Shown: piece by piece, positions 1 to 64,000 of the stretch | Layout: every line of letters starts with the position of its first letter | How positions within the stretch are numbered: the first letter of the stretch is position 1 | Source of the DNA: a candidate division WOR-3 bacterium | GTDB lineage: Bacteria; Hydrothermota; UBA3073 | Direction: 5' to 3' | Length of the DNA: 64,000 nt | Assembly: GCA_023129165.1 (NCBI GenBank) | Contig: JAGMCL010000119.1 | Coordinates: 4,714 to 68,713, forward strand | Made by a program: the position numbers and the translations under genes | The notes under the pieces: generated by a model | What the model was told of the DNA's origin: nothing | What the model saw: the letters and a program-made list of their open reading frames with translations, nothing else | Databases searched by the model: none

Positions 1-121
1 TTCCTACCTTTTCGCCTATAATTGCCTTCATACATTATAAACAAACAGATTAAAATTATACATCCTGAGTATTTAACCCTCAAGAGCTAACGAAAACCTT
101 ACAAATCTGGTATCAAATATC

Positions 122-427
122 CTACACCTTTATCTCAACATCCACACCTGCAGGTAGATTAAGCTTACGTAAAGCCTCCATAGTCTTTTCTGTTGGTTCA
201 TATATATCAAGCAGTCTCTTATGTATTCTTAGCTCAAACTGCTCACGAGACTTCTTATCTATATGAGGCGACTTCAGTACTGTATACAGGCTGCGGTCAA
301 CAGGTAACGGTACAGGACCAGATATCTTTGCTCCGGTTCTTTTAACATTTTCAACAATCTCCTTGCAGGAGCGATCCAGCAGTGTATGGTCGTAAGCCTT
401 CAACCTTATACGTATCTTCTCTGTCAT
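122..427 (-). CDS. rpsJ: 30S ribosomal protein S10
   Basis: The ORF 122..463 translates to [18 protein letters not shown]..., a canonical S10 N-terminus. The start is trimmed to the internal Met, giving about 101 aa. It lies immediately downstream of tuf, as in the conserved str/S10 gene order. Confidence 0.85.
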
Positions 428-569
428 AATCTTACTGTAATATTGATAAATTTCAAACATCACCGCCTCTGGCTCTTAAAACCCACAGGCGGTGAAGAGC
501 AAATATAACAAATATGTTAGATGCTTCCCTTTAGGTCTTTTAAAATATTATCTACCACCAACCCCTAAT

Positions 570-1763
570 TTATTCCAGCACCTTTGTAACGACACCTGCA
601 CCAACAGTTCTACCGCCCTCTCTAATAGCAAATCTCATACCCTCTTCCATAGCTACAGGATATATAAGAGAAGCATCCAGCTCTACATTATCACCGGGCA
701 TAACCATCTCTACACCCTGGGGCAGCACTACATGTCCTGTAACATCCATTGTCCTGAAATAGAACTGCGGAGAATAACCCTTGAAGAAAGGTGTATGTCT
801 ACCACCTTCCTCTTTCGCTAACACATATATCTGTGTCGTAAACTTTGTATGTGGTGTTATGGTACCTGGTTTTGCAATAACCATGCCTCTTTCTACCTGA
901 TCCTTCTCCACCCCCCTCAGTAATATACCCACATTATCGCCTGCAACTGTTTCATCGAGTATCTTTCTAAACATCTCGAGAGATGTGGCAACTGTCTTTC
1001 TTGTAGGCTTAAATCCCACTATTTCAACATTTGCACCGGGTAGAAGCTTTCCCCTCTCAACTCTTCCGGTAGCAACTGTCCCCCTACCTGTTATAGTAAA
1101 TACATCCTCCACAGACATCAAGAACGGCTTATCAATATCCCTCTTAGGTTCGGGTATGTGCTTGTCTACCTCTGTCATAAGCTCTAATATGGGCTTGCAC
1201 TCATCACAATCTGGTGATGAACATTCAAGACACTTAAGTGCACTACCCTTCACTATGGGTATATCATCTCCGGGGAATTCATACTTGGTGAGCAATTCTC
1301 TTATTTCCAGTTCAACTATCTCAAGAATTTCGGGATCATCCACCTGATCGGTCTTGTTCATGAAGACCACAATTGCAGGTACGTTCACCTGTCTTGCAAG
1401 CAAAATATGTTCCCTTGTCTGGGGTTGGGTTCCATCTGAAGCAGAAACCACAAGTATGGCTCCATCCATCTGTGCTGCACCAGTAATCATGTTTTTGATG
1501 TAATCAGCGTGTCCCGGACAGTCAATGTGAGCATAGTGACGTTTTTCTGTTTCGTACTCTCCGTGGTAAAGCTGAATCGTGAGACCTCTTGCCTTTTCCT
1601 CTGGTGCCTTATCTATTTCATCATACGCAGTAAATTCTGCAAAGCCCTTCTGCGAAAGTACTCTTGTTATGGCAGATGTTAGAGTAGTCTTCCCGTGGTC
1701 CACATGACCTATAGTACCAACATTAAGGTGCGGCTTTGTGCGCTCAAACTTTTGCTTTGCCAT
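570..1763 (-). CDS. tuf: translation elongation factor Tu
   Basis: 397 aa, [29 protein letters not shown]... The G1-G4 GTPase motifs are recognisable and the protein shows end-to-end EF-Tu similarity. An unusual [12 protein letters not shown] segment replaces the usual acidic helix (see findings). Confidence 0.95.
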
Positions 1764-1844
1764 ATATACCTCCTTCTGACACTAAACTTAGATTGATAAC
1801 CAATATATAATATGAAAATATAAAAACACCCTACAAGTTGACAA

Positions 1845-1873
1845 TTATACCATAAAAATTCAAATATGTCAAG
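1845..1873 (-). promoter_or_regulatory. sigma70-type promoter for tuf (minus-strand TTGACA-17 nt-TATAAT)
   Basis: The reverse complement reads cTTGACAtatttgaatttttatggTATAATtg. Both hexamers match the consensus and the spacer is 17 nt. The site is about 80 nt upstream of the tuf ATG. The tuf RBS is AGGAGGT. Confidence 0.6.
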
Positions 1874-1895
1874 CTTTTTTTTATGTTTTGCCTTT

Positions 1896-3785
1896 TTAAC
1901 TCCCAAGTAACATCTCCATTATGTCTTTCCCAACTTTAACCTCAGGAATTGCCTTTATATAGAGTCTAAAGTCATAATTCCATCTATCTCCATACTTTTG
2001 ATAGTTAAACTGAAGCTCCCAGCAGTGTAGGTCTCTCTTTAATGAAATACGCTCATTTATTAACATTCCGTTTCTAAGATCATATCTGACATCACCTTCA
2101 ATCCTCCAACCACTTGTTGGTTTCATACTTATATTTCCCCATATGCTCTCATCACTATCCTCTTTTATATTATAGGTCAGGTTCATCCTAAAATTTCCTC
2201 TCGAAAGTGAATAATTTGATATAAGATATTTCCCGTATAGTCTGTCAGAATAGATATCACATGTAAGTCCACCCCTTAAGGAAAATCCTGAAATTTGTGA
2301 GGTCATAAATACAATCCCAACAGGATTCCATTTGTGAGTGTCAAAATTCCATGTACTACTAATATCTATCCTGCCCAGATCAATCTTGTTGCCGTTCCAG
2401 GATAGGGTCATAAAGTCGTTCTGTATAGATACACCCATGTTTTCTGTATGTAATTCATTAGATCTGGAGAATTTATAATAGAAATAGGGTTTTATAGTAT
2501 GCCTAAACTCCGGGCTTCTTAATATCGATCTGCCATATATTACTGTACCAAACCCAATTGAACCATTATAGAAGTTCTCATACGAAACACTATTATCTAC
2601 ATATGAAAGTATAAGTCTTCCCCCAATAGCTGGAGAAATATTAAAATACCACAACCTCTTTGGAAGTGTAAATCTCAGGTTGTTCTCGCTTCTTCTCTCC
2701 ACATCTTCTGTGTAAACAGAATTCCGAACAATCCCAGAGTAAGAAATAAGCCCCCCAAATAATCCTATAGCTGGGGCTGAGATGGTAATCCGTGGATAGT
2801 CTCCTATAATATCATCGGTTCTGAGATCTCTTGTTTCCCTCACTATAAGCCCTGTCGAGAATGGACCAAGCCTTTTAGATAATGATAGATATGATGATAT
2901 TACCTGTTCCAGCTCACTAATTACATTATCCTCATAATCCATATTAAAAGAAAGGTCACTTACAAAATCACCTTTAGCCACAATCATAGTCCCATCACGT
3001 GTGTTATGTCGATGTGATAGTTTTACTTTCCATCTTCTTTTTACTCCGTTTTCATCTACATATTGGGCGTTCAAATTCCCTGATAACCTTGGTCTATAAA
3101 GCCAAACAGATGAAATCCCCAATGCCAGTCCCTTTTTCTCCATATAGTCGAGACTGAATGTCATATCCATATAATCTGAAATAACCCAGTAGTATGCTAT
3201 GTCTCTTACATATCTTCCAAGAGTAGAGCTCCTCCCAACTTTGGGAAAAAGTAACCCTGATGATCTGCCACTCTTTATGGGGAAGAACCAAAATGGAAGG
3301 AAAAAGACAGGTATATCCTGTACAAATAATACCAAAGGTCTTGCATAGACCATATCATCAACATATATCTTTAGAGACTTTGCCCAGAAGTAGTAGTGGG
3401 GTGGATTTAGTTCACAGGTTGTAAATTTTCCATTGTCTACATTAAGCGTTTTGGGAGCAACCATCCTTACAGTTTTACCCTCGAACCATCCCTTTTCTAC
3501 CTTGCTTCTACCATCAGTTGCTATCCCTTTTTCAGAATCCAGATTGTAGGCCATGGTTTTACCGTAAATCGTATCCTTATCTATACACAAAATGGGGTTT
3601 TTGTATGCCCTAACATCTTTGGTCTCTGTATCGTAAACCAGACTGTCAGAAATTACCTTTATGTTTCTATAATCAACCCTGGCACTTTCCTGCAGCACGA
3701 TCTTACCTTCCTCGAAATCATAAATAAGCTTATCTGCAGAGTAATAAACAGTATTATTTAAGAGGAAGATACAAAGAAGAAGCAT
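1896..3785 (-). CDS. LptD/OstA-like outer-membrane LPS-assembly protein (putative)
   Basis: The N-terminal region ADKLIYDFEEGKIVLQESARVDYRNIKVISDSLVYDTETKDVRAY resembles the OstA/LptA-like fold. It is followed by about 500 aa of alternating aromatic/hydrophobic beta-strand-like sequence. Assigned by pattern only. Confidence 0.45.
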   Translation of the reverse strand: MLLLCIFLLNNTVYYSADKLIYDFEEGKIVLQESARVDYRNIKVISDSLVYDTETKDVRAYKNPILCIDKDTIYGKTMAYNLDSEKGIATDGRSKVEKGWFEGKTVRMVAPKTLNVDNGKFTTCELNPPHYYFWAKSLKIYVDDMVYARPLVLFVQDIPVFFLPFWFFPIKSGRSSGLLFPKVGRSSTLGRYVRDIAYYWVISDYMDMTFSLDYMEKKGLALGISSVWLYRPRLSGNLNAQYVDENGVKRRWKVKLSHRHNTRDGTMIVAKGDFVSDLSFNMDYEDNVISELEQVISSYLSLSKRLGPFSTGLIVRETRDLRTDDIIGDYPRITISAPAIGLFGGLISYSGIVRNSVYTEDVERRSENNLRFTLPKRLWYFNISPAIGGRLILSYVDNSVSYENFYNGSIGFGTVIYGRSILRSPEFRHTIKPYFYYKFSRSNELHTENMGVSIQNDFMTLSWNGNKIDLGRIDISSTWNFDTHKWNPVGIVFMTSQISGFSLRGGLTCDIYSDRLYGKYLISNYSLSRGNFRMNLTYNIKEDSDESIWGNISMKPTSGWRIEGDVRYDLRNGMLINERISLKRDLHCWELQFNYQKYGDRWNYDFRLYIKAIPEVKVGKDIMEMLLGS

Positions 3786-3789
3786 ATTC

Positions 3790-5442
3790 TTAAGGTCTTA
3801 AGTTTCTCACCACCATCTCCATAAAAACAAAGATTAGACAGATGAGGAAGAACCACCTCTTCAATGAAAACATTCCTGTACTCTCCTTGAATTTAGCAGT
3901 TGTTGAGACCATTCGGGAGATATTCACAGCGACCTCGCCAACCTCATCTATAATGTAGATACCTGGATAGGGTGGACTAAAATCCAAAAAAAGGGTATTT
4001 TCATCAGGAATTGGAGAAATTTTCCATCTTTCATCTCTAATGAGATTATTGATTTCGTATGTACGATTCTCATTCACGCTTACCCTTATATCTCTGCCCC
4101 AGTGTATCATAACGGGATAATCTCCTCCATCTTTTAGATACCTTATTGTACGATGGAGAATTGGTGGAAAATTTGGAGATAATACTAAATCGGTATTTTC
4201 AATTGAGGGAAGAAAGTGAAAAAACATATTAACCTCATCCTCAACAACTGCCTGTCTACCATCTGAAAAATAAACGATAGACCTGCCCTTAATATTGTCA
4301 ATAGACCTCCTGTAAATTTTCCGAGTGGTCAACTCATCAATACAGGCATCGTCAAACACCGAAAATATGGGGTGGGTTCTGTCTATATTCTTAAAAGAAA
4401 AATAGAAATCATTCGTTCTATTCATAAATCCACCTTCTTTAAAGACTATAGAAGGCATATTATTCTCTATGTATGGCACATTCAAGAATATTATTATGTC
4501 TGTAAATGGTAATGTGGGATATACGCTTTTGCTCAACTCAACTGCAGTTTCCACTTCTCCTGGTGACAAAGCCCTTTCGATATAAAATGATGAACTGCTA
4601 TCCTGTCCAACTATTCCTACTGTTATTTTATCAGGTATCTTAAAGGAAAAATAATATATGTTGTCAATATTGAGTCCATCATCTCCAATATCAACATAAC
4701 CTGAAAAGGTGCCAGACCTATGGAATTCTATTGGAATAGAGAAATATATCTGTCCTGGTGGAAAGAGGACCTCTTTATAGCTGCTATCCTGAAATAAGTC
4801 AATAAAAACGTTTCTTCGTATCTCGTGTTCTCCATGGTTTGTCACTCCCACATATATCAGATTGTCCGTTCCCACCTGTGGTAAGGGGTCCTTCAAGTAT
4901 ACCGTATCAATTGAGATAATGTTCGATTCTCCTTCTATAATTATAACATCCCCTTCCTGTGGAATCTCTTTACTCGTAATAAATACGATGTTTTCATCTT
5001 CAACCTCAAGGGGCTGAAGCATCATGTATGAAGGAAGTATATCGTCTTTATATTGCCTGCCTGATGATAAAACAATGTCGTACCCCTTCTCACGAGCTAT
5101 TTTTTCTGCAATACCCTTAGCCTCGTCAAAGAGAATTGCATCTCCTCTCCTGGAGAACATATCATATGAGTCATCAATAAGAATAACTCCTCTATCCCTT
5201 CTAACATTTGGACTGGCAAAAGCCATTACCAGGAATAACAAAACAAGCGTTCTTAATGCCAACAAAATCCACTCCCTCAACCTCAGGAAGAGATTTCCAC
5301 CCTTAATGGATTCCTCCACCAGGTAAAGCCATGGAAAATCCACCTGTTTCACCCTTCTTTTCTCAAATAGATGAAGAATAAACGGTATAGGAAGTGATAA
5401 TAATCCTAAAAGATATATGGGTGCTAAGAAGAACATAGGCAC
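3790..5442 (-). CDS. BatA-like membrane protein with N-terminal double-transmembrane domain
   Basis: The N-terminus MPMFFLAPIYLLGLLSLPIPFILHLFEKRR...LALRTLVLLFLVMAF is typical of the BatA / TIGR02226-like double-TM domain. A vWA-like ILIDDSYDM segment follows. The gene is adjacent to DUF58. Confidence 0.4.
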   Translation of the reverse strand: MPMFFLAPIYLLGLLSLPIPFILHLFEKRRVKQVDFPWLYLVEESIKGGNLFLRLREWILLALRTLVLLFLVMAFASPNVRRDRGVILIDDSYDMFSRRGDAILFDEAKGIAEKIAREKGYDIVLSSGRQYKDDILPSYMMLQPLEVEDENIVFITSKEIPQEGDVIIIEGESNIISIDTVYLKDPLPQVGTDNLIYVGVTNHGEHEIRRNVFIDLFQDSSYKEVLFPPGQIYFSIPIEFHRSGTFSGYVDIGDDGLNIDNIYYFSFKIPDKITVGIVGQDSSSSFYIERALSPGEVETAVELSKSVYPTLPFTDIIIFLNVPYIENNMPSIVFKEGGFMNRTNDFYFSFKNIDRTHPIFSVFDDACIDELTTRKIYRRSIDNIKGRSIVYFSDGRQAVVEDEVNMFFHFLPSIENTDLVLSPNFPPILHRTIRYLKDGGDYPVMIHWGRDIRVSVNENRTYEINNLIRDERWKISPIPDENTLFLDFSPPYPGIYIIDEVGEVAVNISRMVSTTAKFKESTGMFSLKRWFFLICLIFVFMEMVVRNLRP

Positions 5443-6324
5443 TTACACCTTCTCCCTCTTTAATATGAAGTATAAAACCCTCTCTATTGGTGCGTCTGTA
5501 TCTACTGTAATATAATCAATGTTATTCCTCCATAACTCTCTCCTTATAGACGAAACAAATGTGTCCATATTCTCTCTATATTTATCTCTCATCGTGTTCG
5601 CATCAACAAGAATCTCGTCTCTTGTCTCCATATCATATAATCTTAGAGAGCCTTTAAATGGAAAATCTCTCTCCGCCTTATCCAATATCTGAACAACAAC
5701 TACCTCATTCCCCCGTGCATGCAGGTTTATAAGAGACCTCAAGGTTGAATCCATATTATCAAATAAATCCGAAAGTACAAGAATGAAGGCCCTCCTCTTC
5801 GCCTTACTGGATAATTCCTCTATTGCCTTAGCTATTTTGGTCTTGCCATTAGGAGAAGATGCCTCAAGTGCATCGAAAACTCTTGAGAGTCCTGCACGGG
5901 TTGTGGAAGGAGGTGTATGATCTCTGGTAGATGTATCGAATATTGACAAAGAGATAGCATCCTTGTTCAATATCAATAAATATGCGAATGATGCAGCTAA
6001 TACTGCTGCATATTCCCACTTGGTCATGACACCGGCATTCTTATATGCCATCGACCTTGAACCATCTATCACGATATAGGCACGAAGGTTCCTCTCCTCT
6101 TCAAACTGTTTTAGATAAAACCTGTCCGTTCTGCCATAGACCTTCCAATCAATATAACGCGGGTCATCACTGGGGTCATATTGCCTGTGTTCAACAAATT
6201 CCTGTGAAAACCCGTGATATGGGCTCTTGTGAATTCCAACAAGAAATCCATCTACTACTGTACGCGCCTTCAACTCGAGAGATCTCATACGTGCTATTAC
6301 ATATGGGTCAATATGCTTTCTCAT
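5443..6324 (-). CDS. DUF58 domain protein (MoxR/vWA-system associated)
   Basis: The sequence HGFSQEFVEHRQYDPSDDPRYIDWKVYGRTDRFYLKQFEEERNL...VLSDLFD matches the DUF58 signature over its full length. Confidence 0.7.
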   Translation of the reverse strand: MRKHIDPYVIARMRSLELKARTVVDGFLVGIHKSPYHGFSQEFVEHRQYDPSDDPRYIDWKVYGRTDRFYLKQFEEERNLRAYIVIDGSRSMAYKNAGVMTKWEYAAVLAASFAYLLILNKDAISLSIFDTSTRDHTPPSTTRAGLSRVFDALEASSPNGKTKIAKAIEELSSKAKRRAFILVLSDLFDNMDSTLRSLINLHARGNEVVVVQILDKAERDFPFKGSLRLYDMETRDEILVDANTMRDKYRENMDTFVSSIRRELWRNNIDYITVDTDAPIERVLYFILKREKV

Positions 6325-6603
6325 AGATTAATCCTTGATTATGCTTTAAGAAACCACGAGATACAAACCATTGAGTTATTGAGTAATTGAGTGTAGCTGT
6401 TATTTCCAAGTGTGTTCTTTAATTACTTAATTACCTAATGACCTAATTACTTTTTTGGGTATAATCTGTGTTTACCCCGTGAAATAGACATTTCACAGGG
6501 TAAATCTGTGGTTAATGCATATTTTGAGTTAATTATAACATAAAACTATAATTAAGTCAAGGTAAAAAGATTTAAGCACAGGCATCTATAAGGGTGAAAA
6601 AAC

Positions 6604-6632
6604 TTGACATTTAAAAATTTTTATGTTATAAT
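6604..6632 (+). promoter_or_regulatory. consensus sigma70 promoter (TTGACA-17 nt-TATAAT)
   Basis: aacTTGACAtttaaaaatttttatgtTATAATgttgacgg. Both hexamers are perfect and the spacer is 17 nt. The promoter lies about 150 nt upstream of the small ORF at 6790. Confidence 0.5.
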
Positions 6633-6789
6633 GTTGACGGTTTATAAGATTTAAACTTGAAACTGTGGAGAATAAAACAAAATAACCATACTACGCACCC
6701 AGCGTCTTTCATTAGGAAGAAATACATAGGTACAGAAGATATCTGTTGTTAAGTTATTCATAAAACTATTAGTATTGAAGGAGGTGTGG

Positions 6790-7164
6790 ATGGCGAAGAA
6801 ATGGTCTGAAGAGGATATGGAATTTCTCAGGAGTAACTTTCTTTATATGAGCAATGGAGAGCTTGCTAAACACTTTGCAGTAACGAGAAAATCTATTGAG
6901 ACAAAGCTGCGACGTATGGGTTTAAAGAGAGGTGATAGATTACCGAGGAATAGGGTAGAGACTGGGAAAAACCTTTCAGCTGCACAGGAGGCAAGATTAA
7001 GAAAACTGGCAATTGGTTTGCTTGAATCTGGTTTGAAATCTTACTCTCGTGGTGAGAATAAGGAAGCCAAATGGCAGCTTGCTAAAGTTATAAGAGAATA
7101 TCCAGACATCGTAGATATTGTAAGTGTGGCAAAAGAATATATGCAAAAACTTGAAGCCAACTAA
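6790..7164 (+). CDS. small helix-turn-helix protein (GcrA-/Myb-like N-terminal pattern), hypothetical
   Basis: A GGAGGTG RBS lies 5 nt before the ATG at 6790. The ORF caller used an upstream TTG. The 125-aa product contains KWSEEDMEFLRSNFLYMSNGELAKHFAVTRKSIETKLRRMGL, which resembles the GcrA N-terminal DNA-binding helix pair. Confidence 0.4.
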   Translation: MAKKWSEEDMEFLRSNFLYMSNGELAKHFAVTRKSIETKLRRMGLKRGDRLPRNRVETGKNLSAAQEARLRKLAIGLLESGLKSYSRGENKEAKWQLAKVIREYPDIVDIVSVAKEYMQKLEAN

Positions 7165-7167
7165 GTA

Positions 7168-7282
7168 AAACGCAGGGAAAGTCAGGTGAAAATCCGACAG
7201 AGCCCCGCTGCCGTTATACTCGGAATGCCTGCAAACATATTCTCCTTGGACCCTCGAGGGTGGGGTCCGGAATGCTTTTTTA
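7168..7282 (+). ncRNA. cobalamin (B12) riboswitch aptamer (putative)
   Basis: cgcAGGGAAagtcaGGTGAAAATCCgacagagCCCCGCtgCCGTtATA matches the conserved AGGGAA / GGUGnAAAUCC / CCCGCnaCUGUaa core of cobalamin riboswitches. It sits in the 5' leader of a TonB-dependent receptor gene. Confidence 0.55.
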
Positions 7283-7311
7283 AACCCGGTCATGCCACCC
7301 GGGTTTTTTTA
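7283..7311 (+). terminator. intrinsic terminator (riboswitch expression platform)
   Basis: AACCCGG-tcatgccac-CCGGGTT gives a 7-bp perfect stem followed by TTTTTTT. It lies 26 nt before the receptor start codon. Confidence 0.6.
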
Positions 7312-7336
7312 TTTAGGTGATAGGTGATGCAACATT

Positions 7337-9373
7337 ATGGTGTGGCTTATATACATCCTTCCTCTTCTTCTCAATGAACCTGATATAAAGGTATCGGGCT
7401 ATGTTAGGAATAAAGATACTGGACTTCCCCTTACCCCTGTCGGTGTATTCCTTAAAGAAACAGGACACGGAACATATACAGACGAAAGGGGACACTACTC
7501 TCTTAGGGGTATTCCAGAGGGTAAATATATACTGACGGCAAGGATGATTGGCTTTATAACCATAAGGAGGGAGATAGAGGTGAGAGTGGACAAAACCGAA
7601 AGGGTCGACTTCTATCTCGTTCCCTCCCCGATAGAGATGGGAGAGATTGTTGTGTCGGCCCAGCCTTCCAATATAATTACCATCACGAGAGAGGATATAG
7701 AAAAGTCAAACCATGATGACATTGGAGGAATCTTGAATTCTCTTCCCGGTATATCTGTGAGAAATAGTGGAACCACAAAATTGGTATCTATTAGAGGGTG
7801 TGACCCGAACAAGGTGGCGGTGCTACTTGATGGTGTTCCGATGAATGATGAGGGAGGAGGAACATTTGACATCTCCACAATTCCGAAAGAGGTGGTTGAG
7901 CGAATAGAGATAGTATATGGAGGGTCTATTCTCTACGGGGAAGATGCAATAGGGGGTGTGATAAACATCGTAACAAGTATAAAAAGAGAAAAAAGAAGAG
8001 TTGGGATAAAGATTGGAAGTTTTAATACACGGGACTGCAGAATTGCATTCCCCCCATTCTTCTTCTTGCAATTTTCTAAAAGAGATAACTCCATCTATAA
8101 AGATGCATCTTTCGAGGATGTAAGGAGGGAAAATTCCTCCCTTTTCTCCCACAACTTTTTTTTAAAAATCCCTTATACACTCGGGGGACTGAAGACAGTC
8201 ATCAAGTTTCAGCATTTTGCAAAGGAGAACGGAATGCCCGGTGCCATTGAACAACCAACCCCTGGGGCAGGTTCTGAAGAGAGAAAGGTGCTACTTCAAG
8301 GAGAGATAACCTTCCCTCATTTGACATCAAAGACATATCTCACGGGTGACTTTTGGAGGTTTGTTGATAGTCTCTCGTGGTCAAAAATAGACACATACCA
8401 CCGCAACATCACATATGGGCAGATACTCACAGGGGAGTGGGACTGGTGTGGAAACAATATATCGTATGGATGTTCATACAGAAGGGCTCTCCTTTTGATA
8501 GATGATGGGATAAGACCAGAAAGTAGTCTAAACAGGGAAAGGGATGAAGGCTCTCTCTGGCTAAAAAACGTAGCAAGGTTTGGCTCTTATACAATGGGTG
8601 TTATTACATCGTGTATAAAATTCGATATAGTAGAGGGTATTCATCCCCTCGCAATGCCAAAGATTGGAGTTGCCATCTCAAGAGGAAAGAGATATATTTT
8701 TGGCCTCTATTTAAACTGGAGTAAAAGTTACAGGGTCCCATCCTTTCATGAACTCTTCTGGGTGCCGGATGTATTTGCTGTGGGGAATCCCAACCTACTA
8801 CCGGAGAGGGCTACAAACCTTGAATATGGATTAAACATCTCGCTTCCATTCTATGGAATGCTGAGGGGGGATATCGCTTTCTTTTACACCGATATATACG
8901 ATGTCATCATCTGGAGGAGGAGACTCTACGACAGGTACTCACCAGAAAATGTAAGTCGTGCCCGAATCTGTGGGAGGGAGGAGAGAATATCCTGGGAGGG
9001 TCCTTATCTTAAGTGTGAAATCAACCATACATCTCTTGATGCGAGGAACTACGGTAATGAATACCATGGAAACTGGCTCGTCTTGAGACCCAAGCACAGG
9101 GTAACCCTGAAGACAGGTGTGAGATTTGGGAGGTTCTACTCAAATCTTGAAGCGAGGTGGGTGGATGAAAGATATATCAGAGAGGCAAATACAAAGTGGC
9201 TTCCACCATACTGTGTGATTGATGCAAATGTCGGAATAAATGCAAACCTATTTGAAAGAGAGATTGAGATAAGGCTTGAATCCTGTAATCTCGGTGATGA
9301 GAGTTACGAGATATTGGAGAGGTATCCAATGCCCAAGAGGTCGTGGGCGGTGAGCTTTAATATATATTTTTAG
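7337..9373 (+). CDS. TonB-dependent outer-membrane receptor (BtuB-like by riboswitch context)
   Basis: 678 aa. It begins with an N-terminal carboxypeptidase-regulatory-like domain (GYVRNKDTGLPLTPV...GKYILTARMIGF). A plug domain follows (IVVSAQPSNIITITREDIEKS...DIGGILNSLPGISV). The C-terminal barrel ends in an aromatic residue (AVSFNIYF). Confidence 0.8.
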   Translation: MVWLIYILPLLLNEPDIKVSGYVRNKDTGLPLTPVGVFLKETGHGTYTDERGHYSLRGIPEGKYILTARMIGFITIRREIEVRVDKTERVDFYLVPSPIEMGEIVVSAQPSNIITITREDIEKSNHDDIGGILNSLPGISVRNSGTTKLVSIRGCDPNKVAVLLDGVPMNDEGGGTFDISTIPKEVVERIEIVYGGSILYGEDAIGGVINIVTSIKREKRRVGIKIGSFNTRDCRIAFPPFFFLQFSKRDNSIYKDASFEDVRRENSSLFSHNFFLKIPYTLGGLKTVIKFQHFAKENGMPGAIEQPTPGAGSEERKVLLQGEITFPHLTSKTYLTGDFWRFVDSLSWSKIDTYHRNITYGQILTGEWDWCGNNISYGCSYRRALLLIDDGIRPESSLNRERDEGSLWLKNVARFGSYTMGVITSCIKFDIVEGIHPLAMPKIGVAISRGKRYIFGLYLNWSKSYRVPSFHELFWVPDVFAVGNPNLLPERATNLEYGLNISLPFYGMLRGDIAFFYTDIYDVIIWRRRLYDRYSPENVSRARICGREERISWEGPYLKCEINHTSLDARNYGNEYHGNWLVLRPKHRVTLKTGVRFGRFYSNLEARWVDERYIREANTKWLPPYCVIDANVGINANLFEREIEIRLESCNLGDESYEILERYPMPKRSWAVSFNIYF

Positions 9374-9633
9374 TGGTAACCCCAATCAAAAATATTTATG
9401 AGGAAGGTTCATAATAGTAGTTTGTCGTATCCAAAAGAGAGATGTTAATCAAAAAGAACTTACCACTGAGACACCGAGAAAGAAAATATTTTGTTTGTTT
9501 TTAAATAAACTACCCATCATTTGTGAATTTCGTGCTTTAGTGCCTTCGTGTTTTTGTTCTTAGTTTTGCACTTTTATATGTCCATACGGATCCTGTTGAT
9601 AATTTTGATATTTGATTTTTGTAAGGGGGTTTT

Positions 9634-10944
9634 ATGAAAACTGTAGTAGGGCTACTTCTTTTGTGCGGAGTTTGTGGGGCGTCCCCAAAGACCGCCTTCG
9701 TGGTAAATGGGCTGGGTGAGACGCTCTCCCTGATCGATCTTGAAGATGGAACGGTAGAAAATAATGTAGTTACCCTGGGACTTGCACCAAACTGGGTTTG
9801 TGTCAATGATGGGATGGTTTATGTAGTCAACTCGATATCTGATGACATCTACTTCATTGATATACAGACGAATCTGGTGGCAGATTCCATCCTCCTCCCA
9901 GAGGGAAGCAACCCGTATGCTATGGAATTTTTGAATGATTCCATAGCATATGTGAGTGCCTTTTGCGCAAACTCCGTCTTCTGTATGAATGTGAAGAGGA
10001 AGGAGATTCTTGAAACTATCCCCGTTGGGCTATCACCGGAAGGATTGTGCATAACCCAGGATGAGGTCTTTGTGGCAATTACGGCATACGACCCAAATAC
10101 ATACACATGGGGAGAGGGAATGGTCTATGTAATAGACGCACCCTCAAACTCTGTTATAGATTCTGTATCGGTTGGTGTCAACCCGCAGCACCTCGAGGTG
10201 GACCCTGATGGTGAACTTTATGTTGTCTGCACGGGTAACTACGGGGCGGTCACAGGGGTGGTGTATAGGACAGATGGTGTTACACACCAGGTTCTCGACA
10301 GTCTGATGACAGGCGGAACACCCCTTTCCATATCCATTTCTTCTAACGGAATAGCTTGGATTGGTGCTGGTGGTTGGACAGATAACGGTTATGTATATAT
10401 GATTGACACCGAAACAGAGAGTATAATCCACGGCAGTTCCAATCCGATCCTTGTTGGGAGGGGTGTATTGGGAGTTACCTGTGATGGTAATGGCAACTGC
10501 TACACCTGCAACTTTGGTACTGATGATGTTTCTGTTATAGACGAGACGGGCAGTATTATAAGGACCTTCGGCGTTGGGGATGGTCCACAGGCGATTGCAA
10601 TATACGAACCAACTTATGGAATTGAAGATTTGGAGAGGAGACCAGACATCATACTCTCAGTGTACCCGAATCCGTTCAGAGAGAGTATAGTTATCAGTTA
10701 TCAGTCATCAGTTATCGGTAACCAATCACACCACTACCCGATTACCGATCACCTATCACCGATTACCTTAAAAATCTACGACCTCACAGGTCGTCTCGTC
10801 AAGCAATTTACTATTTACGAATCACGATTTACAAATCACGAAATAGCCTGGGATGGAAGGGATAAACAGGACAAAAGGGTAGAGAATGGTGTCTATTTTG
10901 TCAAATTACACGGCCTTACAGAAAAGGTAATATTATTAAGATAA
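9634..10944 (+). CDS. YVTN-family beta-propeller protein with T9SS C-terminal sorting domain
   Basis: Signal peptide MKTVVGLLLLCGVCGAS. Repeated segments of about 40 aa (VYVVNSISDDIYFIDIQTN... / LYVVCTGNYGAVTGVVYRTD...) are typical of YVTN repeats. The C-terminus ...KIYDLTGRLVKQF...GVYFVKLHGLTEKVILLR matches the Por_Secre_tail pattern. An AAGGGGG RBS is present. Confidence 0.6.
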   Translation: MKTVVGLLLLCGVCGASPKTAFVVNGLGETLSLIDLEDGTVENNVVTLGLAPNWVCVNDGMVYVVNSISDDIYFIDIQTNLVADSILLPEGSNPYAMEFLNDSIAYVSAFCANSVFCMNVKRKEILETIPVGLSPEGLCITQDEVFVAITAYDPNTYTWGEGMVYVIDAPSNSVIDSVSVGVNPQHLEVDPDGELYVVCTGNYGAVTGVVYRTDGVTHQVLDSLMTGGTPLSISISSNGIAWIGAGGWTDNGYVYMIDTETESIIHGSSNPILVGRGVLGVTCDGNGNCYTCNFGTDDVSVIDETGSIIRTFGVGDGPQAIAIYEPTYGIEDLERRPDIILSVYPNPFRESIVISYQSSVIGNQSHHYPITDHLSPITLKIYDLTGRLVKQFTIYESRFTNHEIAWDGRDKQDKRVENGVYFVKLHGLTEKVILLR

Positions 10945-11048
10945 GACACAAAGACTTCAGATTTTAGATTACGGACTATGGATCACCGATTACTGATTAT
11001 CGATAACCAATCCTTTGGGGATTTAGTAACTTTGTGGTTAATCTTTTT

Positions 11049-11078
11049 CTTGACAAACAGGGAGAAATACGGTATAAT
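11049..11078 (+). promoter_or_regulatory. consensus sigma70 promoter giving a leaderless Rrf2 transcript
   Basis: cTTGACAaacagggagaaatacggTATAATacatt ATG. The spacer is 17 nt. The -10 element ends 5 nt before the Rrf2 ATG (11084) and there is no RBS. Confidence 0.6.
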
Positions 11079-11083
11079 ACATT

Positions 11084-11515
11084 ATGAAGATGTCAACAAG
11101 ATGTAGGTATGCGCTGCGAGCAATGATGGAGATTGTTCAATGCGATAAGGATGGTCCTGTCTCTCTGAAAAATATATCAAAAACTCAAGACATCTCTAAG
11201 AAATATCTTGGTAAATTATTTAACGAATTGAAAAAATCAAGACTATTAATAAGCGTGAGAGGACCAAAAGGCGGCTATCTCTTAGGCAAAAAGGCAGAAA
11301 AAATAACAATTGGAGATATAATTCTGGCAGTAGAAGGACCAATAATTCAAGTACCTTGTGTGGAGAACAGTACAGGAAGGAATTGCACTAGATTGGAAAA
11401 ATGTGTTTGCCATCTATTTTGGGAAAACCTTAAGAAATATATTACAGACTTTCTTGATTCTGAAACACTGCTAGACCTACATAACAAAACCAGGGAACAC
11501 AATATAGCTTCATAG
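11084..11515 (+). CDS. Rrf2-family transcriptional regulator (IscR/NsrR-like, Cys-cluster type)
   Basis: MKMSTRCRYALRAMMEIV...SVRGPKGGYLLGK is the canonical Rrf2 wHTH. A C-terminal Cys triad (PCVENSTGRNCTRLEKCVC) suggests an Fe-S sensor. Confidence 0.8.
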   Translation: MKMSTRCRYALRAMMEIVQCDKDGPVSLKNISKTQDISKKYLGKLFNELKKSRLLISVRGPKGGYLLGKKAEKITIGDIILAVEGPIIQVPCVENSTGRNCTRLEKCVCHLFWENLKKYITDFLDSETLLDLHNKTREHNIAS

Positions 11516-11666
11516 CGATCAATATTTATTTTTTTTTATAGTCAAAGTATACCGTTTTAGTAGTCTTTTGGTGAGCCGGAACAAGTGCTCACTTTGCCTT
11601 AAATAATCGGTTGTTGGATTGCAAGAAGATGGGAATAGGAAATATCTTACATATGGAGGTTTCAAT

Positions 11667-12086
11667 ATGGTCGAAACAAAAATAACGTGGTCAGATGGAA
11701 TGGTATTTACAGCCATTCCAGATTCAGGACATAAAGTTATTATGGATTCCATCAAAGAAATTGGTGGTTCCGCAAAGGGACCAACTCCTATGGAACTTGT
11801 GCTTATGGCACTTGGCGGATGCACCGGGATGGATATTGTCGGCATCTTAAAAAAGATGGGTGTAGAATTAAAGAGTCTGGAGATTGAGCTTTATGGCGAG
11901 AAGGAGGAAAAACATCCTAAGGTCTACAGATCTATAGATATGAAATACACTGTTAAGGGTAAAGGTATACCAGAAAAAAATGTCAAAAGAGCAATAGAAC
12001 TCTCTAAAAACAAGTATTGTTCTGTATCAGCAATGCTTTCTAAAAAATGTAAAATAAGATATACATATGAGATTATAGAGGTATAG
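11667..12086 (+). CDS. OsmC/Ohr-family peroxiredoxin-like protein
   Basis: Start set at MVETKITW, with a GGAGGT RBS 7 nt upstream. The motifs PTPMELVLMALGGCTGMDIV and ...KNKYCSVSAML contain the two conserved OsmC cysteines. Confidence 0.75.
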   Translation: MVETKITWSDGMVFTAIPDSGHKVIMDSIKEIGGSAKGPTPMELVLMALGGCTGMDIVGILKKMGVELKSLEIELYGEKEEKHPKVYRSIDMKYTVKGKGIPEKNVKRAIELSKNKYCSVSAMLSKKCKIRYTYEIIEV

Positions 12087-12361
12087 AAATAAGACCATAA
12101 AAGGTTAAACCTGTATGAAAATAACTCGATTACTCTGTTCATCTCTAATATTATACTTTAACCAGGTACTGTCAAATAGAATATGAAAAAATAATAACAA
12201 GTGTTTTTTGAGGAAAGACCTACTACTCCTATAATAAAGAAACCAAATAAACCTTAGACATGTAACCTGATAAGTATAAAAAGAAGTTGCCTAGCGTGGT
12301 TTTTTTAGTTGCTGAGGTAAGAATTAATGCTAAGCAGAAGAAATCTACCGCTAAGACAAGA

Positions 12362-13306
12362 CTAATCTTTATTGTGGTAGACCTTATTTTTAAAATACTC
12401 TATCGTTTTTCTTAACCCATCCTCAAGCCTCACCTCGGGCATCCATGAAAAAATTATTCTTGCTCTTTTTATATCTGGCTGCCTGACTCTTGGGTCGTCT
12501 TCTGGTAAAGGTTTGAATACTATCCCACATTTATTACCTACCATCTCATTTATACGTTCGGCAAATTGTATTATCGTTATCTCTTTTGGGTTCCCAATGT
12601 TTACTGGTTCATAGTCTTCTACCTGCATAACTCGCCATATCCCCTGTATCAAATCCGATATATAACAGAAACTTCTTGTCTGTTCACCATCACCATAAAC
12701 TGTAAGAGACTCTCCTCTTAATGCTTGACATATAAAATTAGGCACCACTCTGCCATCATCCATTCTCATCCTTTCACCGTATGTATTAAATATCCGAACA
12801 ATCCTCGTGTTGACACTATGATAACGGTGATATGCCATTGTGATTGCTTCTGCAAACCTTTTTGCCTCATCGTATACACCCCTGGGTCCAATAGTGTTTA
12901 CATTTCCCAGATAACTCTCCCTCTGAGGGCTTATAAGAGGGTCTCCATACACCTCTGACGTGGATGCAAGCAGATATTTTGCCTTTTTCGCCATTGTAAG
13001 TCCGAGTGTATTGTGTGTTCCCAGTGCGCCTACTTTTAGGGTCTGTATTGGATACTTGAGGTAATCTATAGGTGACGCAGGAGAGGCAAAATGTAAAATC
13101 CAGTCTAAATCCCCTTTTATAGATATAAACCTTGATACATCATGGTTTATGAAAGTAAATCTCGGGTTGTCCCTTATGGATTTTATATTCGATAAAGACC
13201 CGGTTATTAGATTATCTATACAGATTACATCGTTTTCCTTCTCTATAAAGAATTCACATAGATGTGAACCGATAAATCCCGCACCACCTGTGACTACAAT
13301 TCTCAT
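12362..13306 (-). CDS. uxs: UDP-glucuronate decarboxylase (UDP-xylose synthase)
   Basis: [18 protein letters not shown]...DNLITGS...INHDV...[11 protein letters not shown]...YDEAKRFAE...[21 protein letters not shown] is near-collinear with UXS1-type SDR enzymes. The gene is adjacent to ugd. Confidence 0.8.
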
Positions 13307-13694
13307 CTTTTCCCTCCCTTAACCATATGGGGTAGTGTGCAAAATCTAACCACAGATTCACCCTGTTAAATATCTTAACAATGAATGTCAGAAGGCTACA
13401 GTGAACGCTTCTATTAAACAGGGTGAACCCTGTTAAATAGTTACAAAATTGAGTACAAGTAATCACTCCTAGTACTTTATTTAACAGGGGAACCACAGAG
13501 AATCTTTAGTATTAAGGGATTATAAAATATTTTTTATTCCTCTACTCCCTGCCCCGCCGATGGCGGGGTGAATGACCTCTGTGGTTCCTTTCGTGTTCTT
13601 TCATATTTTATTTAAAACCACCCAAGATATCTCGTTAAATATCAACCGTACATATTCATAGGATCCGTACGAACGGGTCGTAAATTCTTTGGTC

Positions 13695-14975
13695 TCATAC
13701 ACCAACTCCTATGTATATAAACCCGAGTTCCTCCATTTTTTCTCTCTCAAATATATTCCTGCCATCAAATATTATAGGTGTTTTCAGAAGGTTCTTAACC
13801 TTTTGTATATCCATATTCCTAAACACATCCCACTCTGTAAGGATTACAAGACAATCTGCTCCATTGGCTACCTCATATATATCATTCTTGTAATCAATCT
13901 CTGGCAAGACCTCCTTTGCATTACCCATGGCAACGGGGTCATATGCAACAACTCTTGCTCCATCCTCTAATAAACCATTTATTATATCTATCGACGGAGC
14001 ACTCCTCATATCATCAGTGTTGGGTTTGAATGCAAGTCCTAAGACACCTATTATTTTACCATTTAGATTCCAGAGAACTTCCTCCATCTTTTCCACAAAT
14101 TTCTTTTTTATAAGCTCATTTATCCTCTCTGTCTCCTTCAATAGATTAAATTTATATCCAAGTTTATCTGATATCCTCCTGAATGCACTAATATCCTTCG
14201 GGAAACAGGAACCACCAAAACCAACACCTGCATTCAGGAACCTATCACCTATTCGGCGGTCAAGACCCATTCCCCTTGCTACCTCTTCTACATTTGCTCC
14301 GGCAAGTTCGCAAACAATAGAGACAGCATTAATAAATGATATCTTCGTTGCAAGAAATGAGTTAGATGCATGTTTTATTATCTCAGCAGATTTAATATCG
14401 GTGAATATTATTGGTGCACTAATGGGTTCATAAATCTTTTTCATAATATCCTTTGCCTTCCCCGTTTCAACACCTATAACAACCCTGTCAGGATGTAGAA
14501 AATCATCAATGGCTGTACCCTCCCTCAGGAATTCAGGATTAGACGCAACATCAAAAGGTATTCCCTTTACACGCATTTCCATAACACTTTTTATCTTCAT
14601 TCCAGTCTGTACCGGGACAGTAGATTTCTCAACAATCAGCCTGTATGAATCCATACATCCCGCTATTTCAGATACTACGTTTTCAACCTGTGAGAGATCT
14701 GCATCACCTGAGCCCTTCGAGGGAGTACCAACTGCTATGAATATGACAGGGGCGCCCTTTACTGCATCGGATATCTTGGTTGTAAATGTTAGCCTTTTCT
14801 TATTCTTCTCCAGTAATGTAGAGAGACCGGGTTCATAAATGGGCGGTTTTAGCATCTTCAGCATTTCAATTTTCCTATCATTGCTATCAACACAAATAAC
14901 GGAATGGCCAAGTTCTGCAAGACAGGCACCTGTTACGAGTCCAACATATCCACAACCTATCACCCCAATATCCAT
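13695..14975 (-). CDS. ugd: UDP-glucose 6-dehydrogenase
   Basis: MDIGVIGCGYVGLVTGACLAELGH...GGSCFPKD contains the catalytic Cys. The ORF track begins at an upstream GTG (14987). The ATG at 14975 is preferred. Confidence 0.85.
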   Translation of the reverse strand: MDIGVIGCGYVGLVTGACLAELGHSVICVDSNDRKIEMLKMLKPPIYEPGLSTLLEKNKKRLTFTTKISDAVKGAPVIFIAVGTPSKGSGDADLSQVENVVSEIAGCMDSYRLIVEKSTVPVQTGMKIKSVMEMRVKGIPFDVASNPEFLREGTAIDDFLHPDRVVIGVETGKAKDIMKKIYEPISAPIIFTDIKSAEIIKHASNSFLATKISFINAVSIVCELAGANVEEVARGMGLDRRIGDRFLNAGVGFGGSCFPKDISAFRRISDKLGYKFNLLKETERINELIKKKFVEKMEEVLWNLNGKIIGVLGLAFKPNTDDMRSAPSIDIINGLLEDGARVVAYDPVAMGNAKEVLPEIDYKNDIYEVANGADCLVILTEWDVFRNMDIQKVKNLLKTPIIFDGRNIFEREKMEELGFIYIGVGV

Positions 14976-15084
14976 AGAACCCCCCACATAAAAAAATTAA
15001 ACATCAAATATTAAAATGTAAATATTTAGAGATAGTCATAAACGCTATTTTATTTTTGATTTGTTATTTGCATTTTGATTTTTA

Positions 15085-15495
15085 ATTTTTGGCATTGTCC
15101 CAAACTCTTGTTATGATAGATAATATGAAACCTTTTATTGTGTGCTATAGCGTTGCAATCTCATTTTTCTATAACTATCCACCCTTAAATGCGATTGCTT
15201 CGCTTAGGCTCGCAATGACAAAGTGTTTTATGCGATTGCTTCGCTTAGGCTCGCAATGACAAAGTGTTTTATGCGATTGCTTCGCCTACCTGCCGGCAGG
15301 CAGGTTGTCCGTCAAGAAGTACGACGGACGCCTCGCAATGACATGGAAGAAGTTGTCATATTGTGAGAACTTCTGGGAAATAAAGCTTTTATCTACCCCC
15401 GACTTTGGCTGGGCAGACAGATTGAATTGAAAATTATTGATATCCAATATATATGGCTTTAACGCTATCATGTAACTTTGGGACATTCCCTAAAA
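15085..15495. mobile_element. MITE-like non-coding insertion with imperfect terminal inverted repeats (candidate)
   Basis: TTTTGGCATTGTCCCAAA (15085) versus the inverse TTTGGGACATTCCCTAAAA (15478). The inverted repeats are flanked by the direct repeat ATTAAAATGTAAA (15011 and 15497). The interior carries 41-bp tandem repeats and GATTGCTTCG / CGCAATGAC REP motifs. Confidence 0.3.
15189..15286. repeat. 41-bp tandem repeat, about 2.4 copies (atgcgattgcttcgcttaggctcgcaatgacaaagtgtttt)
   Basis: Two exact adjacent copies plus a partial third. The unit contains the ATTGC...GCAAT inverted motif shared with elements at 18.5, 23.9, 24.25 and 62.3 kb. Confidence 0.8.
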
Positions 15496-15573
15496 TTAAA
15501 ATGTAAAATTTAAAAACAAACTAACAACTGCTACTGATTTACCTATTATCTTTCACCTGACACCTGATACCAA

Positions 15574-17325
15574 TCACCTAACGAGCAGGTCCACCTGTCC
15601 TGATAATTTAGACGATTTCCTGAAGGTTTCCTCATATTTCAATGAAAACTGTATTGATTTTAAAGGCTTATATCTTATTACAATATAATTCCTCTTTCCA
15701 TGTCCAGTTATAAATCTGTTTCCCATAACGCCTGGAAGCCCGCTCTCGTATTCTGTAAACCTAAATCTCGAAAGATCGCTGTCAAAAATTATGTATCTAT
15801 AGTGTAAAGATAATGTTTTCATAGGCTGTATAAATATATCACCATAAACAAGTTCTCCTGAGAGAATATCATTTTCCCTTGCCCATTCTGTTCTCAGTCT
15901 TAATCCTATCTCTTTTACAGGCTTCAAATCCAAATCAATCCTTACAAACCTTACATAATCCTCTTGCTTACATTTATATTTATAACTTATACCAACACTT
16001 AACTCCTTTCTTATCTGCCTTTTGCCGATTACTCTGTATTCATTCCCTTTTCCTGGAAGAGGATCGTCTTCCCATTCCATATGGTCACCGTAAAGAATTA
16101 TCTCTGTTTTTGGAAAAGGTTTGTAGACTATTGATGTATACACCCCTCTATCATTCAATACACCATAAGAGGATATTCTCCTGTCAGAGAACGGTGATGA
16201 GTGAGGGGAGAAAAAGGTTGTTGGAAGGTATCGATAAATAACATCCAGAACAAACTTATCTCCCTTAATGTTAAAACCACATACAGTCGCTATATGCCTT
16301 GAATAGGCAACCTCTCCAAAAAAGGTAAGCCTATTCTTATTAACACAAAAATTTACAGAAAATGGCGAATAAGACCTTACCTCATTCTCGTTGTAATCTG
16401 ATGCATGGTAGTATGTCCATCCGATAGTTCCAAATTCTCCTGAGACATCCAGATGCCCACCATATATCGTTTCCCTTGCTCTATCCTTCCTTTCTTCCCA
16501 TCCCAATGTAGTATGCTCTGCTGAATATGTATAATATATTGAATCACTACCTCTTGCATCAAGTGTAGCATACGAGTAGAATAGTGATAGACATGCAGCT
16601 CCAAAATTCTTAGTACGACAGGCTATTCCCCTCTCATATGTGTTCTCTCCTGTAATTGTATATAGATAGGTTCCCTTTCTTCTTGTTGAATAAGGAGAAC
16701 CCTTGAATGTGAGGACAGGGGAACCCAGAATAAGTCTTTCTCCAAAATCAAGTCCGTAATATCCAACAATCAGGTTTTCTAAAATACCTATACTCTTTAC
16801 CTCAATTCCAAATGCAAGGAAATCTGTAATATCTTTCTCCCCTGCATCCTTTTCCGTAAGAAAGCATCCTCTGAATCTTCCATAATCTATGAGCGTTCTC
16901 ATATATGCTTTGAGAGGATTACCAGGGGTATTTTCATCCTCAGGTCGTTTTCGCTCTATTCTCACCCTCACCCTGAACTCTGGATGAACAGTCCGTACTC
17001 TTAAAATAGGAGCAGTTTCTATCCTTATATATGGTTCTATTCTCGAATAGACAACAGCAGGTAATATATCTTTTAAGGACTCCTTGTTAATAAAACCACC
17101 TCTTTTCTCTCTCGCCCTGATTATATCATCTGCAATTTTATTATCTATATAAGGAATAAGAAGGAGCTCATCTATAGTGGCTGCGTTAATATCAATCGGA
17201 TTTTCCTTTAGTTCATCTATCAGTTCTATTAACTCCTCTGATGCCTCGCCTTCAATATCAGTTTCAAACTCTTGCGGAAAGATGCTTACACTAATAAGAA
17301 GAAGTAGAATACAGAATTTCTTCAT
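15574..17325 (-). CDS. ComEA-like helix-hairpin-helix domain fused to a putative outer-membrane beta-barrel
   Basis: Signal peptide MKKFCILLLLISVSIF. IDINAATIDELLLIPYIDNKIADDIIRAREKRGGFINKESLKDIL matches the ComEA HhH DNA-binding motif. It is followed by about 480 aa of Y/R-rich alternating beta-strand pattern. The ATG at 17325 (GAGGGTGA RBS) lies 5 nt past the recA stop. Confidence 0.5.
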   Translation of the reverse strand: MKKFCILLLLISVSIFPQEFETDIEGEASEELIELIDELKENPIDINAATIDELLLIPYIDNKIADDIIRAREKRGGFINKESLKDILPAVVYSRIEPYIRIETAPILRVRTVHPEFRVRVRIERKRPEDENTPGNPLKAYMRTLIDYGRFRGCFLTEKDAGEKDITDFLAFGIEVKSIGILENLIVGYYGLDFGERLILGSPVLTFKGSPYSTRRKGTYLYTITGENTYERGIACRTKNFGAACLSLFYSYATLDARGSDSIYYTYSAEHTTLGWEERKDRARETIYGGHLDVSGEFGTIGWTYYHASDYNENEVRSYSPFSVNFCVNKNRLTFFGEVAYSRHIATVCGFNIKGDKFVLDVIYRYLPTTFFSPHSSPFSDRRISSYGVLNDRGVYTSIVYKPFPKTEIILYGDHMEWEDDPLPGKGNEYRVIGKRQIRKELSVGISYKYKCKQEDYVRFVRIDLDLKPVKEIGLRLRTEWARENDILSGELVYGDIFIQPMKTLSLHYRYIIFDSDLSRFRFTEYESGLPGVMGNRFITGHGKRNYIVIRYKPLKSIQFSLKYEETFRKSSKLSGQVDLLVR

Positions 17326-17330
17326 AATGC

Positions 17331-18350
17331 TCAATCACCCTCATCGGTCTCTTTGCCCCTTAAAAGACCAAGTTTCTCCTTTATCCTACTCTCGATTTCA
17401 TCCCTCAACTCAGTATGTGAATAAAGATACTCAACTGCATTCTCTCTGCCCTGTCCAAGCCTTTCGTTACCATATGAAAACCATGTTCCTGATTTTGTTA
17501 CAATTTCCTCCTTCACACCAATATCAATGAGTTCTCCCTCCTTTGAAATCCCCTTACCAAACAGTATGTCAAATTCTGCATCCCTGAAAGGTGGAGCAAG
17601 TTTATTCTTTACCACCCTTACCAAAAGGTGATTCCCTATGCTCTGCTCACCCTTTTTTATTGAAGATACACGTCTAATATCCAGCCTTATAGATGCATGG
17701 AACTTTAAGGCAAGTCCCCCGGGAGTGGTCATCGGATTTCCAAATATAACCCCAATCTTCATCCTCTCCTGGTTTATGAATATAGTTGCTGTCTTGGATT
17801 TTGAAAGTACACCGGTGAGTTTTCTCAATGCCTGTGACATAAGCCTTGCCTGGAGTCCCATATGAGAATCACCCATATCACCCTCTATCTCTGCCCTTGG
17901 TACAAGTGCGGCGACAGAATCAATGACTATTATATCGGTAGCGCCACTCCTTGCAAGAGTCTCAGTAATTTCAAGTGCCTGCTCACCTGTATCAGGCTGG
18001 GATATTAATAGGTTATCCACATCAACTCCGAGATTCTTCGCATAAGTCGGATCAAGTGCATGCTCGGCATCAATGAATGCAGCCACACCACCTTTTTTCT
18101 GAGCCTCTGCCAACATATGAAGAGCAATCGTGGTCTTTCCTGAAGACTCAGGTCCAAATATCTCCATTACCCTGCCTCTCGGAATACCACCAATACCTAA
18201 AGCAAAATCAAGTGATATTGAGCCAGTTGGTATTGCATCTTCCTCCCATCTAACTTCTTTCTCGCCCAATCTCATAATGCTGCCCTTTCCAAATGTCTTT
18301 TCAATCTGTTGGATAGCATGTTCAAGGCTTTTTTTTCTCTCCTCCTCCAT
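17331..18350 (-). CDS. recA: recombinase RecA
   Basis: ...[15 protein letters not shown]...[16 protein letters not shown] (Walker A) ...IDAEHALDP...[17 protein letters not shown]... matches RecA over its full length. Confidence 0.95.
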
Positions 18351-18375
18351 AACTACCTCCTGGTATAATATTTGT

Positions 18376-18985
18376 TAGTGTGCAAAATCTAACCACAGAC
18401 CTGCCTGCCCTGCCTACCGGCAGGCAGGCGTCAGGCAGGGAAGTCCCTCCTACAATAAAAAAATGAGATTGCTTCACCTTCGGTTCGCAATGACAGCATC
18501 CGGAATGCGATTGCTTCGCCAATCCGTCGCACTTCTTGACGGACGACGGACTTGCAACGACAAAGACATTTATAGAACAGGGATTTGCCTGCTTGACGCA
18601 GTCAAATAAGAGAATTTTAATAGAAAAATTTTTTTTCTTTATCTAAAATCTCATTCAAGTCTCGTCTCTACCTATCGGCAGACAGGCAAGTCCCTGTTAA
18701 GAAGAGATAGGATTGCTTCGTCCGTCAATCGACGGACTCCTCGCAATGACAGTACGTGTTACCTGTCGTTCGAAGGCTAAAGCCTTCGGCTACCATTTCT
18801 AAATTATGGAGTGCCTGCCTGCGGTAGGCAGGCAATAACCGTGATATTGCTTACCCCGCCAAGGCGGGGTACTCCAAAAAGTTGTCATTGCGAACGAACG
18901 AAGTGAGTGTGGCAATCTCATTTGTTATACTTACGTACACCCCAAAAAGAGATTGCTTCGTCCGTCAATCGACGGACTCCCACCA
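18376..18985. repeat. cluster of REP/MITE-like palindromic elements (no coding capacity)
   Basis: The cluster contains three sequence families. TAGTGTGCAAAATCTAACCACAG is also found at 13327. The CCTGCCTGCCGGCAGGCAGG-type palindromes recur at 15276, 24076 and 28786. GATTGCTTCG...CGCAATGAC units and CCCCGCCaaGGCGGGG hairpins are also present. The sub-block 18711-18985 is repeated at 23960-24275. Confidence 0.6.
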
Positions 18986-19021
18986 CAACATTACACATTA
19001 AACATTTAACATCTAACAATT
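18981..19021. repeat. heptamer microsatellite (N-AACAT-N)n
   Basis: caacattacacattaaacatttaacatctaacaatt. The same repeat type recurs at 19183-19248 and 62395-62530. Confidence 0.6.
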
Positions 19022-19182
19022 TCTTTATCGCGACTAGGACGTTATTCCTACCGTCACTCTTCCCCGTTTTACAATTCCTCGCTTTACGCTTTATTTATCC
19101 CGTAGAATGCGCAGCTATTCTATCGGGACTCCATACTCCCTACATTCTTCCTTCTTTTCGCAACCAGGAGGTTGCTCCTACC

Positions 19183-19248
19183 ACATCCAACATTCCACAA
19201 ACATTAAACATCTAACATTCAACATTAAACATGTAACATTCCAACAGT
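19183..19248. repeat. heptamer microsatellite (N-AACAT-N)n, second array
   Basis: cacatccaacattccacaaacattaaacatctaacattcaacattaaacatgtaacattccaacag. Confidence 0.6.
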
Positions 19249-19293
19249 CTGAAGACTGTCACTCCATATAACCACAGAATATTCCATCAACTA

Positions 19294-19908
19294 TTATACC
19301 CTATCATATAGTATAAGACTAAGGACAACCTTACCCTTGTTACCTTCCTCTCTGATATATTTAGACCCTCCTATTACACGTGTAGCCAGTATAATAAAAG
19401 AGATAGATAATGAAATTCCAAACGTCCAGAGTGGTTCTGGAAAAATAAGTGTAAGAATTGGTACAATACACATAAGGACAAATGTAGGAAGAGCTGAGCT
19501 CTTTATTATTATAGTAAGTAATATAAAAGCCCCAAATCCACACATCGCCTCAAGAGGAAGAAGGTAAAACAGCACACCACAGGAGGTTGCAAGACCTCTC
19601 CCCTCACCCTTGAACCGTAAAAATATTGGCCAATTATGTCCCACTATCGCTGAGATGCCAGCAATACTTGCCACAGGCTCTTCAAAACCAACTAATGTAA
19701 GTATAAATATCGGTACTATACCCTTTATAAAATCCGCAAAAAATACTAAAACGGCTGGCAAGAAACCTATGAGAGTATATACATTCGATGCACCTATTCG
19801 CTGGTATCCCTCCTTCCTTATATCCTTCCCAGCAATCCTACCAGCAATGTACCCGAATGGGATAGAACCGAAGAGATAGCCCAAGAGTATCGATGGGATG
19901 TATAACAT
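19294..19908 (-). CDS. plsY: glycerol-3-phosphate acyltransferase PlsY
   Basis: 204-aa polytopic membrane protein. GHNWPIFLRFKGEGRGLATSCGVL matches the PlsY signature. Confidence 0.8.
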   Translation of the reverse strand: MLYIPSILLGYLFGSIPFGYIAGRIAGKDIRKEGYQRIGASNVYTLIGFLPAVLVFFADFIKGIVPIFILTLVGFEEPVASIAGISAIVGHNWPIFLRFKGEGRGLATSCGVLFYLLPLEAMCGFGAFILLTIIIKSSALPTFVLMCIVPILTLIFPEPLWTFGISLSISFIILATRVIGGSKYIREEGNKGKVVLSLILYDRV

Positions 19909-20029
19909 AATAAAATGTCAAATTTCCAATTACCAATATCCAATGAATATCAAATTCCTAAATTCTCAAATCATTTGACATTTGGGCTTTTATTAGGAAT
20001 TGGAAATTCGGATTTTGAAATTCTACTAT

Positions 20030-21853
20030 TTATTCCACTGTTACACTCTTTGCAAGGTTCCTTGGTTTGTCTACGTCAAGACCCCTCATTACCGCAATAT
20101 GATATGCAAGAAGTTGTAGAGGTATAGTCGTGAGTATTGGGGAAAGCATATCTATAGTCAATGGAACTTCAACAGCATAATCCACGAGATTTTTTATCTC
20201 TTCATCACCCTCTGATATTACTGCAAGCACAATACCCTTCCGGCACTTCACCTCCTGAATATTCGATATTATCTTGTCATATACCATACTCTTTGTGGCG
20301 ATAAATACAACAGGCATTTTCTCATCTATAAGAGCTATTGGTCCATGTTTCATCTCTGCAGCAGGATAGCCCTCTGCGTGTATGTAGGATATCTCCTTCA
20401 ATTTCAATGCTCCCTCAAGTGCAACTGGATAGTTATAGCTTCTACCAAGAAACAAAAAGTTGTTGCTTTTATAAAACTTCCTGGCAATATTCATAATTTT
20501 CTTGTTCTGTTTTAACACCTTACCTACCCTCGAGGGCAACTCCGAGATGGCCTCAACAATTTCTCTACCTTCCTCATATGAGAGGTGTCTTATTCTGCCA
20601 AGCAAAAGTGCCACCATTGAAAGAACTATAACCTGTGAGGTAAATGCCTTTGTCGAAGCAACACCAATCTCCGGACCCGCATGTATATATATACCACCAT
20701 CTGTTTTTCTCGCAATACTGCTGCCAACAACATTACAAATACCCAGTGTAAGAGCTCCCTTTCTTTTAGCCTCCTTCACTGCAGCAAGAGTATCTGCTGT
20801 CTCGCCGGATTGAGTTATGGCGAAAACAACACTTCTCTCATCAAGAATCGGACTCCTATATCTGAACTCCGACGCATACTCTACCTCGCAGGCTATTCCC
20901 GCTGTTTTTTCAATCATATACTCTCCCACAAGTCCGGCATGCCAGGCTGTCCCGCAAGCTGTAAGGATTATACGCTCCGCATCTTGCAGGGCTTCAAGAT
21001 TCATATCAAGACCATCAAGCCTTGCTATACCTTCAGTAAAATTTAATCTACCCCTTATTGCATTTTCTAACGTCGTGGGTTGTTCAAATATCTCTTTCAA
21101 CATGTAATGGGGATATCCACCCTTTTCAATCTCATCAAGCGTCCATGTAACCTCCTCAATCTTTGGAATTATCTCATCCTCGTTTAGATTTGTTACCATG
21201 TAACCCTCATCAGTAATACTCGCAAGTTCTCCATCCTCAAGATAAACGACCTCTCTCGTATAATGTATAAGAGCAGCCACATCAGAGGCAACAAAATATT
21301 CATCCTTCCCCTGACCTACAACAAGGGGAGACCCCATCCTTGCAATAACTATCTCCCTTTTTCTCTTATGTATAACTGCTATACCATAAGTTCCCTCAAC
21401 TTCGGCAAGGGCAAATCTCGTTGCCTGAAGAAGGTCTCCTTTATAATATTCCTCAACAAGGTGTGCAATTACCTCGGTATCAGTAGGGGTGCGAAATTTA
21501 TGACCTTTTCTCTTTAAAAACTCTCTTAATGTATTATTATTCTCAATGATACCGTTATGTACAACTGCAATCTCTCCAGAACAATCTAAATGAGGATGCG
21601 CATTTGAATCACTTGGCTCCCCGTGTGTTGCCCATCTTGTATGAGCTATGCCTATGGTGGAATGAATCTTTAAATTAGAGATTTCCTTTTCAAGTTCGCT
21701 TATCCTTCCTGCCTTTTTCTGTAGAATCAGGTCATTGTCTGCCAGAACAGCAATACCTGCTGAATCATAACCCCGGTATTCAAGCCGTTTAATCCCATCT
21801 ATAAGGATTGGAACTGCCTCTTTTTTACCTATATATCCAACAATACCACACAT
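20030..21853 (-). CDS. glmS: glutamine--fructose-6-phosphate aminotransferase
   Basis: The N-terminus MCGIVGYIG has the nucleophilic Cys2. It is followed by an Ntn amidotransferase domain and two SIS domains. 607 aa, ending ...KSVTVE. Confidence 0.95.
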   Translation of the reverse strand: MCGIVGYIGKKEAVPILIDGIKRLEYRGYDSAGIAVLADNDLILQKKAGRISELEKEISNLKIHSTIGIAHTRWATHGEPSDSNAHPHLDCSGEIAVVHNGIIENNNTLREFLKRKGHKFRTPTDTEVIAHLVEEYYKGDLLQATRFALAEVEGTYGIAVIHKRKREIVIARMGSPLVVGQGKDEYFVASDVAALIHYTREVVYLEDGELASITDEGYMVTNLNEDEIIPKIEEVTWTLDEIEKGGYPHYMLKEIFEQPTTLENAIRGRLNFTEGIARLDGLDMNLEALQDAERIILTACGTAWHAGLVGEYMIEKTAGIACEVEYASEFRYRSPILDERSVVFAITQSGETADTLAAVKEAKRKGALTLGICNVVGSSIARKTDGGIYIHAGPEIGVASTKAFTSQVIVLSMVALLLGRIRHLSYEEGREIVEAISELPSRVGKVLKQNKKIMNIARKFYKSNNFLFLGRSYNYPVALEGALKLKEISYIHAEGYPAAEMKHGPIALIDEKMPVVFIATKSMVYDKIISNIQEVKCRKGIVLAVISEGDEEIKNLVDYAVEVPLTIDMLSPILTTIPLQLLAYHIAVMRGLDVDKPRNLAKSVTVE

Positions 21854-21892
21854 AAGACTAACAAATCAAAAATTAAATATCAAAATGCAAAA

Positions 21893-23191
21893 TTATAGCA
21901 ATGCGCTTTTTGCTTTTTTAATCAACATATTGCAGGTCTCTTCCTTTTCAGCCTCACAGATGATTCTTATTACATCTTCCGTGTTTGACTTTCGGATATG
22001 TATAAAGGCATCATCATAATCAATACGTAAACCATCCTCATCTCTCAACTCACCATCAGGGAGAACTTTAGTAAGCCTCTCGAAGTCAATATCGCCAGTC
22101 TTATTGACCTTTTCCTTCTTCATATAGAAGAACGGAAGTCTTTTTATAAGTTTAGATATAGATTCCTTCTCTTCTGCCATATACTCAAGAATGAGCGAGA
22201 TGGCTGATAGTCCATCTCTTGTTAGATGCATATCTGGCCAGATTACACCACCGTTCCCTTCTCCCCCAAATATGGCACCAACCTTTCTCATCTTCTGTAC
22301 TACATTCACTTCTCCAACCTTTGTACGTTCAACATAGTTACCTGCAATATATTCAATCATCCTTGAGGTGGAAAGATTGGTTACCACCTTGCCTTTCCTT
22401 TTTTTAAAAATATGTGACAAAGCCATGGCGAGTGTGTATTCCTCTCCCGGAACCTCACCTTCATTTGTTATTACAGCAATCCTGTCTCCATCCATATCTG
22501 AGGCAAAACCTATGTCAAAATCTCCCATCCTGCAGGCATCCCCGACCTTATGTAGATTTGATGGAAGGGGCTCGGGATTTCTTTTTGTATCCATAATTGT
22601 GACATAACAACCTAAAAGCTCGAGAAGTTGCTGTGCAGGAGAGGAAAGCGCCCCAAAACAACCATCAAATATAACCCTGAACTCTTTCTCCCTTATACTC
22701 TCAATATTAACAAGTCCAAGAATTCTATCTATATGCCTTTTAAGCCCATCTCCATCATACTCTACTATTCCAACCTGTTCCCACGATTCTAAGTTAAAGT
22801 CTTCCCTAGCATAAATCCTATATAATTCCTTTACATCTTCCTCTGAAAGGAAAAGTCCTTTCTTATCATTGAATTTCAAACCATTCCAATCAAGAGGATT
22901 GTGTGATGCTGTAACAACAACACCTCCACTTTTGTTCAACAGAGAGGTGTTAAGGAGTACTGTAGGAGTTGGAACTACACCAAGATTTATTATAGAATTC
23001 CCGGTAGATAGAAATCCGCTTGTAAATGCATTAAGTATCAAATCACTAGTTCTGCGTGTATCTCTTCCGATAACAATATTACCTGATAAAAAATTTCCGA
23101 ATGATAAGCCAAAGGCAAGAGAATCCTGTGGAAAGAAAGAGGAATTAACTATACCCCTTACACCGGAGATACCAAGGATGAGGCCCGACAT
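21893..23191 (-). CDS. phosphoglucosamine/phosphohexose mutase (GlmM-like)
   Basis: GISGVRGIV...GRDTR...VVVTASHNPLDWNGLKF contains the active-site Ser loop of the alpha-D-phosphohexomutase family. The gene is adjacent to glmS, with a 39-nt gap. Confidence 0.7.
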   Translation of the reverse strand: MSGLILGISGVRGIVNSSFFPQDSLAFGLSFGNFLSGNIVIGRDTRRTSDLILNAFTSGFLSTGNSIINLGVVPTPTVLLNTSLLNKSGGVVVTASHNPLDWNGLKFNDKKGLFLSEEDVKELYRIYAREDFNLESWEQVGIVEYDGDGLKRHIDRILGLVNIESIREKEFRVIFDGCFGALSSPAQQLLELLGCYVTIMDTKRNPEPLPSNLHKVGDACRMGDFDIGFASDMDGDRIAVITNEGEVPGEEYTLAMALSHIFKKRKGKVVTNLSTSRMIEYIAGNYVERTKVGEVNVVQKMRKVGAIFGGEGNGGVIWPDMHLTRDGLSAISLILEYMAEEKESISKLIKRLPFFYMKKEKVNKTGDIDFERLTKVLPDGELRDEDGLRIDYDDAFIHIRKSNTEDVIRIICEAEKEETCNMLIKKAKSALL

Positions 23192-23291
23192 ATAATTATA
23201 TCAAAAATCAAATAGTAAAAGTAGCCACTGATTTCACTGATTGGAAAACATTCTTTAATTTTAAAAATCTTAAAAATTTGAAGCTATCTTT

Positions 23292-23364
23292 AGCCGATGA
23301 GCGGGGTCGAACCGCTGACCTGCGCATTACGAATGCGCTGCTCTACCAACTGAGCTACATCGGC
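23292..23364 (-). tRNA. tRNA-Thr (anticodon CGT)
   Basis: Minus-strand sequence GCCGATGTAGCTCAGTTGGTAGAGCAGCGCATTCGTAATGCGCAGGTCAGCGGTTCGACCCCGCTCATCGGCT folds into a clean cloverleaf. The anticodon loop is TTCGTAA and the T-loop is TTCGACC. CCA is not encoded. Confidence 0.85.
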
Positions 23365-23769
23365 AATCTCTTTTTTGGACGCAGATTTACCCCGTTAAAT
23401 AGAACCGTCCCAGCGACACTCCGACATTTATTTTAAGTTATTTAACGGGGTGAACGCAGATAATATTTATTTCTTATATCTATAAGACCCTTTCCACCTG
23501 CATTTGTGCCTATTTCTTCGAACTCTCCAGATATTTTTCAAGTAAATCATAGAATCAGTGTATCAGTTGGAAGGATACCAGAGCAACAGAATACCAGGTT
23601 CTGATTTACTGATAATCTATTAACTGATCCTCTGTTATCCTGATAAGCCTATTACCTGTAACTATCTATCCCGCTTTCTTCGGGATCCCGCCAAAGGCGG
23701 GACATCCAATTTCTTCTTTATAGCAAGAGACGGAATTTCACCCAGTACCATTTGAATACATTGAAAATT

Positions 23770-23842
23770 TGGCGAGAGACGGGATCGAACCGTCGACACC
23801 TGGATTTTCAGTCCAGTGCTCTACCTACTGAGCTATCTCGCC
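23770..23842 (-). tRNA. tRNA-Phe (anticodon GAA)
   Basis: Minus-strand sequence GGCGAGATAGCTCAGTAGGTAGAGCACTGGACTGAAAATCCAGGTGTCGACGGTTCGATCCCGTCTCTCGCCA folds into a cloverleaf. The anticodon loop is CTGAAAA. Confidence 0.85.
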
Positions 23843-23912
23843 TTTTTCAAACAACCTTTTAAACAATCTGAATTATATCATAAAAAACAAGAAATGTCAA
23901 GGAAAAATTAAA

Positions 23913-24330
23913 CATAAGCGATTGCTTCGCTCACGCTCGCAATGAATAGGTGTTGTATGCGATTGCTTCTTCCGTCAATCCGTCACACTTCTTGACGGAC
24001 GACTGACTCGTAATGATAGTACGTGTTACCTATCGTTCGCAGGTTAAAACCTGCGGCTACCATTTATAGACTTTGGAGTGCCTGCCTGCGGTAGGCAGGC
24101 TGTGACCGCGTTTACCCTGTAGAGGAATACTCTACTATGGGGTCACAGTGGTGCCCCGCTATAGCGGGGTACTCCAAAAAGCTGTCATTGCGAACGAACG
24201 AAGTGAGTGTGGCAATCTCATTTGTTATACTTACATACACCCCAAAAAGAGATTGCTTCGCTTACACTCGCAATGACAAGGTGTTGTATGTGATTGCTTC
24301 TTCCGATAGTCAACCAGACACTCGCAAGTC
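23913..24330. repeat. REP/MITE-like composite element, second copy of the ~270-bp unit at 18711-18985
   Basis: Long collinear matches include ...tccgtcaatc[cg]...cgcaatga..gtacgtgttacct.tcgttcg..gg.taaa.cc..cggctaccattt..ggagtgcctgcctgcggtaggcaggc...ccccgc..ggcggggtactccaaaaag.tgtcattgcgaacgaacgaagtgagtgtggcaatctcatttgttatacttac.tacaccccaaaaagagattgcttcg. Confidence 0.6.
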
Positions 24331-24400
24331 TTAACAGGGATTATTGTGTTTAGCGTGAATGACTGCAGGCAAATAAGGCTTTTAGGCTATCTATTAACAA

Positions 24401-24428
24401 AAAAGGGGGGCAAAAAGCCCCCCTTTTA
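24401..24428 (-). terminator. bidirectional intrinsic terminator
   Basis: aaaaGGGGGGCaaaaaGCCCCCCtttt gives a 7-bp G/C stem flanked by A and T runs. It lies 10 nt downstream of the stop of the 24439 gene. Confidence 0.7.
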
Positions 24429-24438
24429 GTTTCAAAAA

Positions 24439-27400
24439 CTATCTCAAGAGCACAAGTTTGCCCATCTTCTCATATCCTTCGGCGTCCATCTTGTAGAAGT
24501 AAATTCCAGAGGGCAGTCTAATACCTTCATCACTTGACCCATCCCATCTATATGAATGATGTCCTGCACCAAGCTTTTCATCAACAAGTCTCTTTACGAG
24601 TCTACCTGAAGCATCATATACCAATATACTTACATCCATAACATCTATAAGTGCAAACTTGATTGTCGTTCCTGTAGTAAACGGATTAGGCGAAATTAAC
24701 TCTATACCAGTAAAATCTACACCCTCTATTCCAGTGCAAATCTTCTTTACGGTTATATCAAATCGCCTTATCTCGCCAGGTGCCTTTCTGTTCAATAAAA
24801 GAACGGGATTTGTTAGTATAGCTTCAATATCAGTGTCCGCAACCTTCCTGGAAGTGTTAATAATATCGTAACTGCTTCTGTCAGCCATTTTAAGCTCATT
24901 ACCAGACTCATCTGTAATAATGAATTCGTATCCACTCACATCACCCTCAAACTCCCAGGACAGCTCTACAGTTTCATTATTCGTATTAAGCTCTATCTCG
25001 ACTGGAATGTTCATTGTTCCTTCAAAATTCTCAAGCTTAAGATGCTTGAAGCCAGCATCACCTTGAGGGATATAAAGCATCACATACTCATCCAGTGGAA
25101 CTATAAACTCAACAACCGATAATGCCCTTGAGTCATCCGACATACCCACATAATTATACTCATCTACAAGGTCTCCTGACTTTAGAGACAGCTTGAGCTG
25201 CCAATCCCAGGTAGCCTGTGAATTATTTTCCCTGTCTCCCTCACTATTGGAACTCATACATATAGCAGGTAAGCTATAATCTGCAATCATGGGTGTGCTC
25301 TTAATAGGAGGTGTCCATGGGGTAAAGAGTTGTGCAGGGAAGGTTACACTGCCAAGACCAGGATCTGCTACCTGTACCCAGAAACCCATCATAGCTTCTA
25401 TCCACCCGTCCCAACTACCGGGATATACGAGATACTGATATCCATCGAAGCACTGTGCAACATAATTTACATTATTCAACTGCAGGCTATCAAAATGAAT
25501 CGCACCATACATACCATTCTTAGGCGTAAGCATAGACCAATAAGGAAACGGAACTCCGATAAGATTCCATCCATAAATGTAAGGGTTAGGATAAGTACGG
25601 GATACGAATATCTCATGAGGAAGGATGATTGGTGTACCCATCACATCTGCATAGTCAGCAGTAAAGTTACCTAACATATAGCCTCCTGCAGGATATCCAG
25701 ATGGAAAACCCACATACGAAGGATAGAAGTATGCTCCTGTCCACTCGTCAAATCCATATGTATTAACCGCCTTTGTTGGTAAATCATCCCCCCATGCATG
25801 GTCAGACTCCGGTACATCATATGGGGGTAATAGTATTGCCGGCACACTCACAAGATTCCATCCTGTATGCAGGTCAATCCAGGTTACTATCTCAAGACGA
25901 GTTTGGCCACCATAACACCCCATGTCGTTTCGGCTTCCATCCCAATCATTATATGACGGGTCTGGGTCGCCTGCATCGATACAGGGTGAACCCCAGGTAA
26001 GCTGAAGCCAGGTCCTATTAACAAGAGGGTCTTGAAAGATATTATTATCCATAAATATAGCACCAAATGGGTCGATAACATCAGCAACTCCATTTTCATA
26101 GAGGTCTGAGTATGTCAAGTCTACTGGATATCCCGACTTCTTATCCAACCACCAAAACGGAAAGTCCCAACAAACACCACAACCTGAATTCCATGCTATA
26201 ATATTATTTTTCATCTCACTCTTAGAGAATACGATATAGACACCGCCTGCTGGTATATCAGTACCTAACACTACATCATCTATAGCCATATCAGCATTTT
26301 CATCTGCTACAGCATTGAATGCAATCATTATATTATCTACTATTGTTTTATCTGTTAGATAAGGAGATAAATCCAGAGTTGCCTTATACCACTGCCAGTT
26401 GTACCACGGCCAAGTCCCACCAGAATTGACTACATCGGCTGAATCGCCGAATGTCCATAGATTATCCCAGGTAATACCACCATCAGTTGAAATCTTCACA
26501 AATAGATCACCATGGTCCTCTACCACATGCCAATACCAACTTGATTTCCACCAGAAAGAAAGGAAGATGCCTGATAATCCATCCACATAAATATCAGGAG
26601 TAATGAGCCACTCATCTAAATCATATCCCCAGGGACAGAGTGCACCATACAGCCCAGTGTGACAATAAGACCAAGGATCTGATTGACGCCAGTGAGCAGT
26701 CTGATAACCCGGACTGCTTAGACCATCTATCACAGTCCATCCAGAAGGTGGGAAGATTCCCTCAAAGCCCTCTGATAATATCGTAAATTTTTCGCTGTGG
26801 GTAACTGGGTCTTCAATATCTCCTTCTTTTACTGTTGGAGGACAGCTTCTACTCATCATATCACCTTCGGATGTTCCTGATGAGGTAACCGCCTTATTTA
26901 CCTTGTCAAAAGTTAAATTCTCAGACTCCCCCATTACTTCATAATCATTCACCATCTCTTTTAGAAGGTCCATATAACCTTCGGGTAATTGCAAACCTTC
27001 TAAATCTATTTTATCCACATATTCATAACCTGCCCAGTTGTCTACAATGGTGTTGTTAATTATATCAACATCTACCGGGAAAAACCCATCTTCCTTTATT
27101 CCAAGATCAGCAAACGAGATAAGAGCAATGGCTCCACCTGAAATCATTGCATAATTTAAGCGGAAGAGGTTATTCTGTATAATTCCAGTACAACAGGAAC
27201 TCCAATAATCCCATTCATCGGTCCATATACAGACAGCCCCTCCTGCACCAATAGGGAAGTAAAACCCCTCATCCTTTGGTGCAGGTCCACCAAGAAAGGG
27301 GAATCCTGCAAAGTTGAGCATAAATACGTTTCTTTCAATCTCCACATCTACAGGTATACTATATCCATCAGGTATACTATATCCACCAATATATTTATCA

Positions 27401-27945
27401 TCACTCGATCCACCACCACCGTAAACGTTAACTGCACCACCCGCGATTCCAAAATTTAATAAGAAGATATTGTTGATTATTTTTACATGGTTCACTTCTG
27501 TTATTATCTTGGTAGGACCTTCAGAATGCCCAATCACCGAAACAGCCCCTCCAAGTAAAAATGTAGCATCATTACCTGAAGATTTAGCACCATCCATATA
27601 ATAGCCGCAAAACAGAAAAACGAAGCCGTCAACAGTAATATAGTCACCCCCAATTATTATAATTCCACCACCCATTTGCTTGTCTGCCTTAGGATGCGGA
27701 CCCATCACATCCCCAAATATAACAGCCTCCCACCTATCACGCGATAAGAGGGTGAGGTCCGTCTTCTCATAAATAACTATGAACTCCATATACTCACCCG
27801 ATGCCACTGATATTGTATCTCCTGACAAAGATGCATCAACTGCTGCCTGGATGGTAGGTTCCTCCTCAGGCACCAGTATCTGTACGGCATATGACGGCAC
27901 ACTGAGAATAAGTGCCGCACAAATTACAAATAAAACCTTATTCAT
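24439..27945 (-). CDS. secreted right-handed beta-helix-like protein with T9SS C-terminal sorting domain
   Basis: Start set at MNKVLFVICAALILSVPSYA (signal peptide). Glycine-rich beta-helix-like repeats are present. The C-terminus ...ISPNPF...VYDASGRLVKRLVDEKLGAGHHSYRWDGSSDEGIRLPSGIYFYKMDAEGYEKMGKLVLLR matches the T9SS CTD. Confidence 0.6.
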   Translation of the reverse strand: MNKVLFVICAALILSVPSYAVQILVPEEEPTIQAAVDASLSGDTISVASGEYMEFIVIYEKTDLTLLSRDRWEAVIFGDVMGPHPKADKQMGGGIIIIGGDYITVDGFVFLFCGYYMDGAKSSGNDATFLLGGAVSVIGHSEGPTKIITEVNHVKIINNIFLLNFGIAGGAVNVYGGGGSSDDKYIGGYSIPDGYSIPVDVEIERNVFMLNFAGFPFLGGPAPKDEGFYFPIGAGGAVCIWTDEWDYWSSCCTGIIQNNLFRLNYAMISGGAIALISFADLGIKEDGFFPVDVDIINNTIVDNWAGYEYVDKIDLEGLQLPEGYMDLLKEMVNDYEVMGESENLTFDKVNKAVTSSGTSEGDMMSRSCPPTVKEGDIEDPVTHSEKFTILSEGFEGIFPPSGWTVIDGLSSPGYQTAHWRQSDPWSYCHTGLYGALCPWGYDLDEWLITPDIYVDGLSGIFLSFWWKSSWYWHVVEDHGDLFVKISTDGGITWDNLWTFGDSADVVNSGGTWPWYNWQWYKATLDLSPYLTDKTIVDNIMIAFNAVADENADMAIDDVVLGTDIPAGGVYIVFSKSEMKNNIIAWNSGCGVCWDFPFWWLDKKSGYPVDLTYSDLYENGVADVIDPFGAIFMDNNIFQDPLVNRTWLQLTWGSPCIDAGDPDPSYNDWDGSRNDMGCYGGQTRLEIVTWIDLHTGWNLVSVPAILLPPYDVPESDHAWGDDLPTKAVNTYGFDEWTGAYFYPSYVGFPSGYPAGGYMLGNFTADYADVMGTPIILPHEIFVSRTYPNPYIYGWNLIGVPFPYWSMLTPKNGMYGAIHFDSLQLNNVNYVAQCFDGYQYLVYPGSWDGWIEAMMGFWVQVADPGLGSVTFPAQLFTPWTPPIKSTPMIADYSLPAICMSSNSEGDRENNSQATWDWQLKLSLKSGDLVDEYNYVGMSDDSRALSVVEFIVPLDEYVMLYIPQGDAGFKHLKLENFEGTMNIPVEIELNTNNETVELSWEFEGDVSGYEFIITDESGNELKMADRSSYDIINTSRKVADTDIEAILTNPVLLLNRKAPGEIRRFDITVKKICTGIEGVDFTGIELISPNPFTTGTTIKFALIDVMDVSILVYDASGRLVKRLVDEKLGAGHHSYRWDGSSDEGIRLPSGIYFYKMDAEGYEKMGKLVLLR

Positions 27946-27981
27946 ACAACCTCCTTTGTTTAAACCACATAAAATACCCAT

Positions 27982-28855
27982 CGGACAGGGACGAGCCCTG
28001 TGTCCCTACATTAATATCGTTTGTCAGGGTGTAGGGACAACCCTTGTGGTTGTCCGTTTATCGGACAGGGACGAGCCCCCTGTCCCTACATTGGGATTTC
28101 ATCCACCAAACCAGAATATGGGTAATCACTTGCATTTTCTACAATTCCTTTGCGTACTGGATTTTGTAATATATAGTCTACAATTTTAATCAGATTTTCA
28201 TCACTCCTTACAATGTGGTCATAAAAACGTCCCTGCCATAATTTACCTGTTCCCTTATACTTCCAGAATATATGGGTGGATTTACTCTTGAATGCCCCTA
28301 TAAACTGTGAAACTGATATCGGACAGGGACGAGCCCTGTCCCTACATTGGGATCGTTTGTCACGGTGTAGGGACAACCCTTGTGGTTGTCCGTGTTGTTG
28401 GACAAGATTGGGCATCAGAAGCAAGTGGAGGTGATCTGGCATAAGGGAGTAAACAAAAATCAAATATCCCATCCGTCTTCTCTCATAGAGCAAACATTCA
28501 ATAACGCCATTTGCAATGTCATAGTTTTCAAAATACGGAATTTTGTCTTTAGTGCAAATTGTTATTGAATAATGTCGTGCTTCACAATAATCAAATTCTT
28601 TGAGTCTTGGAGATTTTCGTTTTTTTAACTTATTTTTATCCATTACCGTACATTGTTGTGGAACAGATGTTGTAGGGACAACCCTTGTGGTTGTCCGTTT
28701 ATCGGACAGGGACGAGCCCCGTCCCTACATTGCACGAGTTTCGGATACATTGTTGTGAAACAGATGTTGTAGGGACAACCCTCCTACCTACCGTCAGGCA
28801 GGTGTGGTTGTCCGTCTATCTGACAGGGACGAGCCCTGTCCCTACATTGCACAAA
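27982..28855. mobile_element. REPtron: RAYT gene flanked by cognate REP/BIME arrays
   Basis: REP1 (GGACAGGGACGAGCCCTGTCCCTACATT) and REP2 (GTAGGGACAACCCTTGTGGTTGTCCG) occur as composite units. They lie left of the RAYT (27982-28095), inside it (28318-28390) and right of it (28648-28855, in two tandem composite units). Confidence 0.7.
28086..28643 (-). CDS. REP-associated tyrosine transposase (RAYT, IS200/IS605-like Y1 HuH transposase)
   Basis: YSLMPDHLHLLLMP carries the HuH motif. KLWQGRFYDHIVRSDENL...YILQNPVRKGIVENASDYPYSG carries the catalytic Tyr region. The ORF has an in-frame ~75-nt REP insert between the two motifs, and its stop codon lies inside a REP. Confidence 0.65.
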   Translation of the reverse strand: MDKNKLKKRKSPRLKEFDYCEARHYSITICTKDKIPYFENYDIANGVIECLLYERRRMGYLIFVYSLMPDHLHLLLMPNLVQQHGQPQGLSLHRDKRSQCRDRARPCPISVSQFIGAFKSKSTHIFWKYKGTGKLWQGRFYDHIVRSDENLIKIVDYILQNPVRKGIVENASDYPYSGLVDEIPM

Positions 28856-28903
28856 AAAGTAAAAAGGGATGGCAGTAGTTACTGCCATCCCTTTATTTGC
28901 TCC

Positions 28904-31900
28904 CTATCTAATCGCCAAAATTCGTTTTGTCGCTCTAAAGTTGCCTGCAGAGAGCTTGGCGAAGTAAACACCTGCGTGGGGTGGACTCCAGCCAACATTA
29001 TAGAACCCTGCGTTTTGAGTCTCGTCAACGACCGTGCTTACAAGTCTGCCCGATGAGTCATACACCTTCAGCGTCACATCGACATTTTTCGGAATCTGGT
29101 ATCTTATCACGGCATCACCTCTAACAGGGTTTGGTTCGCATCCGCTCAGTGCAAATACCTTGGGTATCTCCTCAGCACCCATCTTGACACCTTCGACGAC
29201 AGTAATCTCCCTCATTGCATAATTATTCTCAAGGTTGGGGTCCTCAAAGGCTGTTTCAATAGTTACTGCAGCAGTGTATAAACCAGGATATAGAATAGGA
29301 ATACCACCCTGGAAATTTACCAGAACACTATCCTGTGGTTCTAAATCCCATATATTTTCAGCCTTAGAACCGATAATATTTCCATCCCCGTCAAACAGCT
29401 TATAGTATACAACAAATGAGATTACCGGGGCATCAGATGGTGCATTGTTAAAGACGCAGATATATGCATCATAAACATCCGGGCATATGAGTGTATCATT
29501 AACAATGTCCGGGTCTCCCTGATTTGGAACCCCACAGCATCCTGCATCGTATGGATACATTTTTGCAGGAATGATATCAAAACTTACATAATATGGACCC
29601 ACACAGTACTGATTATAATAATACCCATTCTTAGGAGGATTCGGTTCTGGCACATCCTCCTTATATGCTATGAGCACATAATAATCACCAGTGTATGGTA
29701 AATCACAGGCAAGATACTCATTGAGATAACCTGCATCAACCCTTGCAATAATATTACCAAGAGAATCAAGAAGAGCGATGGCACAGTCAAGCCAACCACC
29801 AGGACCGTCATCTTCAAGCACATCTACATAGATAGAACCGGCTGCCTCACCTGCAAATCTATAGTAATCAAGGTCACCATACCACTTCCCGATTGATGGG
29901 TCTTTATGTATATAACAGTCCTCAAAATTTGTGCCACTATCAACCTCTGTAGCTTCAAGTAAATTATCATTGGGCTCATGAGGGTCAACTGCTGTATGGT
30001 TCTCTGCTCCAGGTGTTCCGTGGTCACCATCTCCATAGACCTGATAGGCAAGGTCCCAGTTCGTGAGGTCCATATTATCAAGCCCAGGATCCCACAGCTC
30101 AGCAGATGCACCATTAGGGTCGTACCAATCAGGGTCATTTTGGTCGTAGTATACACTGTCTATAATAATACCGTTGTATTCAAGAATTATCTCATCTGCA
30201 CTGTTGCTGAGGTACCAACCGTCACCGTAATCGTAATCACAAATATATCCACCATTTGTAGCAAAGTCACCATTACAGCCAAGAACAACATAACCACCCG
30301 CTTGTATGATAAGTTCTGTCTTTCCATCACCTACATCAATCACATGATAGTCATAATCTGCATCTCTAATAACCCAACCATTTATATCTATTGGTTCTGC
30401 AGATGGATTATATATCTCGAACCACTCTCCTTCACTGTCGTAAACCTTCCTCGGATTATTCATTATCTCGGTTATAACAGGACACTGCGGTTCACCCTCT
30501 ATAGTCACATTATCAATCATCCAGTAGTAGCCCCATTCTCCAGCATCATTAAAATAGAACCTTAATCTGACATCAGATACACCACTTGCTATGGATGAAA
30601 TATCCTCATCGCTCACAGCATAGAAATTGCCTCCTACAAAATGCAGGATATTGATCCAGGTAACACCACCATCCACAGATATATCTACATCTCCGTAATC
30701 ATCGTAGAAGGAGTAACTATGAAAATATGAGCTGAAGCTTAAATTGAGTTTAGAGTAACCAGAGCAGTCTATAGATGGGGATATAAGCTCCGTTTCTACA
30801 TCAACGCCTGATCCTGCTTCGTCATCATCTGCTATCATAAAGGGTTCAGCACAACCACCTTCGGGGGACCTTCCTCCAGGATTAGTAGTAGTCCATGGCC
30901 AACCTGATCCAGCAATATCATTTACTGTCCATCCACATGGAGGGTCTCCTTCAGAGAAATCCTCATAAAAAACTACAACTGGTGTACATATAGAGGCATA
31001 ATACGAACCCCAGAGTGTATCATTTGATGGATCTTCGTCACCATTCTTTCCCAGAAAAAGTTCAGTGAATACCTCTGTTGTGAATGCACCCTGGCTTGTA
31101 ATTATGTCAGAGAAATTTACTGTCTGTGTCGCCCCGCCTCCAAGTTCTGTAACTGTCTGTGTCTCGGTATATATTTGTGCCCTCGTCTCATAATCATATA
31201 TATTATATGTGACATCAAATGTTTCTGTTTCTGCTCTGAAGTTCTCAACAATCGCTACGGGTGTCACTGTTTCACCAATACTATACATTCCTGTTGGTGC
31301 CAGTATAGATGTAACACCCACATCGTGACCTGCCAACAAATAAGTCCAGTAGGTTAGAGGAAACTCGATATAATAACCACCATAATAGCCATCATCGGGA
31401 GTTAATTCGTCAGGATTGTAGTCATCTGAATAACCGAATGCAGTCACATTGACAGAGCTTGAACTATTATCTCCCACGATATAATGTGTTGACACATAGG
31501 TACCTGTCCAGTCCTCAATCACCAAAAGAAGATTGGATACGCCATCATAAGAAAATGGTGGAACCAGTGGAATCTCCGTAACACCACCATTTAACCAGCT
31601 AACATCTCCCTCGAATACAAGAGGAGGGTTGGTAAGGTACCCGGAACCATCGAATGACGTTTCTACTGTTGTCCCGAGAAATATCTTAAGATGCCTGGTT
31701 GGACTGTTGGCAAAACTATAGAAGCCAATTTTACTGATATCACACGGGAAATCCATCATCCAGTCTGAATGGTATATTACCTGAGATTTGCAAAAATTGT
31801 AATATGCATAATCCCAGATGTACCAACCATATCCTGACCACACTCCTGACTGCCATGTTGCTCTATCAGGTTCGAGTTTCGGGGTACTATTTAACTCCAT

Positions 31901-31999
31901 CTTTAAAGGACCCTCAACTTTCTCTGCACCAATATCTGCTGCAGAAAGGGTAAAAGCAACCAGTATAAGAGCAAGAAAGGCGGCACTCACTTTTTTCAT
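28904..31999 (-). CDS. T9SS cargo protein with CARDB-like and lamin-tail (LTD) domains
   Basis: Start set at MKKVSAAFLALILVAF, with an AGGAGGT RBS. HDVGVTSILAPTGMYSIGETV... is CARDB-like. ITEIMNNPRKVYDSEGEWFEIYN...INGWVIRD is LTD-like. The C-terminus ...VTLKVYDSSGRLVSTVVDE...GVYFAKLSAGNFRATKRILAIR is a T9SS CTD. Confidence 0.6.
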   Translation of the reverse strand: MKKVSAAFLALILVAFTLSAADIGAEKVEGPLKMELNSTPKLEPDRATWQSGVWSGYGWYIWDYAYYNFCKSQVIYHSDWMMDFPCDISKIGFYSFANSPTRHLKIFLGTTVETSFDGSGYLTNPPLVFEGDVSWLNGGVTEIPLVPPFSYDGVSNLLLVIEDWTGTYVSTHYIVGDNSSSSVNVTAFGYSDDYNPDELTPDDGYYGGYYIEFPLTYWTYLLAGHDVGVTSILAPTGMYSIGETVTPVAIVENFRAETETFDVTYNIYDYETRAQIYTETQTVTELGGGATQTVNFSDIITSQGAFTTEVFTELFLGKNGDEDPSNDTLWGSYYASICTPVVVFYEDFSEGDPPCGWTVNDIAGSGWPWTTTNPGGRSPEGGCAEPFMIADDDEAGSGVDVETELISPSIDCSGYSKLNLSFSSYFHSYSFYDDYGDVDISVDGGVTWINILHFVGGNFYAVSDEDISSIASGVSDVRLRFYFNDAGEWGYYWMIDNVTIEGEPQCPVITEIMNNPRKVYDSEGEWFEIYNPSAEPIDINGWVIRDADYDYHVIDVGDGKTELIIQAGGYVVLGCNGDFATNGGYICDYDYGDGWYLSNSADEIILEYNGIIIDSVYYDQNDPDWYDPNGASAELWDPGLDNMDLTNWDLAYQVYGDGDHGTPGAENHTAVDPHEPNDNLLEATEVDSGTNFEDCYIHKDPSIGKWYGDLDYYRFAGEAAGSIYVDVLEDDGPGGWLDCAIALLDSLGNIIARVDAGYLNEYLACDLPYTGDYYVLIAYKEDVPEPNPPKNGYYYNQYCVGPYYVSFDIIPAKMYPYDAGCCGVPNQGDPDIVNDTLICPDVYDAYICVFNNAPSDAPVISFVVYYKLFDGDGNIIGSKAENIWDLEPQDSVLVNFQGGIPILYPGLYTAAVTIETAFEDPNLENNYAMREITVVEGVKMGAEEIPKVFALSGCEPNPVRGDAVIRYQIPKNVDVTLKVYDSSGRLVSTVVDETQNAGFYNVGWSPPHAGVYFAKLSAGNFRATKRILAIR

Positions 32000-32015
32000 T
32001 CTGACCTCCTTTGTT

Positions 32016-32040
32016 ATAAAAGGTAGTGGGAGGGGTTTTA
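32016..32040 (-). terminator. intrinsic terminator after paralog A
   Basis: GTGGGAGGGG-ttTTa-CCCCTCCCAC forms a 10-bp perfect stem. On the minus strand it is followed by uaCCUUUUAU. It lies between the stop of the 32062 gene and the RBS of the 31999 gene. Confidence 0.6.
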
Positions 32041-32061
32041 CCCCTCCCACTATTATCTCAT

Positions 32062-35000
32062 TTATTCAATAACAATCAATTTCTTTGTTGCTTTGAAGTT
32101 ACCAGCAGAGAGTTTATAGAAGTATATGCCTCTTGCAACCCTGTTACCTGCCTCATCCGTGAGGTTCCAATCAGCATTCTTGTATCCGGCTGTCTCTTCT
32201 CCACTTACAAGCGTCTTTACTACCCTTCCTGTTATATCATATACCATCAAATCAACTCTTGAGGCTTTTGGAAGTCCGTATGAAATACTCACTCTGCCCA
32301 TGGCAGGATTCGGATAACTCTGAGAAAGGAAGTATACCTCCGGTGCCTCATCAACAGCCATCTTTCCTCCACCAACTGTAACCTCTATCTCCATTACATT
32401 ATTATCATAAAGAATTGGTGGTTCAAACGCATTCTGTATAAAGGCACGTAACGTATAAGTATCCTCTGCAGGCACCCAGTCCGTTGAGAACCAGACAGTC
32501 CTTACGCCACGCGGCTCAAGGTTTCTTACATCTTCGGAACTCGAATAGACTATGTTACCTTCAGAATTAATTACCTTCATATATACCCTGAAATTCGCTA
32601 CAGGGCCAATCGGGTTGTTCTCAACTACGGCACATAGATGTACTGCTTGCCCCGGCTGTATCTCATCAAACCCGGGCTGGGAACATATACTATTAACCCA
32701 TGTATCATAGGGCATATGTCCGGTAAGACCTGAACCTGACACATCATCTATATACCAACCAGGATACGGAACAGAGGCATCGGAACCAAAATGCCACCTG
32801 ATAAAGAAGACATCACCTTCATTCACATAAGATGAAATGTCAAAATTTGCAATCTGCCATGAGGTCTCCGAACCTGTGTAACACGGTTCACCAGGAATAC
32901 CCTCATTATCGCTAGATGCTTCATCCTCTGGATAATCTCCATCCGGGTATATTATCTGCCAGGTAGTACCACCATCCGTAGATATCTTGACATTACCACC
33001 ATCAAAGTAACCCTCTATATCATACCAGTGATAGAAAGAGAGGACAGGCTCATCAGAGAGCGTGTAGAAGTCCTTTTCAAGTCTGTAGTCAGCATAGTCT
33101 TCATAATCACCAGCGAGTACCGTTGCCCAGAGATATTCTCCAGAATGGGCAGCACCAGGACCAGATGTTGGAGCACCCCACTGCCAGCCTATCGAACCGT
33201 TTTCATTATAGGCATCAAACCCACCATCAGTGACATCAAACCCTTCATACCAGCCATAGACCGAGAATACCATACTTAGTGTGTCGTTTAACGGATTGAC
33301 ATCTTCTGGACAGGATGCTATAGCAGTAGCAGTATACGTACCCTCAATGGCAAGCCATGTAGTAAATGCTACTGTGTCCCATACATTCGGTCCAACAGTT
33401 ACACTTACATCATCGTAGTATATGCTGCTGCCATTCTCGAACATCTCAAAACTGACCGGGAATATCTCCTGTGTATTACCCCTGTTTACAACCACTACCT
33501 GAGGAGTAATAATATCACCATCAGTAGCTCCTGCAGCCGGTGAGATGATGGCGTTTACCTCGACGTCGTGCTCAGGAACAATCACAGAAATACCGGTTCC
33601 CATAATATAATCAATATACCACTCGTCTGCATAATCACCCTCATATTTAATAGCTATATATCCTGATAGACCACTATATGCGGATAGATCAATGGGACCA
33701 TATAATGTCCAGGCTCCTGAACCAGCAGGTATTACCTCTACCTCGACAAAATCACCATCTGCAGGGTCCGGGCTTCCTGTTGATACCCACAGACCATGAT
33801 ACTCATAAAATGACCCATAATATTGATATTGATAGAACGATAGGTTAGCACCAGAACCAAATTCAAACAGAGGGCTAACAAACCAGTCTTCACAGTTATT
33901 GGAAACATCATCATCATCATGCCAGGCACCATAAGTCCCCTCATAAGGACCAGGGTCACCCCAACTGCCAGGAACGCCTGAGTAGTATAACTGCCACCCG
34001 TTATTGCCTGCAACATCTCCGGTCATGTATGTCTCCCAGCCATAGGGCGGCCAGTCGCCGGACTCAAAGTCCTCTACATAACTTATTGCACCAAATGTTG
34101 AAGTGGCTGTATCATTTGCAGGATTTTCGTCAATATCAAGGTCGGTATAGGAAATTGCCTCATATGAACCCTCTTCTACTGTAAAGTCCGGGAATACGAG
34201 TGTATCAATAACACCGGGTGAGAGTGTTGTATTTATCACCTCTGAATATATCTCAACCTCGGCACCATCATAAATCTTGAAATATGTGTCAAATGTCTCT
34301 GCATTAGCTCCAAAATTCTTTATCCTCGTTCTGGGAGCAACCACTGTACCTGCTGTGTATGTTCCTGATGGCTCGATTATCGAGAGAGCACCAACATCAT
34401 GTTCAGGTGGAGGACCATACTCAACAACACACCTAATTAGCCAGTCACCCTCTACGTCAGTATCTATAGCATAGACGCCATCATAATAATCCCAGGAACA
34501 TCCTGCAGGGGCATTAACCACTGCATCTATTCCAATACCGGGACAGTTTGGATAATTTCCTTCCTGGATATAGAAGATATAAAAATCACCATCGGATATT
34601 ACAATGTTTTCAGAAGTAAGGTCTTCATAGTTCCATGCCCCTCTGACTCCAGTCAGAACAGGGGAATCGTAAAGAACGGTTCCCGGAGCACCACCAGTCC
34701 CATCATCATCCAACAACCTCACCCTGTAATAATCACTACCTGGAGATGGCCAAGAGTCTGGATATAGGAATACGATACTACCGTTGATATTGGCTGGATA
34801 GGAGGTTGGTGTGAGTTTAAATCCCCAACCATTGCCACCATCATAATATGCCCATCCATTGTAATATACACCATCATCGTAATACAGTGTGTCTGGAGGA
34901 ATATAATCACTTACTTCAAATGCACCCTCAAGGGTGTCATTGGAAGGCTCCTCATCTCCAACAAGCCCCGTGTAGGCTAAGGTCGTATATGTACCAAGCA

Positions 35001-36018
35001 CAGTCGTATATGCAGCAAAGTCCACGGTCTGTGTTGCTCCTGAATTAACAGTAACAGACTGAGTCTCTGTATAAACCTCAGCCTCGGTATCATCAAATAT
35101 CTTGAATGTTGCATCGAATGTCTCATCATTACCACCGAAGTTCTCCACCTCTATACTCGGGGTAACAGATACATCTGGTAGATATGTGCCTACAGGTTCA
35201 TATATCGCTGTTACACCAACATCATGCTCTGCAAGATAACCCACCTCAATATCATCTATAATCCATATATACCACAATCCATCATTGGTTGGTCCATCCA
35301 CGGCCTGCCAGGCAAGCTTTATTGTCTGTCCTGCATATGCAGAAAGGTCTATAACATAGGGAAAATCCCATGCATTCCAGTCATTGCCTGTAAGGGTACT
35401 CAAATCAAGTAGAACATCCCACGTAGAACCCCCATCAGTAGACGCCTTGACATAATAGTGGTCAAAATTGGTCGAACCCTCGTATCCATATGTCCAGAAT
35501 GATACGTAATATGCACCTGAACCAGAACCAGTAAGTACAATATCAGACGTTATAATCCACTCATCCTGATGGTCATAGGACCACCACAAACCAGCTGCAT
35601 ATGTACCAGTATGCATATCATAGTCAGTTTGACTCCAGAACCCTGGAATAGACGCGCTCTGATCTGTGCAGGTCTGAATAAGTGTCCACCCTGTTGGCGG
35701 CCACGCTCCCTCAAAACCTTCAGTCAGTATCACTGCCTTCTCAGATTCACTGCGCGTGCCAATCACAGCCTCCGTCCTCTTTACCTCTGGACCCACATCA
35801 GCAGGATTCCTCGCTGTTCCTTTTGACTCGAACAAGGCAGGAGGAGCAGCCAACTTAACCTCTTGTCGGATACTCTCTGATGCCCTAATCTCTTCTTCTA
35901 ACTTCATCCTCTGTTCCAAAGGGAGTTTTGAAACCTCCTCACTTGTCATAGCAAAAAGAACTCCTGAAAATGCTACCAACGCTATGACCGCTGATACCAA
36001 CAATATCTTCCCCCTCAT
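32062..36018 (-). CDS. T9SS cargo protein, paralog A (MAM/CARDB-like repeats)
   Basis: 1318 aa. AAAGGAGG RBS. Signal peptide MRGKILLVSAVIALVAFSGVLFA. EGFEGAWPPTGW-type modules alternate with EHDVGVTAIYEPVGTY...VENFGGNDETFD CARDB-like modules. The C-terminus ...VDLMVYDITGRVVKTLVSGE...GIYFYKLSAGNFKATKKLIVIE is a T9SS CTD. Confidence 0.6.
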   Translation of the reverse strand: MRGKILLVSAVIALVAFSGVLFAMTSEEVSKLPLEQRMKLEEEIRASESIRQEVKLAAPPALFESKGTARNPADVGPEVKRTEAVIGTRSESEKAVILTEGFEGAWPPTGWTLIQTCTDQSASIPGFWSQTDYDMHTGTYAAGLWWSYDHQDEWIITSDIVLTGSGSGAYYVSFWTYGYEGSTNFDHYYVKASTDGGSTWDVLLDLSTLTGNDWNAWDFPYVIDLSAYAGQTIKLAWQAVDGPTNDGLWYIWIIDDIEVGYLAEHDVGVTAIYEPVGTYLPDVSVTPSIEVENFGGNDETFDATFKIFDDTEAEVYTETQSVTVNSGATQTVDFAAYTTVLGTYTTLAYTGLVGDEEPSNDTLEGAFEVSDYIPPDTLYYDDGVYYNGWAYYDGGNGWGFKLTPTSYPANINGSIVFLYPDSWPSPGSDYYRVRLLDDDGTGGAPGTVLYDSPVLTGVRGAWNYEDLTSENIVISDGDFYIFYIQEGNYPNCPGIGIDAVVNAPAGCSWDYYDGVYAIDTDVEGDWLIRCVVEYGPPPEHDVGALSIIEPSGTYTAGTVVAPRTRIKNFGANAETFDTYFKIYDGAEVEIYSEVINTTLSPGVIDTLVFPDFTVEEGSYEAISYTDLDIDENPANDTATSTFGAISYVEDFESGDWPPYGWETYMTGDVAGNNGWQLYYSGVPGSWGDPGPYEGTYGAWHDDDDVSNNCEDWFVSPLFEFGSGANLSFYQYQYYGSFYEYHGLWVSTGSPDPADGDFVEVEVIPAGSGAWTLYGPIDLSAYSGLSGYIAIKYEGDYADEWYIDYIMGTGISVIVPEHDVEVNAIISPAAGATDGDIITPQVVVVNRGNTQEIFPVSFEMFENGSSIYYDDVSVTVGPNVWDTVAFTTWLAIEGTYTATAIASCPEDVNPLNDTLSMVFSVYGWYEGFDVTDGGFDAYNENGSIGWQWGAPTSGPGAAHSGEYLWATVLAGDYEDYADYRLEKDFYTLSDEPVLSFYHWYDIEGYFDGGNVKISTDGGTTWQIIYPDGDYPEDEASSDNEGIPGEPCYTGSETSWQIANFDISSYVNEGDVFFIRWHFGSDASVPYPGWYIDDVSGSGLTGHMPYDTWVNSICSQPGFDEIQPGQAVHLCAVVENNPIGPVANFRVYMKVINSEGNIVYSSSEDVRNLEPRGVRTVWFSTDWVPAEDTYTLRAFIQNAFEPPILYDNNVMEIEVTVGGGKMAVDEAPEVYFLSQSYPNPAMGRVSISYGLPKASRVDLMVYDITGRVVKTLVSGEETAGYKNADWNLTDEAGNRVARGIYFYKLSAGNFKATKKLIVIE

Positions 36019-36388
36019 AAAACCTCCTTTCTTATACCTCGCATCAAATTTAAAAAAATATAATTATCGGGGTTAGGAAACCCCTCCTACATTATTACTA
36101 AAAATAAACATCTAATCGGGGTTAGGAAACCCCTCCTACATTATTATGTAAAAAATACCTACTTTGTAGGGCAAGGCTTTAGCCTTGCAAATCACAGCAA
36201 ACCTAAAGGTTTGCCCTACTTTGCGGTCTCTTTGAACTATTGCGAAAAATATCTCAATTCATAGAGCAGGGTTTTAGTCTCCTGCTTCGTAGGGCAAGGC
36301 TTTAGCCTTGCAACTCATAGCAAACCTAAAGGTTTGCCCTACAGTTTAAGATTATACCTATAATAAGAATAATTTTTTCCCTAAGTCA

Positions 36389-36420
36389 GGGTGGTGCTCC
36401 GTATATGCGGAGCACCACCC
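36389..36420. other. 13-bp perfect stem-loop 9 nt downstream of paralog B stop (possible terminator or stability element)
   Basis: GGGTGGTGCTCCG-tatatg-CGGAGCACCACCC. There is no uridine tract immediately 3' on the minus strand, so terminator status is uncertain. Confidence 0.4.
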
Positions 36421-36429
36421 GCTAAGATT

Positions 36430-39400
36430 CTACCTCATAACTACCATCTTCTTTATAGATTTGAAATCGCCTGCATTGAATTCATAGAAGTATATACCTG
36501 ATGCAATCTCTCTACCGGTGTTATCCTTCATATCCCAGTTAGCTGTGTAGTAACCAGCCTCCTTCGTCGCATTCACAAGTGTCTTCACAACCCTACCCGA
36601 AATGTCAAACACCCTTATGGTCACATCAGAAGTCCTTGGAATCGCATAACTTATAGACGTGTTCTTCCTCACAGGATTGGGTGCATTCTGATGAAGTGCA
36701 AATACCTTCGGCAACTCATCCACAGCCATCTTTGCACCACTACCAATGTAAAGGTCTAATGTCATTGCATTGTTCCAGAGAATCGGGTCAACAAACGCCG
36801 TCTGGATAGTTACGGCAATAGTATACAATCCCGGTTCATTAAGAACGACATCACCTGAGAAATATACTGTATCAGATGTGGATGCAGGAAGGTTCATAAC
36901 GTCATACACCCTTCTCCAGTAGATGTTTCCATCCTTATGAATCTTGTAGATGACCCTGAATGATAGGGTTGGACCACCTAACGGACTGTTGTTTGATACT
37001 ACCGCAGTTGGGTGTAATAAGGCACCTTGAGGTAGTGTGTCAACCCTTTCATCAACTATTATATCATCTACTGAGACATCATAAGGAATTTTCGGCTCAA
37101 GATTTATTCCGATTATATCATCGAGATACCACTCATCAGCATAGTCACCCTGATAGACAAAGGAGATGTATATCTGCTCGCCAACATAATCACAGAGGTT
37201 TACGGGACCATAAATAGTCCAGTCAGAAGGAGCTACGTCGGTCTCTTCTATTTCTTCGAAATCATCATCAGGAACACCGCTTCCTTCAGACACCCAGAGA
37301 CCATGATATTCATAGGAAGACCCGAAGTAGTTTTTCTGATAGAAGTAGATGTGTGCATCATCTCCCACCTGATATGCAGGCGTAACCAGCCAATCATCAC
37401 AATTATCAGAAACATTGTCATCATTGTGCCATGCGCCGTAATCACCGATTGGGTCACCATGTGAGCTGGATGCACCTGAATAGAACTGCTGCCAGCCATT
37501 GTTTGCATCACCAAGCTGGTAGTCAGCCCAACCAGGAGCGTGCCATACACCATCCTCGAAATCCTCTATCCAGGATGCAACTATACATCCCTCGGTCAGG
37601 GTGTCATTATTATAGAAGGTATCACTCGCAAGTATCGTATAGGCTGTGACGTCATATGAACCTGCTAATGCAGTCCAATCAGGGAATACCACATCAAGTG
37701 TAGCCTCTGCATCTACAATAACAGTCTGAACCTCCTCATAGACCTGGCGGTCACCATTACATTCAAAGGATGGGTCAATAATAAACGTTACATCAAAGGT
37801 ATCTGTAACAGGACCAAAGTTCTCAACTACAACCTCTGGAGCTACTATATCTCCATCTCCCACAACACCTACAGGAACAACTATATCCGCAACTCCTACA
37901 TCATGCGAAGGTACAAATGCCTCAACACCAACACCAGCAAAATCGTCTAAATGCCAGCCTGGATAGTAACCTGCACTTCCGTCACTCCTGAAATGCCAGT
38001 TCAGAAGGAAAAGATCACCGCTGCCCACATAATCCGAAAGGTAAAACCCTTCAAGCTCCCAGAATCCCTGATTACGTCCTGTAAAGAGGGACTCATAATC
38101 ACAGGCTGAATAACCAACATTATCGTATCCCCCCATAGGAGATATTACTGTCCAGCTTCCGCCATCATCAGTTGAGAGTTTTACATTCCCTCCGTCCCAT
38201 TTATTTTCTGTGTCATACCAATGCCAGAAATATAGAATTGGATTGTCAGAAAGGGCAATAAACTTTCTTATAAGACTGAAATCGGCATCATCATCATAAT
38301 CACCTGCAAGGTTTGTTGCCCATACATTCTCACCTGAATGGGCATTAGCAGGACCCTCAGGGTTTGTAGGTATACCCCACTGCCATCCTATAAAACCATC
38401 ATCAAGAATCGCCTCAAATCCACCATCATCCTCCTCAAGGTCTTCTGACCATTCTACTACTGAAAATTCACCCCATATAGAATCGTTTGATGGATTCTCA
38501 TCTTCAGCAAGAGCAGTATAGGCAAGGGTAGTATATGAACCACCTGTTGCGGCAAATGGGTCAGTAAAATCAACCGTGTCCATAAGACCTGATGCCAATG
38601 TAACAGTTTCTGTACAAGTATAATCCTGTTTGGCACCCCAGATCTGGAACGTGACAGGGAATGTCTCCTCATTTGCTCCGACGTTCTTAACCACGACCTG
38701 AGGATACACATCTCCTGCATCTACCAATTCCTCTGGCGCCAGTATTTCATGCACTCCCACATCGTGGTCAGGTACAATCACTGAAATCCCGGTTCCCATA
38801 ATATAATCAATATACCAGTGGTCGGCGAAGTCGCCCTCATACTTAAATGCAATATATCCGCTCAGGCCACTATAGTCAGATAGGTCAACAGGTCCATATA
38901 GTTCCCATACATATGGGTCAACTGGTGGAACCACATCAACCTCTACAAAGTCACCATCTGCAGGGTCGGGACTACCAGTCGATACCCAGATACCATGATA
39001 CACATAAAAGCCTCCAAAATATTCATTGTGATAGAATGACAAAGAGGCGCCCGGGTCGAATGAAAATAGTGGTGAAACAAGCCAATCCTCGCAATTGTCT
39101 GTAACATTGTCGTCCTGATGCCATGCACCAAAGTTACCCTCATAGGGAAGGCAATCTGGATAATCAGGACATCCGTCATAAAGGGACTGCCACCCATGGT
39201 TATCTGCAACATCTCCAGTCATATATGTCTCCCAGCCATAGGGTGGCCAATCGCCTGACTCAAAGTCCTCTACATAACTTATTGCACCAAATGTCGAATA
39301 GGCTGTATCATTTGCAGGATTTTCATCAATATCAAGGTCAGTATAGGAAATTGCCTCATATGAACCCTCTTCTACTGTAAAGTCGGGGAATACCAACGTA

Positions 39401-41235
39401 TCCATAACACCGGGTGAGAGTGTTGTATTAATCACCTCTGAATATATCTCATCCTTGGCGCCGTCAAATATCTTGAAGTAGGTATCAAACGTCTCTGCAT
39501 TAGCTCCAAAATTCTTTATCCTCGTTCTGGGAGCAACCACTGTGCCTGCTGTGTATGTTCCTGATGGTTCGATTATCGAGAGAGCACCAACATCGTGTTC
39601 AGGTGGGGGACCATACTCAACAACACACCGTAGAAGCCAGTCACCCTCTACGTCAGTATCTATAGCATAGACACCACTAAGATATTCCCAGGAACATCCT
39701 GCAGGGGCATTCACTGCTGCATCTATTCCAATACCGGGACAGTTTGGATAATTTCCCTCCTGTATATAGAAGATATAAAAATCACCATCGGGTATTACAA
39801 TATTTTCAGAAGCAAGGTCTTCGTAGTTCCATGCCCCTCTTACTCCAGTCAGAACAGGGGAATCGTAAAGAACGGTTCCCGGAGCACCACCAGTCCCATC
39901 ATCATCCAACAACCTCACCCTGTAATAATTACTACCTGGATCGGGCCAAGAGTCTGGATATAGGAATACGATACTACCGTTGATATTAGCTGGATAGGAG
40001 GTTGGTGTGAGTTTAAATCCCCAACCATTGCCACCATCATAATATGCCCATCCGTTGTCATATAAACCATCATCGTAATACAGTGTGTCTGGAGGAATAT
40101 AATCACTTACATCAAATGCACCCTCAAGGGTGTCATTGGAAGGCTCCTCATCTCCTACAAGCTCTGTATATGCCAGGGTTGTATATGAACCAAGCACAGT
40201 TGTAAATGCTGTGAAGTCCACAGTCTGTGTTGCTCCTGAATTAACCGTAACAGACTGAGTCTCTGAATATATCTCATCCTTGGTTCCGTTAAATATCTTG
40301 AATGTTGCATCGAATGTATCATCATTACCACCGAAGTTCTCCACCTCTATACTCGGGGTAACAGATACATCAGGTAGATATGTGCCCACAGGTTCATATA
40401 TCGCTGTTACACCAACATCATGTTCTGCAGGATAACCCACCTCAATATCATCTATAAACCAGACATACCACAGCCCATCATTGGTCGGCCCATCCACAGC
40501 ATGCCAGGCAAGCTCAATGGTCTGACCTGCATATGCAGAAAGGTCAATAACATATGGATATGCCCAATAATTCCAGGCATTCCCTGGAAGCGCACTCATA
40601 TCCAAAAGCTCATCCCAGCTTGCTCCACCATCAGTTGACGCCTTTACATAATAGTGGTCAAAATTGGTCGAACCCTCGTATCCATATGTCCAGAATGATA
40701 CATAATATGTACCAGAGGCAGAACCAGTAAGATTAATATCCAGAGTTAAAAGCCATTCATCCTGATGGTTATACGACCACCATAATCCAGCATTATATGT
40801 ACCTGAGTGAACACCAATTGGTGGCGAACCTGCTGAGCCATCAGTTTGGGTCCAGTAACCAGGAGTCGGGCCACTTACATCAGTACACGTCTGAATTACA
40901 CTCCATCCTGTAGGTGGCCAGGCACCCTCAAAACCCTCAGCTACTAATACAGCCTTCTCAGATTCAGAACGTGTCCCAATCACAGCTTCCCTTATCCTCA
41001 CTTCTGGAGTTATATCAGCAGGATTCCTCGCTGTTCCTTTTGACTCGAACAAGGCAGGAGGAGCAGCCAACTTAACCTCTTGTTGGATACTCTCTGATGC
41101 CCTAATCTCTTCTTCTAACTTCATCCTCTGTTCCAAAGGGAGTTTTGAAACCTCCTCACTTGTCATAGCAAAAAGAACTCCTGAAAAGGCTACCAACGCT
41201 ATGACCGCTGATACCAACAATATCTTCCCCCTCAT
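36430..41235 (-). CDS. T9SS cargo protein, paralog B (MAM/CARDB-like repeats)
   Basis: 1601 aa. The first ~900 aa are about 90% identical to paralog A, including the first 50 residues. The C-terminus ...VTIRVFDISGRVVKTLVNAT...GIYFYEFNAGDFKSIKKMVVMR is a T9SS CTD. Confidence 0.6.
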   Translation of the reverse strand: MRGKILLVSAVIALVAFSGVLFAMTSEEVSKLPLEQRMKLEEEIRASESIQQEVKLAAPPALFESKGTARNPADITPEVRIREAVIGTRSESEKAVLVAEGFEGAWPPTGWSVIQTCTDVSGPTPGYWTQTDGSAGSPPIGVHSGTYNAGLWWSYNHQDEWLLTLDINLTGSASGTYYVSFWTYGYEGSTNFDHYYVKASTDGGASWDELLDMSALPGNAWNYWAYPYVIDLSAYAGQTIELAWHAVDGPTNDGLWYVWFIDDIEVGYPAEHDVGVTAIYEPVGTYLPDVSVTPSIEVENFGGNDDTFDATFKIFNGTKDEIYSETQSVTVNSGATQTVDFTAFTTVLGSYTTLAYTELVGDEEPSNDTLEGAFDVSDYIPPDTLYYDDGLYDNGWAYYDGGNGWGFKLTPTSYPANINGSIVFLYPDSWPDPGSNYYRVRLLDDDGTGGAPGTVLYDSPVLTGVRGAWNYEDLASENIVIPDGDFYIFYIQEGNYPNCPGIGIDAAVNAPAGCSWEYLSGVYAIDTDVEGDWLLRCVVEYGPPPEHDVGALSIIEPSGTYTAGTVVAPRTRIKNFGANAETFDTYFKIFDGAKDEIYSEVINTTLSPGVMDTLVFPDFTVEEGSYEAISYTDLDIDENPANDTAYSTFGAISYVEDFESGDWPPYGWETYMTGDVADNHGWQSLYDGCPDYPDCLPYEGNFGAWHQDDNVTDNCEDWLVSPLFSFDPGASLSFYHNEYFGGFYVYHGIWVSTGSPDPADGDFVEVDVVPPVDPYVWELYGPVDLSDYSGLSGYIAFKYEGDFADHWYIDYIMGTGISVIVPDHDVGVHEILAPEELVDAGDVYPQVVVKNVGANEETFPVTFQIWGAKQDYTCTETVTLASGLMDTVDFTDPFAATGGSYTTLAYTALAEDENPSNDSIWGEFSVVEWSEDLEEDDGGFEAILDDGFIGWQWGIPTNPEGPANAHSGENVWATNLAGDYDDDADFSLIRKFIALSDNPILYFWHWYDTENKWDGGNVKLSTDDGGSWTVISPMGGYDNVGYSACDYESLFTGRNQGFWELEGFYLSDYVGSGDLFLLNWHFRSDGSAGYYPGWHLDDFAGVGVEAFVPSHDVGVADIVVPVGVVGDGDIVAPEVVVENFGPVTDTFDVTFIIDPSFECNGDRQVYEEVQTVIVDAEATLDVVFPDWTALAGSYDVTAYTILASDTFYNNDTLTEGCIVASWIEDFEDGVWHAPGWADYQLGDANNGWQQFYSGASSSHGDPIGDYGAWHNDDNVSDNCDDWLVTPAYQVGDDAHIYFYQKNYFGSSYEYHGLWVSEGSGVPDDDFEEIEETDVAPSDWTIYGPVNLCDYVGEQIYISFVYQGDYADEWYLDDIIGINLEPKIPYDVSVDDIIVDERVDTLPQGALLHPTAVVSNNSPLGGPTLSFRVIYKIHKDGNIYWRRVYDVMNLPASTSDTVYFSGDVVLNEPGLYTIAVTIQTAFVDPILWNNAMTLDLYIGSGAKMAVDELPKVFALHQNAPNPVRKNTSISYAIPRTSDVTIRVFDISGRVVKTLVNATKEAGYYTANWDMKDNTGREIASGIYFYEFNAGDFKSIKKMVVMR

Positions 41236-41436
41236 AAAACCTCCTTTCTTATACCTCGCATCAAATATAAAAAATATAATTATCGGGGTTGGGAAACCCC
41301 TCCTACATCGTTACTACAAATAAACATCTAATCGGGGTTGGGAAACCCCTCCTACATCGTTACGCAAAAAATACCTACTTCGTAGGGCAAGGCTTCAGCC
41401 TTGCGATTAAGCAAACCTGAAGGTTTGCCCTACATT

Positions 41437-43188
41437 TTAAAAAAGCACAAATTTTTTACTTTCAATCTTATCGGACGAAGATAATCTCAAAAAATAAACG
41501 CCATTAGCAACCCTAATTCCCATATTATCAGTTAAGTCCCAGAATGCCGAATATAGTCCAGGTTTTCTCTCTCCATTAACAATATCCCTTATCTTACGTC
41601 CGGATACATCATATACTGAAATCGAAACTGCCGATTTCTTATCTATCCCATAGGATATACTGAACGGATTCCTCAAAGGATTTGGGAATATCTTTCCAAG
41701 AAAGAATCTAAAACTCTCTTTCTCTGTTGCCAAACCGACTGTGTAGCCACTTGTAAAGACAGAAATCATTGGGTCACCATTTCCCCAATCCGTATTTACC
41801 CAGGTATCCCTCTCATATAACCATTTCTTGTCACCATTGTCGGTAGAACTATCCATCCCAATTCCTTCTTTCCCATAATCACGCTCAACATTCTCAACAC
41901 CTACCCAGAAAGAATTAGTATTTACGAAAAGGCTTCCCTGTGGAACAGAATATACCCAACCGGGAGGTATGGTGTCTCTCCAGAGCGTATCTTCATATAT
42001 CACGTCATCAGGCTCTTCGCCTCCCTGCCATATGGTAAGTATTACAGGGTCGAGTGTTGAATCCGGGTATGGATGGAGACTGTCTCCCTCTGAGATGAGC
42101 CAGACCTTGATATACTTTATTAGTAAAGGAATCGAGTCTGTATGAAACCCTAAAGCAAGAATGGTATCCTCCCCTGCATAAAATCCTTCTGCAACATCAC
42201 CACTGTAGTAATAGAGACTGTCATTTCCAGAACCCGGTGCCTTTACCATCATAGAGATTGTATCATTTGTATGATCAGGGTCGCCATCCTCTCCTGTAAT
42301 CACCTTGAGTCGATAGTCGATAAATTCGTAGGGGTTCCATCCATCAAACGTCAGCTGACGTGTTTCATTCATCTGGAGATTCTCTACACTCTGGCTGTCT
42401 GAGTAAACTATATTGCCAAGCGAATCAACCACACAGTATACATAGAATCCTAATGCCTCTCCTGGCCCCGTATTCATAATTTGGGTTTTTACAGAACAGG
42501 GTCTGTCAGGTTCGATAAGAAATGCATCAGATGGATAGTCAATGGATATAGGAAGGACATCCGGGTTGGCATTGAAGTAGAATCTTACAGCAAGACTATC
42601 TCTTCTTGCCCAGTAGGGATATTCAAGACCATTTATTGTATCCTCTGCCCCGATGCCAGTTAGATAATACCACATCGTCCACGGATTACCAGAGCCCTCA
42701 TGATTCAGATACTGAAAGATAATAGAAGAATCAGAGCAGTCAATTATAACCTCAAATGTATAGGTAACACCGCCTCCTGTCATGGGTGGGACACTATCCC
42801 AGCCAACCACAAGCTTCGTTCCAATACTATCCCAGTAAATATCTCCAGCATTAAGGTCGCCGGCAAATGGGGCAAGCACATTTACACACCATGGCGGTTG
42901 TGGTATTGATTGTGTGGGATATGCATTCGAGGTCCCATTCGTGAAACTCAACCATCCATTTGAACAGACTGCAATACTCGAGTATCCTGTTCCATAAAAC
43001 CAGAATTCTCCTGGTATCATGTCAATGAGCCCACTGTTGGCATCACCTCCAAGTGATAGGTGAGTGCCACCAGTGAAATCTATCCAGTTAAAGGTTGGAC
43101 CATCCGGTTCCCTTGAATCAATGTAGTAATATCCAAAACCATCTGGTCCTCCCGTATAACATAGGATAAAAAGGATATAAAATATCAT
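41437..43188 (-). CDS. T9SS cargo protein (CARDB-like domain)
   Basis: 583 aa. The C-terminus FPNPLRNPFSISYGIDKKSAVSISVYDVSGRKIRDIVNGERKPGLYSAFWDL...GVYFLRLSSSDKIESKKFVLF is a T9SS CTD. Confidence 0.55.
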   Translation of the reverse strand: MIFYILFILCYTGGPDGFGYYYIDSREPDGPTFNWIDFTGGTHLSLGGDANSGLIDMIPGEFWFYGTGYSSIAVCSNGWLSFTNGTSNAYPTQSIPQPPWCVNVLAPFAGDLNAGDIYWDSIGTKLVVGWDSVPPMTGGGVTYTFEVIIDCSDSSIIFQYLNHEGSGNPWTMWYYLTGIGAEDTINGLEYPYWARRDSLAVRFYFNANPDVLPISIDYPSDAFLIEPDRPCSVKTQIMNTGPGEALGFYVYCVVDSLGNIVYSDSQSVENLQMNETRQLTFDGWNPYEFIDYRLKVITGEDGDPDHTNDTISMMVKAPGSGNDSLYYYSGDVAEGFYAGEDTILALGFHTDSIPLLIKYIKVWLISEGDSLHPYPDSTLDPVILTIWQGGEEPDDVIYEDTLWRDTIPPGWVYSVPQGSLFVNTNSFWVGVENVERDYGKEGIGMDSSTDNGDKKWLYERDTWVNTDWGNGDPMISVFTSGYTVGLATEKESFRFFLGKIFPNPLRNPFSISYGIDKKSAVSISVYDVSGRKIRDIVNGERKPGLYSAFWDLTDNMGIRVANGVYFLRLSSSDKIESKKFVLF

Positions 43189-43286
43189 CCAGATTTATTT
43201 CCGTTCCCTAAATTTATTATAAAATCGCTATGTAGGGCTATAAGCCCTGCTCTACTTTTTGTTGACAAACATAATAGAAGCATCTA

Positions 43287-44789
43287 TTACTTCTCCTCAA
43301 ACTTCTTCTCAATTTCCTTTTCAATTGCCTCTTCAATTACTGCAAACACTACCCTTCTGTTCTCTATACCAGATATTCCAGGTCCTGTCCTATCCGAAAG
43401 AAGCTCTTTCTCACCCAAACCAACTGTAATTATCTTATCCGGAGCTATACCATAACCTACCAATATGTCTCTTACAGCCTCTGCCCTTTTTATAGAAAGC
43501 CTTATATTTGCCTCCCCACTGCCTGCCTTATCACAGTGTCCCTCTATTGTCACAACCTTATCAGCATAGTATGTCTTTATAAGTCTCGCTGCCTCAGAGA
43601 CTTGTGCATATTCCTCTTTCGGTACCACAGAGTTTCCATAGACAAAGTGAATGTTTAAAAGGTGCAGAAGTTCGTCAGGGGTAATGTATGTTTTCAGGGA
43701 CGTCTCAAGGATACCCTTCAACTCCTCTATATCCATCTTAATATCAGTGATATCCATCATTATCTGCTCATGGTCACTGAGCAGTCTATCATACTGCTCA
43801 TCCTCAATAAGAACCTTGATTGGACCGGCATCCCTTGGCCTACCGAAACCAAATGAGAGACTGAGACGATGGTCTACCTCAGAACTCACCTCTTCTCCCC
43901 AATCCCTGTATGCATAATCAAGCTGGAATGCACCAACCTTTACACCTGCACCGTATGAAATATTCATTCCACTCTCGTCTGCATTGTTCCAATCATATCC
44001 ACCTGCATAGCCTGCACGCAGTGCAAGAACATCTACAACCCAGAGTTCTCCACCAAGGTTGTACCTCATGCCGCCATCAAGTGGATAGTTTATATCAACT
44101 GCTGTATTAAGTGCGAAAATGGAGAGATTCGGGAATTGCAGCGTGAATCCACTCTTCACATTCAGGGGCTGGTCAAATGCATCATTCATAAACTTAACCT
44201 GTGTGCCAAAATTCTGCATACATACACCAATACTGAATAACACATTGCCATTTGCAAAGGCTATAGGTGGAACGAGCAGACCGATATCTCCAGCAACTGC
44301 AGTAGCCGTATAACCAGCATAGTCGAAGTATAAAAACTTTCCATTCAACCCAAGTGCAAAATACTTATGGAATCTACCACTATATCCCAGGATACCCCCC
44401 ATGGAATAGGATTTTACTGTTCCCTCATAGACGCCATTAGTCATTTTCCGAATATCACCCTCATTGAAATACAGAATTCCCACACCAATCGTGCCCAGCC
44501 CAGATGGAAAACCCAAAGACAGAAATGTCTGATAGGTATCCATGAGATACTGATTGTGGCTGGTAGAGATACTTGGTCTATTTAAAAATGCAAGCGTTGC
44601 AGGGTTATACAATAGACCATTGACATCCCCGGTAAGACATGAAAATGCATCTCCCATCCCCATAGGTCTAGCACTTACCGGTATCTCAAACGGCGTAACC
44701 AGGCGAGTTCCGGCATCTTCACCCGGCGTGAATGAGAACGCGGTGAGCGGGATGATGAGGATGAGACCTGTCAAAAGCAACCACCTCAT
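43287..44789 (-). CDS. PorP/SprF(PorV)-like outer-membrane beta-barrel fused to C-terminal OmpA peptidoglycan-binding domain
   Basis: Signal peptide MRWLLLTGLILIIPLTAFS. PVSARPMGMGDAFSCLTGDVNGLLYNPATLAF matches the N-terminal motif of the PorP/SprF/PorV families. The C-terminus EGHCDKAGSGEANIRLSIKRAEAVRDILVGYGIAPDKIITVGLGEKEL...NRRVVF is OmpA-like. The gene lies directly downstream of the giant T9SS cargo gene. Confidence 0.6.
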   Translation of the reverse strand: MRWLLLTGLILIIPLTAFSFTPGEDAGTRLVTPFEIPVSARPMGMGDAFSCLTGDVNGLLYNPATLAFLNRPSISTSHNQYLMDTYQTFLSLGFPSGLGTIGVGILYFNEGDIRKMTNGVYEGTVKSYSMGGILGYSGRFHKYFALGLNGKFLYFDYAGYTATAVAGDIGLLVPPIAFANGNVLFSIGVCMQNFGTQVKFMNDAFDQPLNVKSGFTLQFPNLSIFALNTAVDINYPLDGGMRYNLGGELWVVDVLALRAGYAGGYDWNNADESGMNISYGAGVKVGAFQLDYAYRDWGEEVSSEVDHRLSLSFGFGRPRDAGPIKVLIEDEQYDRLLSDHEQIMMDITDIKMDIEELKGILETSLKTYITPDELLHLLNIHFVYGNSVVPKEEYAQVSEAARLIKTYYADKVVTIEGHCDKAGSGEANIRLSIKRAEAVRDILVGYGIAPDKIITVGLGEKELLSDRTGPGISGIENRRVVFAVIEEAIEKEIEKKFEEK

Positions 44790-44855
44790 AATTCCTCCTC
44801 CTTTATATCCCTGCCCCGCACTTATTTATAGGTGCAGGGCAGGAAATTCACAATG

Positions 44856-47800
44856 TTATCTAATAACCAGAATCTTATCCTTAAGAACCTTAACTTCGTC
44901 GTTTATCTTAGTACTCACAAGTATAACGTACATACCGGAAGCCACCTTCTTACCCTCGTCGTTATCCAGCTCCCATGTATATGTCCAGGTAGGCACATTA
45001 TCACCCTTGTACTTGGGTGTCTCCATTGCCACCTTATACCGTACAATCTCACCTGCGAGGTTAAAGATGGTGAGCCCGGGGTCTGCATCATCATCACCCT
45101 TACACCTTATCGTTACCTTGGTTCCAGTAACCGGGTTCTCATCGTATGTGAGCTCAGTCTCAGATGTTACGGTGAGTTTAACAACAGCCTCATATGAAGG
45201 CATTCCATCCTTCTCATCTCTCACCTCAAACATACCTGTAAAGACACCCTCCATTGTGAACTTAGGAATGTCCACAGACATAAGTACTCGTTCAGAACCA
45301 CCGATGCCAAGTGTGTCTACAACAGGATAGGTGAACTTGACCCTGTCTCTTGAAATTACCGTACCAGATACATCCTCAAGGTCAGTCAGCATAATGAGCT
45401 CAAGGTCTGTTAGAATGACGTTACCCAGGTTGAGAACACTGAAGTACTCCGAACCTGTTGTGCCTTCTCTACCAGTAACCCCAAGTGTGTCAACAGAGAG
45501 CGCGACTATCTCGTCGGGCAGCACGGTAACATTAAGGGTAAAGGAGTCGCTCACAACTTCATTCTTCTCGCCACCACTGTATTCAAGTACAACCCATCCA
45601 GTATATACACCTTCATTCTGGTCTTCAGGTATCGAAACAGTAAGCGCTCCAATTGTATAGCTTCCATATTCGACGTCATAATTCCTCGGGTCAAACTCTA
45701 CTGTAAAGTCTTCAAGTCCGTTCACCCTACTTGCTATACATGTCAGGTCTACATTACCAACACCAATCGGGTTCTTGATTACGAAGTGAGTTTCAGGTGT
45801 TGTGGTTCCTACATCACCAACAACATACATTGTATTCTCAACAAGGTTGCCCTCGTTGTCGGCAATATGGAAGTATGGTGATTCCGCCACCGTGAGGATT
45901 ACCCTCACTGTGTCAGAGACAGAACCACTTCCGTTTATGGCAGTAACAAGCCCTGAATATGTTGTGGCATAAGTTCCTACAGGTATATGTATAACCGCAT
46001 GTGCCGTGGTATATGTGCCGGATTCAAGCGAGGATATATTGTCAGGCTCGAAGTCAATGTTGTCTTTTGAGATGAACCTCGTACCGCCAGCGTTGAAGAG
46101 ATTGTCCGCAACAAAGTGGATACCATATAGTGTGGTGTTCCCAGGACCATCTGGATCCGGATTGTTGGCAAGGTCTGTGCTGTAAACAGTGAAGTCAGGT
46201 GTTGCCTTAGTAGAACCATGTTCGACATCACCTGCTATCTCAACCGAAGCCTCAGCAATGTCAAGGTCCTCGGTCTCGTTCACAACAAGTCTCACCAAAA
46301 TCCCGTCGTCAACACCTTCGTTGCCAAAGACCGTAATCCAGCCTTCGTATGTCCCAGCTGCTACATCTTCGGGTATTTCAACTGAGACCGGAGCATCCTC
46401 ACCGCCGCCAGAGACAATAAATCCTGGCAGATCAACCAATACATCCTCAGCAGGTATAACATTGTCTATCTTGGTGCCTCTGCCGTATGTTGATTCGACG
46501 TACTCGGCTACTCCACCCTTACCATCCTTTGCTGGACCACCAACAAAGACAAGGTCCTCTACCTTGTAAGACAGCTCATCGAGGTCTGCGTTTCCAAAGG
46601 GATCAGGATCAAAATTAGTTACCTCTGAATTGGGATTGATAATCCTGAACATCCCACCAAGAACCTCACCAATGTCTCCAGCTCCGATATCAAGAACATT
46701 CCTTACGATATCAAGGTCATATGAAGGATTAACGGTAAGCACAACCGTCTGAGTAACAAGCGGATGGCCATCATCGTCCTTCACAGTTATCGTAGCCTCG
46801 TAATCTCCCGTATATGTACCAGCTGGTACGAATACATTAATATTAATTGCATCACTCGTAGCACCAGGACCAAGTATGCTTATTTCAGTAGGATCGAAGG
46901 TCACATTAAGAACTGGTATGACATATGAGCCGTATACGAAGTTCGTAGAGGTGAATATAATATGGTCAAGTATATTGTTGCCTGTGTTGGTCACAGTGAA
47001 GCTGGTTGTTCCTACAAGTCCGTGATCCGTACTGAAGTCTGCAGGATCTGTCATTGTCAGACCCTCAACAGCCTCAACAGTTAGAACGACATCAAAGCTG
47101 TCACCCGTATCATCCTCCTCAGGTGATGTCACTGTTGCCGTTCCAGTGTATATACCCTCAATCTGACCCTCAGGTATGTTAACAGTGTAAGTAATCACAA
47201 CTGAACTACCTGAAGCAAGATTTGTGGGTGAACTTATCGCTGTTGGCACAATGTCAGCACCAGGACCTGTAAGATTACTCAATGTGTACGTTAGATTCGT
47301 AAGATCGGCATTCCCAAACATATCCGGGTCAATGTTCATCGCCTCGGAGTTCGGGTTGACGAGTAAGAACTCAGCCATTACGGTATTACCTGGTATCTCT
47401 ATAAGAGACATTGTATTACCCACGAGGTTCTGCTCGTTGTCAGATATATCAAGGTCATAGGAAGGATTGACGGTAATGATAATAGTAACCTCGTCAGAGA
47501 CAGAACCCTCACCGTTCTTCGCCGTTATCGTTCCCTTATATATACCTGTAAGGATTCCGAGAGGTATATCAACAGTAACTCCTATCTCATAAGTCTCTTC
47601 TGGTTCAATTTCGGCAATGTTCTCAGGTATAAATGTAATACCCTCTTTCGGAATTACATTATCAAATTCATCATAAAGGTTGGTTGAAGTAAAGTTAATT
47701 CCAGTAAGTTTAACATTGCCGGTGTTTGTTATATTAAACACTATATCACCAACGTTAGTGCCGTGGTCACCTGCTCCAGATATATCATCCTCATCTATGT

Positions 47801-50800
47801 CAATTCCTTCAACTGACCTTACAAATACCTCTACATAGAAGTAGTCAGATACTCCACCAACTCCATCCTCAATGGTTATGGTTCCTTTGTAGGTACCTGC
47901 GTAGATATCTACAGGAACATCGATTGAAACAAGCACATTCTCAGAACCACCATGAGCAAGGGTCGTTGGCGAGTAAACAGTGATAGCAGAAGCTGGGATA
48001 ATATCATCCAACTTCTCTCCTTCAGTAACCGCACCTCTCTTGGGTGGTGTCTGGAATACCAGATCTGTTGCATCCCAACCGAGGTCAGTAAGGTCTGTGT
48101 TGCCGAATGGGTCAGGGTCAGCGTTCTGAGCTTCATTTGCAGGGTTGATTAATCTGAAGTAACCCTCAAGTGTACCACCAATCTCGGCATTTGCAAAGCT
48201 CATCTTATTGCCAACAAGATCCTGCTCATTGTCAGATATATCAAGGTCATATGAGGGTTCGACAGTCACACTCATACCCAGGACATCAGAAGGATATCCA
48301 TCGTCGTCGATGACCCTCAGCATACCAGTATAGGTGCCAGCATACTGACCAGGATTGATATCAACCGTGGGTAAAACCGTAGCTGACTGACCAACATCCA
48401 ACAGATCAATCACAGCCTGGTCAACAGGAGTAGGACCGAAGAAACCGGTAGCAGCTATCTTAATGTTGCTTGCCAGTATCTTGTGTCCAAGTCCGTCTTC
48501 AAGATCTGTAACCGTGAAGCCGAGGTTGTCCAGTGGGACGTTGCCCGGCCCATCAGGATCAGGGTTGTAGCTTATATCAGGATTGACAACCGTGAAGTCT
48601 GTTAGTGTTACCGTTGTCCCATGGTCACCTGTGCCATCAGTAATATCCTCAACTATATCAACATCCTCATAACCACCGACCTGTACAATGAGGGTGAATT
48701 CATCTGATACACCGGCATCAAGGTCTTCGACTGTAACAGTGCCGACATATGCGCCGGAAATGGCATCCAGAGGTATATCAACCTCTACCACACCAACTGC
48801 AGTCTCACCAAGGAGAAGTGCGTCAGTGCCGGTAATGGTTATATCAGAAGCCATTATCCAGTAGAATGCGTTCTCGGTATGTGCAAGGTCAGTTACTGTG
48901 TAGACAATATTACCGAGGTCATCGTTACCGAATGGGTCAGCGTCAACGTTCTGATCAGTGCTTGCCGGGTTGTAGATATCGAAGTCTCCTGTAACTATTA
49001 CGGTGGGAAGGCCATTCAATACCATATCGTTTCCGAGAACATCGCCGGCATTATTAGCAATATCAATATCATAGTAGGATGGAATCTCAACCCTCACCGA
49101 AATCACATCAGAAGGATAACCGAATTCTCCCATAACTCCCATAGCTCCAATATAGGTTCCTGCATGCTGACCTGCCTCTACAAGTACCCATGGCTCAACC
49201 CATGCAGCCTCACCAAGAGGTAAGTAGGCAATAAATGCCTCGGCAATGGGTGTCGGGTCAGGATAATCGGTCGTCCTCACATAGAGCTTATCGGTATCAA
49301 TCATATGACCATCACCATCATATAGTGCAGACCCTGTGAAGCTTAGATTCCACAGGTCACCATTGGATGGTCCATCCGGGTCAGGATTGTAGCTGTCATC
49401 CGGGTTGACTACCGTAAACTGGTCAAGTGTAATAAGGTCATCGAGTCCTGCAAGTCCACCATAACCATAGGTCTCATCCTCTACAATGTCAACGTCAAGC
49501 TCTGCGCCAACAATCACAACGAGTATAAACTCATCCGTTACACCAGATACATCCGTAGCAGTAACGGTTCCAACATATGTACCTTCCTCCTGACCAACTG
49601 GCACGGATACCAAAATCGTTCCTGTTTCAGCTTCGCCAGATATCAGGCTGGATGGTGCTGAGACCATTACATCGTATGCATATATTATTGCGATTGGATT
49701 AGTCTGGTGCTGCAGGTCTGTGACCGTGTAAGTTATATCAACGAGGTCATCGTTACCGATTGGGTCTGGGTCGACGTTCTGAACCTCGCTGTTCGGGTTA
49801 TAGATATCGAAATCACCTGAGAGCAGGTCTCCAGCGTTACCATCAAGGGTGAGATAGTTCCCTATTAAATTGCCACCGTTGTTAGCAATATCGATGTCAT
49901 AGGATGAAAGCACATCGATCGATACCACTATGGCGTCAGTAGGATAACCATCATCGTCAATCACCCTGATGAATCCTACATAGGTACCTGCATGCTGCCC
50001 AGCCTGTACATCAACCGCTGGCTGGACATCCGCTGCATCACCTATGAGAAGTACATCGAGCACAGCATCGTTTGTAGGTGCCCAGAAATCGGTAACGTAG
50101 AGATAGATGTCATCAGGTGGTATAAAGTAGTCACCATTTTCAAGTCCTGATGTATTGAAGAGCAGGTTATAGAGGTCTGTATTGCCCGTGTTCTCAACCT
50201 CGAAGCTTGAAAGGTTGACCCATGAATCATGGTCACCAGAGCCAGATGTAACGGACTCAACTATGTTTACATCCTCCTCAGGACCAACGTTCACAAGCAA
50301 CTCAAACTCATCAGATACACCACCAACCACGTCAAACACCGTAATCGTTCCAGTATATACACCCTCCTCCTGAGCAGCAGGGATGTTGACCACAACAGGT
50401 ACTATCTCATTCCCACCTGTGAGAAGGGTTGCAGAACATGTGATAACCACTGAGGATGCTGGTATCGAATACAGTGGATTGTCCACATGCAGAAGATCCG
50501 TAGACGTGGCATCAACATTCAAAAGATCGGCATTACCAAAGGCATCAGGGTCAACGTTCATCGCCTCAGAATTCGGGTTGACTACAAGATAGTTGCCTGT
50601 GGGTGATGAACCAGGAAGACCGCCAATCGCCATGGTGTTGCCCACAAGATCCTGCTCATTGTCAGAAACATCAATATCATAGGAAGGATTGACAGTAAGT
50701 ACAACCGTCTGCGTAGCAATCGGATAACCATCATCATCCTTTGCAGTGATTGTTCCTGTGTAATCTCCCTCATGTGTGCCAAGAGGTACAAATACATTAA

Positions 50801-53800
50801 TATATATCGTACCACTCGTGGCACCAGGACCCAGCGTGCTGATCTCAGTGGGCTCAAACGTCACATTGTAATCGTTTATGACGTAGTCACCGTTCACAAA
50901 GTTCGTAGAAGTGAATATAATGTGGTCAAGCCAATCATTACCTATGTTCGTTACTGTGAAGTTGGTTGTCCCTACAAGACCATGGTCAGTATCGAAGTCC
51001 GCAGGATCGGTCATCGTAATACCCTCTACAGGCCCAACAATCACCTTAACATCGAAGAAGTCTCCTGTACCATCCTCACCAGGTGATGTAACAGTCACGG
51101 TTCCCTCGTATAGACCCTCAATCTGACCTAAAGGTATGTCTACCTGATAGAGGAGTGCAACTGCATCACCAGTAGCAAGGGTCATAGGCGATGGTGTTAT
51201 AGACAGATTCACAGTAGTAATATCAGGACCAGGTCCTGTAAGATCGGTCATCGTGTAGGTAAGATTCGTCAAATCAGCGTTACCATACATATCCGGGTCA
51301 ACGTTCATCCCATCTGTATTCGGGTTGATAAGTAAGAACAGCCCACTGTCTGAATTGCCAGGAAGCTCATTCAAGAAGAGTATGTTGGCTACAAGATTCT
51401 GCTCGTTATCAGAGATGTCAATATCATAGGACGGAAGCACCTCGAGTGATACTGTAATAGCATCAGAGGGAACTCCATCGTCATCAATCACCCTGATGAA
51501 CCCTGCGTAAGTGCCTGCATGCTGTCCTGCTGGCACATTAACAGCTGGCTGGGCATCTGCTGTCTCACCTATGAGAAGCACGTCGAGCACGGCATCATTC
51601 GCAGGTGCCCAGAAGTCGGTAACGTAGAGATAGATGTCATCAGGTGAAATGAAGTAATCACCGTTGATGAGTCCTGATGTATTGAACTGCAGGTTGTAGA
51701 GGTCTGCATTACCTGTATTCTCAATCTGGAAGACAGATAGGTCAACCATTATATTATGGTTGCCTGAACCGGAGGTAAGGGTCTCAACTATGTTAATATC
51801 CTCCTCTGGTCCAACCTGCACCAGCAACTCGAACTCATCGGATACACCAGCAACCACGTCAAACACCGTAATCGTACCAGCATATACACCCTCTTCCTGA
51901 CCAGCAGGTATGTTGACCACAATAGGCACTTCCTCACTTCCACCTGTGAGCAGGGTTGTAGAATATGTAACTACTACTTGGGTTGCCGATATCGAATACA
52001 GCGGATTATCTATATGCTGGAGATCCGTTGATGTAACACTAATGTTTAAAAGGTCGGTATTACCAAAGGCATCCGGGTCAACGTTCATCGCCTCAGAGTT
52101 CGGGTTGATCACAAGATAGTTACCAGTGGGTGATGAACCAGGAAGACCTGAAAGCGCCATGGCATTACCTATAAGGTTCTGCTCATTGTCAGAAATATCA
52201 ATGTCATATGAAGGTCCAACAGTAATGCTTATGGGTAAAGTTTCTAATGGATAACCATCATCGTCCTTGACTGTCACCGTCCCTGTATAGGTTGCGGCAT
52301 ATGTGCCCAGAGGGACTGCTACATAAACCTCTACATCCTCTGATGCAGTCATCGCCAGCATACCTATTGATGTGGGAACAAATGTGATATTGGAAGATGC
52401 TATGTATCTTCCTGCACCATCATCAAGATCCGTTACCTCAAAAACGATGTTGTCAAGGTCTGCATTTCCATCATTGGTCACTGTAAACGCATCTATTGCG
52501 GTTACGCCGTGGTCAACCGTCTTGTCAAGGGTTCCACTCAAGACAATAGACTCGGCAGGACCAACAATGACCATCAATGTGAAGTAGTCCATAGAGCCAT
52601 CGGCTGATGTCACTACCACCGAACCTGTGTATATACCCATCTCCTGTCCACCAGGTATTGCCACACTCAAAACCACGTTAGCAGATGCACCAGAGGCAAG
52701 GGTTGTAGGTGGACTGATAAAACTAATCTGGGTAGAAGGTATGGTATAGCTGTCGTATGTGAGGTCCGATGCAACATAGGCAAACGGACCACTCAAATCA
52801 AGGTCAGTGTTACCAAACGGGTCAGGGTCGACGTTCATCCCATCCGTGTTCGGGTTTACCAGCAGGAAGATACCACTCTTTACAGTACCGGTATCTCCAG
52901 CAAGTATCATCATATTAGCCAGAAGCATCTGTTGATTGTCAGCTATATCGAGGTCATAGTCTGGCTTCACATACAGGCTGCACAGTATCGTAGCAGATGG
53001 GAATGCATCGTCATCCTTCACCGTAATCTCACCTGTATACCATCCTGTGTATTGACCTGCCGGTGCAATAATCTTCTTGGCAACATCCACAGTGTCTTCC
53101 ATAAGTAGTTCTGTTATCTGTGGTGGCTCGAAGATTATATTCGAAGGATGGATCAGATGACCTGCATAATCCTGTAAGCTTGTTGATTCAAATATAATAC
53201 CATAGAGGTCTGCATTACCGGTGTTAATGACAGAGAAGGTATCTGTCACAAATGCACCGTGGTCAACGCTGTCAACCTCTACAGTTGGAACAACTGCAAT
53301 GCCCTCGGTAGGCCCAACATTCAAAATAAAGTCAAACCAGTCCATTAACTGATAACTCTTGGGTTCGGTTGGTATATAGTGTGCGCCTGAGAATGCACCT
53401 GTGGCACTTATGAGAATCTTGCCTGAGAAGTCATCATCGGGTTTGGTTGTCACAGGGTTGAGAGCAGTGTAGTTGGTTGCGTATGTTCCAAATGGCGTCC
53501 CTACAGGGACTACGACCTCAACCGAATACGATGCCTCCCACTGACCCATTAATAGGATATCAGGACCGAATACATATGCCTTTACGCTGTCCTGAGGATT
53601 ATACATCCTGAACAGCCAGAGGCTGTCTGGCAACGGAAGGAGGGTATCAAGGTCAGGGTCATAAATACCAACTGAATCAGCGTCCTCTGTAGTAGGTCCG
53701 TCCCATGGGTCTGCTGCTAAGTTTTGCATCCAGTCAGGGTTCACAACAGAGAAGTGACCCCATACTGTTTCACCTGGCATGGCATTCAGGGTCATATAGT

Positions 53801-56800
53801 TGTCCGCATCTATGTTCATCTCACCCTGTGCAATGTCTATATCAGGTGCAGTAACTGTGAATTTAAAGAGGAATGCATCGAATGCCTCCTGTTCAGTGGG
53901 TGGTATTGGAGTAGAATTGGCCGTTAAGGTGCCAGAATATCCCGAACCTGTCGTAATAAAGGCATCTCCACCATCATACAGAGTATTAGCATCAACGTCC
54001 TGCCACAAATACACCCAGCCATAGTACTCACCAGGCGGCAGACAGTATGGATGGACCCATACCTGGACAGAATCCCACTCACCAAGGTCGAGCGAATCTA
54101 TGAGTATCTTTGTACCATATGTACCCATATGGTTGAACCTGATTCTCCATTCAACAGAGTCTGCAGTAACAAAACCAGGACCTGAGTATGAATCAAACTG
54201 ATATGTTACAAAGACACTATCCAGAACCGTATTACCCTGCCAGTCTGGGTTACCATAGAGATCAAGGGTATCCCACTCATCCGGATAGGAGTCACTCGGT
54301 GTACCACCAGGACCCCATGGTGCTCTTGCAAACCTCGGAAGTGCGGGAAGTCCGTTTATATCATTAATGTAATTAAAGTCAGCATCTGGTTCTGTATTGG
54401 GATTCGACTTAAAGAACACACCCATAAAGCTATCTACAGGTGATGCAGATAGGGCTATTGCCATATGCATCTCGTTGTCGAATGCGCCCATTGAATCCGG
54501 GTCTGAGGAACCGACACCATCGGGAAGAAGGTCGTTGTTCAGTATATCAACCTCCCATACAGGGTCAACCTCAACCTGGAATACGATTGTATCTATCGGA
54601 TTGTTAAAGAAGGGAGCACCCTGCCAGAGAACCAGTCTACCCTCGTAAATACCAGGTATCTGTCCCCATGGTATATGCACCCTCACCCAGACCTCATCAT
54701 CTAAATCACCTATGGGTAATCCGTTGTTTGGTGGACCACCGGTAGATGTGATTATAGCAGCAGGTGCTGGGAAAGGCCCTATCTTAACACCCTCGTCAAC
54801 TCCCCAGATATCAACAGAATCAAATGGAATAATTAAAGTGTCTGGCCATAGACCTACAGGCGGTACCGTATATGTGGCTACATCAAATGCCCAGTCAAGG
54901 TCAGTACACGTCGCATAAATATCATCAAGGTTAACAGGACCAGTATTCAATATTACAAACATACCTGTTCCTGAATCTCCAGGTACAGGGTCGATAAATA
55001 AGGTATCACGTCCAGAACGCAGTGTGGTATCGGCGCCGGCCGGGAAGGGAAGTGTGAACGGTTTAATCTCGTAAGAGTCGTCGCCAAAAGGTACGGAAGC
55101 CTCACTCGGTGGGTCTAAGACACCATCGCCTAATCTTGGCTCCATTGGATTCGTATCAACAGCATCGTTCTCGCCTCCATGGTCAGAGTCAATGTCGCAG
55201 GGATTGGTCTCACCAGTACCACTATTGTCACCAGGATATATGTATGGATTGCCGGAGTAATCCCAGGAACCACTCTGGTTTACATCCTCACCAGGAGCGC
55301 CACCATCAACCAATCCATCACCATCCGTGTCATTGAATGCAGGGTCGGTCATAGAAGCAATATCCGTATCAGAGCTATGTGTAAATCCACCATTGGCACC
55401 ATTGCCTGGGTTGGCATTCCACACACCCCAGAGTTGGGGTGGAAGTGTGCCTGAAACCGGAGGAGCGGCAGGTCTTATTCCCACATGCCACTCCAGACCG
55501 TCTGAGAGAACATCACCATCACCATCCCACCATAGGACGGGTGTCTGTGCCCAGTTTACCTCCCAGGAATCCACAAGCCCATCCTCATCTGTGTCGATGT
55601 CGTTGGGGTCTGTCTCGGTCCAGCCCGGGTCGGTTGGATCCCAGACACCCCAGGTGCCAGGAGCGGGAAATCCTCCATCACCCGCTATCATACCATCCCC
55701 AAATACACCCACGGGAGTAACGATTATTGGAAGGTCCTCGCCGGTGGGACCGCCATCGGGAAGCCCATCATTGTCGGTATCCCCATCATAGGGGTTGGTG
55801 AAGGTAGCGGGAGCTCCAGCGAATGCCGCATCCCGGTCCCATGTAAAGACGCCTGCATTTGTTCCAAAAATTGGAGGAGCCCAAGGAATACCAGTTACCA
55901 CCATCACCTCTGTCCCGTCCTGGATAATATCAAAATCTGAGTCTACAAGTCTGGGGTCAGTGGTGTAGAAGTTACCACTAACACCGTAAGGTGTTGGGAA
56001 GATTGGGGGGCTAGCATTCTCCTCGCCGATCACAAAGGGCGTGGGCAAGGGTCCATACATATCATAACCTGGGGGTGCCAGTGCGCCGATGCAATAGGCA
56101 TCCTTCATTCCATCGTCGTCATAGTCCAGATCAAGCCACGCCGGAACGCCATCGAAACCTAATGTAGGACCGAAGAACGATAGCTCCACCCAGTCGGGCA
56201 GCCCGTCACCATCGGAATCCTCTGGAACCGTGGGGTCTGTCTCTTCGATACCAACTGGACCAGATGGTGGGTCCTCTAGAATCCCATTATTTGCAACACC
56301 TGTTGGTCCAAGTCCATTGTCCTCACCCGTCGATGGATAGGTGCCGGGTGCGTAGGCGATACCAAATAGTGTGCCATCACCATCAATGAGCCAGTCATTG
56401 TCTGAATCAACATCGAGGGCGTTGATGATCCCATCGCCCTCGGAATCTACATTGCCCTCATTGCCCACGTTCTCGGTTCTGCCATCGCCATCTGTATCAA
56501 CGAGAAGAGCATTGGTTCCGTACACAGTTCTCTCGTCATCATTCCATCCATCCGCATCCGAATCCGTGTCAAGGGCATTGGTAGTCCCATCACCATCTGG
56601 CTGGTCGATAGTAGCCGTTTCCCAGCCATCATAACCATCATTTACATTATCACCATCGGTGTCTATCGTGAGAGGTTCTGTCTCGCCAGCATCTACATCG
56701 CTACTGAAGTTCCAGTCCTCTCCGACACCATCAAATAGAAAGTCGTTGTCTATATCGTTATCCTTTGCACGTGCATAAGTGTCTTCGTCGGCATTGTCCG

Positions 56801-59800
56801 CTCCGACACCTATGGTATTGTCATCCCTGCCGTCTATATCTGTATCACTTCCAAGGGCGTATGTGTAAACGGGGATGAGACCATTCGCATCCTCAACATT
56901 ATCTGTCCAGCCATCATTGTCTGAATCGGTATCGAGGGCGTTCGTAGTGACATCGGCATCTGAGTCGAGAATGACCGTCTCCCATCCATCATAACCGTCG
57001 TTTACACCTTCAAGGTCTGTATCTATGGCATTGGGGTCTGTCTCTGTGGCAGCCCATAAGCCATCCTGATTTATGTCCTCAACCCAACCATTAAATAAGT
57101 TGTCATTATCCTCATCGGGCTCGAACGGGTTGGTGGTTGTTGCTCCGCCGTCCGCGTCGACAACGATGACGCCAACATTGGTCGCAAAACAACCCAGGAG
57201 TGCGATTGCGTCGGGGAAGTATTCTGTGGCAATAGGAACGCCACCAGCATATACGGTTGAGAGACCGTGTTCTGTTCCGCCCTGCACGATGTCGAAGTCT
57301 GTATCGATTAATGTCCCCTCTAAGCCCTGAGCGTATGCCATTCCATTACCTGTAAATCCGGTTATGGGGTCGTATTCACCAAACTCGCCGGGCTGCTCGC
57401 CTGCAGTATACAATCCATCTCCATTACCACCAAAGCCAACACCAGCTGCCCAGGGTGCATCGCCCCATCCATCCAGGAATCCGTCGTCTTCTGTGTCAGC
57501 GTCATTGAATAGTGTTCCAAGACAGATTTCGTGACCGTCCTTCAGCCCGTCGCCGTCGGTATCTGCGACAAGCGGCGTTCCGTCGACACAGTCCTTAATC
57601 CAGTCGTAATCCGAATCAGGATTGCGAGGATCAGTCTCATCTGTTGGATCACCCGCTGCTATGCTATCAACCTTACCATCATGGTCGGCGTCTTCATTCC
57701 CGTCGATACCACAGCCTGCAAATATTATATTACTTGAGTCTCCATCTGTATCTCTCATCAAGGGGTCTGTCCAGTGTGAGATAGAACCGGCACCAAGCGG
57801 AGACACAGCAGCCCTTTCGATATTGTCATCAAGACCATCACCATCTGTGTCTGGATTAGTCGGATCTGTCCTCTTTGGAGCCCAATTAACAATAGCACCA
57901 ACAGGAAGGACCTCGTCACCATCATACAGCCCGTCACCGTCTGTATCCTTAACTCCCACAGCAGACCCTTCAAGATCCTCCATCCCGTCGAGAAGCCGGT
58001 CACCATCTGTATCAAGTGGATTGGTGAACTGATGCATATATCCCTTACAGGGATTGAATCCATCCTGTCCACCAGATTTCCAGAATCCATCTATCTCATC
58101 CTGATCAGGCTCATTATCCGGGTCTGAACTGAGTAGAACTATATGGTCAGAATTTGCAGTAGAGTAAAATGTTGGGAATAATGTGTTGTTTGTTGCATCC
58201 CACATATAGTCAAATTGTGTAGAGGCAATTGGTATACGGAGAGTATATGTCAGGACAGAGTTAACCATAGGCTCTGCACCAGGGTTTGTTGAACCAAATA
58301 TACCAAGATGGAGTGGGTGTTTGGTTGCCCTGTACTCCTGATAATCCGTAGCCCCATCACCATCTGAGTCAAGGTCAAGGGCATTCATAACTCCATCTGC
58401 ATCAGGGTCACCATAACCCTCTACATAGTCCCAGAAGATAATAAACATTGAATCCGGGCGGGGGTCCCATCTATCACTCAGTGCCGAATCCGGGTATGTT
58501 ACACCGTCTACAAGCGAGTCATTATCCGTATCGATAAGCCTCGGGTTGGTAGCTCGGAAATCAAAACTCAGGTTAATTGCCTTTGCCTTTTTAAGACTGC
58601 CTGAACTCTGTCGAGGAATTGTGTCCTTAACTCCTGGGCTTATGAATGCACATTTAATCCAACCCATGGTGAGTTCACCAGGGATATCACCATCTGTAGT
58701 ATCGAATCCATAATCGCTATTCATATCTGTAAATCCATCGAGTAGCCCATCACCATCTGTATCAGGATTAAGTGGGTCGGATGAGAACCAGGCACCTATC
58801 CAATTGCCTAAAACATCCCTGTAACCAGCAGCTGGATTCACTGCGTTTGGAACCGGGCCCAAATCTATAAAATGGGGGAACCACTCATCGCCATCCCACA
58901 GACCGTCTCCGTCGGTATCGGGATTGTACGGGTCCGTCTCCGAGCCGCCGTTTGCCTTGGTCGTCAACTCGTAGTTATCGGGAAGCCCGTCGCCGTCGGA
59001 ATCAAGCCAACCATCCGTGGATATGGGGTCGAGCGGGTCTTCCATACCGTAACCATCGTGGTCGGCTCCATACACCTCAACATAATTTATGCCATTTAAG
59101 GGAGGTGAATATCCAACGCCCAATACCCAGGTTGGATAGTCCTCGACCAGTCCCTCATAGATGGGATAAGTTACTAAGTCGTTCGCTGTGAAGGAATCGC
59201 CATCTGTATTTTTACTGAGGGGGTTTGTGCCGTAGGAGAGTTCGGCACCGTCGTTGATACCATCGCCATCTGTATCAATAAGAGCGGGGTTAGTCCTCTC
59301 GAAATTGCCTGCACCTGAACCATTGTTCAAATCGAGGTCATTACCCGCCTCAAATCCATCGGAGAGACCATCTCCATCGGTATCAAAAAGTATTGAACTC
59401 GTCCCAAAGATGGACTCATTGGGAGTAGTCCCATCAGCATAAGTCCAGCCCGGGTTGTATGAGCCGTCGAATAGTCCATCATTGTCAGAATCTATATCCC
59501 TGATGTCGGGAATACCATCACTATCTGTATCCTGAATGATAGTGGGTGAACCCTCCGTGGCATCCAAAAGTCCGTCGCCGTCGGAATCGAGTGAGAGAGG
59601 ATTCGCACCCACTGCGAGCTCTGCTGCATCCCCGAAACCGTCGCCGTCGGTATCCACGAGGGTTGGGTCGCACCTCTGGAAAGTGGCGGGAGTTGCCGAC
59701 CCATCGGTCAAATCGAGGTCGTTACCTGCCTCCCAACCGTCGGTGAGACCATCACCATCGGTATCCGAGAGCCTCCAGTCAGAGGCAAATGCACTTCCAA

Positions 59801-61076
59801 TACCGAGGGCTGCCTGCATCGCCGCTGAACACTCGTTCGGTAATGTGCCATCGGCGTATGTCCAGCCGGGGTTGTAGTTGCCGTCAAATAGTCCGTCGTT
59901 GTCCGAATCAAGGTCCCTTGCATCGGGCATATCATCGCCGTCTGTATCCGTGGGCGTGCCGGAGATATACATATTCCAGCTCGCATCCCACACGAGTACG
60001 GGGGAACCGGGGAGTGCCTCCACGGAATCGACTATACCATCGCCGTCCGTGTCGGGCGTATTAGGATTCAGCCTGTGCTTGAATTCAAGTTCATCTGCGA
60101 GACCATCGCCGTCCCCATCGGTATATCCGTATGGGTCAGTAAAAAATACAAACTCCTCCGTTCCGTCAGCCAGGCCGTCTCCATCGGAATCCATATTCAG
60201 AAATCGAGGTACTCCACCGAAGCCGGGGGTGTTGTCCTCTATCCCCGTGGTATATGTTACACCATCAAGAAGTCCATCGTTATCTGAATCGAGGTCGAGC
60301 GGACTGTACATACCATCGCCGTCGGGGTCATCCGGGGCAATAGTCAAGTCGCCCGCCAGATTCCACTCAATATCGTCCGTGAGACCATCGCCGTCGGAAT
60401 CTGTGTTAAGTGGACTGGTTCCATAAGCAATCTCAAGGAAATCACCTATACCATCAACATCAGAATCTGCCATATTCGGATTGGTTAGATACGTATGAAC
60501 CTCGTTGCCGTCATTAATACCATCACCATCGGTGTCAGCATTATATGGGTCGGTTCCTACATCACCAACCTCATATCTGTACGTTCCACCAAATTGATTA
60601 AAACTCAGCCAGCTTCCTCCTGGCTGCGATGGATCCCCTACCCAGGCAAACTGTCCATCCAGTATTCCATCATTGTCTGAATCAAGGTCAAGTGTGTTTG
60701 GAACACCATCACCATCTGCATCCTGAGGAAGACCAGTTACTACAGGGTCAATAGGGGAAGGTAACCAGGTGTGGACACCCTTATATTCTGCCCCGTCTAT
60801 TATCCCATCACCATCCGTATCAAAGCACTGGGGATCTGTCTCCCCGAGATGGGGCTCGAAAACACCATTTTTATTAGCATCTTCAAGAGAATCAGGAACC
60901 CCATCAGCATCAAAATCTGCATTAGGCATCGGAGCAACAGTCCAGATACCATGCATCATATCAATGTGGTCTGGTAGTCCGTTCTGGTTTCTATCCGGGG
61001 GAGTATAAATTGCCCCAAGGGGCAGTGCAACCATTGCCCCAATCAATAATACGAGAGGGAATATAATTCCTCTCAT
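44856..61076 (-). CDS. giant (~5400 aa) T9SS-secreted repeat adhesin-like protein
   Basis: Start set at MRGIIFPLVLLIGAMVA, with a GGAGGT RBS 6 nt upstream. The ORF track extends 43 codons further. The ~1700-aa N-terminal region is full of DTDGDG/DSDNDG calcium-binding thrombospondin-type-3-like motifs. It is followed by at least nine tandem modules of ~250 aa, each starting SYD[IL]DISDNEQ.LVGN...NPNSEAMNVDPD.FGN.DL. The C-terminus ...LTIFNLAGEIVRYKV...GMYVILVSTKINDEVKVLKDKILVIR is a T9SS CTD. Confidence 0.7.
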   Translation of the reverse strand: MRGIIFPLVLLIGAMVALPLGAIYTPPDRNQNGLPDHIDMMHGIWTVAPMPNADFDADGVPDSLEDANKNGVFEPHLGETDPQCFDTDGDGIIDGAEYKGVHTWLPSPIDPVVTGLPQDADGDGVPNTLDLDSDNDGILDGQFAWVGDPSQPGGSWLSFNQFGGTYRYEVGDVGTDPYNADTDGDGINDGNEVHTYLTNPNMADSDVDGIGDFLEIAYGTSPLNTDSDGDGLTDDIEWNLAGDLTIAPDDPDGDGMYSPLDLDSDNDGLLDGVTYTTGIEDNTPGFGGVPRFLNMDSDGDGLADGTEEFVFFTDPYGYTDGDGDGLADELEFKHRLNPNTPDTDGDGIVDSVEALPGSPVLVWDASWNMYISGTPTDTDGDDMPDARDLDSDNDGLFDGNYNPGWTYADGTLPNECSAAMQAALGIGSAFASDWRLSDTDGDGLTDGWEAGNDLDLTDGSATPATFQRCDPTLVDTDGDGFGDAAELAVGANPLSLDSDGDGLLDATEGSPTIIQDTDSDGIPDIRDIDSDNDGLFDGSYNPGWTYADGTTPNESIFGTSSILFDTDGDGLSDGFEAGNDLDLNNGSGAGNFERTNPALIDTDGDGINDGAELSYGTNPLSKNTDGDSFTANDLVTYPIYEGLVEDYPTWVLGVGYSPPLNGINYVEVYGADHDGYGMEDPLDPISTDGWLDSDGDGLPDNYELTTKANGGSETDPYNPDTDGDGLWDGDEWFPHFIDLGPVPNAVNPAAGYRDVLGNWIGAWFSSDPLNPDTDGDGLLDGFTDMNSDYGFDTTDGDIPGELTMGWIKCAFISPGVKDTIPRQSSGSLKKAKAINLSFDFRATNPRLIDTDNDSLVDGVTYPDSALSDRWDPRPDSMFIIFWDYVEGYGDPDADGVMNALDLDSDGDGATDYQEYRATKHPLHLGIFGSTNPGAEPMVNSVLTYTLRIPIASTQFDYMWDATNNTLFPTFYSTANSDHIVLLSSDPDNEPDQDEIDGFWKSGGQDGFNPCKGYMHQFTNPLDTDGDRLLDGMEDLEGSAVGVKDTDGDGLYDGDEVLPVGAIVNWAPKRTDPTNPDTDGDGLDDNIERAAVSPLGAGSISHWTDPLMRDTDGDSSNIIFAGCGIDGNEDADHDGKVDSIAAGDPTDETDPRNPDSDYDWIKDCVDGTPLVADTDGDGLKDGHEICLGTLFNDADTEDDGFLDGWGDAPWAAGVGFGGNGDGLYTAGEQPGEFGEYDPITGFTGNGMAYAQGLEGTLIDTDFDIVQGGTEHGLSTVYAGGVPIATEYFPDAIALLGCFATNVGVIVVDADGGATTTNPFEPDEDNDNLFNGWVEDINQDGLWAATETDPNAIDTDLEGVNDGYDGWETVILDSDADVTTNALDTDSDNDGWTDNVEDANGLIPVYTYALGSDTDIDGRDDNTIGVGADNADEDTYARAKDNDIDNDFLFDGVGEDWNFSSDVDAGETEPLTIDTDGDNVNDGYDGWETATIDQPDGDGTTNALDTDSDADGWNDDERTVYGTNALLVDTDGDGRTENVGNEGNVDSEGDGIINALDVDSDNDWLIDGDGTLFGIAYAPGTYPSTGEDNGLGPTGVANNGILEDPPSGPVGIEETDPTVPEDSDGDGLPDWVELSFFGPTLGFDGVPAWLDLDYDDDGMKDAYCIGALAPPGYDMYGPLPTPFVIGEENASPPIFPTPYGVSGNFYTTDPRLVDSDFDIIQDGTEVMVVTGIPWAPPIFGTNAGVFTWDRDAAFAGAPATFTNPYDGDTDNDGLPDGGPTGEDLPIIVTPVGVFGDGMIAGDGGFPAPGTWGVWDPTDPGWTETDPNDIDTDEDGLVDSWEVNWAQTPVLWWDGDGDVLSDGLEWHVGIRPAAPPVSGTLPPQLWGVWNANPGNGANGGFTHSSDTDIASMTDPAFNDTDGDGLVDGGAPGEDVNQSGSWDYSGNPYIYPGDNSGTGETNPCDIDSDHGGENDAVDTNPMEPRLGDGVLDPPSEASVPFGDDSYEIKPFTLPFPAGADTTLRSGRDTLFIDPVPGDSGTGMFVILNTGPVNLDDIYATCTDLDWAFDVATYTVPPVGLWPDTLIIPFDSVDIWGVDEGVKIGPFPAPAAIITSTGGPPNNGLPIGDLDDEVWVRVHIPWGQIPGIYEGRLVLWQGAPFFNNPIDTIVFQVEVDPVWEVDILNNDLLPDGVGSSDPDSMGAFDNEMHMAIALSASPVDSFMGVFFKSNPNTEPDADFNYINDINGLPALPRFARAPWGPGGTPSDSYPDEWDTLDLYGNPDWQGNTVLDSVFVTYQFDSYSGPGFVTADSVEWRIRFNHMGTYGTKILIDSLDLGEWDSVQVWVHPYCLPPGEYYGWVYLWQDVDANTLYDGGDAFITTGSGYSGTLTANSTPIPPTEQEAFDAFLFKFTVTAPDIDIAQGEMNIDADNYMTLNAMPGETVWGHFSVVNPDWMQNLAADPWDGPTTEDADSVGIYDPDLDTLLPLPDSLWLFRMYNPQDSVKAYVFGPDILLMGQWEASYSVEVVVPVGTPFGTYATNYTALNPVTTKPDDDFSGKILISATGAFSGAHYIPTEPKSYQLMDWFDFILNVGPTEGIAVVPTVEVDSVDHGAFVTDTFSVINTGNADLYGIIFESTSLQDYAGHLIHPSNIIFEPPQITELLMEDTVDVAKKIIAPAGQYTGWYTGEITVKDDDAFPSATILCSLYVKPDYDLDIADNQQMLLANMMILAGDTGTVKSGIFLLVNPNTDGMNVDPDPFGNTDLDLSGPFAYVASDLTYDSYTIPSTQISFISPPTTLASGASANVVLSVAIPGGQEMGIYTGSVVVTSADGSMDYFTLMVIVGPAESIVLSGTLDKTVDHGVTAIDAFTVTNDGNADLDNIVFEVTDLDDGAGRYIASSNITFVPTSIGMLAMTASEDVEVYVAVPLGTYAATYTGTVTVKDDDGYPLETLPISITVGPSYDIDISDNEQNLIGNAMALSGLPGSSPTGNYLVINPNSEAMNVDPDAFGNTDLLNISVTSTDLQHIDNPLYSISATQVVVTYSTTLLTGGSEEVPIVVNIPAGQEEGVYAGTITVFDVVAGVSDEFELLVQVGPEEDINIVETLTSGSGNHNIMVDLSVFQIENTGNADLYNLQFNTSGLINGDYFISPDDIYLYVTDFWAPANDAVLDVLLIGETADAQPAVNVPAGQHAGTYAGFIRVIDDDGVPSDAITVSLEVLPSYDIDISDNEQNLVANILFLNELPGNSDSGLFLLINPNTDGMNVDPDMYGNADLTNLTYTMTDLTGPGPDITTVNLSITPSPMTLATGDAVALLYQVDIPLGQIEGLYEGTVTVTSPGEDGTGDFFDVKVIVGPVEGITMTDPADFDTDHGLVGTTNFTVTNIGNDWLDHIIFTSTNFVNGDYVINDYNVTFEPTEISTLGPGATSGTIYINVFVPLGTHEGDYTGTITAKDDDGYPIATQTVVLTVNPSYDIDVSDNEQDLVGNTMAIGGLPGSSPTGNYLVVNPNSEAMNVDPDAFGNADLLNVDATSTDLLHVDNPLYSIPASSVVITCSATLLTGGNEIVPVVVNIPAAQEEGVYTGTITVFDVVGGVSDEFELLVNVGPEEDVNIVESVTSGSGDHDSWVNLSSFEVENTGNTDLYNLLFNTSGLENGDYFIPPDDIYLYVTDFWAPTNDAVLDVLLIGDAADVQPAVDVQAGQHAGTYVGFIRVIDDDGYPTDAIVVSIDVLSSYDIDIANNGGNLIGNYLTLDGNAGDLLSGDFDIYNPNSEVQNVDPDPIGNDDLVDITYTVTDLQHQTNPIAIIYAYDVMVSAPSSLISGEAETGTILVSVPVGQEEGTYVGTVTATDVSGVTDEFILVVIVGAELDVDIVEDETYGYGGLAGLDDLITLDQFTVVNPDDSYNPDPDGPSNGDLWNLSFTGSALYDGDGHMIDTDKLYVRTTDYPDPTPIAEAFIAYLPLGEAAWVEPWVLVEAGQHAGTYIGAMGVMGEFGYPSDVISVRVEIPSYYDIDIANNAGDVLGNDMVLNGLPTVIVTGDFDIYNPASTDQNVDADPFGNDDLGNIVYTVTDLAHTENAFYWIMASDITITGTDALLLGETAVGVVEVDIPLDAISGAYVGTVTVEDLDAGVSDEFTLIVQVGGYEDVDIVEDITDGTGDHGTTVTLTDFTVVNPDISYNPDPDGPGNVPLDNLGFTVTDLEDGLGHKILASNIKIAATGFFGPTPVDQAVIDLLDVGQSATVLPTVDINPGQYAGTYTGMLRVIDDDGYPSDVLGMSVTVEPSYDLDISDNEQDLVGNKMSFANAEIGGTLEGYFRLINPANEAQNADPDPFGNTDLTDLGWDATDLVFQTPPKRGAVTEGEKLDDIIPASAITVYSPTTLAHGGSENVLVSIDVPVDIYAGTYKGTITIEDGVGGVSDYFYVEVFVRSVEGIDIDEDDISGAGDHGTNVGDIVFNITNTGNVKLTGINFTSTNLYDEFDNVIPKEGITFIPENIAEIEPEETYEIGVTVDIPLGILTGIYKGTITAKNGEGSVSDEVTIIITVNPSYDLDISDNEQNLVGNTMSLIEIPGNTVMAEFLLVNPNSEAMNIDPDMFGNADLTNLTYTLSNLTGPGADIVPTAISSPTNLASGSSVVITYTVNIPEGQIEGIYTGTATVTSPEEDDTGDSFDVVLTVEAVEGLTMTDPADFSTDHGLVGTTSFTVTNTGNNILDHIIFTSTNFVYGSYVIPVLNVTFDPTEISILGPGATSDAININVFVPAGTYTGDYEATITVKDDDGHPLVTQTVVLTVNPSYDLDIVRNVLDIGAGDIGEVLGGMFRIINPNSEVTNFDPDPFGNADLDELSYKVEDLVFVGGPAKDGKGGVAEYVESTYGRGTKIDNVIPAEDVLVDLPGFIVSGGGEDAPVSVEIPEDVAAGTYEGWITVFGNEGVDDGILVRLVVNETEDLDIAEASVEIAGDVEHGSTKATPDFTVYSTDLANNPDPDGPGNTTLYGIHFVADNLFNAGGTRFISKDNIDFEPDNISSLESGTYTTAHAVIHIPVGTYATTYSGLVTAINGSGSVSDTVRVILTVAESPYFHIADNEGNLVENTMYVVGDVGTTTPETHFVIKNPIGVGNVDLTCIASRVNGLEDFTVEFDPRNYDVEYGSYTIGALTVSIPEDQNEGVYTGWVVLEYSGGEKNEVVSDSFTLNVTVLPDEIVALSVDTLGVTGREGTTGSEYFSVLNLGNVILTDLELIMLTDLEDVSGTVISRDRVKFTYPVVDTLGIGGSERVLMSVDIPKFTMEGVFTGMFEVRDEKDGMPSYEAVVKLTVTSETELTYDENPVTGTKVTIRCKGDDDADPGLTIFNLAGEIVRYKVAMETPKYKGDNVPTWTYTWELDNDEGKKVASGMYVILVSTKINDEVKVLKDKILVIR

Positions 61077-61517
61077 CTTCTTACCTCCAACCTTTTCCAA
61101 CATACCTACCTCCTTTCTTTCGCGTTTAATTTTAAATATTACTCTTGTTCTCCATACATTTAATATTCTCTGAAAAGATATGGGACTTAAACCATCATTC
61201 AACATATTCCCCCCTTATTGCTGCAATATAGAAATAATAAAAATCCATATACACATATATTCTCACATATGCGGTGAGCATCTTAATAATTATGTCTACT
61301 TTTGCTACCGTCAAAAAAATTACTTGCACGTATAAATATAATATCAAATATTTTATGATTTGTCAAGAAAAAAGTATAATTTTTATAAAAAGTTAAAATT
61401 TAGTACAAATACAATACTGCAAACGCTTTTTGTGTAATATATCATAAATTCCAATACCTTTTTATCTCAAAAACCCTTAAAATCTTACAATTTTAGAGGG
61501 TAAGTGCGAGGTAATAC

Positions 61518-62186
61518 TTAAGATAACCTCTTTAACTCCTTTGACCTTATATCTGCTATTCTAACAGGCTCTGGAATCCTTCTACCTCTTATACAGCCTG
61601 TGATTATCTCAACCGCCTTCCCTAAAGTAATAAGGTTGCCAGGTGATATGAAGAGTGGTTTGACATTAGTTTTTGTCCTTAGTACACATCCAACCACCCT
61701 CCCCATATATGAGAGAGTGCTCATACTCCCCTTTTCCAGGCCCATCTCTTCATATTCTCCAATAAGCCTCGATTTTGCACATCCTATGGTCGGCTTTTGG
61801 AATAATACACCAATATGTGTGGCAAGTCCCATGCCTCTGGGGTGTGCAACACCCTGCCCATCACATATTAGGACATCTGGCTCGAATTTTATCCGTAATA
61901 GGGCATCCATTATTACCGGTATCTCCCTGAATGAGAGAAACCCGGGGACATAGGGGAGTGAGACTTCCCGAATGGCTGTGCTCTCTTCAATCAGTTTCAA
62001 TTCAGGATAAGAAAACACATCGCAAACAGCATAAGCTACATTGCCACGAAATGCAACATCAATACCAGCGACACTTTCTGGTTTCGACTTATTAACCCTT
62101 AAGATTACCTTCTTCCTCAAGTTCTCCTGGATATCTCTTGCTTGCTTCAGGGATATATCAAATGGGTGGGTGATAACTGGTTTCAT
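61518..62186 (-). CDS. nfi: endonuclease V (deoxyinosine 3' endonuclease)
   Basis: ...GIDVAFRGNVAYAVC...SLPYVPGFLSFREIPVIMDAL...VLICDGQGVAHPRGMGLATHIGV... matches the Nfi catalytic motifs. Confidence 0.8.
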   Translation of the reverse strand: MKPVITHPFDISLKQARDIQENLRKKVILRVNKSKPESVAGIDVAFRGNVAYAVCDVFSYPELKLIEESTAIREVSLPYVPGFLSFREIPVIMDALLRIKFEPDVLICDGQGVAHPRGMGLATHIGVLFQKPTIGCAKSRLIGEYEEMGLEKGSMSTLSYMGRVVGCVLRTKTNVKPLFISPGNLITLGKAVEIITGCIRGRRIPEPVRIADIRSKELKRLS

Positions 62187-62394
62187 ATTTTTCCTGCCAC
62201 AAAGAGACCAAGAAATTCTTATTCTTTATTTTTTTGCCACAAAGTCACCAAGACACAAAGAATTTCTTTTATTATAAATATTTTTAATTTTTTATATTGA
62301 CAATTGTTTTTTTTGTCATTATCAAGATGAGATTGCTTCGTAGCTTCCCCTCCTCGCAATGACGTAAACTGTAGCTGTCATTGTGAGTATTTTC

Positions 62395-62530
62395 TCAACA
62401 TTTAACATTAAACATATAACATGTAACATTCCCCATTCCACATTCAACATTAAACATTTAACATTACACATTCATCATCCAACATTCAACATTAAACATG
62501 TAACATTTAACATGTAACATCCAACATCGG
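62395..62530. repeat. heptamer microsatellite (N-AACAT-N)n, third and longest array
   Basis: caacatttaacattaaacatataacatgtaacattcc...caacattcaacattaaacatgtaacatttaacatgtaacatccaacatcggc. The array overlaps the last 8 codons and the stop of hutU. Confidence 0.6.
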
Positions 62531-64000
62531 CATTTTCACGCCCTTCTTCTTTGCTGTCTCTATTGCAAGGGTATACCCAGCATCAGAATGCCTTGCAATA
62601 CCTATACCAGGGTCATTTGTCAAAACCCTTTCAAGCCGACTGTCCATCGCCTCTGTCCCGTCTGCACAAATGACCTGACCTGCATGGATTGACAACCCTA
62701 TGCCAACACCTCCGCCATGATGTACAGATACCCAGGTTGCACCAGAGGCAGTATTGAGTAATGCATTAAGGATAGGCCAGTCAGCAATTGCATCAGAGCC
62801 ATCCTTCATACCCTCTGTCTCTCTATATGGTGAAGCCACAGAACCCGTATCAAGGTGATCCCTTCCAATCACTATGGGAGCCGAAATCTCACCCTTTCTT
62901 ATCATATGATTTATTATAAGCCCAAATCGTGCTCTCTCTCCATAACCAAGCCAGCATATTCTTGAAGGAAGACCCTGAAATGGCACCTTTTCCCTTGCAA
63001 TTCTAATCCATCTTATAAGTGATTCATCTTTCTTGAACTCCCTCAATATTACTTCATCAAGTTTATAAATATCCTCTTTTTTACCTGAAAGTGCTACCCA
63101 TCTGAACGGTCCCTTGCCAATGCAAAACAGCGGTCTTATATATTCAGGGACAAATCCTGGAATATTAAATGCATTATCTACACCTGCCTTCTTAGCCTGC
63201 CCTCTAATATTATTCCCATAGTCGAATGCAACAGCTCCCCTCTTCTGCATCTCGAGCATTGCATCCATCTGGTGTGCAATTGATTCATATGCTCGTTTTA
63301 TATACTCCTGTGGATTCTCCTTGCGAAGCACAAGAGCATCCTCTAAACTCATACCACCAGGCACATATCCATTCAACTCATCATGCGCTGATGTCTGGTC
63401 TGTAAGTACATCGGGTATTATACCCCTCTTTAGTAGTTCTGGATGGGTCTCTGACGCATTGCCTATAAGTCCAACAGATAGAGGCTTTCCAGCTCTCTTT
63501 GCACCCATTACTAAATCTATTGCCTCATCAAGTGAATCAGTTATTCTGTTACAGAACCCCTGTTTTATTCTCCTCTCAATCCTTTTCTTATCAACCTCGA
63601 CATCGAGTATAATACCACCATTCATGGTAACTGATAAAGGTTGTGCACCTGACATTCCACCCATTCCTGCAGTAAGCACAAATTTTCCTTTTAGTGAACC
63701 ATCGAAATGTTTTTCGGCACAAGCCGAGAACGTCTCATATGTACCCTGAATTATTCCCTGAGTACCTATGTATATCCACGAACCTGCAGTCATCTGTCCA
63801 TACATTATCAATCCCATAGCCTCCAGCTTTCTGAAATAATCCCAGTTCGCCCAGTCGGGTACAAGTAGAGAGTTGGCTATAAGAACCCTTGGTGCATGTT
63901 CATATGTCTTAAAAACACCCACTGGTTTGCCTGACTGCACAAGCAGTGTCTCATCCTCCCCCAATTCCTCCAGGGATTTTAATATGGCGTTAAAACAATC
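62507..64000 (-). CDS. hutU: urocanate hydratase (urocanase), 5'-truncated by window end
   Basis: ...[15 protein letters not shown]...[11 protein letters not shown]...[10 protein letters not shown]...[16 protein letters not shown]... matches urocanase. The Met at 63964 is internal and the true N-terminus lies beyond 64000. Confidence 0.85.

Follow-up and report, generated by a model that had tools for sequence, protein, structure and literature searches.

Paired intergenic blocks beside a glmS-plsY segment in a WOR-3 bacterium: probable mosaic clusters of small REP-type palindromes

Two intergenic blocks in a 64,000-nucleotide stretch of a candidate division WOR-3 genome (hereafter the window) are probably BIME-like mosaic clusters of small palindromic repeats. 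A block is neither one gene nor one transposon. Each combines three types of GTAG-tagged REP hairpin (H1, GTCCGTC..GACGGAC and CCCCGCC..GGCGGGG) with an inverted doublet of F1, a very widespread GATTGC..GCAATGA repeat, and with a 28-nt outer hairpin in which a mini-hairpin (H2) and other hairpins are nested. The blocks are ordinary clusters of small mobile REP-type hairpins near a transposase gene, with no special device around the housekeeping genes that they flank.

Self-BLAST confirmed what a sequence-only reading of the window had first observed, namely two similar blocks in the same orientation: 18711-18960 is homologous to 23961-24260, at 75.3% identity across 300 alignment columns (E=3e-51). 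Two sub-blocks align without gaps, 18740-18841 with 24007-24108 (102 nt, 86% identity) and 18854-18960 with 24154-24260 (107 nt, 95% identity), and similarity extends leftward between 18456-18560 and 23909-24016 (73%), locus 1 having the layout A-[150 bp]-B and locus 2 the layout A-B. The blocks do flank a 5-kb segment (glmS, a glmM-type mutase, plsY, tRNA-Thr and tRNA-Phe), but this bracketing is unremarkable because clusters of this kind recur along the scaffold at intervals of about 6 kb, and it has no other cause than this spacing of every few kilobases. The first observation as a whole is confirmed, and its interpretation is partly supported. The modules of the two copies are as follows.

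18709-18752, plus strand: F1 module at the left of copy 1, GATTGCTTCG..CTCGCAATGACAG (sequence and F1 motif scan)
18720-18737: REP hairpin GTCCGTCAATCGACGGAC, nested in that F1 module (hairpin list)
18771-18793, minus strand: H1 of copy 1, stem-loop 18771-18788 and CTAC tag 18790-18793 (hairpin list and GTAG-tag scans)
18808-18875, no strand: outer hairpin GGAGTG..TACTCC of copy 1, enclosing the next three modules
18814-18832, minus strand: H2 of copy 1, CCTGCCTGCGGTAGGCAGG, 19 nt (family scan)
18833-18853: GCAATA..TATTGC hairpin
18854-18869: H3 of copy 1, CCCCGCCAAGGCGGGG
18883-18980, no strand: F1 inverted doublet of copy 1 (reversed F1 18883-18919, spacer, 5' part of a forward F1 18949-18980 whose 3' end is missing)
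23918-24019, plus strand: two forward F1 modules of copy 2, the second (23960-24019) bearing a long nested hairpin, TCCGTCACACTTCTTGACGGA (F1 motif scan and hairpin list)
24038-24060, minus strand: H1 of copy 2, stem-loop 24038-24055 and CTAC tag 24057-24060 (hairpin list and GTAG-tag scans)
24075-24175, no strand: outer hairpin GGAGTG..TACTCC of copy 2, enclosing the next three modules (sequence, folding and copy comparison)
24081-24099: H2 of copy 2
24100-24148: 49-nt palindrome CTGTGACC..GGTCACAG, with its own nested hairpin
24154-24169: H3 of copy 2, CCCCGCTATAGCGGGG
24183-24278, no strand: complete F1 inverted doublet of copy 2 (reversed F1 24183-24219, spacer, forward F1 24249-24278)

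Perfect hairpins with a GTAG/CTAC tag are about 11-fold enriched, with 33 in 81.6 kb (H1 of both copies among them) against 2.9 in Markov controls. H1 has the design GTAG-N-stem7-TTYA-stem7, as do REP doublets located at 36166-36342 and 41382-41433 and past the end of the window, and standalone copies of the GTCCGTCAATCGACGGAC hairpin bear a GTAGGA tag. A gene for the corresponding type of transposase lies 3.8 kb from copy 2.

28086-28643, minus strand: RAYT (REP-associated tyrosine transposase) gene, 185 aa (NCBIfam, Pfam and PDB matches)

The protein scores 91.4 bits against NCBIfam NF047646 (curated cut-off 80) and also matches Pfam Y1_Tnp and PDB 4ER8 TnpArep. GTAGGG-hairpin doublets stand on either side of the gene (27980-28093 and 28649-28852); their stems differ from that of H1, so that the RAYT-H1 cognate relationship is putative. 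A further REP doublet lies in frame inside the gene (28318-28404), and the resulting insert (26-31 aa after the HUH motif) is common to the closest homologues; this single visible RAYT may be inactive.

Less in keeping with the cluster explanation, two of the modules, F1 and H2, lack the unpaired GTAG tag. Of the 54 pairs of adjacent F1 units in IMG/VR contigs, 37 have the (-)(+) design of the F1 doublet, and no RAYT gene was found in the 1.08 Mb of F1-bearing contigs searched. H2, a 19-nt CCTGCC..GGCAGG hairpin nested in both blocks, is missing as an exact 19-nt gap at GGAGTG^C from the third copy on the scaffold and from all four copies in the WOR-3 MAG CSMAG_2245, and of four RAYT-flanking hairpins that do not differ otherwise, one is filled by it (28783-28802). 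The 20-mer CCTGCCTACCGGCAGGCAGG forms a precise, duplication-free insertion in at least 130 unrelated contigs, with a preference for hairpin loops, and a RAYT gene occurs at just 3 of 134 H2 loci. The nested H2 is an unusually tiny insertion element that is also present in many unrelated environmental genomes; this by-product is the most novel part of the analysis. Three features of the window record the gain or loss of such units between strains.

15189-15285, plus strand: tandem array of a 41-nt F1 unit (TRF and strain difference list)
18400-18439, plus strand: H2 within the loop of another H2 (strain alignment and difference list)
18668-18687, plus strand: degenerate H2 copy CTACCTATCGGCAGACAGGC (strain alignment and difference list)

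The F1 array of the window equals that of the sister-strain MAG L007 plus one unit. The window, L002 and L008 have the inner H2 of the nested pair (20 nt, 18409-18428), which MAG L007 and L009 lack, and the same H2-in-H2 nesting recurs at unrelated metagenome loci. The degenerate copy is likewise present in some strains and absent from others as an exact 20-nt unit, and no direct repeat flanks it. These two 20-nt indels and the 41-nt difference stand next to 2.8 kb of coding DNA that is identical between strains. In addition, the breaks of independent assemblies fall inside clusters; for example, an independent Logan contig stops at 24233, the point where the sequence turns identical to copy 1.

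We propose that the units are produced and kept at the DNA level. REP hairpins would fold in single-stranded DNA and serve as substrates of RAYT, whether this copy or another, which would move them; new hairpins would insert into loops or junctions of pre-existing ones; and clusters together with adjacent spacer DNA would be reiterated and swapped among intergenic sites via recombination or gene conversion.

Compatible with this explanation, though rather improbable, is the retention of the clusters as host DNA or RNA sites, such as transcription barriers, stabilisers of mRNA 3' ends, or binding sites for gyrase or nucleoid proteins; such roles are described for E. coli REP/BIME in parts of PMC3733652 and PMC2817692. 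The clusters are located between co-directional genes, in all six copies whose neighbours are co-directional the block is oriented alike with respect to them, and non-palindromic block spacers are 72-89% conserved between two species, which could reflect constraint and not recent spread. On the other hand, the recA-plsY spacer has about five times more strain differences than neighbouring coding DNA, whole hairpins in it are lost or gained and one is disrupted by a 4-nt insertion, and the hairpins are not followed by a terminator-like tail.

A mosaic of modules is also what the other copies display. The seven block copies, three on this scaffold and four in CSMAG_2245, all differ in ends, order and content, which leaves no place for the composite element proposed earlier as a discrete unit, and each module type is also found alone elsewhere. 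The L137 copy begins within the 3' end of F1, L135 is circularly permuted, and L134 consists of the right third of the block only, followed by three tandem F1 units. The 54-nt palindrome at 24100-24153 is present as described but is not an insertion specific to copy 2, the polarity being opposite to that proposed: the third copy (L004:2791-3061, 45 kb away) also has it, L134 and L135 have related forms, and copy 1 has in its place a hairpin that is shorter but built on the same plan (GCAATA..TATTGC). The outer hairpin exists without interruption in L135 (GGAGTGCCCCGCCAAAGCGGGGTACTCC, 28 nt, folding z=-6.8), and its nested forms fold into multi-hairpin domains. That the block is a MITE moving as a whole, with inverted F1 modules as its terminal inverted repeats, is unlikely in view of the missing common termini. 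TCGCAATGACAG (from 18741) and CTGTCATTGCGA (ending at 18893) do form a 12-bp inverted repeat closing the core, F1 doublets resemble small TIR elements in many metagenomes, and the blocks are dispersed, those of CSMAG_2245 at non-orthologous places whose flanking genes have no homologue in 82 kb of this genome. However, no target-site duplication accompanies any copy, and at every locus the left end instead duplicates 30-95 nt from the right end of that locus, with a phase that differs from case to case.

The covarying hairpin H1 also fits the cluster explanation. It reads CGAAGGC-TAAA-GCCTTCG in copy 1 and CGCAGGT-TAAA-ACCTGCG in copy 2, with a 7-bp stem and a 4-nt TAAA loop in both, and on the minus strand copy 1 is a GTAG-tagged REP (GTAG-C-CGAAGGC-TTTA-GCCTTCG). 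The hairpin noted earlier in copy 2 is real, but its parse with a TAAAA loop and arms of 6 and 5 was off by one. As had been claimed, two base pairs differ with both arms altered together, and no unpaired change occurs; by our own simple combinatorics, the chance that four changes distributed over the 12 positions that make up the variable 6-bp core would fall as two complementary pairs is p ~0.003. An ancestral stem GCAGGC/GCCTGC can be inferred from the copies, in which one pair would have changed in copy 1 and one in copy 2: the ancestral right arm (GCCTGC) is retained in the third copy and in L135-L137, and MAG L007 has a half-compensated intermediate (GCAGGC/GCCTTC). Hairpins of the same design elsewhere on the scaffold have double-sided changes at 7 of 7 pairs and no one-sided ones, always from Watson-Crick to Watson-Crick with G.U intermediates absent; the 98% pairing of the A3 family that includes H1 is partly built in because its other members were picked for perfect stems. 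The compensatory changes and the preservation of structure are real, but such preservation is the general property of REP families, for which the literature documents alternative complementary stems as the rule (PMC3733652, PMC3116915). Covariation of the stems would arise because a copy that no longer folds is neither recognised nor copied. Against such element-level selection as the sole cause, one strain has completed a compensatory change in situ, which needs either locus-level selection or a mutational bias; quasi-palindrome template switching might repair one arm from the other.

The earlier idea of a special composite RNA or cruciform element gives way to a cluster of REP-type repeats. 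A structured non-coding RNA family (an sRNA or a cis-regulatory leader or trailer) with helices under RNA selection is quite unlikely, even though the blocks fold strongly (z=-6.8 to -8.6), H1 has compensated pairs, the outer hairpin has a conserved G.T position, L135 has two G.T pairs that wobble on the plus strand alone, and the uniform orientation could reflect an RNA-level role. No Rfam family matches the blocks even at E<=1, covariation across six copies is negligible in the conserved right half, and a count of mismatch types gave no strand asymmetry. The Watson-Crick swaps of the REP family, the variable ends, order and content, and the occurrence of every module by itself elsewhere likewise argue against it, and no promoter or terminator of the blocks' own stands out; copy 2 lies, on the gene strand, between the signals of its neighbours.

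23872-24427, minus strand: transcriptional frame of locus 2, with the predicted strong intrinsic terminator of the upstream gene (24427-24401) and a predicted sigma-70-like promoter with TG (12/12 consensus, 23900-23872) ahead of tRNA-Phe

Least credible by far is that the two blocks serve as a recombination device by which the segment is excised, amplified or inverted: RecA-dependent deletion or duplication is physically possible between direct repeats 5.3 kb apart whose 107-nt stretch holds a 52-nt identical run, but direct repeats cannot invert, deletion would cost glmS, the glmM-like gene, plsY and two tRNAs, the pair is not special because a third copy and similar clusters occur elsewhere, and every independent assembly that reaches the junctions, contigs of other samples included, has the parental arrangement.

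Clusters of REP-type repeats are best compared with GTAG REP/RAYT systems (REPtrons) and REPINs (PMC2817692, Nunvar 2010; PMC3116915, Bertels and Rainey 2011; PMC3733652, Di Nocera 2013; PMC3479197, Messing 2012). Alternative complementary stems, clusters reiterated with flanking DNA, insertion in palindromes and REPs inside genes have been described for REPs (PMC3733652), and compensatory changes for REPINs (PMC3116915). The window and these systems share extragenic hairpins that are 18-25 nt long, have stems of 6-9 bp and carry GTAG/CTAC unpaired on one side. They also share sub-families in which the stem takes alternative complementary forms, inverted doublets with hairpins differing by compensated pairs, a RAYT gene between such hairpins, and REPs inside genes. 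The present case differs in its WOR-3 / Stahlbacteria-like host, outside the phyla surveyed in 2013, in having at least six stem types with one GTAGG(A/G) head within 82 kb, in the degenerate head of H1 (GTAGC) and in the REP-encoded in-frame insert of the RAYT. Like E. coli BIMEs and large REP clusters, the blocks are palindromic-unit mosaics with conserved linker motifs, with units and flanking DNA tandemly reiterated and unit number variable among strains; unlike them, they mix several unrelated, mutually nested hairpin families, take their ends from a second, non-GTAG repeat (F1) and show no regular Y/Z alternation. BOX elements of Streptococcus pneumoniae, which are modular (boxA-boxB(n)-boxC) with fixed end modules and one module orientation, are likewise intergenic repeats with variable internal module number and strong predicted folding, but the blocks lack fixed ends. 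Small dispersed repeats (SDR) of Nostocaceae were reportedly treated by Elhai et al. in 2008 (Genome Res 18:1484). As described in parts of PMC3116915 and PMC5861425, SDRs resemble H2 in being about 20 nt long, dispersed and found inside other repeats, with mobility inferred from filled and empty homologous sites; the relevant part of PMC5861425 gives them as reported in Nostocaceae only. The H2 20-mer, in contrast, recurs without change in contigs whose GC content spans 31-70% and which come from many environments. Elements of the IS1397/ISKpn1 type are complete insertion sequences or introns, measure about 1 kb or more and have enzymes of their own, whereas the inserts found here are themselves hairpins of 19-50 nt. 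The likeness lies in insertion into loops of pre-existing palindromes, IS1397, ISKpn1 and others being said in part of PMC3116915 (citing its refs 41-42) to target REP or terminator hairpin loops.

Both blocks are clusters of REP-type repeats, BIME-like in make-up, carried by a WOR-3 / Stahlbacteria-like genome. Self-comparison of the window bears out the pair of similar, same-orientation blocks that the sequence-only reading had described, aligning 18711-18960 (copy 1) with 23961-24260 (copy 2) at 75% identity over 300 columns that include one long indel (E=3e-51). Within the alignment lie gap-free stretches, one of 107 nt (95% identity) and one of 102 nt (86%), and an additional 105-nt match on the left (18456-18560 versus 23909-24016) means that about 150 bp separates two parts of the first locus that adjoin in the second. 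All genes around both blocks lie on the minus strand:

17331-18350, minus strand: recA
19294-19908, minus strand: plsY
20030-21853, minus strand: glmS
21893-23191, minus strand: glmM-type mutase
minus strand: tRNA-Thr and tRNA-Phe
24439-27981, minus strand: T9SS-tailed protein of 1180 aa

Exact-protein look-ups for glmS, the glmM-like gene and a gene for a REP-associated tyrosine transposase (RAYT) matched the source scaffold only, and other-strain sequence at copy 2 consists of one Logan contig, which ends at 24233.

The window belongs to a 102-kb metagenome scaffold, whose continuation (L004) was fetched and holds a third copy, 45 kb away:

L004:2791-3061, minus strand: copy 3, flanked by a comEC-like gene and a gene for a CCA-adding enzyme

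Four more copies (L134-L137) carrying the pattern conserved in copies 1-3 all occur in one MAG, candidate division WOR-3 bacterium CSMAG_2245. The coding DNA of this MAG gave no alignment with our scaffold, and the genes flanking its copies were without homologue in 82 kb of the scaffold. Spacers and modules are common to the seven copies at 72-89% identity, and content and ends vary: copy 3 and three of the four CSMAG_2245 copies have a longer first hairpin, the block of L135 is circularly permuted, L134 consists of the right third alone followed by three tandem units, and in each of the three scaffold loci the left end duplicates 30-95 nt of that locus's right end, with a phase that differs from locus to locus. 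Because content, ends, permutation and end repeats vary in this manner, the block is a reiterated cluster in its behaviour, without defined transposon termini. A MITE is unlikely, as the ends differ in 7/7 copies and there are neither fixed TIRs nor a target-site duplication of fixed length. A 54-nt palindrome had been taken for an insertion in copy 2; it is present in copy 3 and in related forms in L134 and L135, which makes copy 1 the odd one out. The proposal that the repeats might mediate excision or inversion of the intervening 5-kb segment likewise found no support. A linker pattern, GGCTACCATTT-N(6-12)-GGAGTGCCTGCC, had 0 matches in a pattern scan of genome contigs because it includes the edge of a mini-hairpin (H2, below) that is absent from the other copies. 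A junction pattern matching all seven copies had 0 matches in JGI metagenomes and 0 in IMG/VR, and the block therefore seems to be confined to a narrow lineage.

Module maps of the seven copies show the mosaic expected of a BIME, with palindromic units and linkers that are reiterated and vary in number between strains. The right part of the block is a 28-nt outer hairpin, GGAGTG-CCCCGC..GCGGGG-TACTCC, which is uninterrupted in L135 and in the remaining copies carries one to three extra hairpins inserted at GGAGTG^C. The block ends are formed by F1 modules (GATTGCTTCG..CTCGCAATGA), and a tagged GTCCGTC..GACGGAC hairpin is seated within the left one. In 81.6 kb of the scaffold, perfect hairpins tagged with GTAG/CTAC number 33, compared with 2.9 in Markov controls. 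Some 30 tagged hairpins fall into about 13 clusters within 82 kb of what is a scaffold rather than a complete genome, and assembly breaks occur at clusters. It should be noted that the regular alternation of two opposite REP types, also characteristic of BIMEs, is not seen within the blocks: the GTCCGTC hairpin and the covarying hairpin H1 both have their tag on the right, the other block modules are untagged, and alternation is confined to separate doublets (36166-36342 and others), such as the classical inverted doublet GTAGGGCAAGGCTTTAGCCTTGC..GCAAACCTAAAGGTTTGCCCTAC at 36166-36219.

Several other features of the scaffold were observed in addition to these clusters. The same REP hairpin set (36060-36345 and 41280-41435), which comprises GGGGTT..AACCCC-TCCTAC and a GCAAGGC/GCAAACC doublet, comes after each of two paralogous coding segments, 32725-36222 and 37924-41436 (79% identity); the repeats were therefore either copied along with the genes or acquired anew. 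Near 41 kb, both hairpins of the doublet have TTCA/TGAA loops, changed from TTTA/TAAA. Two recurrent hairpins, AACAGGGTGAACCCTGTT and ACAGTCTGAAGACTGT, fall outside the families described here (window 13417-13434, 18578-18698 and 19244-19259; window-equivalent positions 64274, 69077 and 69423 of the continuation), and at 18578-18698 the arms AACAGGGA and TCCCTGTT stand about 105 nt apart, as if a hairpin had been filled by later insertions. A giant ORF at 44856-61205 (5449 aa) has TSP3 and glycoside-hydrolase-like matches and extensive internal repeats. Heptamer arrays of the form AACATNN (AACATTT, AACATGT, AACATTC and others) adjoin repeat clusters, among other places directly after copies 1 and 3, and recall the STRR heptamer repeats of cyanobacteria:

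window 18987-19012, 19183-19246 and 62390-62527: AACATNN arrays
L004:2775-2800 and 3110-3135: AACATNN arrays

An apparent length polymorphism of a heptamer array between locus L005 and the window was rejected, the difference being an N run in a scaffold.

The sequence of hairpin H1 is CGAAGGC-TAAA-GCCTTCG at 18771-18788 (copy 1) and CGCAGGT-TAAA-ACCTGCG at 24038-24055 (copy 2), with a stem of 7 bp and a 4-nt TAAA loop in both, as befits the short extragenic palindrome of a REP. An unpaired CTAC tag, another REP hallmark, follows 1 nt past the stem at 18790-18793 and 24057-24060, so that on the minus strand H1 reads GTAG-C-stem7-TTTA-stem7. The compensatory changes noticed from the sequence alone are upheld, the two copies differing at two pairs with both arms altered each time. 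In the sister strain represented by MAG GCA_030628885.1 (contig L007), the base at 18773 is C instead of A, giving a half-compensated GCAGGC/GCCTTC. GCCTGC persists as the right arm of copy 3 and L135-L137, and at the position of the A/C difference copy 2 still has C in its left arm. From these arm states we infer that copy 1 passed from GCAGGC/GCCTGC through the mismatched GCAGGC/GCCTTC of the sister strain to the re-paired GAAGGC/GCCTTC of the window; the pair changed in copy 2 is a different one. Given this history and its sister-strain intermediate, the compensation is genuine and recent. An assembly chimaera of the MAG variant with copy 2 or copy 3 was rejected, as its other differences are not those of these copies; it may be a chimaera with an unseen copy. 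Quasi-palindromes tend to be corrected by template switching, and the compensation can be due either to selection or to such correction. A half-way compensatory substitution between strains offers a rare direct look at the upkeep of a palindrome.

Covariation and folding might also point to an RNA gene or some other host role of the blocks, for which one may cite the orientation relative to neighbouring genes, the same in 6/6 informative copies, and a conserved G.T position in the outer hairpin. Strong folding, which the blocks do show, is expected of any string of palindromes, though, Rfam 15 has nothing over the blocks at E<=1 (the gathering score being reached by two tRNAs only), and copy 2 has the upstream gene's strong intrinsic terminator (24401-24427) on one side and a 12/12 consensus promoter of tRNA-Phe (23900-23872) on the other. 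In the conserved right half (a nested hairpin, H3, plus a reversed F1), the stems do not vary among six copies, with a covariation term of -0.94 kcal/mol; taken as one unit, the block thus lends no support to an RNA fold. The hairpin family GTAG-N-stem7-TTYA-stem7 (A3), which includes H1, shows two-sided changes at 7/7 pairs and no one-sided (G.U-type) states, and 0/500 shuffles reach its covariation score; the pairing figure of the family is inflated, as all members except H1 were picked for perfect stems. These alternative complementary stems, typical of REPs, are consistent with DNA palindromes. G.T and A.C mismatches in tagged hairpins are too few to speak for or against a strand asymmetry. 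The tagged-hairpin family members listed lie outside long ORFs, save for copies within the RAYT gene.

The identification of the blocks as REP-type clusters is accompanied by a RAYT in the same window. The ORF at 28086-28643 (minus strand) matches NCBIfam NF047646 'REP-associated tyrosine transposase' with 91.4 bits (cut-off 80), together with Pfam Y1_Tnp and the E. coli TnpArep structure 4ER8. GTAGGG-hairpin doublets, with stems unlike that of H1, are found on both sides, so that the RAYT is flanked by REPs. Downstream of the HUH motif, the reading frame of the gene runs through a REP doublet (28318-28404), which adds 26-31 residues. At this point its closest homologues (97-75% identity, one Candidatus Stahlbacteria protein among them) also contain an insert, of different REP-derived sequence, and more distant, typical RAYTs (~158 aa) are without it.

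Strain-level variation was followed in the recA-plsY spacer, using MAG GCA_030628885.1 from NCBI and contigs from sister samples. Between window and MAG, coding DNA is identical over 2.8 kb and 23/23 differences fall within repeats: one 41-nt F1 unit, two exact 20-nt H2 hairpins (18409-18428 and 18668-18687), a 4-nt insertion disrupting a hairpin, a 2-nt insertion and 17 point changes. The F1 unit forms a perfect tandem array of 2.4 copies at 15189-15285, in which the window has one unit more than the MAG (3 versus 2 copies between strains). The H2 at 18409-18428 sits in the loop of another H2, and that at 18668-18687 has no flanking direct repeat. Compared with window 15100-18867, the MAG contig (L007, DAOVQC010000016.1) has window-type coding DNA, with 100% identity over a further 8 kb, and its recA-plsY spacer is the allele of a more divergent strain, L009. 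This combination marks the contig as either a recombinant that arose naturally or a two-strain assembly mixture. Independent assemblies stop within the clusters, at 18867 in the MAG contig, 80-340 bp away from recA in the related contigs L008-L010, and at 24233 and 28057 in L273. The clusters therefore show why short-read assemblies of WOR-3 / Stahlbacteria-like genomes break between genes.

The window holds 14 occurrences of F1 (GATTGC..GCAATGA), a repeat that is extremely common in environmental contigs; at least 120 contigs of IMG/VR carry it, for the most part as an inverted doublet whose spacer measures 22-24 nt:

window 15193-15340, 18467-18560, 18711, 18886-18980, 23920-24019, 24186-24330 and 62331-62361: F1 sites
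loci L012-L131: F1 sites in other contigs

Among the matches listed, the middle of F1 in environmental contigs often hosts other nested hairpins. That F1 is the repeat of a RAYT was rejected, no RAYT homologue being present in 1.08 Mb of F1-bearing contigs among the matches listed. F1 would give rise to recurrent spurious ORFs, and a literature search for the peptide motifs it would encode returned nothing relevant.

The mini-hairpin H2, CCTGCCTACCG(G)CAGGCAGG, is 19 nt long in the blocks and 20 nt elsewhere:

window 18814-18832 and 24081-24099: H2 in the blocks (CCTGCCTGCGGTAGGCAGG); copy 3 and L134-L137 have a gap of exactly 19 nt here
window 18400-18439, 18668-18687, 15285-15304 and 28783-28802: further H2 sites
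loci L138-L271: H2 sites in metagenome and viral contigs

The canonical 20-mer CCTGCCTACCGNCAGGCAGG was found at 14 IMG/VR loci and at least 120 JGI metagenome loci, on contigs of 31-70% GC, and at least 130 unrelated contigs of viral and metagenome origin, from many environments, carry the 20-mer CCTGCCTACCGGCAGGCAGG without change. Among the matches listed, variation is nearly confined to positions 8 and 12, and the base right after H2 is C at 98/135 sites. Again among the matches listed, a flanking inverted repeat of at least 6 bp accompanies 22% of sites versus 2.7% of random junctions in the same loci (11.9% versus 0.4% for at least 8 bp), and H2 is enriched ~8-30-fold in the loops of other hairpins, itself included; several copies are nested in another H2 at the position seen in the window. 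Seven filled/empty pairs at unrelated metagenome loci differ by a gain of exactly 20 nt with no duplication, and of the RAYT-flanking hairpins one is filled with H2 and three are empty. RAYT-like genes lie at only 3/134 H2 loci among the matches listed. On an unrelated metagenome contig (L258:10400-10540), the 5' part of a tRNA-Leu-like gene is duplicated beside the intact copy and has H2 within it, an arrangement that resembles the att site left behind by an integrated element.

H2 may be an undescribed, very widespread and ultra-small mobile DNA element, a reading that we put forward tentatively, as a by-product that lies outside the original claim. Were H2 mobile, it would need trans-acting machinery that phyla have in common or that travels with H2; an enzyme of HUH/RAYT type, working on single-stranded DNA in its folded state, is one possibility. 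The H2 hairpin and the F1 doublet occur in hundreds of unrelated environmental contigs; if they move without known enzymes, they would provide a tractable route into very small DNA movement and be one source of spurious ORFs in metagenome annotation. Literature searches by sequence and by phrase found no mention of the 20-mer in the papers covered. The nearest described things are the small dispersed repeats (SDR) of Nostocaceae, which share with H2 exact ~20-nt filled-versus-empty differences, often within repeats, and which, according to PMC5861425, were reported only from that family.

The worth of the main finding is chiefly corrective: a striking repeat pair with compensatory changes is a REP/BIME-type cluster, and neither RNA gene nor recombination device is a suitable annotation for the blocks. 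GTAG-REP/RAYT systems are hereby extended to a WOR-3 / Stahlbacteria-like lineage, and the strain-level half-compensation, H2 and F1 are by-products that could matter more than the blocks themselves. In PMC3733652, PMC3116915 and the abstract of PMC2817692, GTAG REPs and REPINs are described as having alternative complementary stems, forming clusters that are reiterated with flanking DNA, lying within palindromes and within genes, and flanking RAYT genes; these described properties cover every feature of the blocks that had seemed surprising when they were read from the sequence alone.

What the first reader, a model, noticed from the sequence alone, without database searches (positions are those of the whole stretch)
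27982..28855. REPtron whose RAYT transposase carries its own REP doublet in-frame inside the coding sequence
The HuH motif (HLHLLL) and the catalytic-Tyr motif (NPV+KG...DYPYSG) identify a REP-associated tyrosine transposase. It is flanked by arrays of two cognate REP hairpins, GGACAGG-gacgagc-CCTGTCC and GGACAACC-cttgt-GGTTGTCC.

A composite REP1+REP2 unit (28318-28390) is inserted between the HuH and Tyr motifs without breaking the frame. It adds about 25 aa (…VQQHGQPQGLSLHRDKRSQCRDRARPCPI…). The stop codon (TAG) is also supplied by a REP.

The implication is that the enzyme has either been targeted by its own substrate and may be inactivated, or tolerates the insert.
Basis: partly seen in the sequence, partly recalled or inferred. 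Interest (0 to 1): 0.55.

Follow-up and report, generated by a model that had tools for sequence, protein, structure and literature searches.

The report
REP transposase gene carrying its own REP
A small bacterial enzyme gene (a REP-associated tyrosine transposase) contains, in frame, a copy of the hairpin repeat pair it normally acts on; this is real and apparently tolerated, but the same arrangement was described for related genes in 2018.

Summary
ORF 28086-28643 (-) is a RAYT/TnpAREP: NCBIfam REP_Tyr_transpos scores 91 bits against a cutoff of 80, and the best fold match is PDB 4ER8. Nine GTAG-tagged REP hairpins surround it. A 78-nt inverted REP doublet (a REPIN, 28317-28394) sits in frame between the HUH strand and the next helix and adds exactly 26 aa. 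The TAG stop lies inside a REP's GTAG.

The insert is absent from all homologues at or below 57% identity. Its whole WOR-3/Stahlbacteria clade carries it, in three remodelled forms of 63, 78 and 93 nt, all in frame. Flanking codons give dN/dS = 0.12 at dS = 0.81, and every catalytic and GTAG-binding residue is kept. AlphaFold2 models the insert as a low-confidence coil on a confident core. So the enzyme most likely tolerates the insert rather than being inactivated.

The internal REP shares lineage-specific changes with the flanking REPs. In one relative it appears to have served as a recombination point that deleted the 5' half of the gene.

The arrangement is not new. Quentin et al. 2018 (PMC6006769) reported in-frame REP insertions in this same loop of TnpAREP subclass 2.4. 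This is a new member of a known kind, of low to moderate interest.

The parts
28086..28643 (-). RAYT / TnpAREP gene, 185 aa. HUH is H71-L-H73, the catalytic Tyr is Y157 and the third metal ligand is N161.
28317..28394 (-). 78-nt in-frame REPIN insert (REP2, 19-nt spacer, REP1 on the coding strand), encoding 26 aa (residues 84-109) in the loop between the HUH strand and the following helix. The boundaries are ambiguous by 1-2 nt.
28320..28346 (-). Internal REP1 with its GTAG foot on the coding strand (GTAGGGACAGGGCTCGTCCCTGTCC). It is the only REP1 copy in the locus that matches the query consensus without a mismatch or indel.
28366..28392 (+). Internal REP2, with its GTAG foot on the + strand, i.e. 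inverted relative to REP1.
28062..28090 (-). REP1 copy at the 3' end of the gene (one extra C). The TAG of its GTAG (28086-28088) is the RAYT stop codon.
   Evidence: the same arrangement is seen in L001, L007, L008 and L125
28030..28056 (+). REP2 copy downstream of the gene. With the flanking REP1 copies it forms the REPIN that is most similar (93% over 57 nt) to the internal one.
   Evidence: (family D3)
27982..28010 (-). Outermost downstream REP1 copy (2-nt insertion in the 3' arm).
28671..28729 (.). Upstream REP2 + REP1 pair (28671-28697 and 28703-28729), 28 nt 5' of the start codon.
   Evidence: I6
28768..28846 (.). Second upstream pair: REP2 with 21 nt of extra DNA in its loop (28768-28814) and REP1 (28820-28846).
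28863..28894 (-). Intrinsic-terminator-like hairpin with a T-run that ends the upstream 1048-aa gene. It marks the outer edge of the REPtron.
   Evidence: (I16)

Best explanation
This is a REPtron from an uncultured WOR-3/Stahlbacteria bacterium. It consists of one RAYT (an HUH/Y1 single-strand DNA endonuclease related to the IS200/IS605 TnpA) flanked by its GTAG-tagged REP hairpins.

One inverted REP doublet (a REPIN) lies inside the RAYT gene, in the loop that joins the HUH beta-strand to the next alpha-helix. It got there either by RAYT-mediated insertion or by recombination with a flanking REPIN (inferred). Its length is a multiple of three and it has no stop codon, so it is translated as a 26-aa surface loop modelled as low-confidence coil. 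The enzyme keeps its fold and all catalytic and GTAG-recognition residues (shown).

The insertion predates the split of lineages that now differ by dS of about 0.8, and the gene has stayed under purifying selection with the insert in place (shown). The insert-bearing protein is therefore most likely functional (inferred).

The internal REP is kept similar to the flanking REPs by gene conversion or re-insertion (inferred from shared lineage-specific variants and spacer replacement). As a side effect it offers a substrate for REP-REP recombination, which can delete or duplicate parts of the gene (seen in relatives).
For: **Identity.**
- NF047646 scores 91.4 bits against a cutoff of 80.
- The Foldseek top hit is 4er8_A, TnpAREP bound to REP, at E = 4.9e-9.
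- H71, H73, Y157 and N161 align to the E. coli HUH, Y115 and N119.
- W136, Q137, H143 and R146 align to the GTAG-binding residues W94, Q95, H101 and R104 (residue list from the PMC6006769 supplement).

**Insert.**
- It is absent in homologues at or below 57% identity and present in P0001, P0002 and P0003.
- Its DNA matches the REP copies.

**Age and selection.**
- Three variants of 78, 93 and 63 nt are all in frame.
- A shared non-REP 21-nt piece, AAGAAGGTTTATCC..., shows common ancestry.
- dN/dS is 0.117 at dS = 0.81 for window versus L001.

**Structure.** AlphaFold2 gives mean pLDDT 87.5. The core is above 94. The ten-residue blocks covering 81-110 score 52-69 and are coil, lying between strand 71-78 and helix 111-130.

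**Homogenisation.**
- The REP1 loop base is C in all window copies, A in all 4 L001 copies and T in both L027 copies.
- The window's internal spacer matches its downstream REPIN, whereas the internal spacer of the close relative L007 matches the L001 type.

**Independent assemblies.** ENA, JGI, NCBI and a GTDB MAG all carry the insert.

**Precedent.** PMC6006769 reports the same loop, in frame, judged peripheral to the DNA-binding site.
Against: - No biochemical or expression data exist.
- No sigma-70-like promoter was found on the coding strand, although the promoter type of this phylum is not covered by the scan.
- No REP copy lies outside the RAYT locus in 64 kb, so the REP population may be small or the system quiescent.
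- Some relatives are clearly decaying. Both L007 copies lack 10 aa ahead of the HUH strand. L027 lacks the 5' half.
- The window versus L008 comparison gives dN/dS of about 1, but from only 5 substitutions.
- The concerted-evolution signal rests on few sites.
Confidence: 0.8

Rival explanations
1. The RAYT was inactivated by its own REPIN and is a slowly decaying pseudogene. The open frame is a coincidence.
For: - No REPs lie outside the locus in 64 kb.
- Relatives carry a 10-aa deletion (L007), a 5' truncation (L027) or loss of the HUH region (L022), which shows that RAYT decay is common.
- The first Pfam-matched stretch ends at the insert (residues 24-77).
Against: - dN/dS is 0.12 over dS = 0.81 in lineages that both carry the insert.
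- Three separate length changes (6, 21 and 30 nt) all preserve the frame.
- All catalytic and GTAG-binding residues are conserved.
- The insert sits in a loop where another lineage tolerates an unrelated 21-aa insert (P0086).
Confidence: 0.1
2. The internal REPIN has been co-opted as a cis-regulatory element. The RAYT binds or cleaves the REP hairpins in its own gene or mRNA, or the hairpins stall transcription or translation, giving negative autoregulation.
For: - The internal REP1 is the only copy in the locus that matches the consensus without a mismatch or indel.
- Amino acids encoded by the REP loop vary (R, S, C) while the hairpin is preserved and tracks the flanking REPs.
- The RNA of the insert region folds at -33.8 kcal/mol, z = -3.0.
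Against: - There is no direct evidence.
- Homogenisation by gene conversion explains the preserved hairpins without invoking a function.
- L001 keeps only one of the two hairpins.
- Most of the family manages without an internal REP.
Confidence: 0.08
3. The extra segment is an assembly artefact or an ordinary family-specific loop that is not REP-derived.
For: REPs are repeats and can mislead assemblers. The window comes from a metagenome scaffold.
Against: - The same insert is present in independent assemblies from ENA, JGI, NCBI and GTDB.
- The insert matches REP1 and REP2 at the nucleotide level.
- It is absent from about 100 homologues.
Confidence: 0.02

Closest known systems
TnpAREP subclass 2.4 with intragenic REPs (Quentin et al. 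2018, BMC Genomics 19:475, PMC6006769; equals RAYT Group 4 of Bertels et al. 2017)
   Same: - REP sequences are inserted inside the tnpAREP gene itself, without breaking the frame, between beta3 (HUH) and alphaC.
- The insert region is variable in length and sequence.
- The REPs are canonical long REPs with a GTAG foot.
- The taxonomic distribution is patchy across many phyla, and REP copy number is low.
   Different: - The window's family has DHLH rather than NH[IFV]H.
- Most of its members (length about 158 aa, HUH-to-Y about 60 aa) have no insert. Only the WOR-3/Stahlbacteria clade does.
- It is only about 30% identical to a RAYT with subclass-2.4-like HUH and WQ motifs (L106).
- It therefore looks like an independent instance in a neighbouring RAYT lineage. 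Subclass assignment could not be made without the authors' profiles.
E. coli TnpAREP (YafM, PDB 4ER8) and its REP/BIME sequences
   Same: - Same fold, HUH motif, catalytic Tyr with Asn four residues downstream, and GTAG-recognition residues.
- The REPs are GTAG-tagged hairpins flanking the gene.
   Different: - 20% identity.
- E. coli has hundreds of dispersed REPs and no REP inside the gene.
- The E. coli REP stems are longer and bulged.
REPINs of Pseudomonas fluorescens SBW25 (Bertels & Rainey 2011, PMC3116915)
   Same: Two REPs in inverted orientation, separated by a short spacer, form the presumed mobile unit and are associated with a single-copy RAYT.
   Different: The SBW25 REPINs are extragenic and number in the hundreds. 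Here one sits inside the RAYT ORF, and no dispersed copies are seen in 64 kb.
In-frame intragenic REPs and Rickettsia palindromic elements (Di Nocera et al. 2013, PMC3733652; Ogata et al. 2000, as cited there)
   Same: Palindromic repeat dimers inserted in frame encode 20-30 aa in otherwise functional genes, presumably in loops.
   Different: Their list of host genes contains no transposase. Here the host gene is the repeat's own mobilising enzyme.

Membership tests
RAYT / TnpAREP (class 2 Y1 HUH endonucleases) | Profile match above the curated threshold | tested here: met
   NF047646 scores 91.4 bits against a cutoff of 80. Pfam PF01797 scores 34.6 against a cutoff of 23.
RAYT / TnpAREP (class 2 Y1 HUH endonucleases) | HUH motif, single catalytic Tyr and Asn/Gln four residues downstream | tested here: met
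   H71-L-H73, Y157 and N161 are invariant or nearly so in 118 sequences. They align to Y115 and N119 of 4er8.
RAYT / TnpAREP (class 2 Y1 HUH endonucleases) | TnpAREP fold | tested here: met
   AlphaFold2 gives pLDDT 87.5. The top Foldseek PDB hit is 4er8_A at E = 4.9e-9, followed by the ISDra2 and IS608 TnpA structures.
RAYT / TnpAREP (class 2 Y1 HUH endonucleases) | Gene flanked by REP hairpins with a 5' GT[AG]G foot | tested here: met
   Nine REP units with a GTAGGG foot lie on both sides of the gene and inside it.
RAYT / TnpAREP (class 2 Y1 HUH endonucleases) | Cognate REPs dispersed through the genome in many copies | tested here: inconclusive
   None lies outside the locus in the 64-kb window. 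Related MAGs carry REPs on other contigs (L037, L046, L054, L080).
RAYT / TnpAREP (class 2 Y1 HUH endonucleases) | Binds and cleaves REP single-stranded DNA | not testable with these tools
   This needs biochemistry.
REPIN (Bertels & Rainey) | Two REPs in inverted orientation separated by a short spacer | tested here: met
   Arms 28320-28346 and 28366-28392 are 74% complementary with a 19-nt spacer (I2). Both hairpins are predicted in RNA and DNA folds.
TnpAREP subclass 2.4 (Quentin 2018) | REP inserted in frame inside tnpAREP between beta3 and alphaC | tested here: met
   The description is in PMC6006769.
TnpAREP subclass 2.4 (Quentin 2018) | Motifs NH[IFV]H / WQ / YIxNNP | tested here: inconclusive
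   The window has DHLH / WQ / YILQNP, and the family consensus is DHLH / WQ / YILxNP. One of the three motifs fits, one partly fits and the HUH flank does not. The authors' HMMs are not available here.
Autonomous IS200/IS605 insertion sequence | TnpA(IS200) profile match, usually with multiple identical copies | tested here: not met
   NF033573 scores 18.3 bits against a cutoff of 55. There is a single copy in the window.

The most novel reading that the evidence does not exclude
The internal REPIN is not a passive passenger but a maintained part of the system. It would be kept hairpin-competent and sequence-matched to the genomic REP population so that the RAYT recognises its own gene. This would give copy-number-sensitive autoregulation, or programmed REP-REP recombination that switches the gene off (as in L027) or amplifies it (as in L007).
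Probability: 0.08. Interest if true: 0.6.

Novelty: new member of a known kind. Interest (0 to 1): 0.27.

Why it matters
RAYT/REPIN systems are discussed as vertically inherited, domesticated replicators. How the enzyme and its repeat population constrain each other is still open.

This clade offers a natural series in which one gene is both enzyme and target. It includes a doublet form, a single-REP form, an extended form, a 5' deletion at the internal REP and a tandem duplication. The series could be used to test three things: whether the beta3-alphaC loop is a permissive site, whether internal REPs are homogenised by gene conversion or by transposition, and whether REPs speed up RAYT loss.

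As a discovery it adds little. The arrangement itself was reported in 2018.

Tried and rejected
- **Uninterrupted close relative.** I looked in JGI metagenomes, in the 5.8-billion-protein set and in the loci from the GTDB REP scan. None was found. The nearest insert-free relatives are about 50-57% identical.
- **L138.** It first looked like a second 5'-truncated RAYT. I rejected it because the contig simply starts inside the insert.
- **P0086.** Its 21-aa insert in the same loop was checked for REP origin. It has none: its REPs are a different 49-nt inverted pair flanking the gene.
- **Window 50967.** The GTAGGGACA there has no hairpin and is a chance match.
- **Rfam.** A scan of 27500-29300 found nothing.
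- **Promoter scan.** It found nothing above shuffled expectation on the coding strand.
- **Conservation of internal REP1.** I tested whether it is more conserved than the flanking coding DNA. It shows 2 differences in 27 nt against 17% divergence in the flanks, which by my own rough binomial estimate (P about 0.14) is not significant, so I do not use it as evidence.

Full report
**What is there**

The window is part of ENA metagenome scaffold ZHAN22-2_SAMN18200505_METAG-scaffold_51, 102 kb. The closest GTDB genome is 'candidate division WOR-3 bacterium CSMAG_2245' (L125). A 77%-identical orthologue is annotated as Candidatus Stahlbacteria (P0003).

ORF 28086..28643 on the minus strand encodes 185 aa. 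Its family assignment rests on these results:
- It passes the curated threshold of NCBIfam NF047646 'REP-associated tyrosine transposase' (91.4 bits against 80).
- It fails the IS200 model (18.3 bits against 55).
- It matches Pfam Y1_Tnp.
- PDB 4ER8, E. coli TnpAREP bound to a REP hairpin, is the best sequence match and the best fold match.

H71, H73, Y157 and N161 align with the E. coli HUH, Y115 and N119. W136, Q137, H143 and R146 align with the residues that read the GTAG foot of the REP (residue list in the supplement of PMC6006769).

**The repeats**

Two hairpins occur only around this gene.
- REP1 is GGACAGGG-ACGAG-CCCTGTCC, in five copies.
- REP2 is GGACAACC-CTTGT-GGTTGTCC, in four copies, one of which has 21 nt of foreign DNA in its loop.
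- Shuffled sequence gives no expected matches.

Each hairpin carries a GTAGGG foot. With the foot included, REP1 and REP2 are inverted variants of each other (74% complementary). A REP1-spacer-REP2 unit is therefore a REPIN in the sense of Bertels and Rainey.

The foot GTAGGGACA occurs nine times in 64 kb. Eight lie within 28001-28845. The ninth, at 50967, has no hairpin. The RAYT stop codon is the TAG of the GTAG of the REP1 copy at 28062-28090. The same arrangement is found in every close relative.

**The insert**

- Eighteen homologues of 41-57% identity lack the segment between LLLMPN and ISVSQF.
- In 76 of 109 proteins for which both motifs were found, the HUH-to-WQ distance is 41 aa. In the window it is 67.
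- Removing 28317-28394 (78 nt, 26 aa) gives exactly 41 and a normal loop, P-NLVQQ-SVSQF.
- The removed DNA is REP2, a 19-nt spacer and REP1, matching the other copies.
- AlphaFold2 with a 118-sequence alignment gives pLDDT above 94 for the core and 52-69 for the ten-residue blocks covering 81-110. That stretch is coil between strand 71-78 and helix 111-130.
- A distant homologue, P0086, has an unrelated, non-REP 21-aa insert at the same place. This suggests the loop is permissive.

**History of the insert**

All close relatives carry an insert at this site, in three forms.
- Window, L008 and L125: REP2, 19-nt spacer, REP1 (78 nt).
- L007: REP2, 13-nt spacer, REP1, plus 21 nt AAGAAGGTTTATCCCTGTCCG (93 nt).
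- L001-L006: spacer, REP1, plus the same 21-nt piece, with no REP2 (63 nt).

These forms are shown. The shared non-REP 21-mer and the shared left junction indicate one ancestral insertion that was later remodelled. Every remodelling step (6, 21 and 30 nt) kept the frame.

For the codons outside the insert, window versus L001 gives dS = 0.81, dN = 0.095 and dN/dS = 0.117. The gene has thus been under purifying selection over a period in which, by inference, it already carried the insert. This favours 'tolerated' over 'inactivated'.

**Exchange with the flanking REPs**

- The REP1 loop base is lineage-specific and is the same in internal and flanking copies: C in the window, A in L001, T in L027. 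The encoded residue changes with it (R, S, C).
- The window's internal spacer (CCGTGACAAACGAT...) matches the REPIN downstream of the gene. In the close relative L007 (dS 0.07) the internal spacer is of the L001 type, while the CCGTGACAAACGAT spacer sits downstream.
- The internal element has therefore probably been overwritten recently from a neighbouring REPIN, by gene conversion or re-insertion. This is an inference from few sites.

**Side effects seen in relatives**

- In L027 (WOR-3 MAG055) the upstream REPIN is fused to the internal REP1, and the first ~83 codons are gone. This is the expected product of recombination between the ~42-nt direct repeats present in L001. A misassembly through the repeat cannot be fully excluded.
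- L007 has two tandem copies of the gene with junctions in the REPs. Both lack 10 aa ahead of the HUH strand.

**Comparison with what is known**

- Quentin et al. [quoted passage not shown]
- Di Nocera et al. 2013 (PMC3733652) describe in-frame GTAG REP dimers encoding 20-30 aa in many genes, and REPs overlapping RAYT 3' ends.
- Bertels et al. 2017 (PMC5581495) describe the equivalent Group 4 as taxonomically scattered and low in REP copy number.

So the phenomenon is known. The motifs of the window's family (DHLH / WQ / YILxNP) fit subclass 2.4 (NH[IFV]H / WQ / YIxNNP) only in part. Most of the family has no insert. A RAYT whose HUH and WQ motifs fit subclass 2.4, found in passing (L106), is only 30% identical. 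I therefore read this as a further, probably independent, instance in a neighbouring RAYT lineage from candidate phyla. I could not assign the subclass formally.

**Verdict**

The open alternative is resolved towards 'tolerated insert' with about 0.8 confidence. Novelty is 'new member of a known kind'. Interest is low to moderate. It lies mainly in the natural allelic series and in the evidence for purifying selection and REP homogenisation, which the 2018 description did not address.

Noticed in passing
L106:1834-2800 (Clostridia MAG CSMAG_1714, DAOVVV010000039.1): A different RAYT type (MPNHIHGIL / IWQRSFYDH, i.e. subclass-2.4-like HUH and WQ motifs, 30% identical to the window's) carries the same REP1 sequence GTAGGGACAGGGCTTGTCCCTGTCC in frame (..IVGTGLVPVR..). 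A second REP type, GTAGGGGATGGGCTTGCCCCATCCC, lies in frame right after the HUH motif (..NKRDGASPSPT..). Partial duplicates of the gene lie on both sides.
   Followed up: partly
The record titles name well over a dozen different bacterial groups, including Zixibacteria, Ignavibacteria, Chloroflexia, Brocadiales, Saganbacteria, Clostridia and Latescibacterota. Some MAGs have ten or more hit stretches. This is a strikingly wide distribution for one REP sequence.
   Followed up: partly
L130-L137 (JGI metagenome contigs): RAYTs only 48-54% identical to the window's are flanked by the same REP family (GTAGGGACAGGGCT[CT]GTCCCTGTCC and GTAGGGACA[AG]CC...). The REP sequence is therefore far more conserved than the enzyme. 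Translated REPs (GQPQGLSLH, TGLVPV) also appear in spurious N-terminal extensions of P0004, P0006, P0012 and P0018.
   Followed up: partly
L027:480-930 (WOR-3 MAG055, JAYENM010000080.1): The RAYT lacks its 5' half. The upstream REPIN is joined to the internal REP1, consistent with deletion by recombination between direct REP repeats.
   Followed up: yes
L007:974-2140: Tandem duplication of the insert-bearing RAYT (period 624 nt, junctions in REP1/REP2). Both copies lack the 10 aa ERRRMGYLIF that precede the HUH strand.
   Followed up: partly
L022:1426-1806: A RAYT 37% identical to the window's lacks the whole HUH strand and the following loop (..RLNFLVYV|KSKATHLAW..). It is a decayed copy still flanked by REPs.
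   Followed up: no
window 28768-28814; L027:505-545 and 888-925: REP2 copies with 18-21 nt of unrelated DNA inserted in the hairpin loop. The inserted sequence differs between the two lineages.
   Followed up: no
L001:2848-2870 and 3093-3115: A second hairpin type with the same GTAGGG foot but a different stem (GTAGGGCACGGTTTTAACCGTGC) lies upstream of the Stahlbacteria RAYT.
   Followed up: no
window 24439-27981 (-) and 28904-32050 (-): The RAYT sits between very large secreted proteins (1180 and 1048 aa) with T9SS C-terminal sorting domains (Por_Secre_tail, FlgD_ig). L001 has a different neighbourhood (HHH_3 protein and UDP-glucose dehydrogenase), so the RAYT locus is not syntenic across the clade.
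   Followed up: no

Follow-up and report, generated by a model that had tools for sequence, protein, structure and literature searches.

The locus lies within a 64,000-nucleotide stretch of a contig from a candidate division WOR-3 bacterium (the window) and consists of two adjacent genes, A and B. Gene A (32062-36018) encodes a protein of 1318 aa and gene B (36430-41235) one of 1601 aa. Both are complete open reading frames on the minus strand, and B is 283 aa longer, as the first-pass annotation had described. The domains, leaders, hairpins downstream of the genes, and sequence tracts discussed below are all given for the minus strand. The two proteins are similar beyond chance (BLASTP E = 0), and their identity at 50 of 50 N-terminal residues is confirmed. 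Direct DNA repeats between the genes have offsets of 5196, 5216, and 5217, and the 63-aa shadow open reading frames at 34719-34910 and 39915-40106 are present, in line with the repeat offset of 5196-5217 bp originally reported. The earlier figure of about 90% identity over some 900 aa captures the high similarity but overstates its reach: amino acid identity is 88.9% across residues 1-650, 85.2% across residues 1-830, and only 81.7% across residues 1-900. Similarly, near-identity of the leaders and first 2.7 kb is borne out for a collinear leader tract of 136 nt (92% identity, 36053-36188 versus 41269-41404) but not for the 5' DNA as a whole, which is 86% identical across 2.69 kb by blastn and forms a mosaic in which 60-nt windows range from 45% to 100% identity. 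A repeat search found no partial copies of either gene within the window, and nothing between 30 and 43 kb besides the paralogous blocks and REP (repetitive extragenic palindromic) elements. All sequences compared are short-read metagenome assemblies, and the comparison includes only four related lineages.

Judged from sequence, A and B are modular cargo proteins of a type IX secretion system (T9SS), and their secretion and attachment are predicted. Gene A encodes, in order, a signal peptide and linker, choice-of-anchor J domain 1 (CAJ1), CARDB1, module X, CARDB2, CAJ2, CARDB3, a MAM-like domain, CARDB-like domain 4, and a T9SS type A C-terminal sorting domain (CTD); Pfam matches to PF18962, PF13860, and PF20773 support this architecture. 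Both proteins exceed the cut-offs of NF038128 choice_anch_J (A, 104.6 bits in 2 stretches; B, 133.9 bits in 3 stretches; cut-off 30 bits) and TIGR04183 (44.3 and 40.1 bits; cut-off 23 bits), and also of PF18962 (38.9 and 32.6 bits; cut-off 27 bits). The family name of NF038128 describes a domain and not a function. The CTDs, matched by both PF18962 and TIGR04183, lie at 32071-32316 in A (PF18962 at aa 1235-1316) and 36439-36681 in B (aa 1519-1599). Gene B follows the same plan with one additional module pair, CARDB4 and CAJ3 (aa 1109-1384, 37084-37911), which explains its excess of 283 aa. CAJ3 is 48% identical to CAJ2 of B, and the pair constitutes one 275-aa period of an internal repeat (825-nt DNA period). 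This pair is the sole difference in domain content, so the earlier statement that the 3' portions differ in content holds to that extent; they are otherwise collinear homologues with approximately 46-49% amino acid identity.

A high-confidence structural model of CAJ1 and CARDB1 of A (aa 98-370, 34909-35727) has folds matching the gingipain K1 adhesin, MAM, and CARDB. At the level of the model, this confirms that the CAJ fold is a jelly roll of the MAM or cleaved-adhesin-like type. CARDB modules score below the gathering threshold of PF07705 (the best, B aa 825-907, reaches 19.6 bits against a cut-off of 22.7), and this model has no match on the isolated CARDB modules; they nevertheless have the CARDB fold. 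Module X (A aa 371-538, 34405-34908) is an uncharacterised beta-sandwich domain that lacks a Pfam or NCBIfam model. The jelly-roll domains are presumably binding modules, or heads, held between CARDB Ig-like spacers, and A and B may bind surfaces. Inspection of the N-terminus reveals a candidate Sec signal peptide (MRGKILLVSAVIALVAFSGVLFA) with visible n-, h-, and c-regions. Four further CTD-bearing genes adjoin the pair, as does a gene for a PorV/PorQ-family protein located two genes upstream (NF033709, 147 bits; cut-off 90). PorK/L/M/N, Sov, and PorU are absent from the 64-kb window.

Each gene is preceded by a strongly folding leader. The leader of A occupies the B-A intergenic region (36019-36429; RNA fold z-score -5.0) and contains the terminator-like hairpin of B (36389-36420), two inverted REP pairs (36281-36342 and 36158-36219), and two direct GTAG hairpins (36118-36139 and 36069-36090), after which comes a conserved AAGGAGG ribosome-binding site. 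The leader of B (41236-41436; z-score -6.0) carries one inverted REP pair (41382-41433) and two direct GTAG hairpins (41334-41355 and 41285-41306), and its ribosome-binding site and promoter-proximal sequence match those of A. These elements were located in the sequence by motif searches (0 expected by chance for the leader of A) and a GTAG-plus-palindrome scan. A further terminator-like hairpin stands 3' of A (32024-32052). REP elements are known to be mobilised by REP-associated tyrosine transposases in REPIN / RAYT systems (Bertels & Rainey 2011, PMC3116915). The A and B leaders resemble these systems in bearing inverted pairs of GTAG-plus-palindrome units, and 4 kb away lies a RAYT gene (NF047646, 91 bits; cut-off 80) that has similar GTAGGG REP pairs on its flanks. 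They depart from a simple REPIN / RAYT pairing in that the leader REP class (GTAGGGCAA...) differs from the RAYT-flanking class (GTAGGGAC...). The leader class occurs only 5' of A and B in the window, and also 5' of A in the WOR-3 assembly binchicken_co89_570.

Three other WOR-3 assemblies contain separate orthologues for the 3' part of A and for that of B, with identities of 63-100% between A genes, 62-78% between B genes, and 35-46% between A and B. At 216 aligned C-terminal sites, the corresponding values are 63-70%, 62-78%, and 35-46%. The gene order giant protein, PorV-OmpA, 584-aa protein, B, A recurs in WOR-3 JGI_Cruoil_03_44_89 (Cruoil) and binchicken_co89_570, and the B orthologue of Cruoil also has the 283-aa extra segment (61% identity). 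At least three WOR-3 lineages, each of which keeps the tandem pair in synteny, diverged only after A and B had split. The N-terminus of B has a different history. In Cruoil and binchicken_co89_570, B begins with a propeller-like module of approximately 230 aa that is missing from the window and has left no trace there; at the same place, B here carries A-type CAJ1, CARDB1, and module X. B is thus a chimera comprising an A-type 5' segment of 545 aa and a B-type remainder.

Within the 5' part, the two genes share tracts of very different ages. Synonymous divergence between them (dS) amounts to 0.03 over codons 1-60 and to 0.05-0.10 over codons 361-480, and reaches 0.65-0.84 in some other 5' tracts. 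We compared A, B, and gene A of WOR-3 CSMAG_2245, the closest A orthologue, at 747 three-way informative sites. These sites make up 130 runs, whereas none of 10,000 shuffles gave fewer than 425, and they form blocks at codons 36-68, 78-264, 369-571, and 575 to beyond 880; two block edges, at codons 264 and 369, coincide with domain boundaries. The youngest shared tract spans position -31 to codon 74 (35797-36049 in A, 41014-41266 in B). It contains identical runs of 78, 103, and 70 nt with a dS of 0.03, and A and B differ at only 2 of its 253 positions (41188 and 35867). A second shared tract, covering module X and the start of CARDB2 (A codons 369-571, 34306-34912), is 88-98% identical to B 39502-40108 at an offset of 5196, with approximately 245 consecutive informative sites at which A equals B and a dS of 0.05-0.30. 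Compared with the module at the same position in three other A orthologues, these codons of A have only 35-57% DNA and 17-30% protein identity.

The intervening block behaves differently in the two genes. In B, codons 78-271 (the end of the linker and CAJ1, 40423-41004) are mostly 95-100% identical to CSMAG_2245 gene A in the three-way DNA comparison and 40-92% identical to A here in 60-nt windows; B also matches CSMAG_2245 gene A at the informative sites of codons 78-264. The genome baseline identity is only 85-91%. This stretch of B is an A-type segment that now resides inside it. In A, codons 78-264 (35227-35785) hold a divergent CAJ1 allele that is roughly equidistant from every known orthologue (58-88%) and may have come from a third donor. 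No donor for this allele or for module X was found within the window. The CSMAG_2245 contig begins 31 nt upstream of A and its B orthologue was not recovered, so the direction of the recent tracts cannot be fixed.

We consider it probable, at roughly 75%, that A and B are ancient tandem paralogues subject to repeated non-allelic gene conversion, together with probable exchange between strains. Gene conversion at the 5' end had been proposed from the first reading, and that proposal is upheld: the paralogues predate the lineage split, their shared tracts are discrete and non-random and alternate against the closest orthologue, and across the 5' part paralogues within a genome are closer to each other than to orthologues, third codon positions included. 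In the first 141 nt of coding sequence, for example, paralogue identity is 0.99 here (0.98 at third positions) and 0.89 in Cruoil (0.81 at third positions), while identity between lineages is 0.70-0.83. On this reading, the 5' similarity would derive from repeated non-reciprocal homologous recombination between A and B rather than from a young duplication, with anchors in the conserved CARDB spacers and in the leader and signal-peptide sequence common to both genes. In one event in this lineage, an A-type linker, CAJ1, CARDB1, and module X, together approximately 1.6 kb, would have taken the place of the original N-terminal module of B. Later and shorter tracts would have passed between the copies over codons 369-571 and over the stretch from the leader to codon 74. 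At least one segment, the CAJ1 allele of A, would stem from a third donor in the form of a different strain or paralogue, as would, probably, module X. Overall, expression and export signals would be homogenised and the exposed part of the protein reshuffled module by module. The sequence comparisons establish the domain architecture, the old age of the duplication, the tract mosaic, and the chimeric make-up of B; the recombination mechanism, the direction of each event, and any selective benefit are proposals of ours that the mosaic suggests.

The mosaic might alternatively have arisen for the most part through alleles exchanged among strains, via transformation or horizontal transfer and subsequent homologous recombination at the locus, with intragenomic conversion between A and B playing a minor part. 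Identity of B to CSMAG_2245 gene A is 95-100% in most windows of codons 70-300 and only 85-91% in the nearby genome, which argues for inter-strain transfer rather than purely intragenomic conversion of that block. The donorless CAJ1 allele and module X of A point the same way, as do fragments from other strains that bear yet other modules at the same position. The youngest tracts (leader to codon 74, and module X), however, unite A with its own neighbour B and are not shared with any other lineage, and 5' homogenisation is lineage-specific in two lineages. Strain exchange as the main source is therefore unlikely. It is compatible with intragenomic conversion, and repeated conversion with probable strain exchange, the explanation we favour, takes in both.

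Assembly error deserves attention at a locus such as this, which the first-pass annotation rightly flagged as hazardous: contigs break at or inside the A and B genes in four other assemblies. The window differs from the ENA version of the scaffold at 9 positions, 7 of which lie in shared tracts, and in all 7 the base of one paralogue is replaced by that of the other (binomial P approximately 6e-4, or 7e-3 when counted as events), a pattern that would fit continuing exchange between the genes as well as ambiguity in the sequence. At 41188 and 35867, the ENA version has the opposite paralogue's base, and at a cluster of five bases in B (39930, 39941-39943, and 39988) it has the base of gene A. 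Identical runs between A and B extend to 103 nt here and approximately 250 nt in the ENA version. An assembler that switched copies or strains inside shared k-mers might thus have generated the mosaic or the A-type 5' end of B, and some block boundaries could have been created or moved by bubble resolution between strains or copies. Against an artefact as the explanation, no shared block is the same in both copies (2-15% difference), so two distinct molecules per block were present in the sample. The structure of B would also require several coordinated path switches, the window holds no trace of its ancestral N-terminal module, and Cruoil provides an independent case of concerted 5' evolution, represented in three separate assemblies. 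We regard such an origin as quite improbable. For metagenome-assembled genomes in general, contigs at this locus break or may be chimeric, and long reads are needed before cargo gene content can be compared reliably.

The original interpretation included a recent duplication. Taken as a whole-gene tandem event, in which the 5' ends are still similar and the 3' ends have diverged rapidly under diversifying selection, it would account for the high 5' identity, the duplicated leaders, and the tandem arrangement, but is contradicted by the separate 3' orthologues of A and B in the same order in three other assemblies, by retention of B's additional module pair in Cruoil, and by the different N-terminal module of B in two other assemblies. 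Furthermore, dS in the 3' part is saturated at 1.2-2.8 with dN/dS of 0.24-0.56, and dN/dS is below 0.6 in every A/B window, giving no signal of positive selection. The 3' divergence is that of old paralogy, and the modules being swapped sit in the proximal, N-terminal half of the proteins and not, as had been supposed, in the distal half. We consider a recent duplication highly improbable. Strong purifying selection on the N-terminal half without recombination fits the 64-83% conservation of the signal peptide and first ~45 aa across the whole family, but is scarcely credible given near-identical synonymous sites (dS 0.03-0.10, third-position identity 0.98), paralogues that are more similar than orthologues, and non-homologous 5' module content of B in other lineages.

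Two established classes of variation system were also considered and rejected. Cassette-type antigenic variation does not apply to two complete open reading frames that each have the same ribosome-binding site and leader and their own downstream hairpin. A diversity-generating retroelement (DGR) was dismissed on finding no reverse transcriptase among the scanned open reading frames of at least 150 aa, and the only repeats at 30-43 kb, the paralogous blocks and REP elements, include no template/variable repeat pair. We also entertain, as a doubtful extension of the conversion reading, that the A/B locus and the flanking island genes form a dedicated module-exchange hotspot in WOR-3. Built-in recombination anchors would be provided by the conserved CARDB spacers and by the leaders, which are rich in REP elements and fold strongly. 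Through them, head domains from either neighbour or from other strains would be swapped into and out of two co-expressed T9SS surface proteins, and the REP elements and RAYT might stimulate breaks. If this were true, the outcome would be surface variation at the population level, for instance against grazers or phage, achieved by means other than silent cassettes or DGRs.

The closest parallel is found in the kgp, rgpA, and hagA genes of Porphyromonas gingivalis, which are paralogues with long common repeats that disrupt short-read assemblies, and which diversify through rearrangement of domains, allelic exchange, and gene conversion, yielding mosaics that do not follow the phylogeny of the strains (Dashper et al. 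2017, PMC5266723). Recombination between A and B resembles this pattern, and acts on domains of the same fold. Unlike the P. gingivalis genes, A and B lack a protease domain, are adjacent in tandem rather than dispersed, share their 5' end and leader rather than a 3' adhesin region, alternate their heads with CARDB spacers, and belong to an uncultured WOR-3 bacterium rather than to Bacteroidota. Pfam Cleaved_Adhesin has no match in A or B, and matches the gene downstream of A in Cruoil and binchicken_co89_570. Concerted evolution and gene conversion are also familiar from other bacterial surface-protein paralogues, such as Neisseria opa and Treponema tpr. A and B are similar to these families in having young, discrete homogenised tracts within old paralogues, conflicting phylogenies along the gene, and products predicted to be surface-exposed. 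They differ in comprising only two complete and apparently expressed copies, in lacking a silent cassette archive or phase-variable repeat, and in exchanging sequence at the scale of whole domains. The shuffling of surface proteins in this way is neither a new mechanism nor the opening of a long-standing question; what the locus adds is that module shuffling between paralogous T9SS adhesin-like genes, best known from the gingipain/HagA genes, extends to the uncultured candidate phylum WOR-3. The leader peptide (MTSEE...KLP...EEEIR) with the alternating CARDB architecture was recovered only from a few WOR-3-type assemblies. Homologues of the CAJ domain, at 45-68% identity, are numerous in Cloacimonadota, Marinimicrobia, Bacteroidota, and WOR-3.

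Gene A (32062-36018) and gene B (36430-41235) are adjacent minus-strand genes for large modular T9SS cargo proteins, with ORFs of 1318 and 1601 aa. The similarity between them is real and far beyond chance. BLASTP aligns the two proteins at 74% identity across 1119 residues, and global alignment gives 88.9% identity over A residues 1-650, 85.2% over 1-830 and 81.7% over 1-900, with the remainder at ~46-49%. The first-pass annotation had put the likeness at about 90% over 900 aa and had called the 5' 2.7 kb near-identical. Both statements are overstated, as the shared 5' DNA, leader included, aligns over a span of 2.69 kb at 86% identity and ranges from 45% to 100% in 60-nt windows. The leaders, the regions upstream of each gene, are indeed alike, with 136 collinear nt at 92% identity. 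Other details of that annotation were borne out: residues 1-50 are identical in the global alignment, direct repeats occur at offsets of 5196, 5216 and 5217 bp, both shadow ORFs it named are present (63 aa each), and the extra ~283 aa of B form a single block that A lacks.

Both proteins match the choice-of-anchor J (CAJ) model NF038128, and their C-terminal sorting domains match TIGR04183 and PF18962 (overlapping PF13860, FlgD_ig), in each case above curated cut-offs. Cutting A at the recurrent motif P-[ED]-H-D-V-G yields modules of ~165 aa alternating with modules of ~108 aa. An N-terminal leader (aa 1-97), with a signal peptide at its start assigned by inspection only, is followed by CAJ1 (98-262), the Ig-like spacer CARDB1 (263-370), an uncharacterised module shared by A and B that we call module X (371-538), CARDB2 (539-646), CAJ2 (647-815), CARDB3 (816-922), a MAM-like domain (923-1100; PF20773, E 7e-8), a CARDB-like module (1101-1232) and then the sorting domain. 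B has the same module order plus an additional pair, CARDB4 and CAJ3, at aa 1109-1384. Within B, CAJ3 and CAJ2 share 48% identity, the four CARDB modules are 38-49% identical pairwise, and the internal DNA period of 825 nt equals one CARDB and CAJ pair. The likenesses listed for the modules are reelin subrepeats and MAM domains. No catalytic domain was detected in A or B, and a PDB sequence search with A gave no match at E <= 0.01. Module X matches nothing in Pfam or NCBIfam, yet it is widespread: at E <= 1e-3 it has 510 cluster representatives. Its structural model is an all-beta sandwich that resembles PHR domains, phage tail domains and CBM-like jelly rolls. With a pLDDT of 65, confidence in this model is only moderate, and we take its fold matches as pointing to a putative "beta-sandwich, binding-module-like" domain, with no closer assignment.

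The 5' parts of A and B form a mosaic. We class the two genes as old tandem paralogues whose 5' ends have probably undergone gene conversion and module exchange repeatedly. dS between A and B is 0.03 in codons 1-60, 0.65-0.84 in codons 61-240, 0.05-0.10 in codons 361-480 and 0.27-0.30 in codons 481-660, and dN/dS along the similar 5' part is 0.08-0.41. A three-way DNA comparison with the closest A orthologue, from the WOR-3 relative CSMAG_2245 (locus L007), delineates the blocks. All three genes are identical at codons -10 to 30. A then equals B at codons 30-70 (98-100%; CSMAG_2245 gene 45-77%), B equals the CSMAG_2245 gene at codons 70-300 (mostly 95-100%; A 40-92%), A equals the CSMAG_2245 gene at codons 303-323 (100%), A again equals B at codons 363-540 (80-98%; CSMAG_2245 gene 35-57%), and A equals the CSMAG_2245 gene from codon 579 onward (89-100%). 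At codons 363-540 the CSMAG_2245 gene has the module type of the A genes in WOR-3 JGI_Cruoil_03_44_89 (Cruoil) and the MAG binchicken_co89_570. The 747 informative sites fall into 130 runs, against a minimum of 425 in 10,000 shuffles, and the block edges at codons 264 and 369 are domain boundaries. Over the first 141 coding nt, the paralogues are 0.99 identical in the window genome (third positions 0.98), 0.89 in Cruoil (third positions 0.81) and 0.72 in binchicken_co89_570; cross-lineage pairs lie at 0.70-0.83. The gene conversion first proposed for the 5' end is supported by the low dS of codons 1-60 and by paralogues that are closer within the genome than across lineages, and the pattern bears the classical marks of concerted evolution of the 5' end within individual lineages.

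Part of this pattern could also arise during assembly. The window corresponds to ENA scaffold ZHAN22-2_SAMN18200505_METAG-scaffold_51, another deposited version, from which it differs at 9 of 23,957 positions. Seven of the nine, at 35867, 39930, 39941-39943, 39988 and 41188, lie in tracts shared by A and B (binomial P ~6e-4, or ~7e-3 with adjacent changes taken as one event), and at all seven the ENA base is that of the other paralogue. These seven may mark conversion tracts that are polymorphic in the population, or they may come from cross-mapping during consensus building; to a lesser degree, this caveat also holds for the boundaries of the mosaic blocks. The remaining two differences (41647 and 41665) are synonymous and lie in the 583-aa cargo gene. 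Two real copies exist: A and B show differences along their whole length and have separate sets of orthologues. The suspicion that the locus is an assembly hazard was well founded, as contigs break at or within A and B in other assemblies. The CSMAG_2245 contig begins 31 nt upstream of A, contigs from the Cruoil sample begin 145-149 nt before A in both the JGI and NCBI assemblies, the NCBI assembly has the A gene on two contigs, and two other MAGs hold B only as contigs of 1.6-1.8 kb. In practice, MAG-based comparisons of the A/B locus call for caution.

A metagenome-wide scan for the locus yielded only two loci and a genome scan only five, short of population scale; the closest named relatives of the window are candidate division WOR-3 MAGs. 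The gene order of Cruoil matches that of the window, with the giant protein, PorV-OmpA and proteins of 584, 1346 and 1332 aa, and binchicken_co89_570 also has this order, with B on two contigs and then A. Across 216 aligned C-terminal sites, A orthologues are 63-70% identical to one another and B orthologues 62-78%, as against 35-46% between A and B; the grouping rests on these identity matrices and not on neighbour-joining bootstrap values. The final residues also sort by type, ...KKLIVIE-like in A and ...KKMVVMR-like in B, and the additional module pair of B is present in Cruoil B at 61% identity. The recent duplication proposed in the first-pass annotation is rejected, because A- and B-type 3' parts each have orthologues in other WOR-3 assemblies and dS between window A and B is saturated past codon ~660. 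Together with the shared gene order and the conserved module pair, these data show that the A/B split is older than these WOR-3 lineages.

Window B itself appears to be a chimera. In Cruoil and binchicken_co89_570, B has an N-terminal module of ~230 aa between the leader peptide and CARDB2 (L001 5728-6456; L010 ~6380-7100), with weak DUF5074 and glutamine-cyclotransferase-like (beta-propeller) matches. This module is absent from the window, where B instead has an A-type linker, CAJ1, CARDB1 and module X. With these in its place, the first ~545 aa of window B are A-type, and from the join at CARDB2 the protein is B-type; the lengths agree with this (1601 - 545 is about 1346 - 297). In the window lineage, B has probably lost the ~230-aa module. 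The module is rare in the protein database, where a search with it gave four distant matches. That search missed Cruoil B itself, and so says nothing about the module's presence in the source sample. Some 5' blocks appear to need a third donor. The CAJ1 allele of A is about equidistant from every known orthologue, and module X occurs in no other A orthologue, nor in B of Cruoil or binchicken_co89_570. The identity of B's CAJ1 block to CSMAG_2245 A exceeds that between the two genomes, whose flanking genes are only 85-91% identical, and suggests exchange between strains besides A/B conversion. In two further MAGs, partial orthologues of B have a MAM-like module at the position taken by CAJ2 in window B. 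Neither a diversity-generating retroelement (DGR; no reverse transcriptase among scanned ORFs of at least 150 aa) nor silent-cassette variation (A and B are both complete ORFs, each with its own leader) was retained as an explanation.

Among described systems, the kgp/rgpA/hagA genes of P. gingivalis come closest. They encode T9SS cargo in which jelly-roll adhesin domains are arrayed, and their paralogous repeats, at which short-read assemblies break, are subject to domain rearrangement, gene conversion and allelic exchange (PMC5266723). A and B resemble this group in predicted secretion route, domain fold and evolutionary behaviour. They differ from it in having no protease domain, in being two genes in tandem, in a homogenised part that comprises the 5' end and leader, in head domains that alternate with CARDB spacers, and in belonging to another phylum (WOR-3). 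Our literature search, within one searchable library, found no paper connecting WOR-3 with T9SS.

A and B belong to a minus-strand island of T9SS cargo genes, in the order 5449-aa giant, PorV/PorQ-OmpA, 583-aa cargo, B, A, 1048-aa cargo, RAYT and 1180-aa cargo. The giant protein (44856-61205, minus strand) contains a bacterial TSP3 repeat and faint GH123_N and NPCBM-associated matches, and by inspection its C-terminus resembles the sorting domains of neighbouring cargo. Its Cruoil orthologue has 4173 aa, so its size differs by more than 1200 aa between lineages. The PorV/PorQ-family outer-membrane barrel (43287-44789, minus strand; NF033709, 147 bits) carries a C-terminal OmpA peptidoglycan-binding domain, and the synteny of this fusion gene is kept in Cruoil and binchicken_co89_570. 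The 1048-aa cargo protein, after A, has LTD and CAJ domains. Between A and its 1047-aa gene, CSMAG_2245 carries a further T9SS cargo gene, of 901 aa (L007 4177-6882); the window has none there, and island gene content thus varies between close relatives. recA (17331-18350, minus strand) lies ~14 kb from the pair and is relevant only as a sign of homologous recombination machinery.

Each of A and B has a separate leader, and a hairpin follows each gene. Both leaders harbour REP-like elements, in which a palindrome comes after GTAG. An inverted, REPIN-like pair, GTAGGGCAAACCTTTAGGTTTGC / GTAGGGCAAGGCTTTAGCCTTGC, lies before A (36158-36219 and 36281-36342) and before B (41382-41433), and within the window is found only there. 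It also precedes A in binchicken_co89_570 (L005 1017-1070); the Cruoil leaders lack it and have different palindromes, CCTGCCTACCG...GACAGGCAGG. Each leader further holds a couple of direct GTAGGAGGGGTTTCC[T/C]AACCCC GTAG hairpins 49 nt apart (36066-36140 and 41282-41356, minus strand). Both copies read AATAATG...TCCT in leader A and AACGATG...TCCC in leader B, and because the two tandem copies share these three leader-specific bases, they would imply homogenisation within each leader, independent of exchange between A and B. As expected of palindromic repeats, the leaders fold far better than shuffles (z-scores -5 and -6). At gathering thresholds, Rfam finds two tRNAs only in the whole window and no family matching the leaders, and a sigma-70 scan gave 34 promoter matches against 28 expected from shuffles, which is not above expectation, and no promoter was called. 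A short motif, GAGACTAAAACC[C/T]TGCTCTAT, occurs in the otherwise unalignable A leaders of the window (36240-36275, minus strand) and Cruoil (L001 ~9718-9745). The gene for a REP-associated tyrosine transposase (RAYT; 28086-28643, minus strand) matches PF01797 and NF047646 (91 bits; cut-off 80). Palindromic GTAGGGAC...GTCCCTAC REP pairs surround it (28031-28089, 28321-28391, 28672-28728 and 28822-28845), in agreement with the known REPIN/RAYT association (PMC3116915). One pair of the GTAGGGAC type apparently lies inside the RAYT gene, and CSMAG_2245 has a 185-aa ORF, the length of RAYT, at the same place (L007 10278-10835).

Follow-up and report, generated by a model that had tools for sequence, protein, structure and literature searches.

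A giant repeat protein and a PorV/PorQ-family barrel fused to an OmpA-like domain: a candidate surface-anchoring gene pair of WOR-3/Hydrothermota

The retention of type IX secretion system (T9SS) cargo at the cell surface is, to our knowledge, understood for Bacteroidota only, where the cargo is either sortase-linked to A-LPS or held non-covalently by PorP-like barrels. How a giant surface protein might be kept on the envelope in another phylum is the question raised by a locus of a candidate division WOR-3 bacterium, lying in a 64-kb window (the whole stretch of DNA analysed), in which the gene of a repetitive giant with a putative C-terminal sorting domain (CTD) precedes that of a 500-aa barrel protein. 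A literature search returned no paper joining WOR-3 with T9SS or type IX secretion, and a search on PorV/PorQ/OmpA returned the PorE and PorP literature only. An earlier note on this DNA, made from its letters, had described a giant of about 5400 aa encoded 66 nt before the 500-aa gene, in agreement with the long ORF and the spacer of exactly 66 nt found here (Table 1). The 500-aa product is identical to the NCBI entry 'OmpA family protein [candidate division WOR-3 bacterium]'.

Table 1. Features of the locus, in positions of the 64-kb window
Feature	Position	Strand	Basis or remark
Promoter-like pattern of sigma-70 type (TTGACA-17-TATTAT, with TG) before the giant gene	61338..61366	(-)	11/12 matches
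Giant surface-protein ORF	44856..61205	(-)	5,449 codons; gene call of the public record is the long form
Predicted Sec signal peptide MLEKVGGKKMRGIIFPLVLLIGAMVALPLGA	61011..61103	(-)	reading of the translation
Asp/Gly-rich Ca-binding-type region, residues ~97-1970	55296..60917	(-)	34 DxDxDGxxD motifs; PF18884
Transition region of degenerate beta-sandwich modules, residues ~1971-2746	52968..55295	(-)	weak beta-sandwich family matches
Stalk of ten ~250-275-aa modules (nine clean, one degenerate), each two Ig-like beta-sandwiches	45159..52967	(-)	motif, alignment, AF2
C-terminal sorting-type domain, private subclass	44859..45158	(-)	subclass HMM, hhalign
GC-rich hairpin in the 66-nt spacer, no T-tail, then RBS GGAGGAGG	44808..44845	(-)	-26.6 kcal/mol
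500-aa PorV/PorQ-family barrel-OmpA fusion gene	43287..44789	(-)	ORF and family HMMs
N-terminal plug with NPA motif and 14-strand beta-barrel, residues ~28-318	43836..44708	(-)	AF2 model
Predicted periplasmic linker, residues ~319-375, conserved DITDxKMxxEExK...LKT motif	43665..43835	(-)	alignment; low model confidence
OmpA_C-like peptidoglycan-binding-type domain, residues ~376-486	43332..43664	(-)	D420, R435 invariant
Downstream array: five cargo genes with ordinary type A CTDs (583, 1601, 1318, 1048, 1180 aa)	24439..43188	(-)	profile matches

The giant protein and its C-terminal domain

Regarding the start of the giant gene, AAGGAGG lies 5 nt before the ATG at 61103 (M35) and the predicted signal peptide follows directly after that ATG, which is likely to be the true start and would give a product of 5,415 aa. 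The promoter proposed in the earlier note is present as a pattern; however, four promoter-like sites were found in the upstream region against 3.4 expected from shuffles, so that the match stands as a sequence pattern and does not argue for function. The spacer hairpin recurs at the same position in 10 of 13 related loci without conservation of its sequence, and a terminator scan between the two genes found none.

The Asp-rich, Ca-binding-type character read for the N-terminal region stands, as its motifs extend from residue 97 to 1959 and it matches TSP3_bac at 36.7 bits (cutoff 25) in five stretches, whereas PF02412, the family suggested for it, had no match in the giant in a Pfam search. 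The CglD-like model NF033765 reached 247 bits across 10 repeat stretches, under its equivalog cutoff of 400; identities as CglD, MtsC or MtsD were rejected, the scores being below cutoffs, and the resemblance is explained by the TSP3 repeats common to them. Among orthologues the heads vary while the stalk and the CTD are kept: alignments to the giant start at about residue 2067, and one orthologue (L005) is without DxDxDGxxD motifs. Matches of the giant to Glyco_hydro_123_N, NPCBM_assoc, MG4 and Big_1, in which no single stretch passes, were set aside as indicating beta-sandwich repeats only.

The stalk accounts for the at least nine modules of about 250 aa counted previously, since the motif YD[IL]D[IV]xDN marks nine clean modules (residues 2750, 3000, 3260, 3509, 3769, 4045, 4319, 4583 and 4829) with a spacing of 246-276 aa, flanked on both sides by degenerate copies; in alignment the stalk modules are 29-79% identical to the first. 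The AF2 model of a module has a pLDDT of 90.6, and one module submitted to Foldseek gave only generic Ig-like matches (CfaB pilin, RbmA, ciliary ASH domains).

A T9SS CTD had also been assigned to the giant, and this holds for the homology of the domain but not for its family scores. The C-terminal ~100 aa remain sub-threshold with both Por_Secre_tail (PF18962) and FlgD_ig (18.5 bits each, cutoffs 27), TIGR04183 has no match on the giant, and the type A CTD model gives any match in only 6 of the 13 orthologue CTDs, with a best E of 0.0026. Meanwhile, hhalign joins the giant CTD subclass to the type A CTDs of the same genomes with 95.8% probability (E=7e-9, 82 columns). With an HMM built for the subclass, full-length CTDs of orthologues reach 112-140 bits, whereas ordinary type A CTDs encoded in the same genomes get only 4-26 bits, reciprocal HMMs placing the two groups more than 80 bits apart; two CTDs left out of the building of the model were still matched (L086, 126 bits; L002, 112 bits), and a 50-residue fragment in L010 gave 56 bits. 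The subclass follows the pattern NPVTG...TI(M/L)N(M/L)A(A/G)E(I/V)V...W.L.N..G..VA(S/P)G(L/M)Y(I/V)V...K(I/L)L(V/I)(V/I)(R/K). By these profile comparisons, the CTD of the giant is homologous to type A CTDs, yet a separate subclass.

A type B CTD was ruled out by weak scores with CHU_C (PF13585), which gave E=0.11 and 13 bits on the giant and 0.066 as the best of 13 orthologues; the domain aligns to type A CTDs instead. A PDB search with the CTD profile returned weak matches only, to FlgD (E=0.011) and to the PorZ C-terminus (E=0.26). The likeness among the CTDs of the giants is in part simple orthology.

The barrel-OmpA fusion

The motifs MGMGDAF and YNPATLAF of the 500-aa protein had been read as a PorP/SprF/PorV signature, of which the PorV side is retained. 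The PorV/PorQ family model NF033709 reaches 147.3 bits (cutoff 90) over residues 34-315, covering the full model, and is matched by 21 of 21 full-length homologues; meanwhile, PF11751 and TIGR03519 (PorP/SprF) have no match at E<=0.1 in the Pfam and NCBIfam searches, and PorP/SprF is absent from the families matched by the 21 listed homologues. Both equivalog models stay far from their cutoffs, with 66.4 bits against 250 for PorV (NF033710) and 81.7 against 220 for PorQ (NF033711). The AF2 model, a structure prediction that the earlier note had proposed, is a 14-strand FadL-like barrel with an N-terminal plug, having PorV as its best structural match, followed by the FadL and TodX folds. Judged by family scores and this model, the barrel is a member of the PorV/PorQ family and an orthologue of neither PorV nor PorQ.

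These matches bear on the original reading of the locus as a true SprB-SprF-type pair, where an adhesin with a type B CTD is served by a PorP/SprF-family barrel with a fused OmpA domain. In its gene order, its giant cargo of repeats and its FadL-like barrel the locus does resemble sprB-sprF, a barrel gene beside its cargo gene being no trait peculiar to PorP, and a genuine PorP_SprF+OmpA fusion exists elsewhere (P0033/L084), near a CHU_C cargo and an SprB-repeat giant; however, the family assignment of the window's barrel and of all its 21 homologues, the empty PorP/SprF searches and a CTD that aligns to type A with a poor CHU_C score make this reading very improbable. As the barrel matches a non-PorP family, the strict label of 'SprB-SprF pair' falls by the note's own rule, whereas the functional analogy survives. 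The P0033 fusion has a PF11751 barrel, and therefore the OmpA fusion arose independently in both barrel families.

The OmpA-like C-terminus, also claimed previously, is confirmed by PF00691 with 60 bits against a cutoff of 27.2 (E=2.9e-16, residues 382-470). The motif GH(x)D...N..LS..RA is kept, and across 21 sequences there is no variation at D420, R435, N428, L431, S432, A436 or NRRV 477-480, the residues of the domain aligning with the corresponding ones of OprF and Pal. In OmpA_C domains the Asp and Arg contact the peptidoglycan stem peptide, and the domain composition of the fusion suggests both peptidoglycan binding and its predicted topology. The PorE model NF052230 gives 30.5 bits against a cutoff of 600, in an alignment confined to the OmpA part. 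The pLDDT falls below 50 at residues 324-346, and the linker and the relative placement of the domains are of low confidence in the model.

Barrel-OmpA fusions are widespread in metagenomes, this layout being common to 94 of the top 150 representatives. A further group of flavobacterial and Gemmatimonadaceae loci (L020-L080) matches the linker and OmpA part only.

Conservation of the pair and its type IX context

Upstream DNA is available for 13 related WOR-3/Hydrothermota loci; in every one, across 39-78% identity, the fusion gene lies directly after a huge same-strand ORF with the same module stalk, and this upstream giant bears the private CTD subclass. Recurring in every informative locus, the pairing is beyond chance. 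The earlier idea of a cargo-specific partner with a predicted peptidoglycan anchor gains from this strict synteny and from the private subclass, and both together suggest that the barrel binds the CTD of the giant. Outside this lineage, a barrel-AMIN-OmpA gene of Gemmatimonadota (L087) lies 34 nt after the gene for a 1,356-aa CTD protein, an arrangement repeated in L088; for the CTDs of both loci the subclass HMM gives the slightly higher score. Elusimicrobia and Ca. Eisenbacteria also have pairs in which the gene of a huge CTD protein comes right before that of a PorV/Q-like barrel.

Such conservation weighs on the view that the 500-aa protein is a general OmpA-like envelope staple, or a small-molecule channel with a FadL-like barrel, whose adjacency to the giant reflects operon history. 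The order of a barrel and then OmpA_C is the one classically seen in OmpA and OprF, FadL and TodX come next after PorV in structural comparison, and a layout so common among the representatives could be housekeeping. Still, an adjacency kept in all 13 loci at such divergence and seen again in Gemmatimonadota, a coupled CTD subclass pointing to a functional link, and a barrel above the PorV/PorQ family cutoff with PorV as a better structural match than FadL leave this view improbable.

Regarding the secretion context, each of the five array genes reaches the gathering score with Por_Secre_tail and/or FlgD_ig, and a barrel neighbour is absent from all five, as from all six bona fide type A cargo genes of the window. 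No T9SS core gene lies within the 64-kb window, and a T9SS is expected from its six canonical type A cargo genes. An autonomous, T9SS-independent display module, in which the CTD docks on the barrel without SprA/Sov passage, would suit the lack of core genes in the window and the similar pairs in Ca. Eisenbacteria and in Elusimicrobia, a phylum not known for T9SS. It is nonetheless unlikely, as a protein of 5,400 residues cannot pass through a plugged 14-strand barrel and the neighbouring cargo implies a T9SS.

The main rival is that the fusion serves the WOR-3 type IX system as its general PorV, tethered to the wall and receiving all type A cargo from the translocon. In Bacteroidota porU and porV are adjacent, and the position of the fusion after the giant would mirror this and not an exclusive pairing. 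Neither the window nor any of the flanks examined contains another PorV-family gene, the fusion heads the array of type A cargo genes, and it was found once per genome in a scan of the best 80 loci; no stand-alone WOR-3 PorV/PorQ occurred among the named matches of the homologue searches (about a quarter of the proteins being named) or among those 80 genome loci, so that the lineage may have no PorV-family protein besides the fusion, which could then serve every cargo. Against this, a peptidoglycan-stapled barrel would be unable to shuttle cargo laterally as proposed for PorV (PMC7463736), the score is far under the PorV equivalog cutoff, with PorQ a slightly better fit, and the adjoining giant has its own CTD subclass, strictly coupled to the fusion gene. 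A general PorV is thus possible, if somewhat doubtful.

A proposed anchor and its relation to known systems

The preferred reading, given about an even chance, is that the pair forms a conserved two-gene surface-anchoring module of WOR-3/Hydrothermota, the barrel holding an uncleaved CTD and the OmpA domain stapling the complex to the wall. The giant, a putative adhesin composed of a head that varies, some 20 Ig-like domains as a stalk, and the private CTD, would be exported by Sec and then cross the outer membrane via the type IX system; its CTD, remaining uncleaved, would be captured and held by the dedicated barrel encoded downstream, by analogy with PorV-PorU, with PorQ-PorZ and with the holding of SprB by the PorP-like SprF. 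From the periplasmic C-terminus of the barrel, a linker of about 60 residues would lead to the OmpA-like domain, binding peptidoglycan non-covalently. Given such a tether, the anchor of the fibre is proposed to be immobile and load-bearing, a single polypeptide doing the joint job that PorP and PorE share in Bacteroidota. The fibre is probably fixed to the cell envelope by the pair in a way so far undescribed for type IX secretion. What the sequences themselves establish is which domains are present, that the two genes stay paired and that the CTD subclass is private; dependence on the T9SS, contact of the CTD with the barrel, binding to peptidoglycan and a role as adhesin are predictions.

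A broader and more tentative proposal, possible but below an even chance, is a third T9SS sorting and anchoring route beside type A/PorV-PorU-A-LPS and type B/PorP-like, consisting of a distinct retained CTD subclass with a dedicated PorV/PorQ-family barrel that has its own tether, widespread in uncultured FCB-related phyla and possibly predating the sortase route. In WOR-3 and Gemmatimonadota the tether of this route may be OmpA and in Elusimicrobia a TPR-like part, while Eisenbacteria would lack one.

Judging from this locus, wall-stapled PorV/PorQ-family barrels may serve as dedicated anchors in other phyla, each with a recognisable CTD subclass, which would offer a sequence rule to predict retained, immobile cargo and a PorP-PorE bridge that occurs naturally as one chain. 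In addition, the compact pair of a ~100-aa CTD and a 500-aa barrel would serve for testing CTD-barrel recognition, structurally or in a heterologous host. The current database names, only 'OmpA family protein' or 'PorV/PorQ family protein', are corrected by the analysis.

Among known systems, the PorP-PorE-PG1035 complex of P. gingivalis and the F. johnsoniae gene clusters of porP-like, porE-like and type B cargo genes would be similar in arrangement, with a CTD protein on a 14-strand FadL-family barrel, an OmpA_C-like tie to peptidoglycan and adjacent cargo and barrel genes. PorE, PorP and PG1035 form a complex, SprF binds SprB, 6 of 10 porP-like genes of F. johnsoniae adjoin porE-like genes, and wall anchoring through PorP-PorE has been proposed for non-mobile cargo (PMC9143113). 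The pair described here differs in its PorV/PorQ-family barrel, compared to PorP/SprF, in an OmpA domain fused to the barrel, PorE being a separate TPR/beta-propeller lipoprotein, in its type A-like CTD subclass, compared to type B, and in its WOR-3 host, compared to Bacteroidota. P0033 also fuses a T9SS partner barrel to OmpA and is encoded near CTD cargo; however, its barrel is of PF11751 and the cargo near it has a type B CTD, and the WOR-3 locus has neither.

PorU is anchored by PorV and PorZ by PorQ (PMC7463736), in the same NF033709 barrel family and with the barrel holding a surface protein non-covalently, as proposed here through an uncleaved CTD. The partners differ, as a 5,400-aa fibre would take the place of the sortase or A-LPS carrier, and neither PorV nor PorQ has the peptidoglycan-binding domain of the fusion, which lies under both equivalog cutoffs. 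With OmpA and OprF, the fusion has in common the overall layout, the predicted topology and the conserved peptidoglycan-binding Asp and Arg, but its barrel is PorV-like, plugged and of 14 strands, compared to 8 in OmpA, and is genetically coupled to a specific cargo. [quoted passage not shown]

Organisation of the locus and its two proteins

All genes of interest are encoded on the minus strand, with endonuclease V and urocanase genes on the upstream side of the giant gene and the barrel-OmpA fusion gene directly after it, the 66-nt distance given in the earlier note being exact. The fusion protein is a 100% match to the NCBI entry 'OmpA family protein [candidate division WOR-3 bacterium]', and the longest contig known to carry it has 102 kb. 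In 10 of 13 loci (the window, L001, L002, L005, L007, L008, L009, L011, L013 and L014), the spacer between the giant stop codon and the ribosome-binding site of the barrel gene holds a strong hairpin, with energies of -26 to -46 kcal/mol or stronger and sequences that are not alike. Such a hairpin may stabilise the mRNA or act as an attenuator, setting the giant:barrel expression ratio.

Features of the window and of compared loci (L003-L088)
Feature	Coordinates	Strand	Remark
Giant ORF	44856..61205	-	longest ORF, 5,449 codons
Its first 34 codons	61104-61205	-	basic stretch preceding the signal peptide; probably untranslated
High-GC stretch in giant gene	54001-60000
Spacer hairpin	44808-44845	-	GC-rich, without T-tail
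Fusion ORF	43287..44789	-	500 codons, starts 66 nt after giant
Five large co-directional ORFs after fusion (cargo array)	24439-43188	-	583/1601/1318/1048/1180 aa; type A CTD proteins
Sixth type A CTD protein	9634-10944	+
IS200-like Y1 transposase fragment inside array	28086-28643	-	PF01797, residues 24-77 only
L003, whole pair	425-4934
L003, giant in two frames	425-1879, 1883-3235
L003, fusion in two frames	3335-4279, 4242-4934
L015, barrel with tail	~9900-11257
L016, barrel with tail	~10000-11266
L018, barrel with tail	~9890-11266
L019, barrel with tail	9860-11683
L022, barrel with tail	5526-6788
L084, PorP_SprF-OmpA fusion	10001-11479		492 aa, 1.47-Mb contig
L085, fragmented gene and barrel	3109-10933
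L087, barrel-AMIN-OmpA gene	10001-11860		Gemmatimonadota MAG
L088, barrel with two OmpA domains	1861-3714		JGI metagenome contig

The giant probably starts at M35 (ATG 61103), because AAGGAGG lies 5 nt ahead of this codon and a typical signal peptide follows (MLEKVGGKKMRGIIFPLVLLIGAMVALPLGA); this gives about 5,415 aa, whereas the public gene call takes the longest form, 5,449 aa. Residues ~97-1970 contain 13-20% Asp and 34 DxDxDGxxD motifs, scoring 36.7 bits with the bacterial TSP3 repeat model PF18884 (cutoff 25), in agreement with the Asp-rich region previously noted. The myxobacterial CglD model gave a repeat-driven, sub-threshold match (247 vs 400) and was rejected. GC content reaches 0.50-0.52 within the gene, against ~0.40 elsewhere in the window, over the Asp/Gly-rich TSP3 region; the probable cause is amino-acid composition, not a foreign origin. 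The stalk begins at residue 2747, its nine clean modules and a degenerate one (246-276 aa each) bearing out the at least nine repeats of ~250 aa claimed before, and every module opens with (P)SYD(I/L)D(I/V)xDNEQ. One module, modelled with an alignment of the ten internal copies, is confidently predicted to form two Ig-like β-sandwiches (pLDDT 90.6), with only generic structural neighbours, such as pilins, RbmA and ASH domains.

Regarding the fusion protein, the earlier note had proposed a PorP/SprF-like barrel, which the HMMs contradict: no PorP/SprF match of the PF11751/TIGR03519 type was found in Pfam or NCBIfam at E<=0.1, and residues 34-315, after the signal peptide, match the PorV/PorQ model NF033709 with 147.3 bits (cutoff 90), below the equivalog cutoffs of both PorV (66.4 vs 250) and PorQ (81.7 vs 220). 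The same behaviour is seen in 21/21 full-length homologues. In the AlphaFold model, which rests on these homologues (mean pLDDT 73.5, barrel 80-90), an N-terminal plug with the NPA motif is followed by 14 strands and, after an ill-defined linker, an α/β OmpA-like domain. The OmpA-like C-terminus had been correctly recognised, as PF00691 matches residues 382-470 with 60 bits, and its GHxD...NxxLSxxRA and NRRV motifs, including D420 and R435, are invariant across the family. Asp and Arg at such positions contact peptidoglycan in other OmpA-like domains. As the final strand of FadL-type 14-strand barrels ends in the periplasm, the following domain can reach the cell wall.

Conserved pairing and a separate class of CTD

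Scanning one genome per species yielded 14 loci with a full-length relative (39-76% identity), nearly all labelled WOR-3 or Hydrothermota; L086 was added from a look-up. A huge same-strand ORF directly precedes the fusion gene in 13/13 loci having upstream DNA, a synteny that speaks against the fusion acting as an envelope staple independent of cargo, which is unlikely. One upstream giant is complete (3,091 aa), while others are cut by contig ends (>3,308 and >2,560 aa). The module stalk of the window's giant recurs in all of them, but the heads vary, as that of L005 has YVTN-like repeats without TSP3 motifs; therefore, it is the stalk and most of all the CTD that are conserved together with the barrel gene. 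In the MAG of L003, both genes are split into two frames, which reflects either a decaying pair or a faulty assembly.

The T9SS CTD assigned by the earlier note to the last ~100 residues of the giant holds by resemblance and homology but not by Pfam score: Por_Secre_tail and FlgD_ig both reach 18.5 bits (cutoff 27), and CHU_C only E=0.11 in a profile search of the window copy, whereas hhalign relates the giant-type CTD to ordinary type A CTDs encoded by the same genomes (95.8%, E=7e-9). Though homologous, it is a class apart, with TI(M/L)N(M/L)A(A/G)E(I/V)V instead of (V/I)YDxxGRxV, G(L/M)Y(I/V)V instead of G(I/V)YF and a longer final hairpin. Its HMM scores 112-140 bits on full-length CTDs upstream of fusion genes, including loci left out of its building (L086, 126; L002, 112), 56 bits on a 50-residue fragment in L010, and 4-26 bits on ordinary CTDs, with the opposite pattern for the reciprocal HMM.

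Among the domains of the six bona fide type A CTD proteins in the window are CARDB, lamin-tail, PPC and InhA-like MAM. A cognate barrel beside other cargo genes, as raised earlier, is seen for none of these six, and no PorV-family gene other than the fusion occurs in the 64-kb window. The main rival reading, that the fusion is the general PorV of WOR-3, is less likely: no stand-alone PorV/PorQ labelled WOR-3 was found among the named homologue matches and genome-scan loci, as it would predict, but lateral shuttling is hard to square with a shuttle stapled to the wall, and the CTD subclass coupled to the fusion points to specificity. One stable partner combined with transient handling of other cargo is a possible mixed model.

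Related pairs in other lineages

When 1.84 billion cluster representatives were searched exhaustively with a profile, 1,816 proteins reached E<=1e-30. Among the best 150 of these 50%-identity representatives, 94 join a barrel of this type to one to three OmpA domains through linkers of 20-430 residues, in one case with an AMIN domain; such fusions (P0140-P0282, L087 and L088) are common in metagenomes, and at least one comes from Gemmatimonadota. Two were placed in gene context: the L087 gene lies 34 nt after that of a 1,356-aa BNR-repeat protein, and the L088 gene overlaps the end of a large ORF. Both upstream proteins end in a CTD scoring slightly better with the giant-type than with the ordinary HMM (26 vs 18 and 23 vs 16 bits), and YNIAAEEV replaces the YDxxGR motif in one of them.

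Among stand-alone relatives, the closest are barrels of ~310 aa (33-35% identity, named members from Ca. Eisenbacteria), and related OmpA-less barrels are likewise encoded immediately after large CTD proteins in Ca. Eisenbacteria and Elusimicrobia. In L085, the gene ahead of the barrel is broken up by frameshifts and encodes TSP3 repeats and a CTD; therefore, the giant-barrel pair exists without an OmpA domain. PorV/Q-like barrels carry TPR-like C-terminal extensions of ~170-280 aa (Elusimicrobia and one unclassified MAG) or, in Calditrichaceae, an Ig/fn3-like tail, and those of L015, L018 and L019 directly follow huge proteins (1,500 to >3,299 aa) ending in a CTD-like domain. Elusimicrobia are not known for T9SS. 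In L084, an independent PorP_SprF (PF11751)-OmpA fusion is encoded ~1 kb downstream of the genes for a CHU_C protein, which has a type B CTD, and for an SprB-repeat giant.

Proposed anchoring and known T9SS anchors

A literature search found no paper linking WOR-3 to type IX secretion and, on PorV/PorQ/OmpA, only PorE and PorP work; database names go no further than 'OmpA family protein' or 'PorV/PorQ family protein'. The barrel family, the wall-binding domain and the principle of cargo-specific barrel anchors are already known; novelty lies in the combination of parts, the CTD subclass and the phylum. For T9SS specialists, this is a useful, testable extension rather than a shock, and its value would rise if the pattern turned out to be a third, general way of anchoring shared by uncultured phyla.

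At the translocon, type A CTDs are bound by PorV, which is the anchor of PorU as well, while PorZ is anchored by PorQ (PMC7463736). Type B cargo is held by PorP-like barrels, PorP is linked to peptidoglycan by PorE, and it has been proposed that non-mobile cargo, but not mobile SprB, is wall-anchored via PorP-PorE (PMC9143113). With its observed domain identities, gene coupling and CTD subclass, the locus fits this anchor logic, and it is therefore proposed that the giant would be secreted by the T9SS with its CTD retained, the barrel would hold this CTD and the OmpA domain would fix the barrel to the wall, resulting in an immobile, load-bearing and putatively adhesive fibre. Less probably, giant and barrel form a T9SS-independent display module. 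Compared to the PorP, PorE, PorV and PorQ systems, the proposed wall-fixed anchor follows the same logic with different parts: a PorV/PorQ-family barrel would serve a single giant cargo bearing a private CTD, and the wall link, of PorE type, forms one polypeptide with the barrel.
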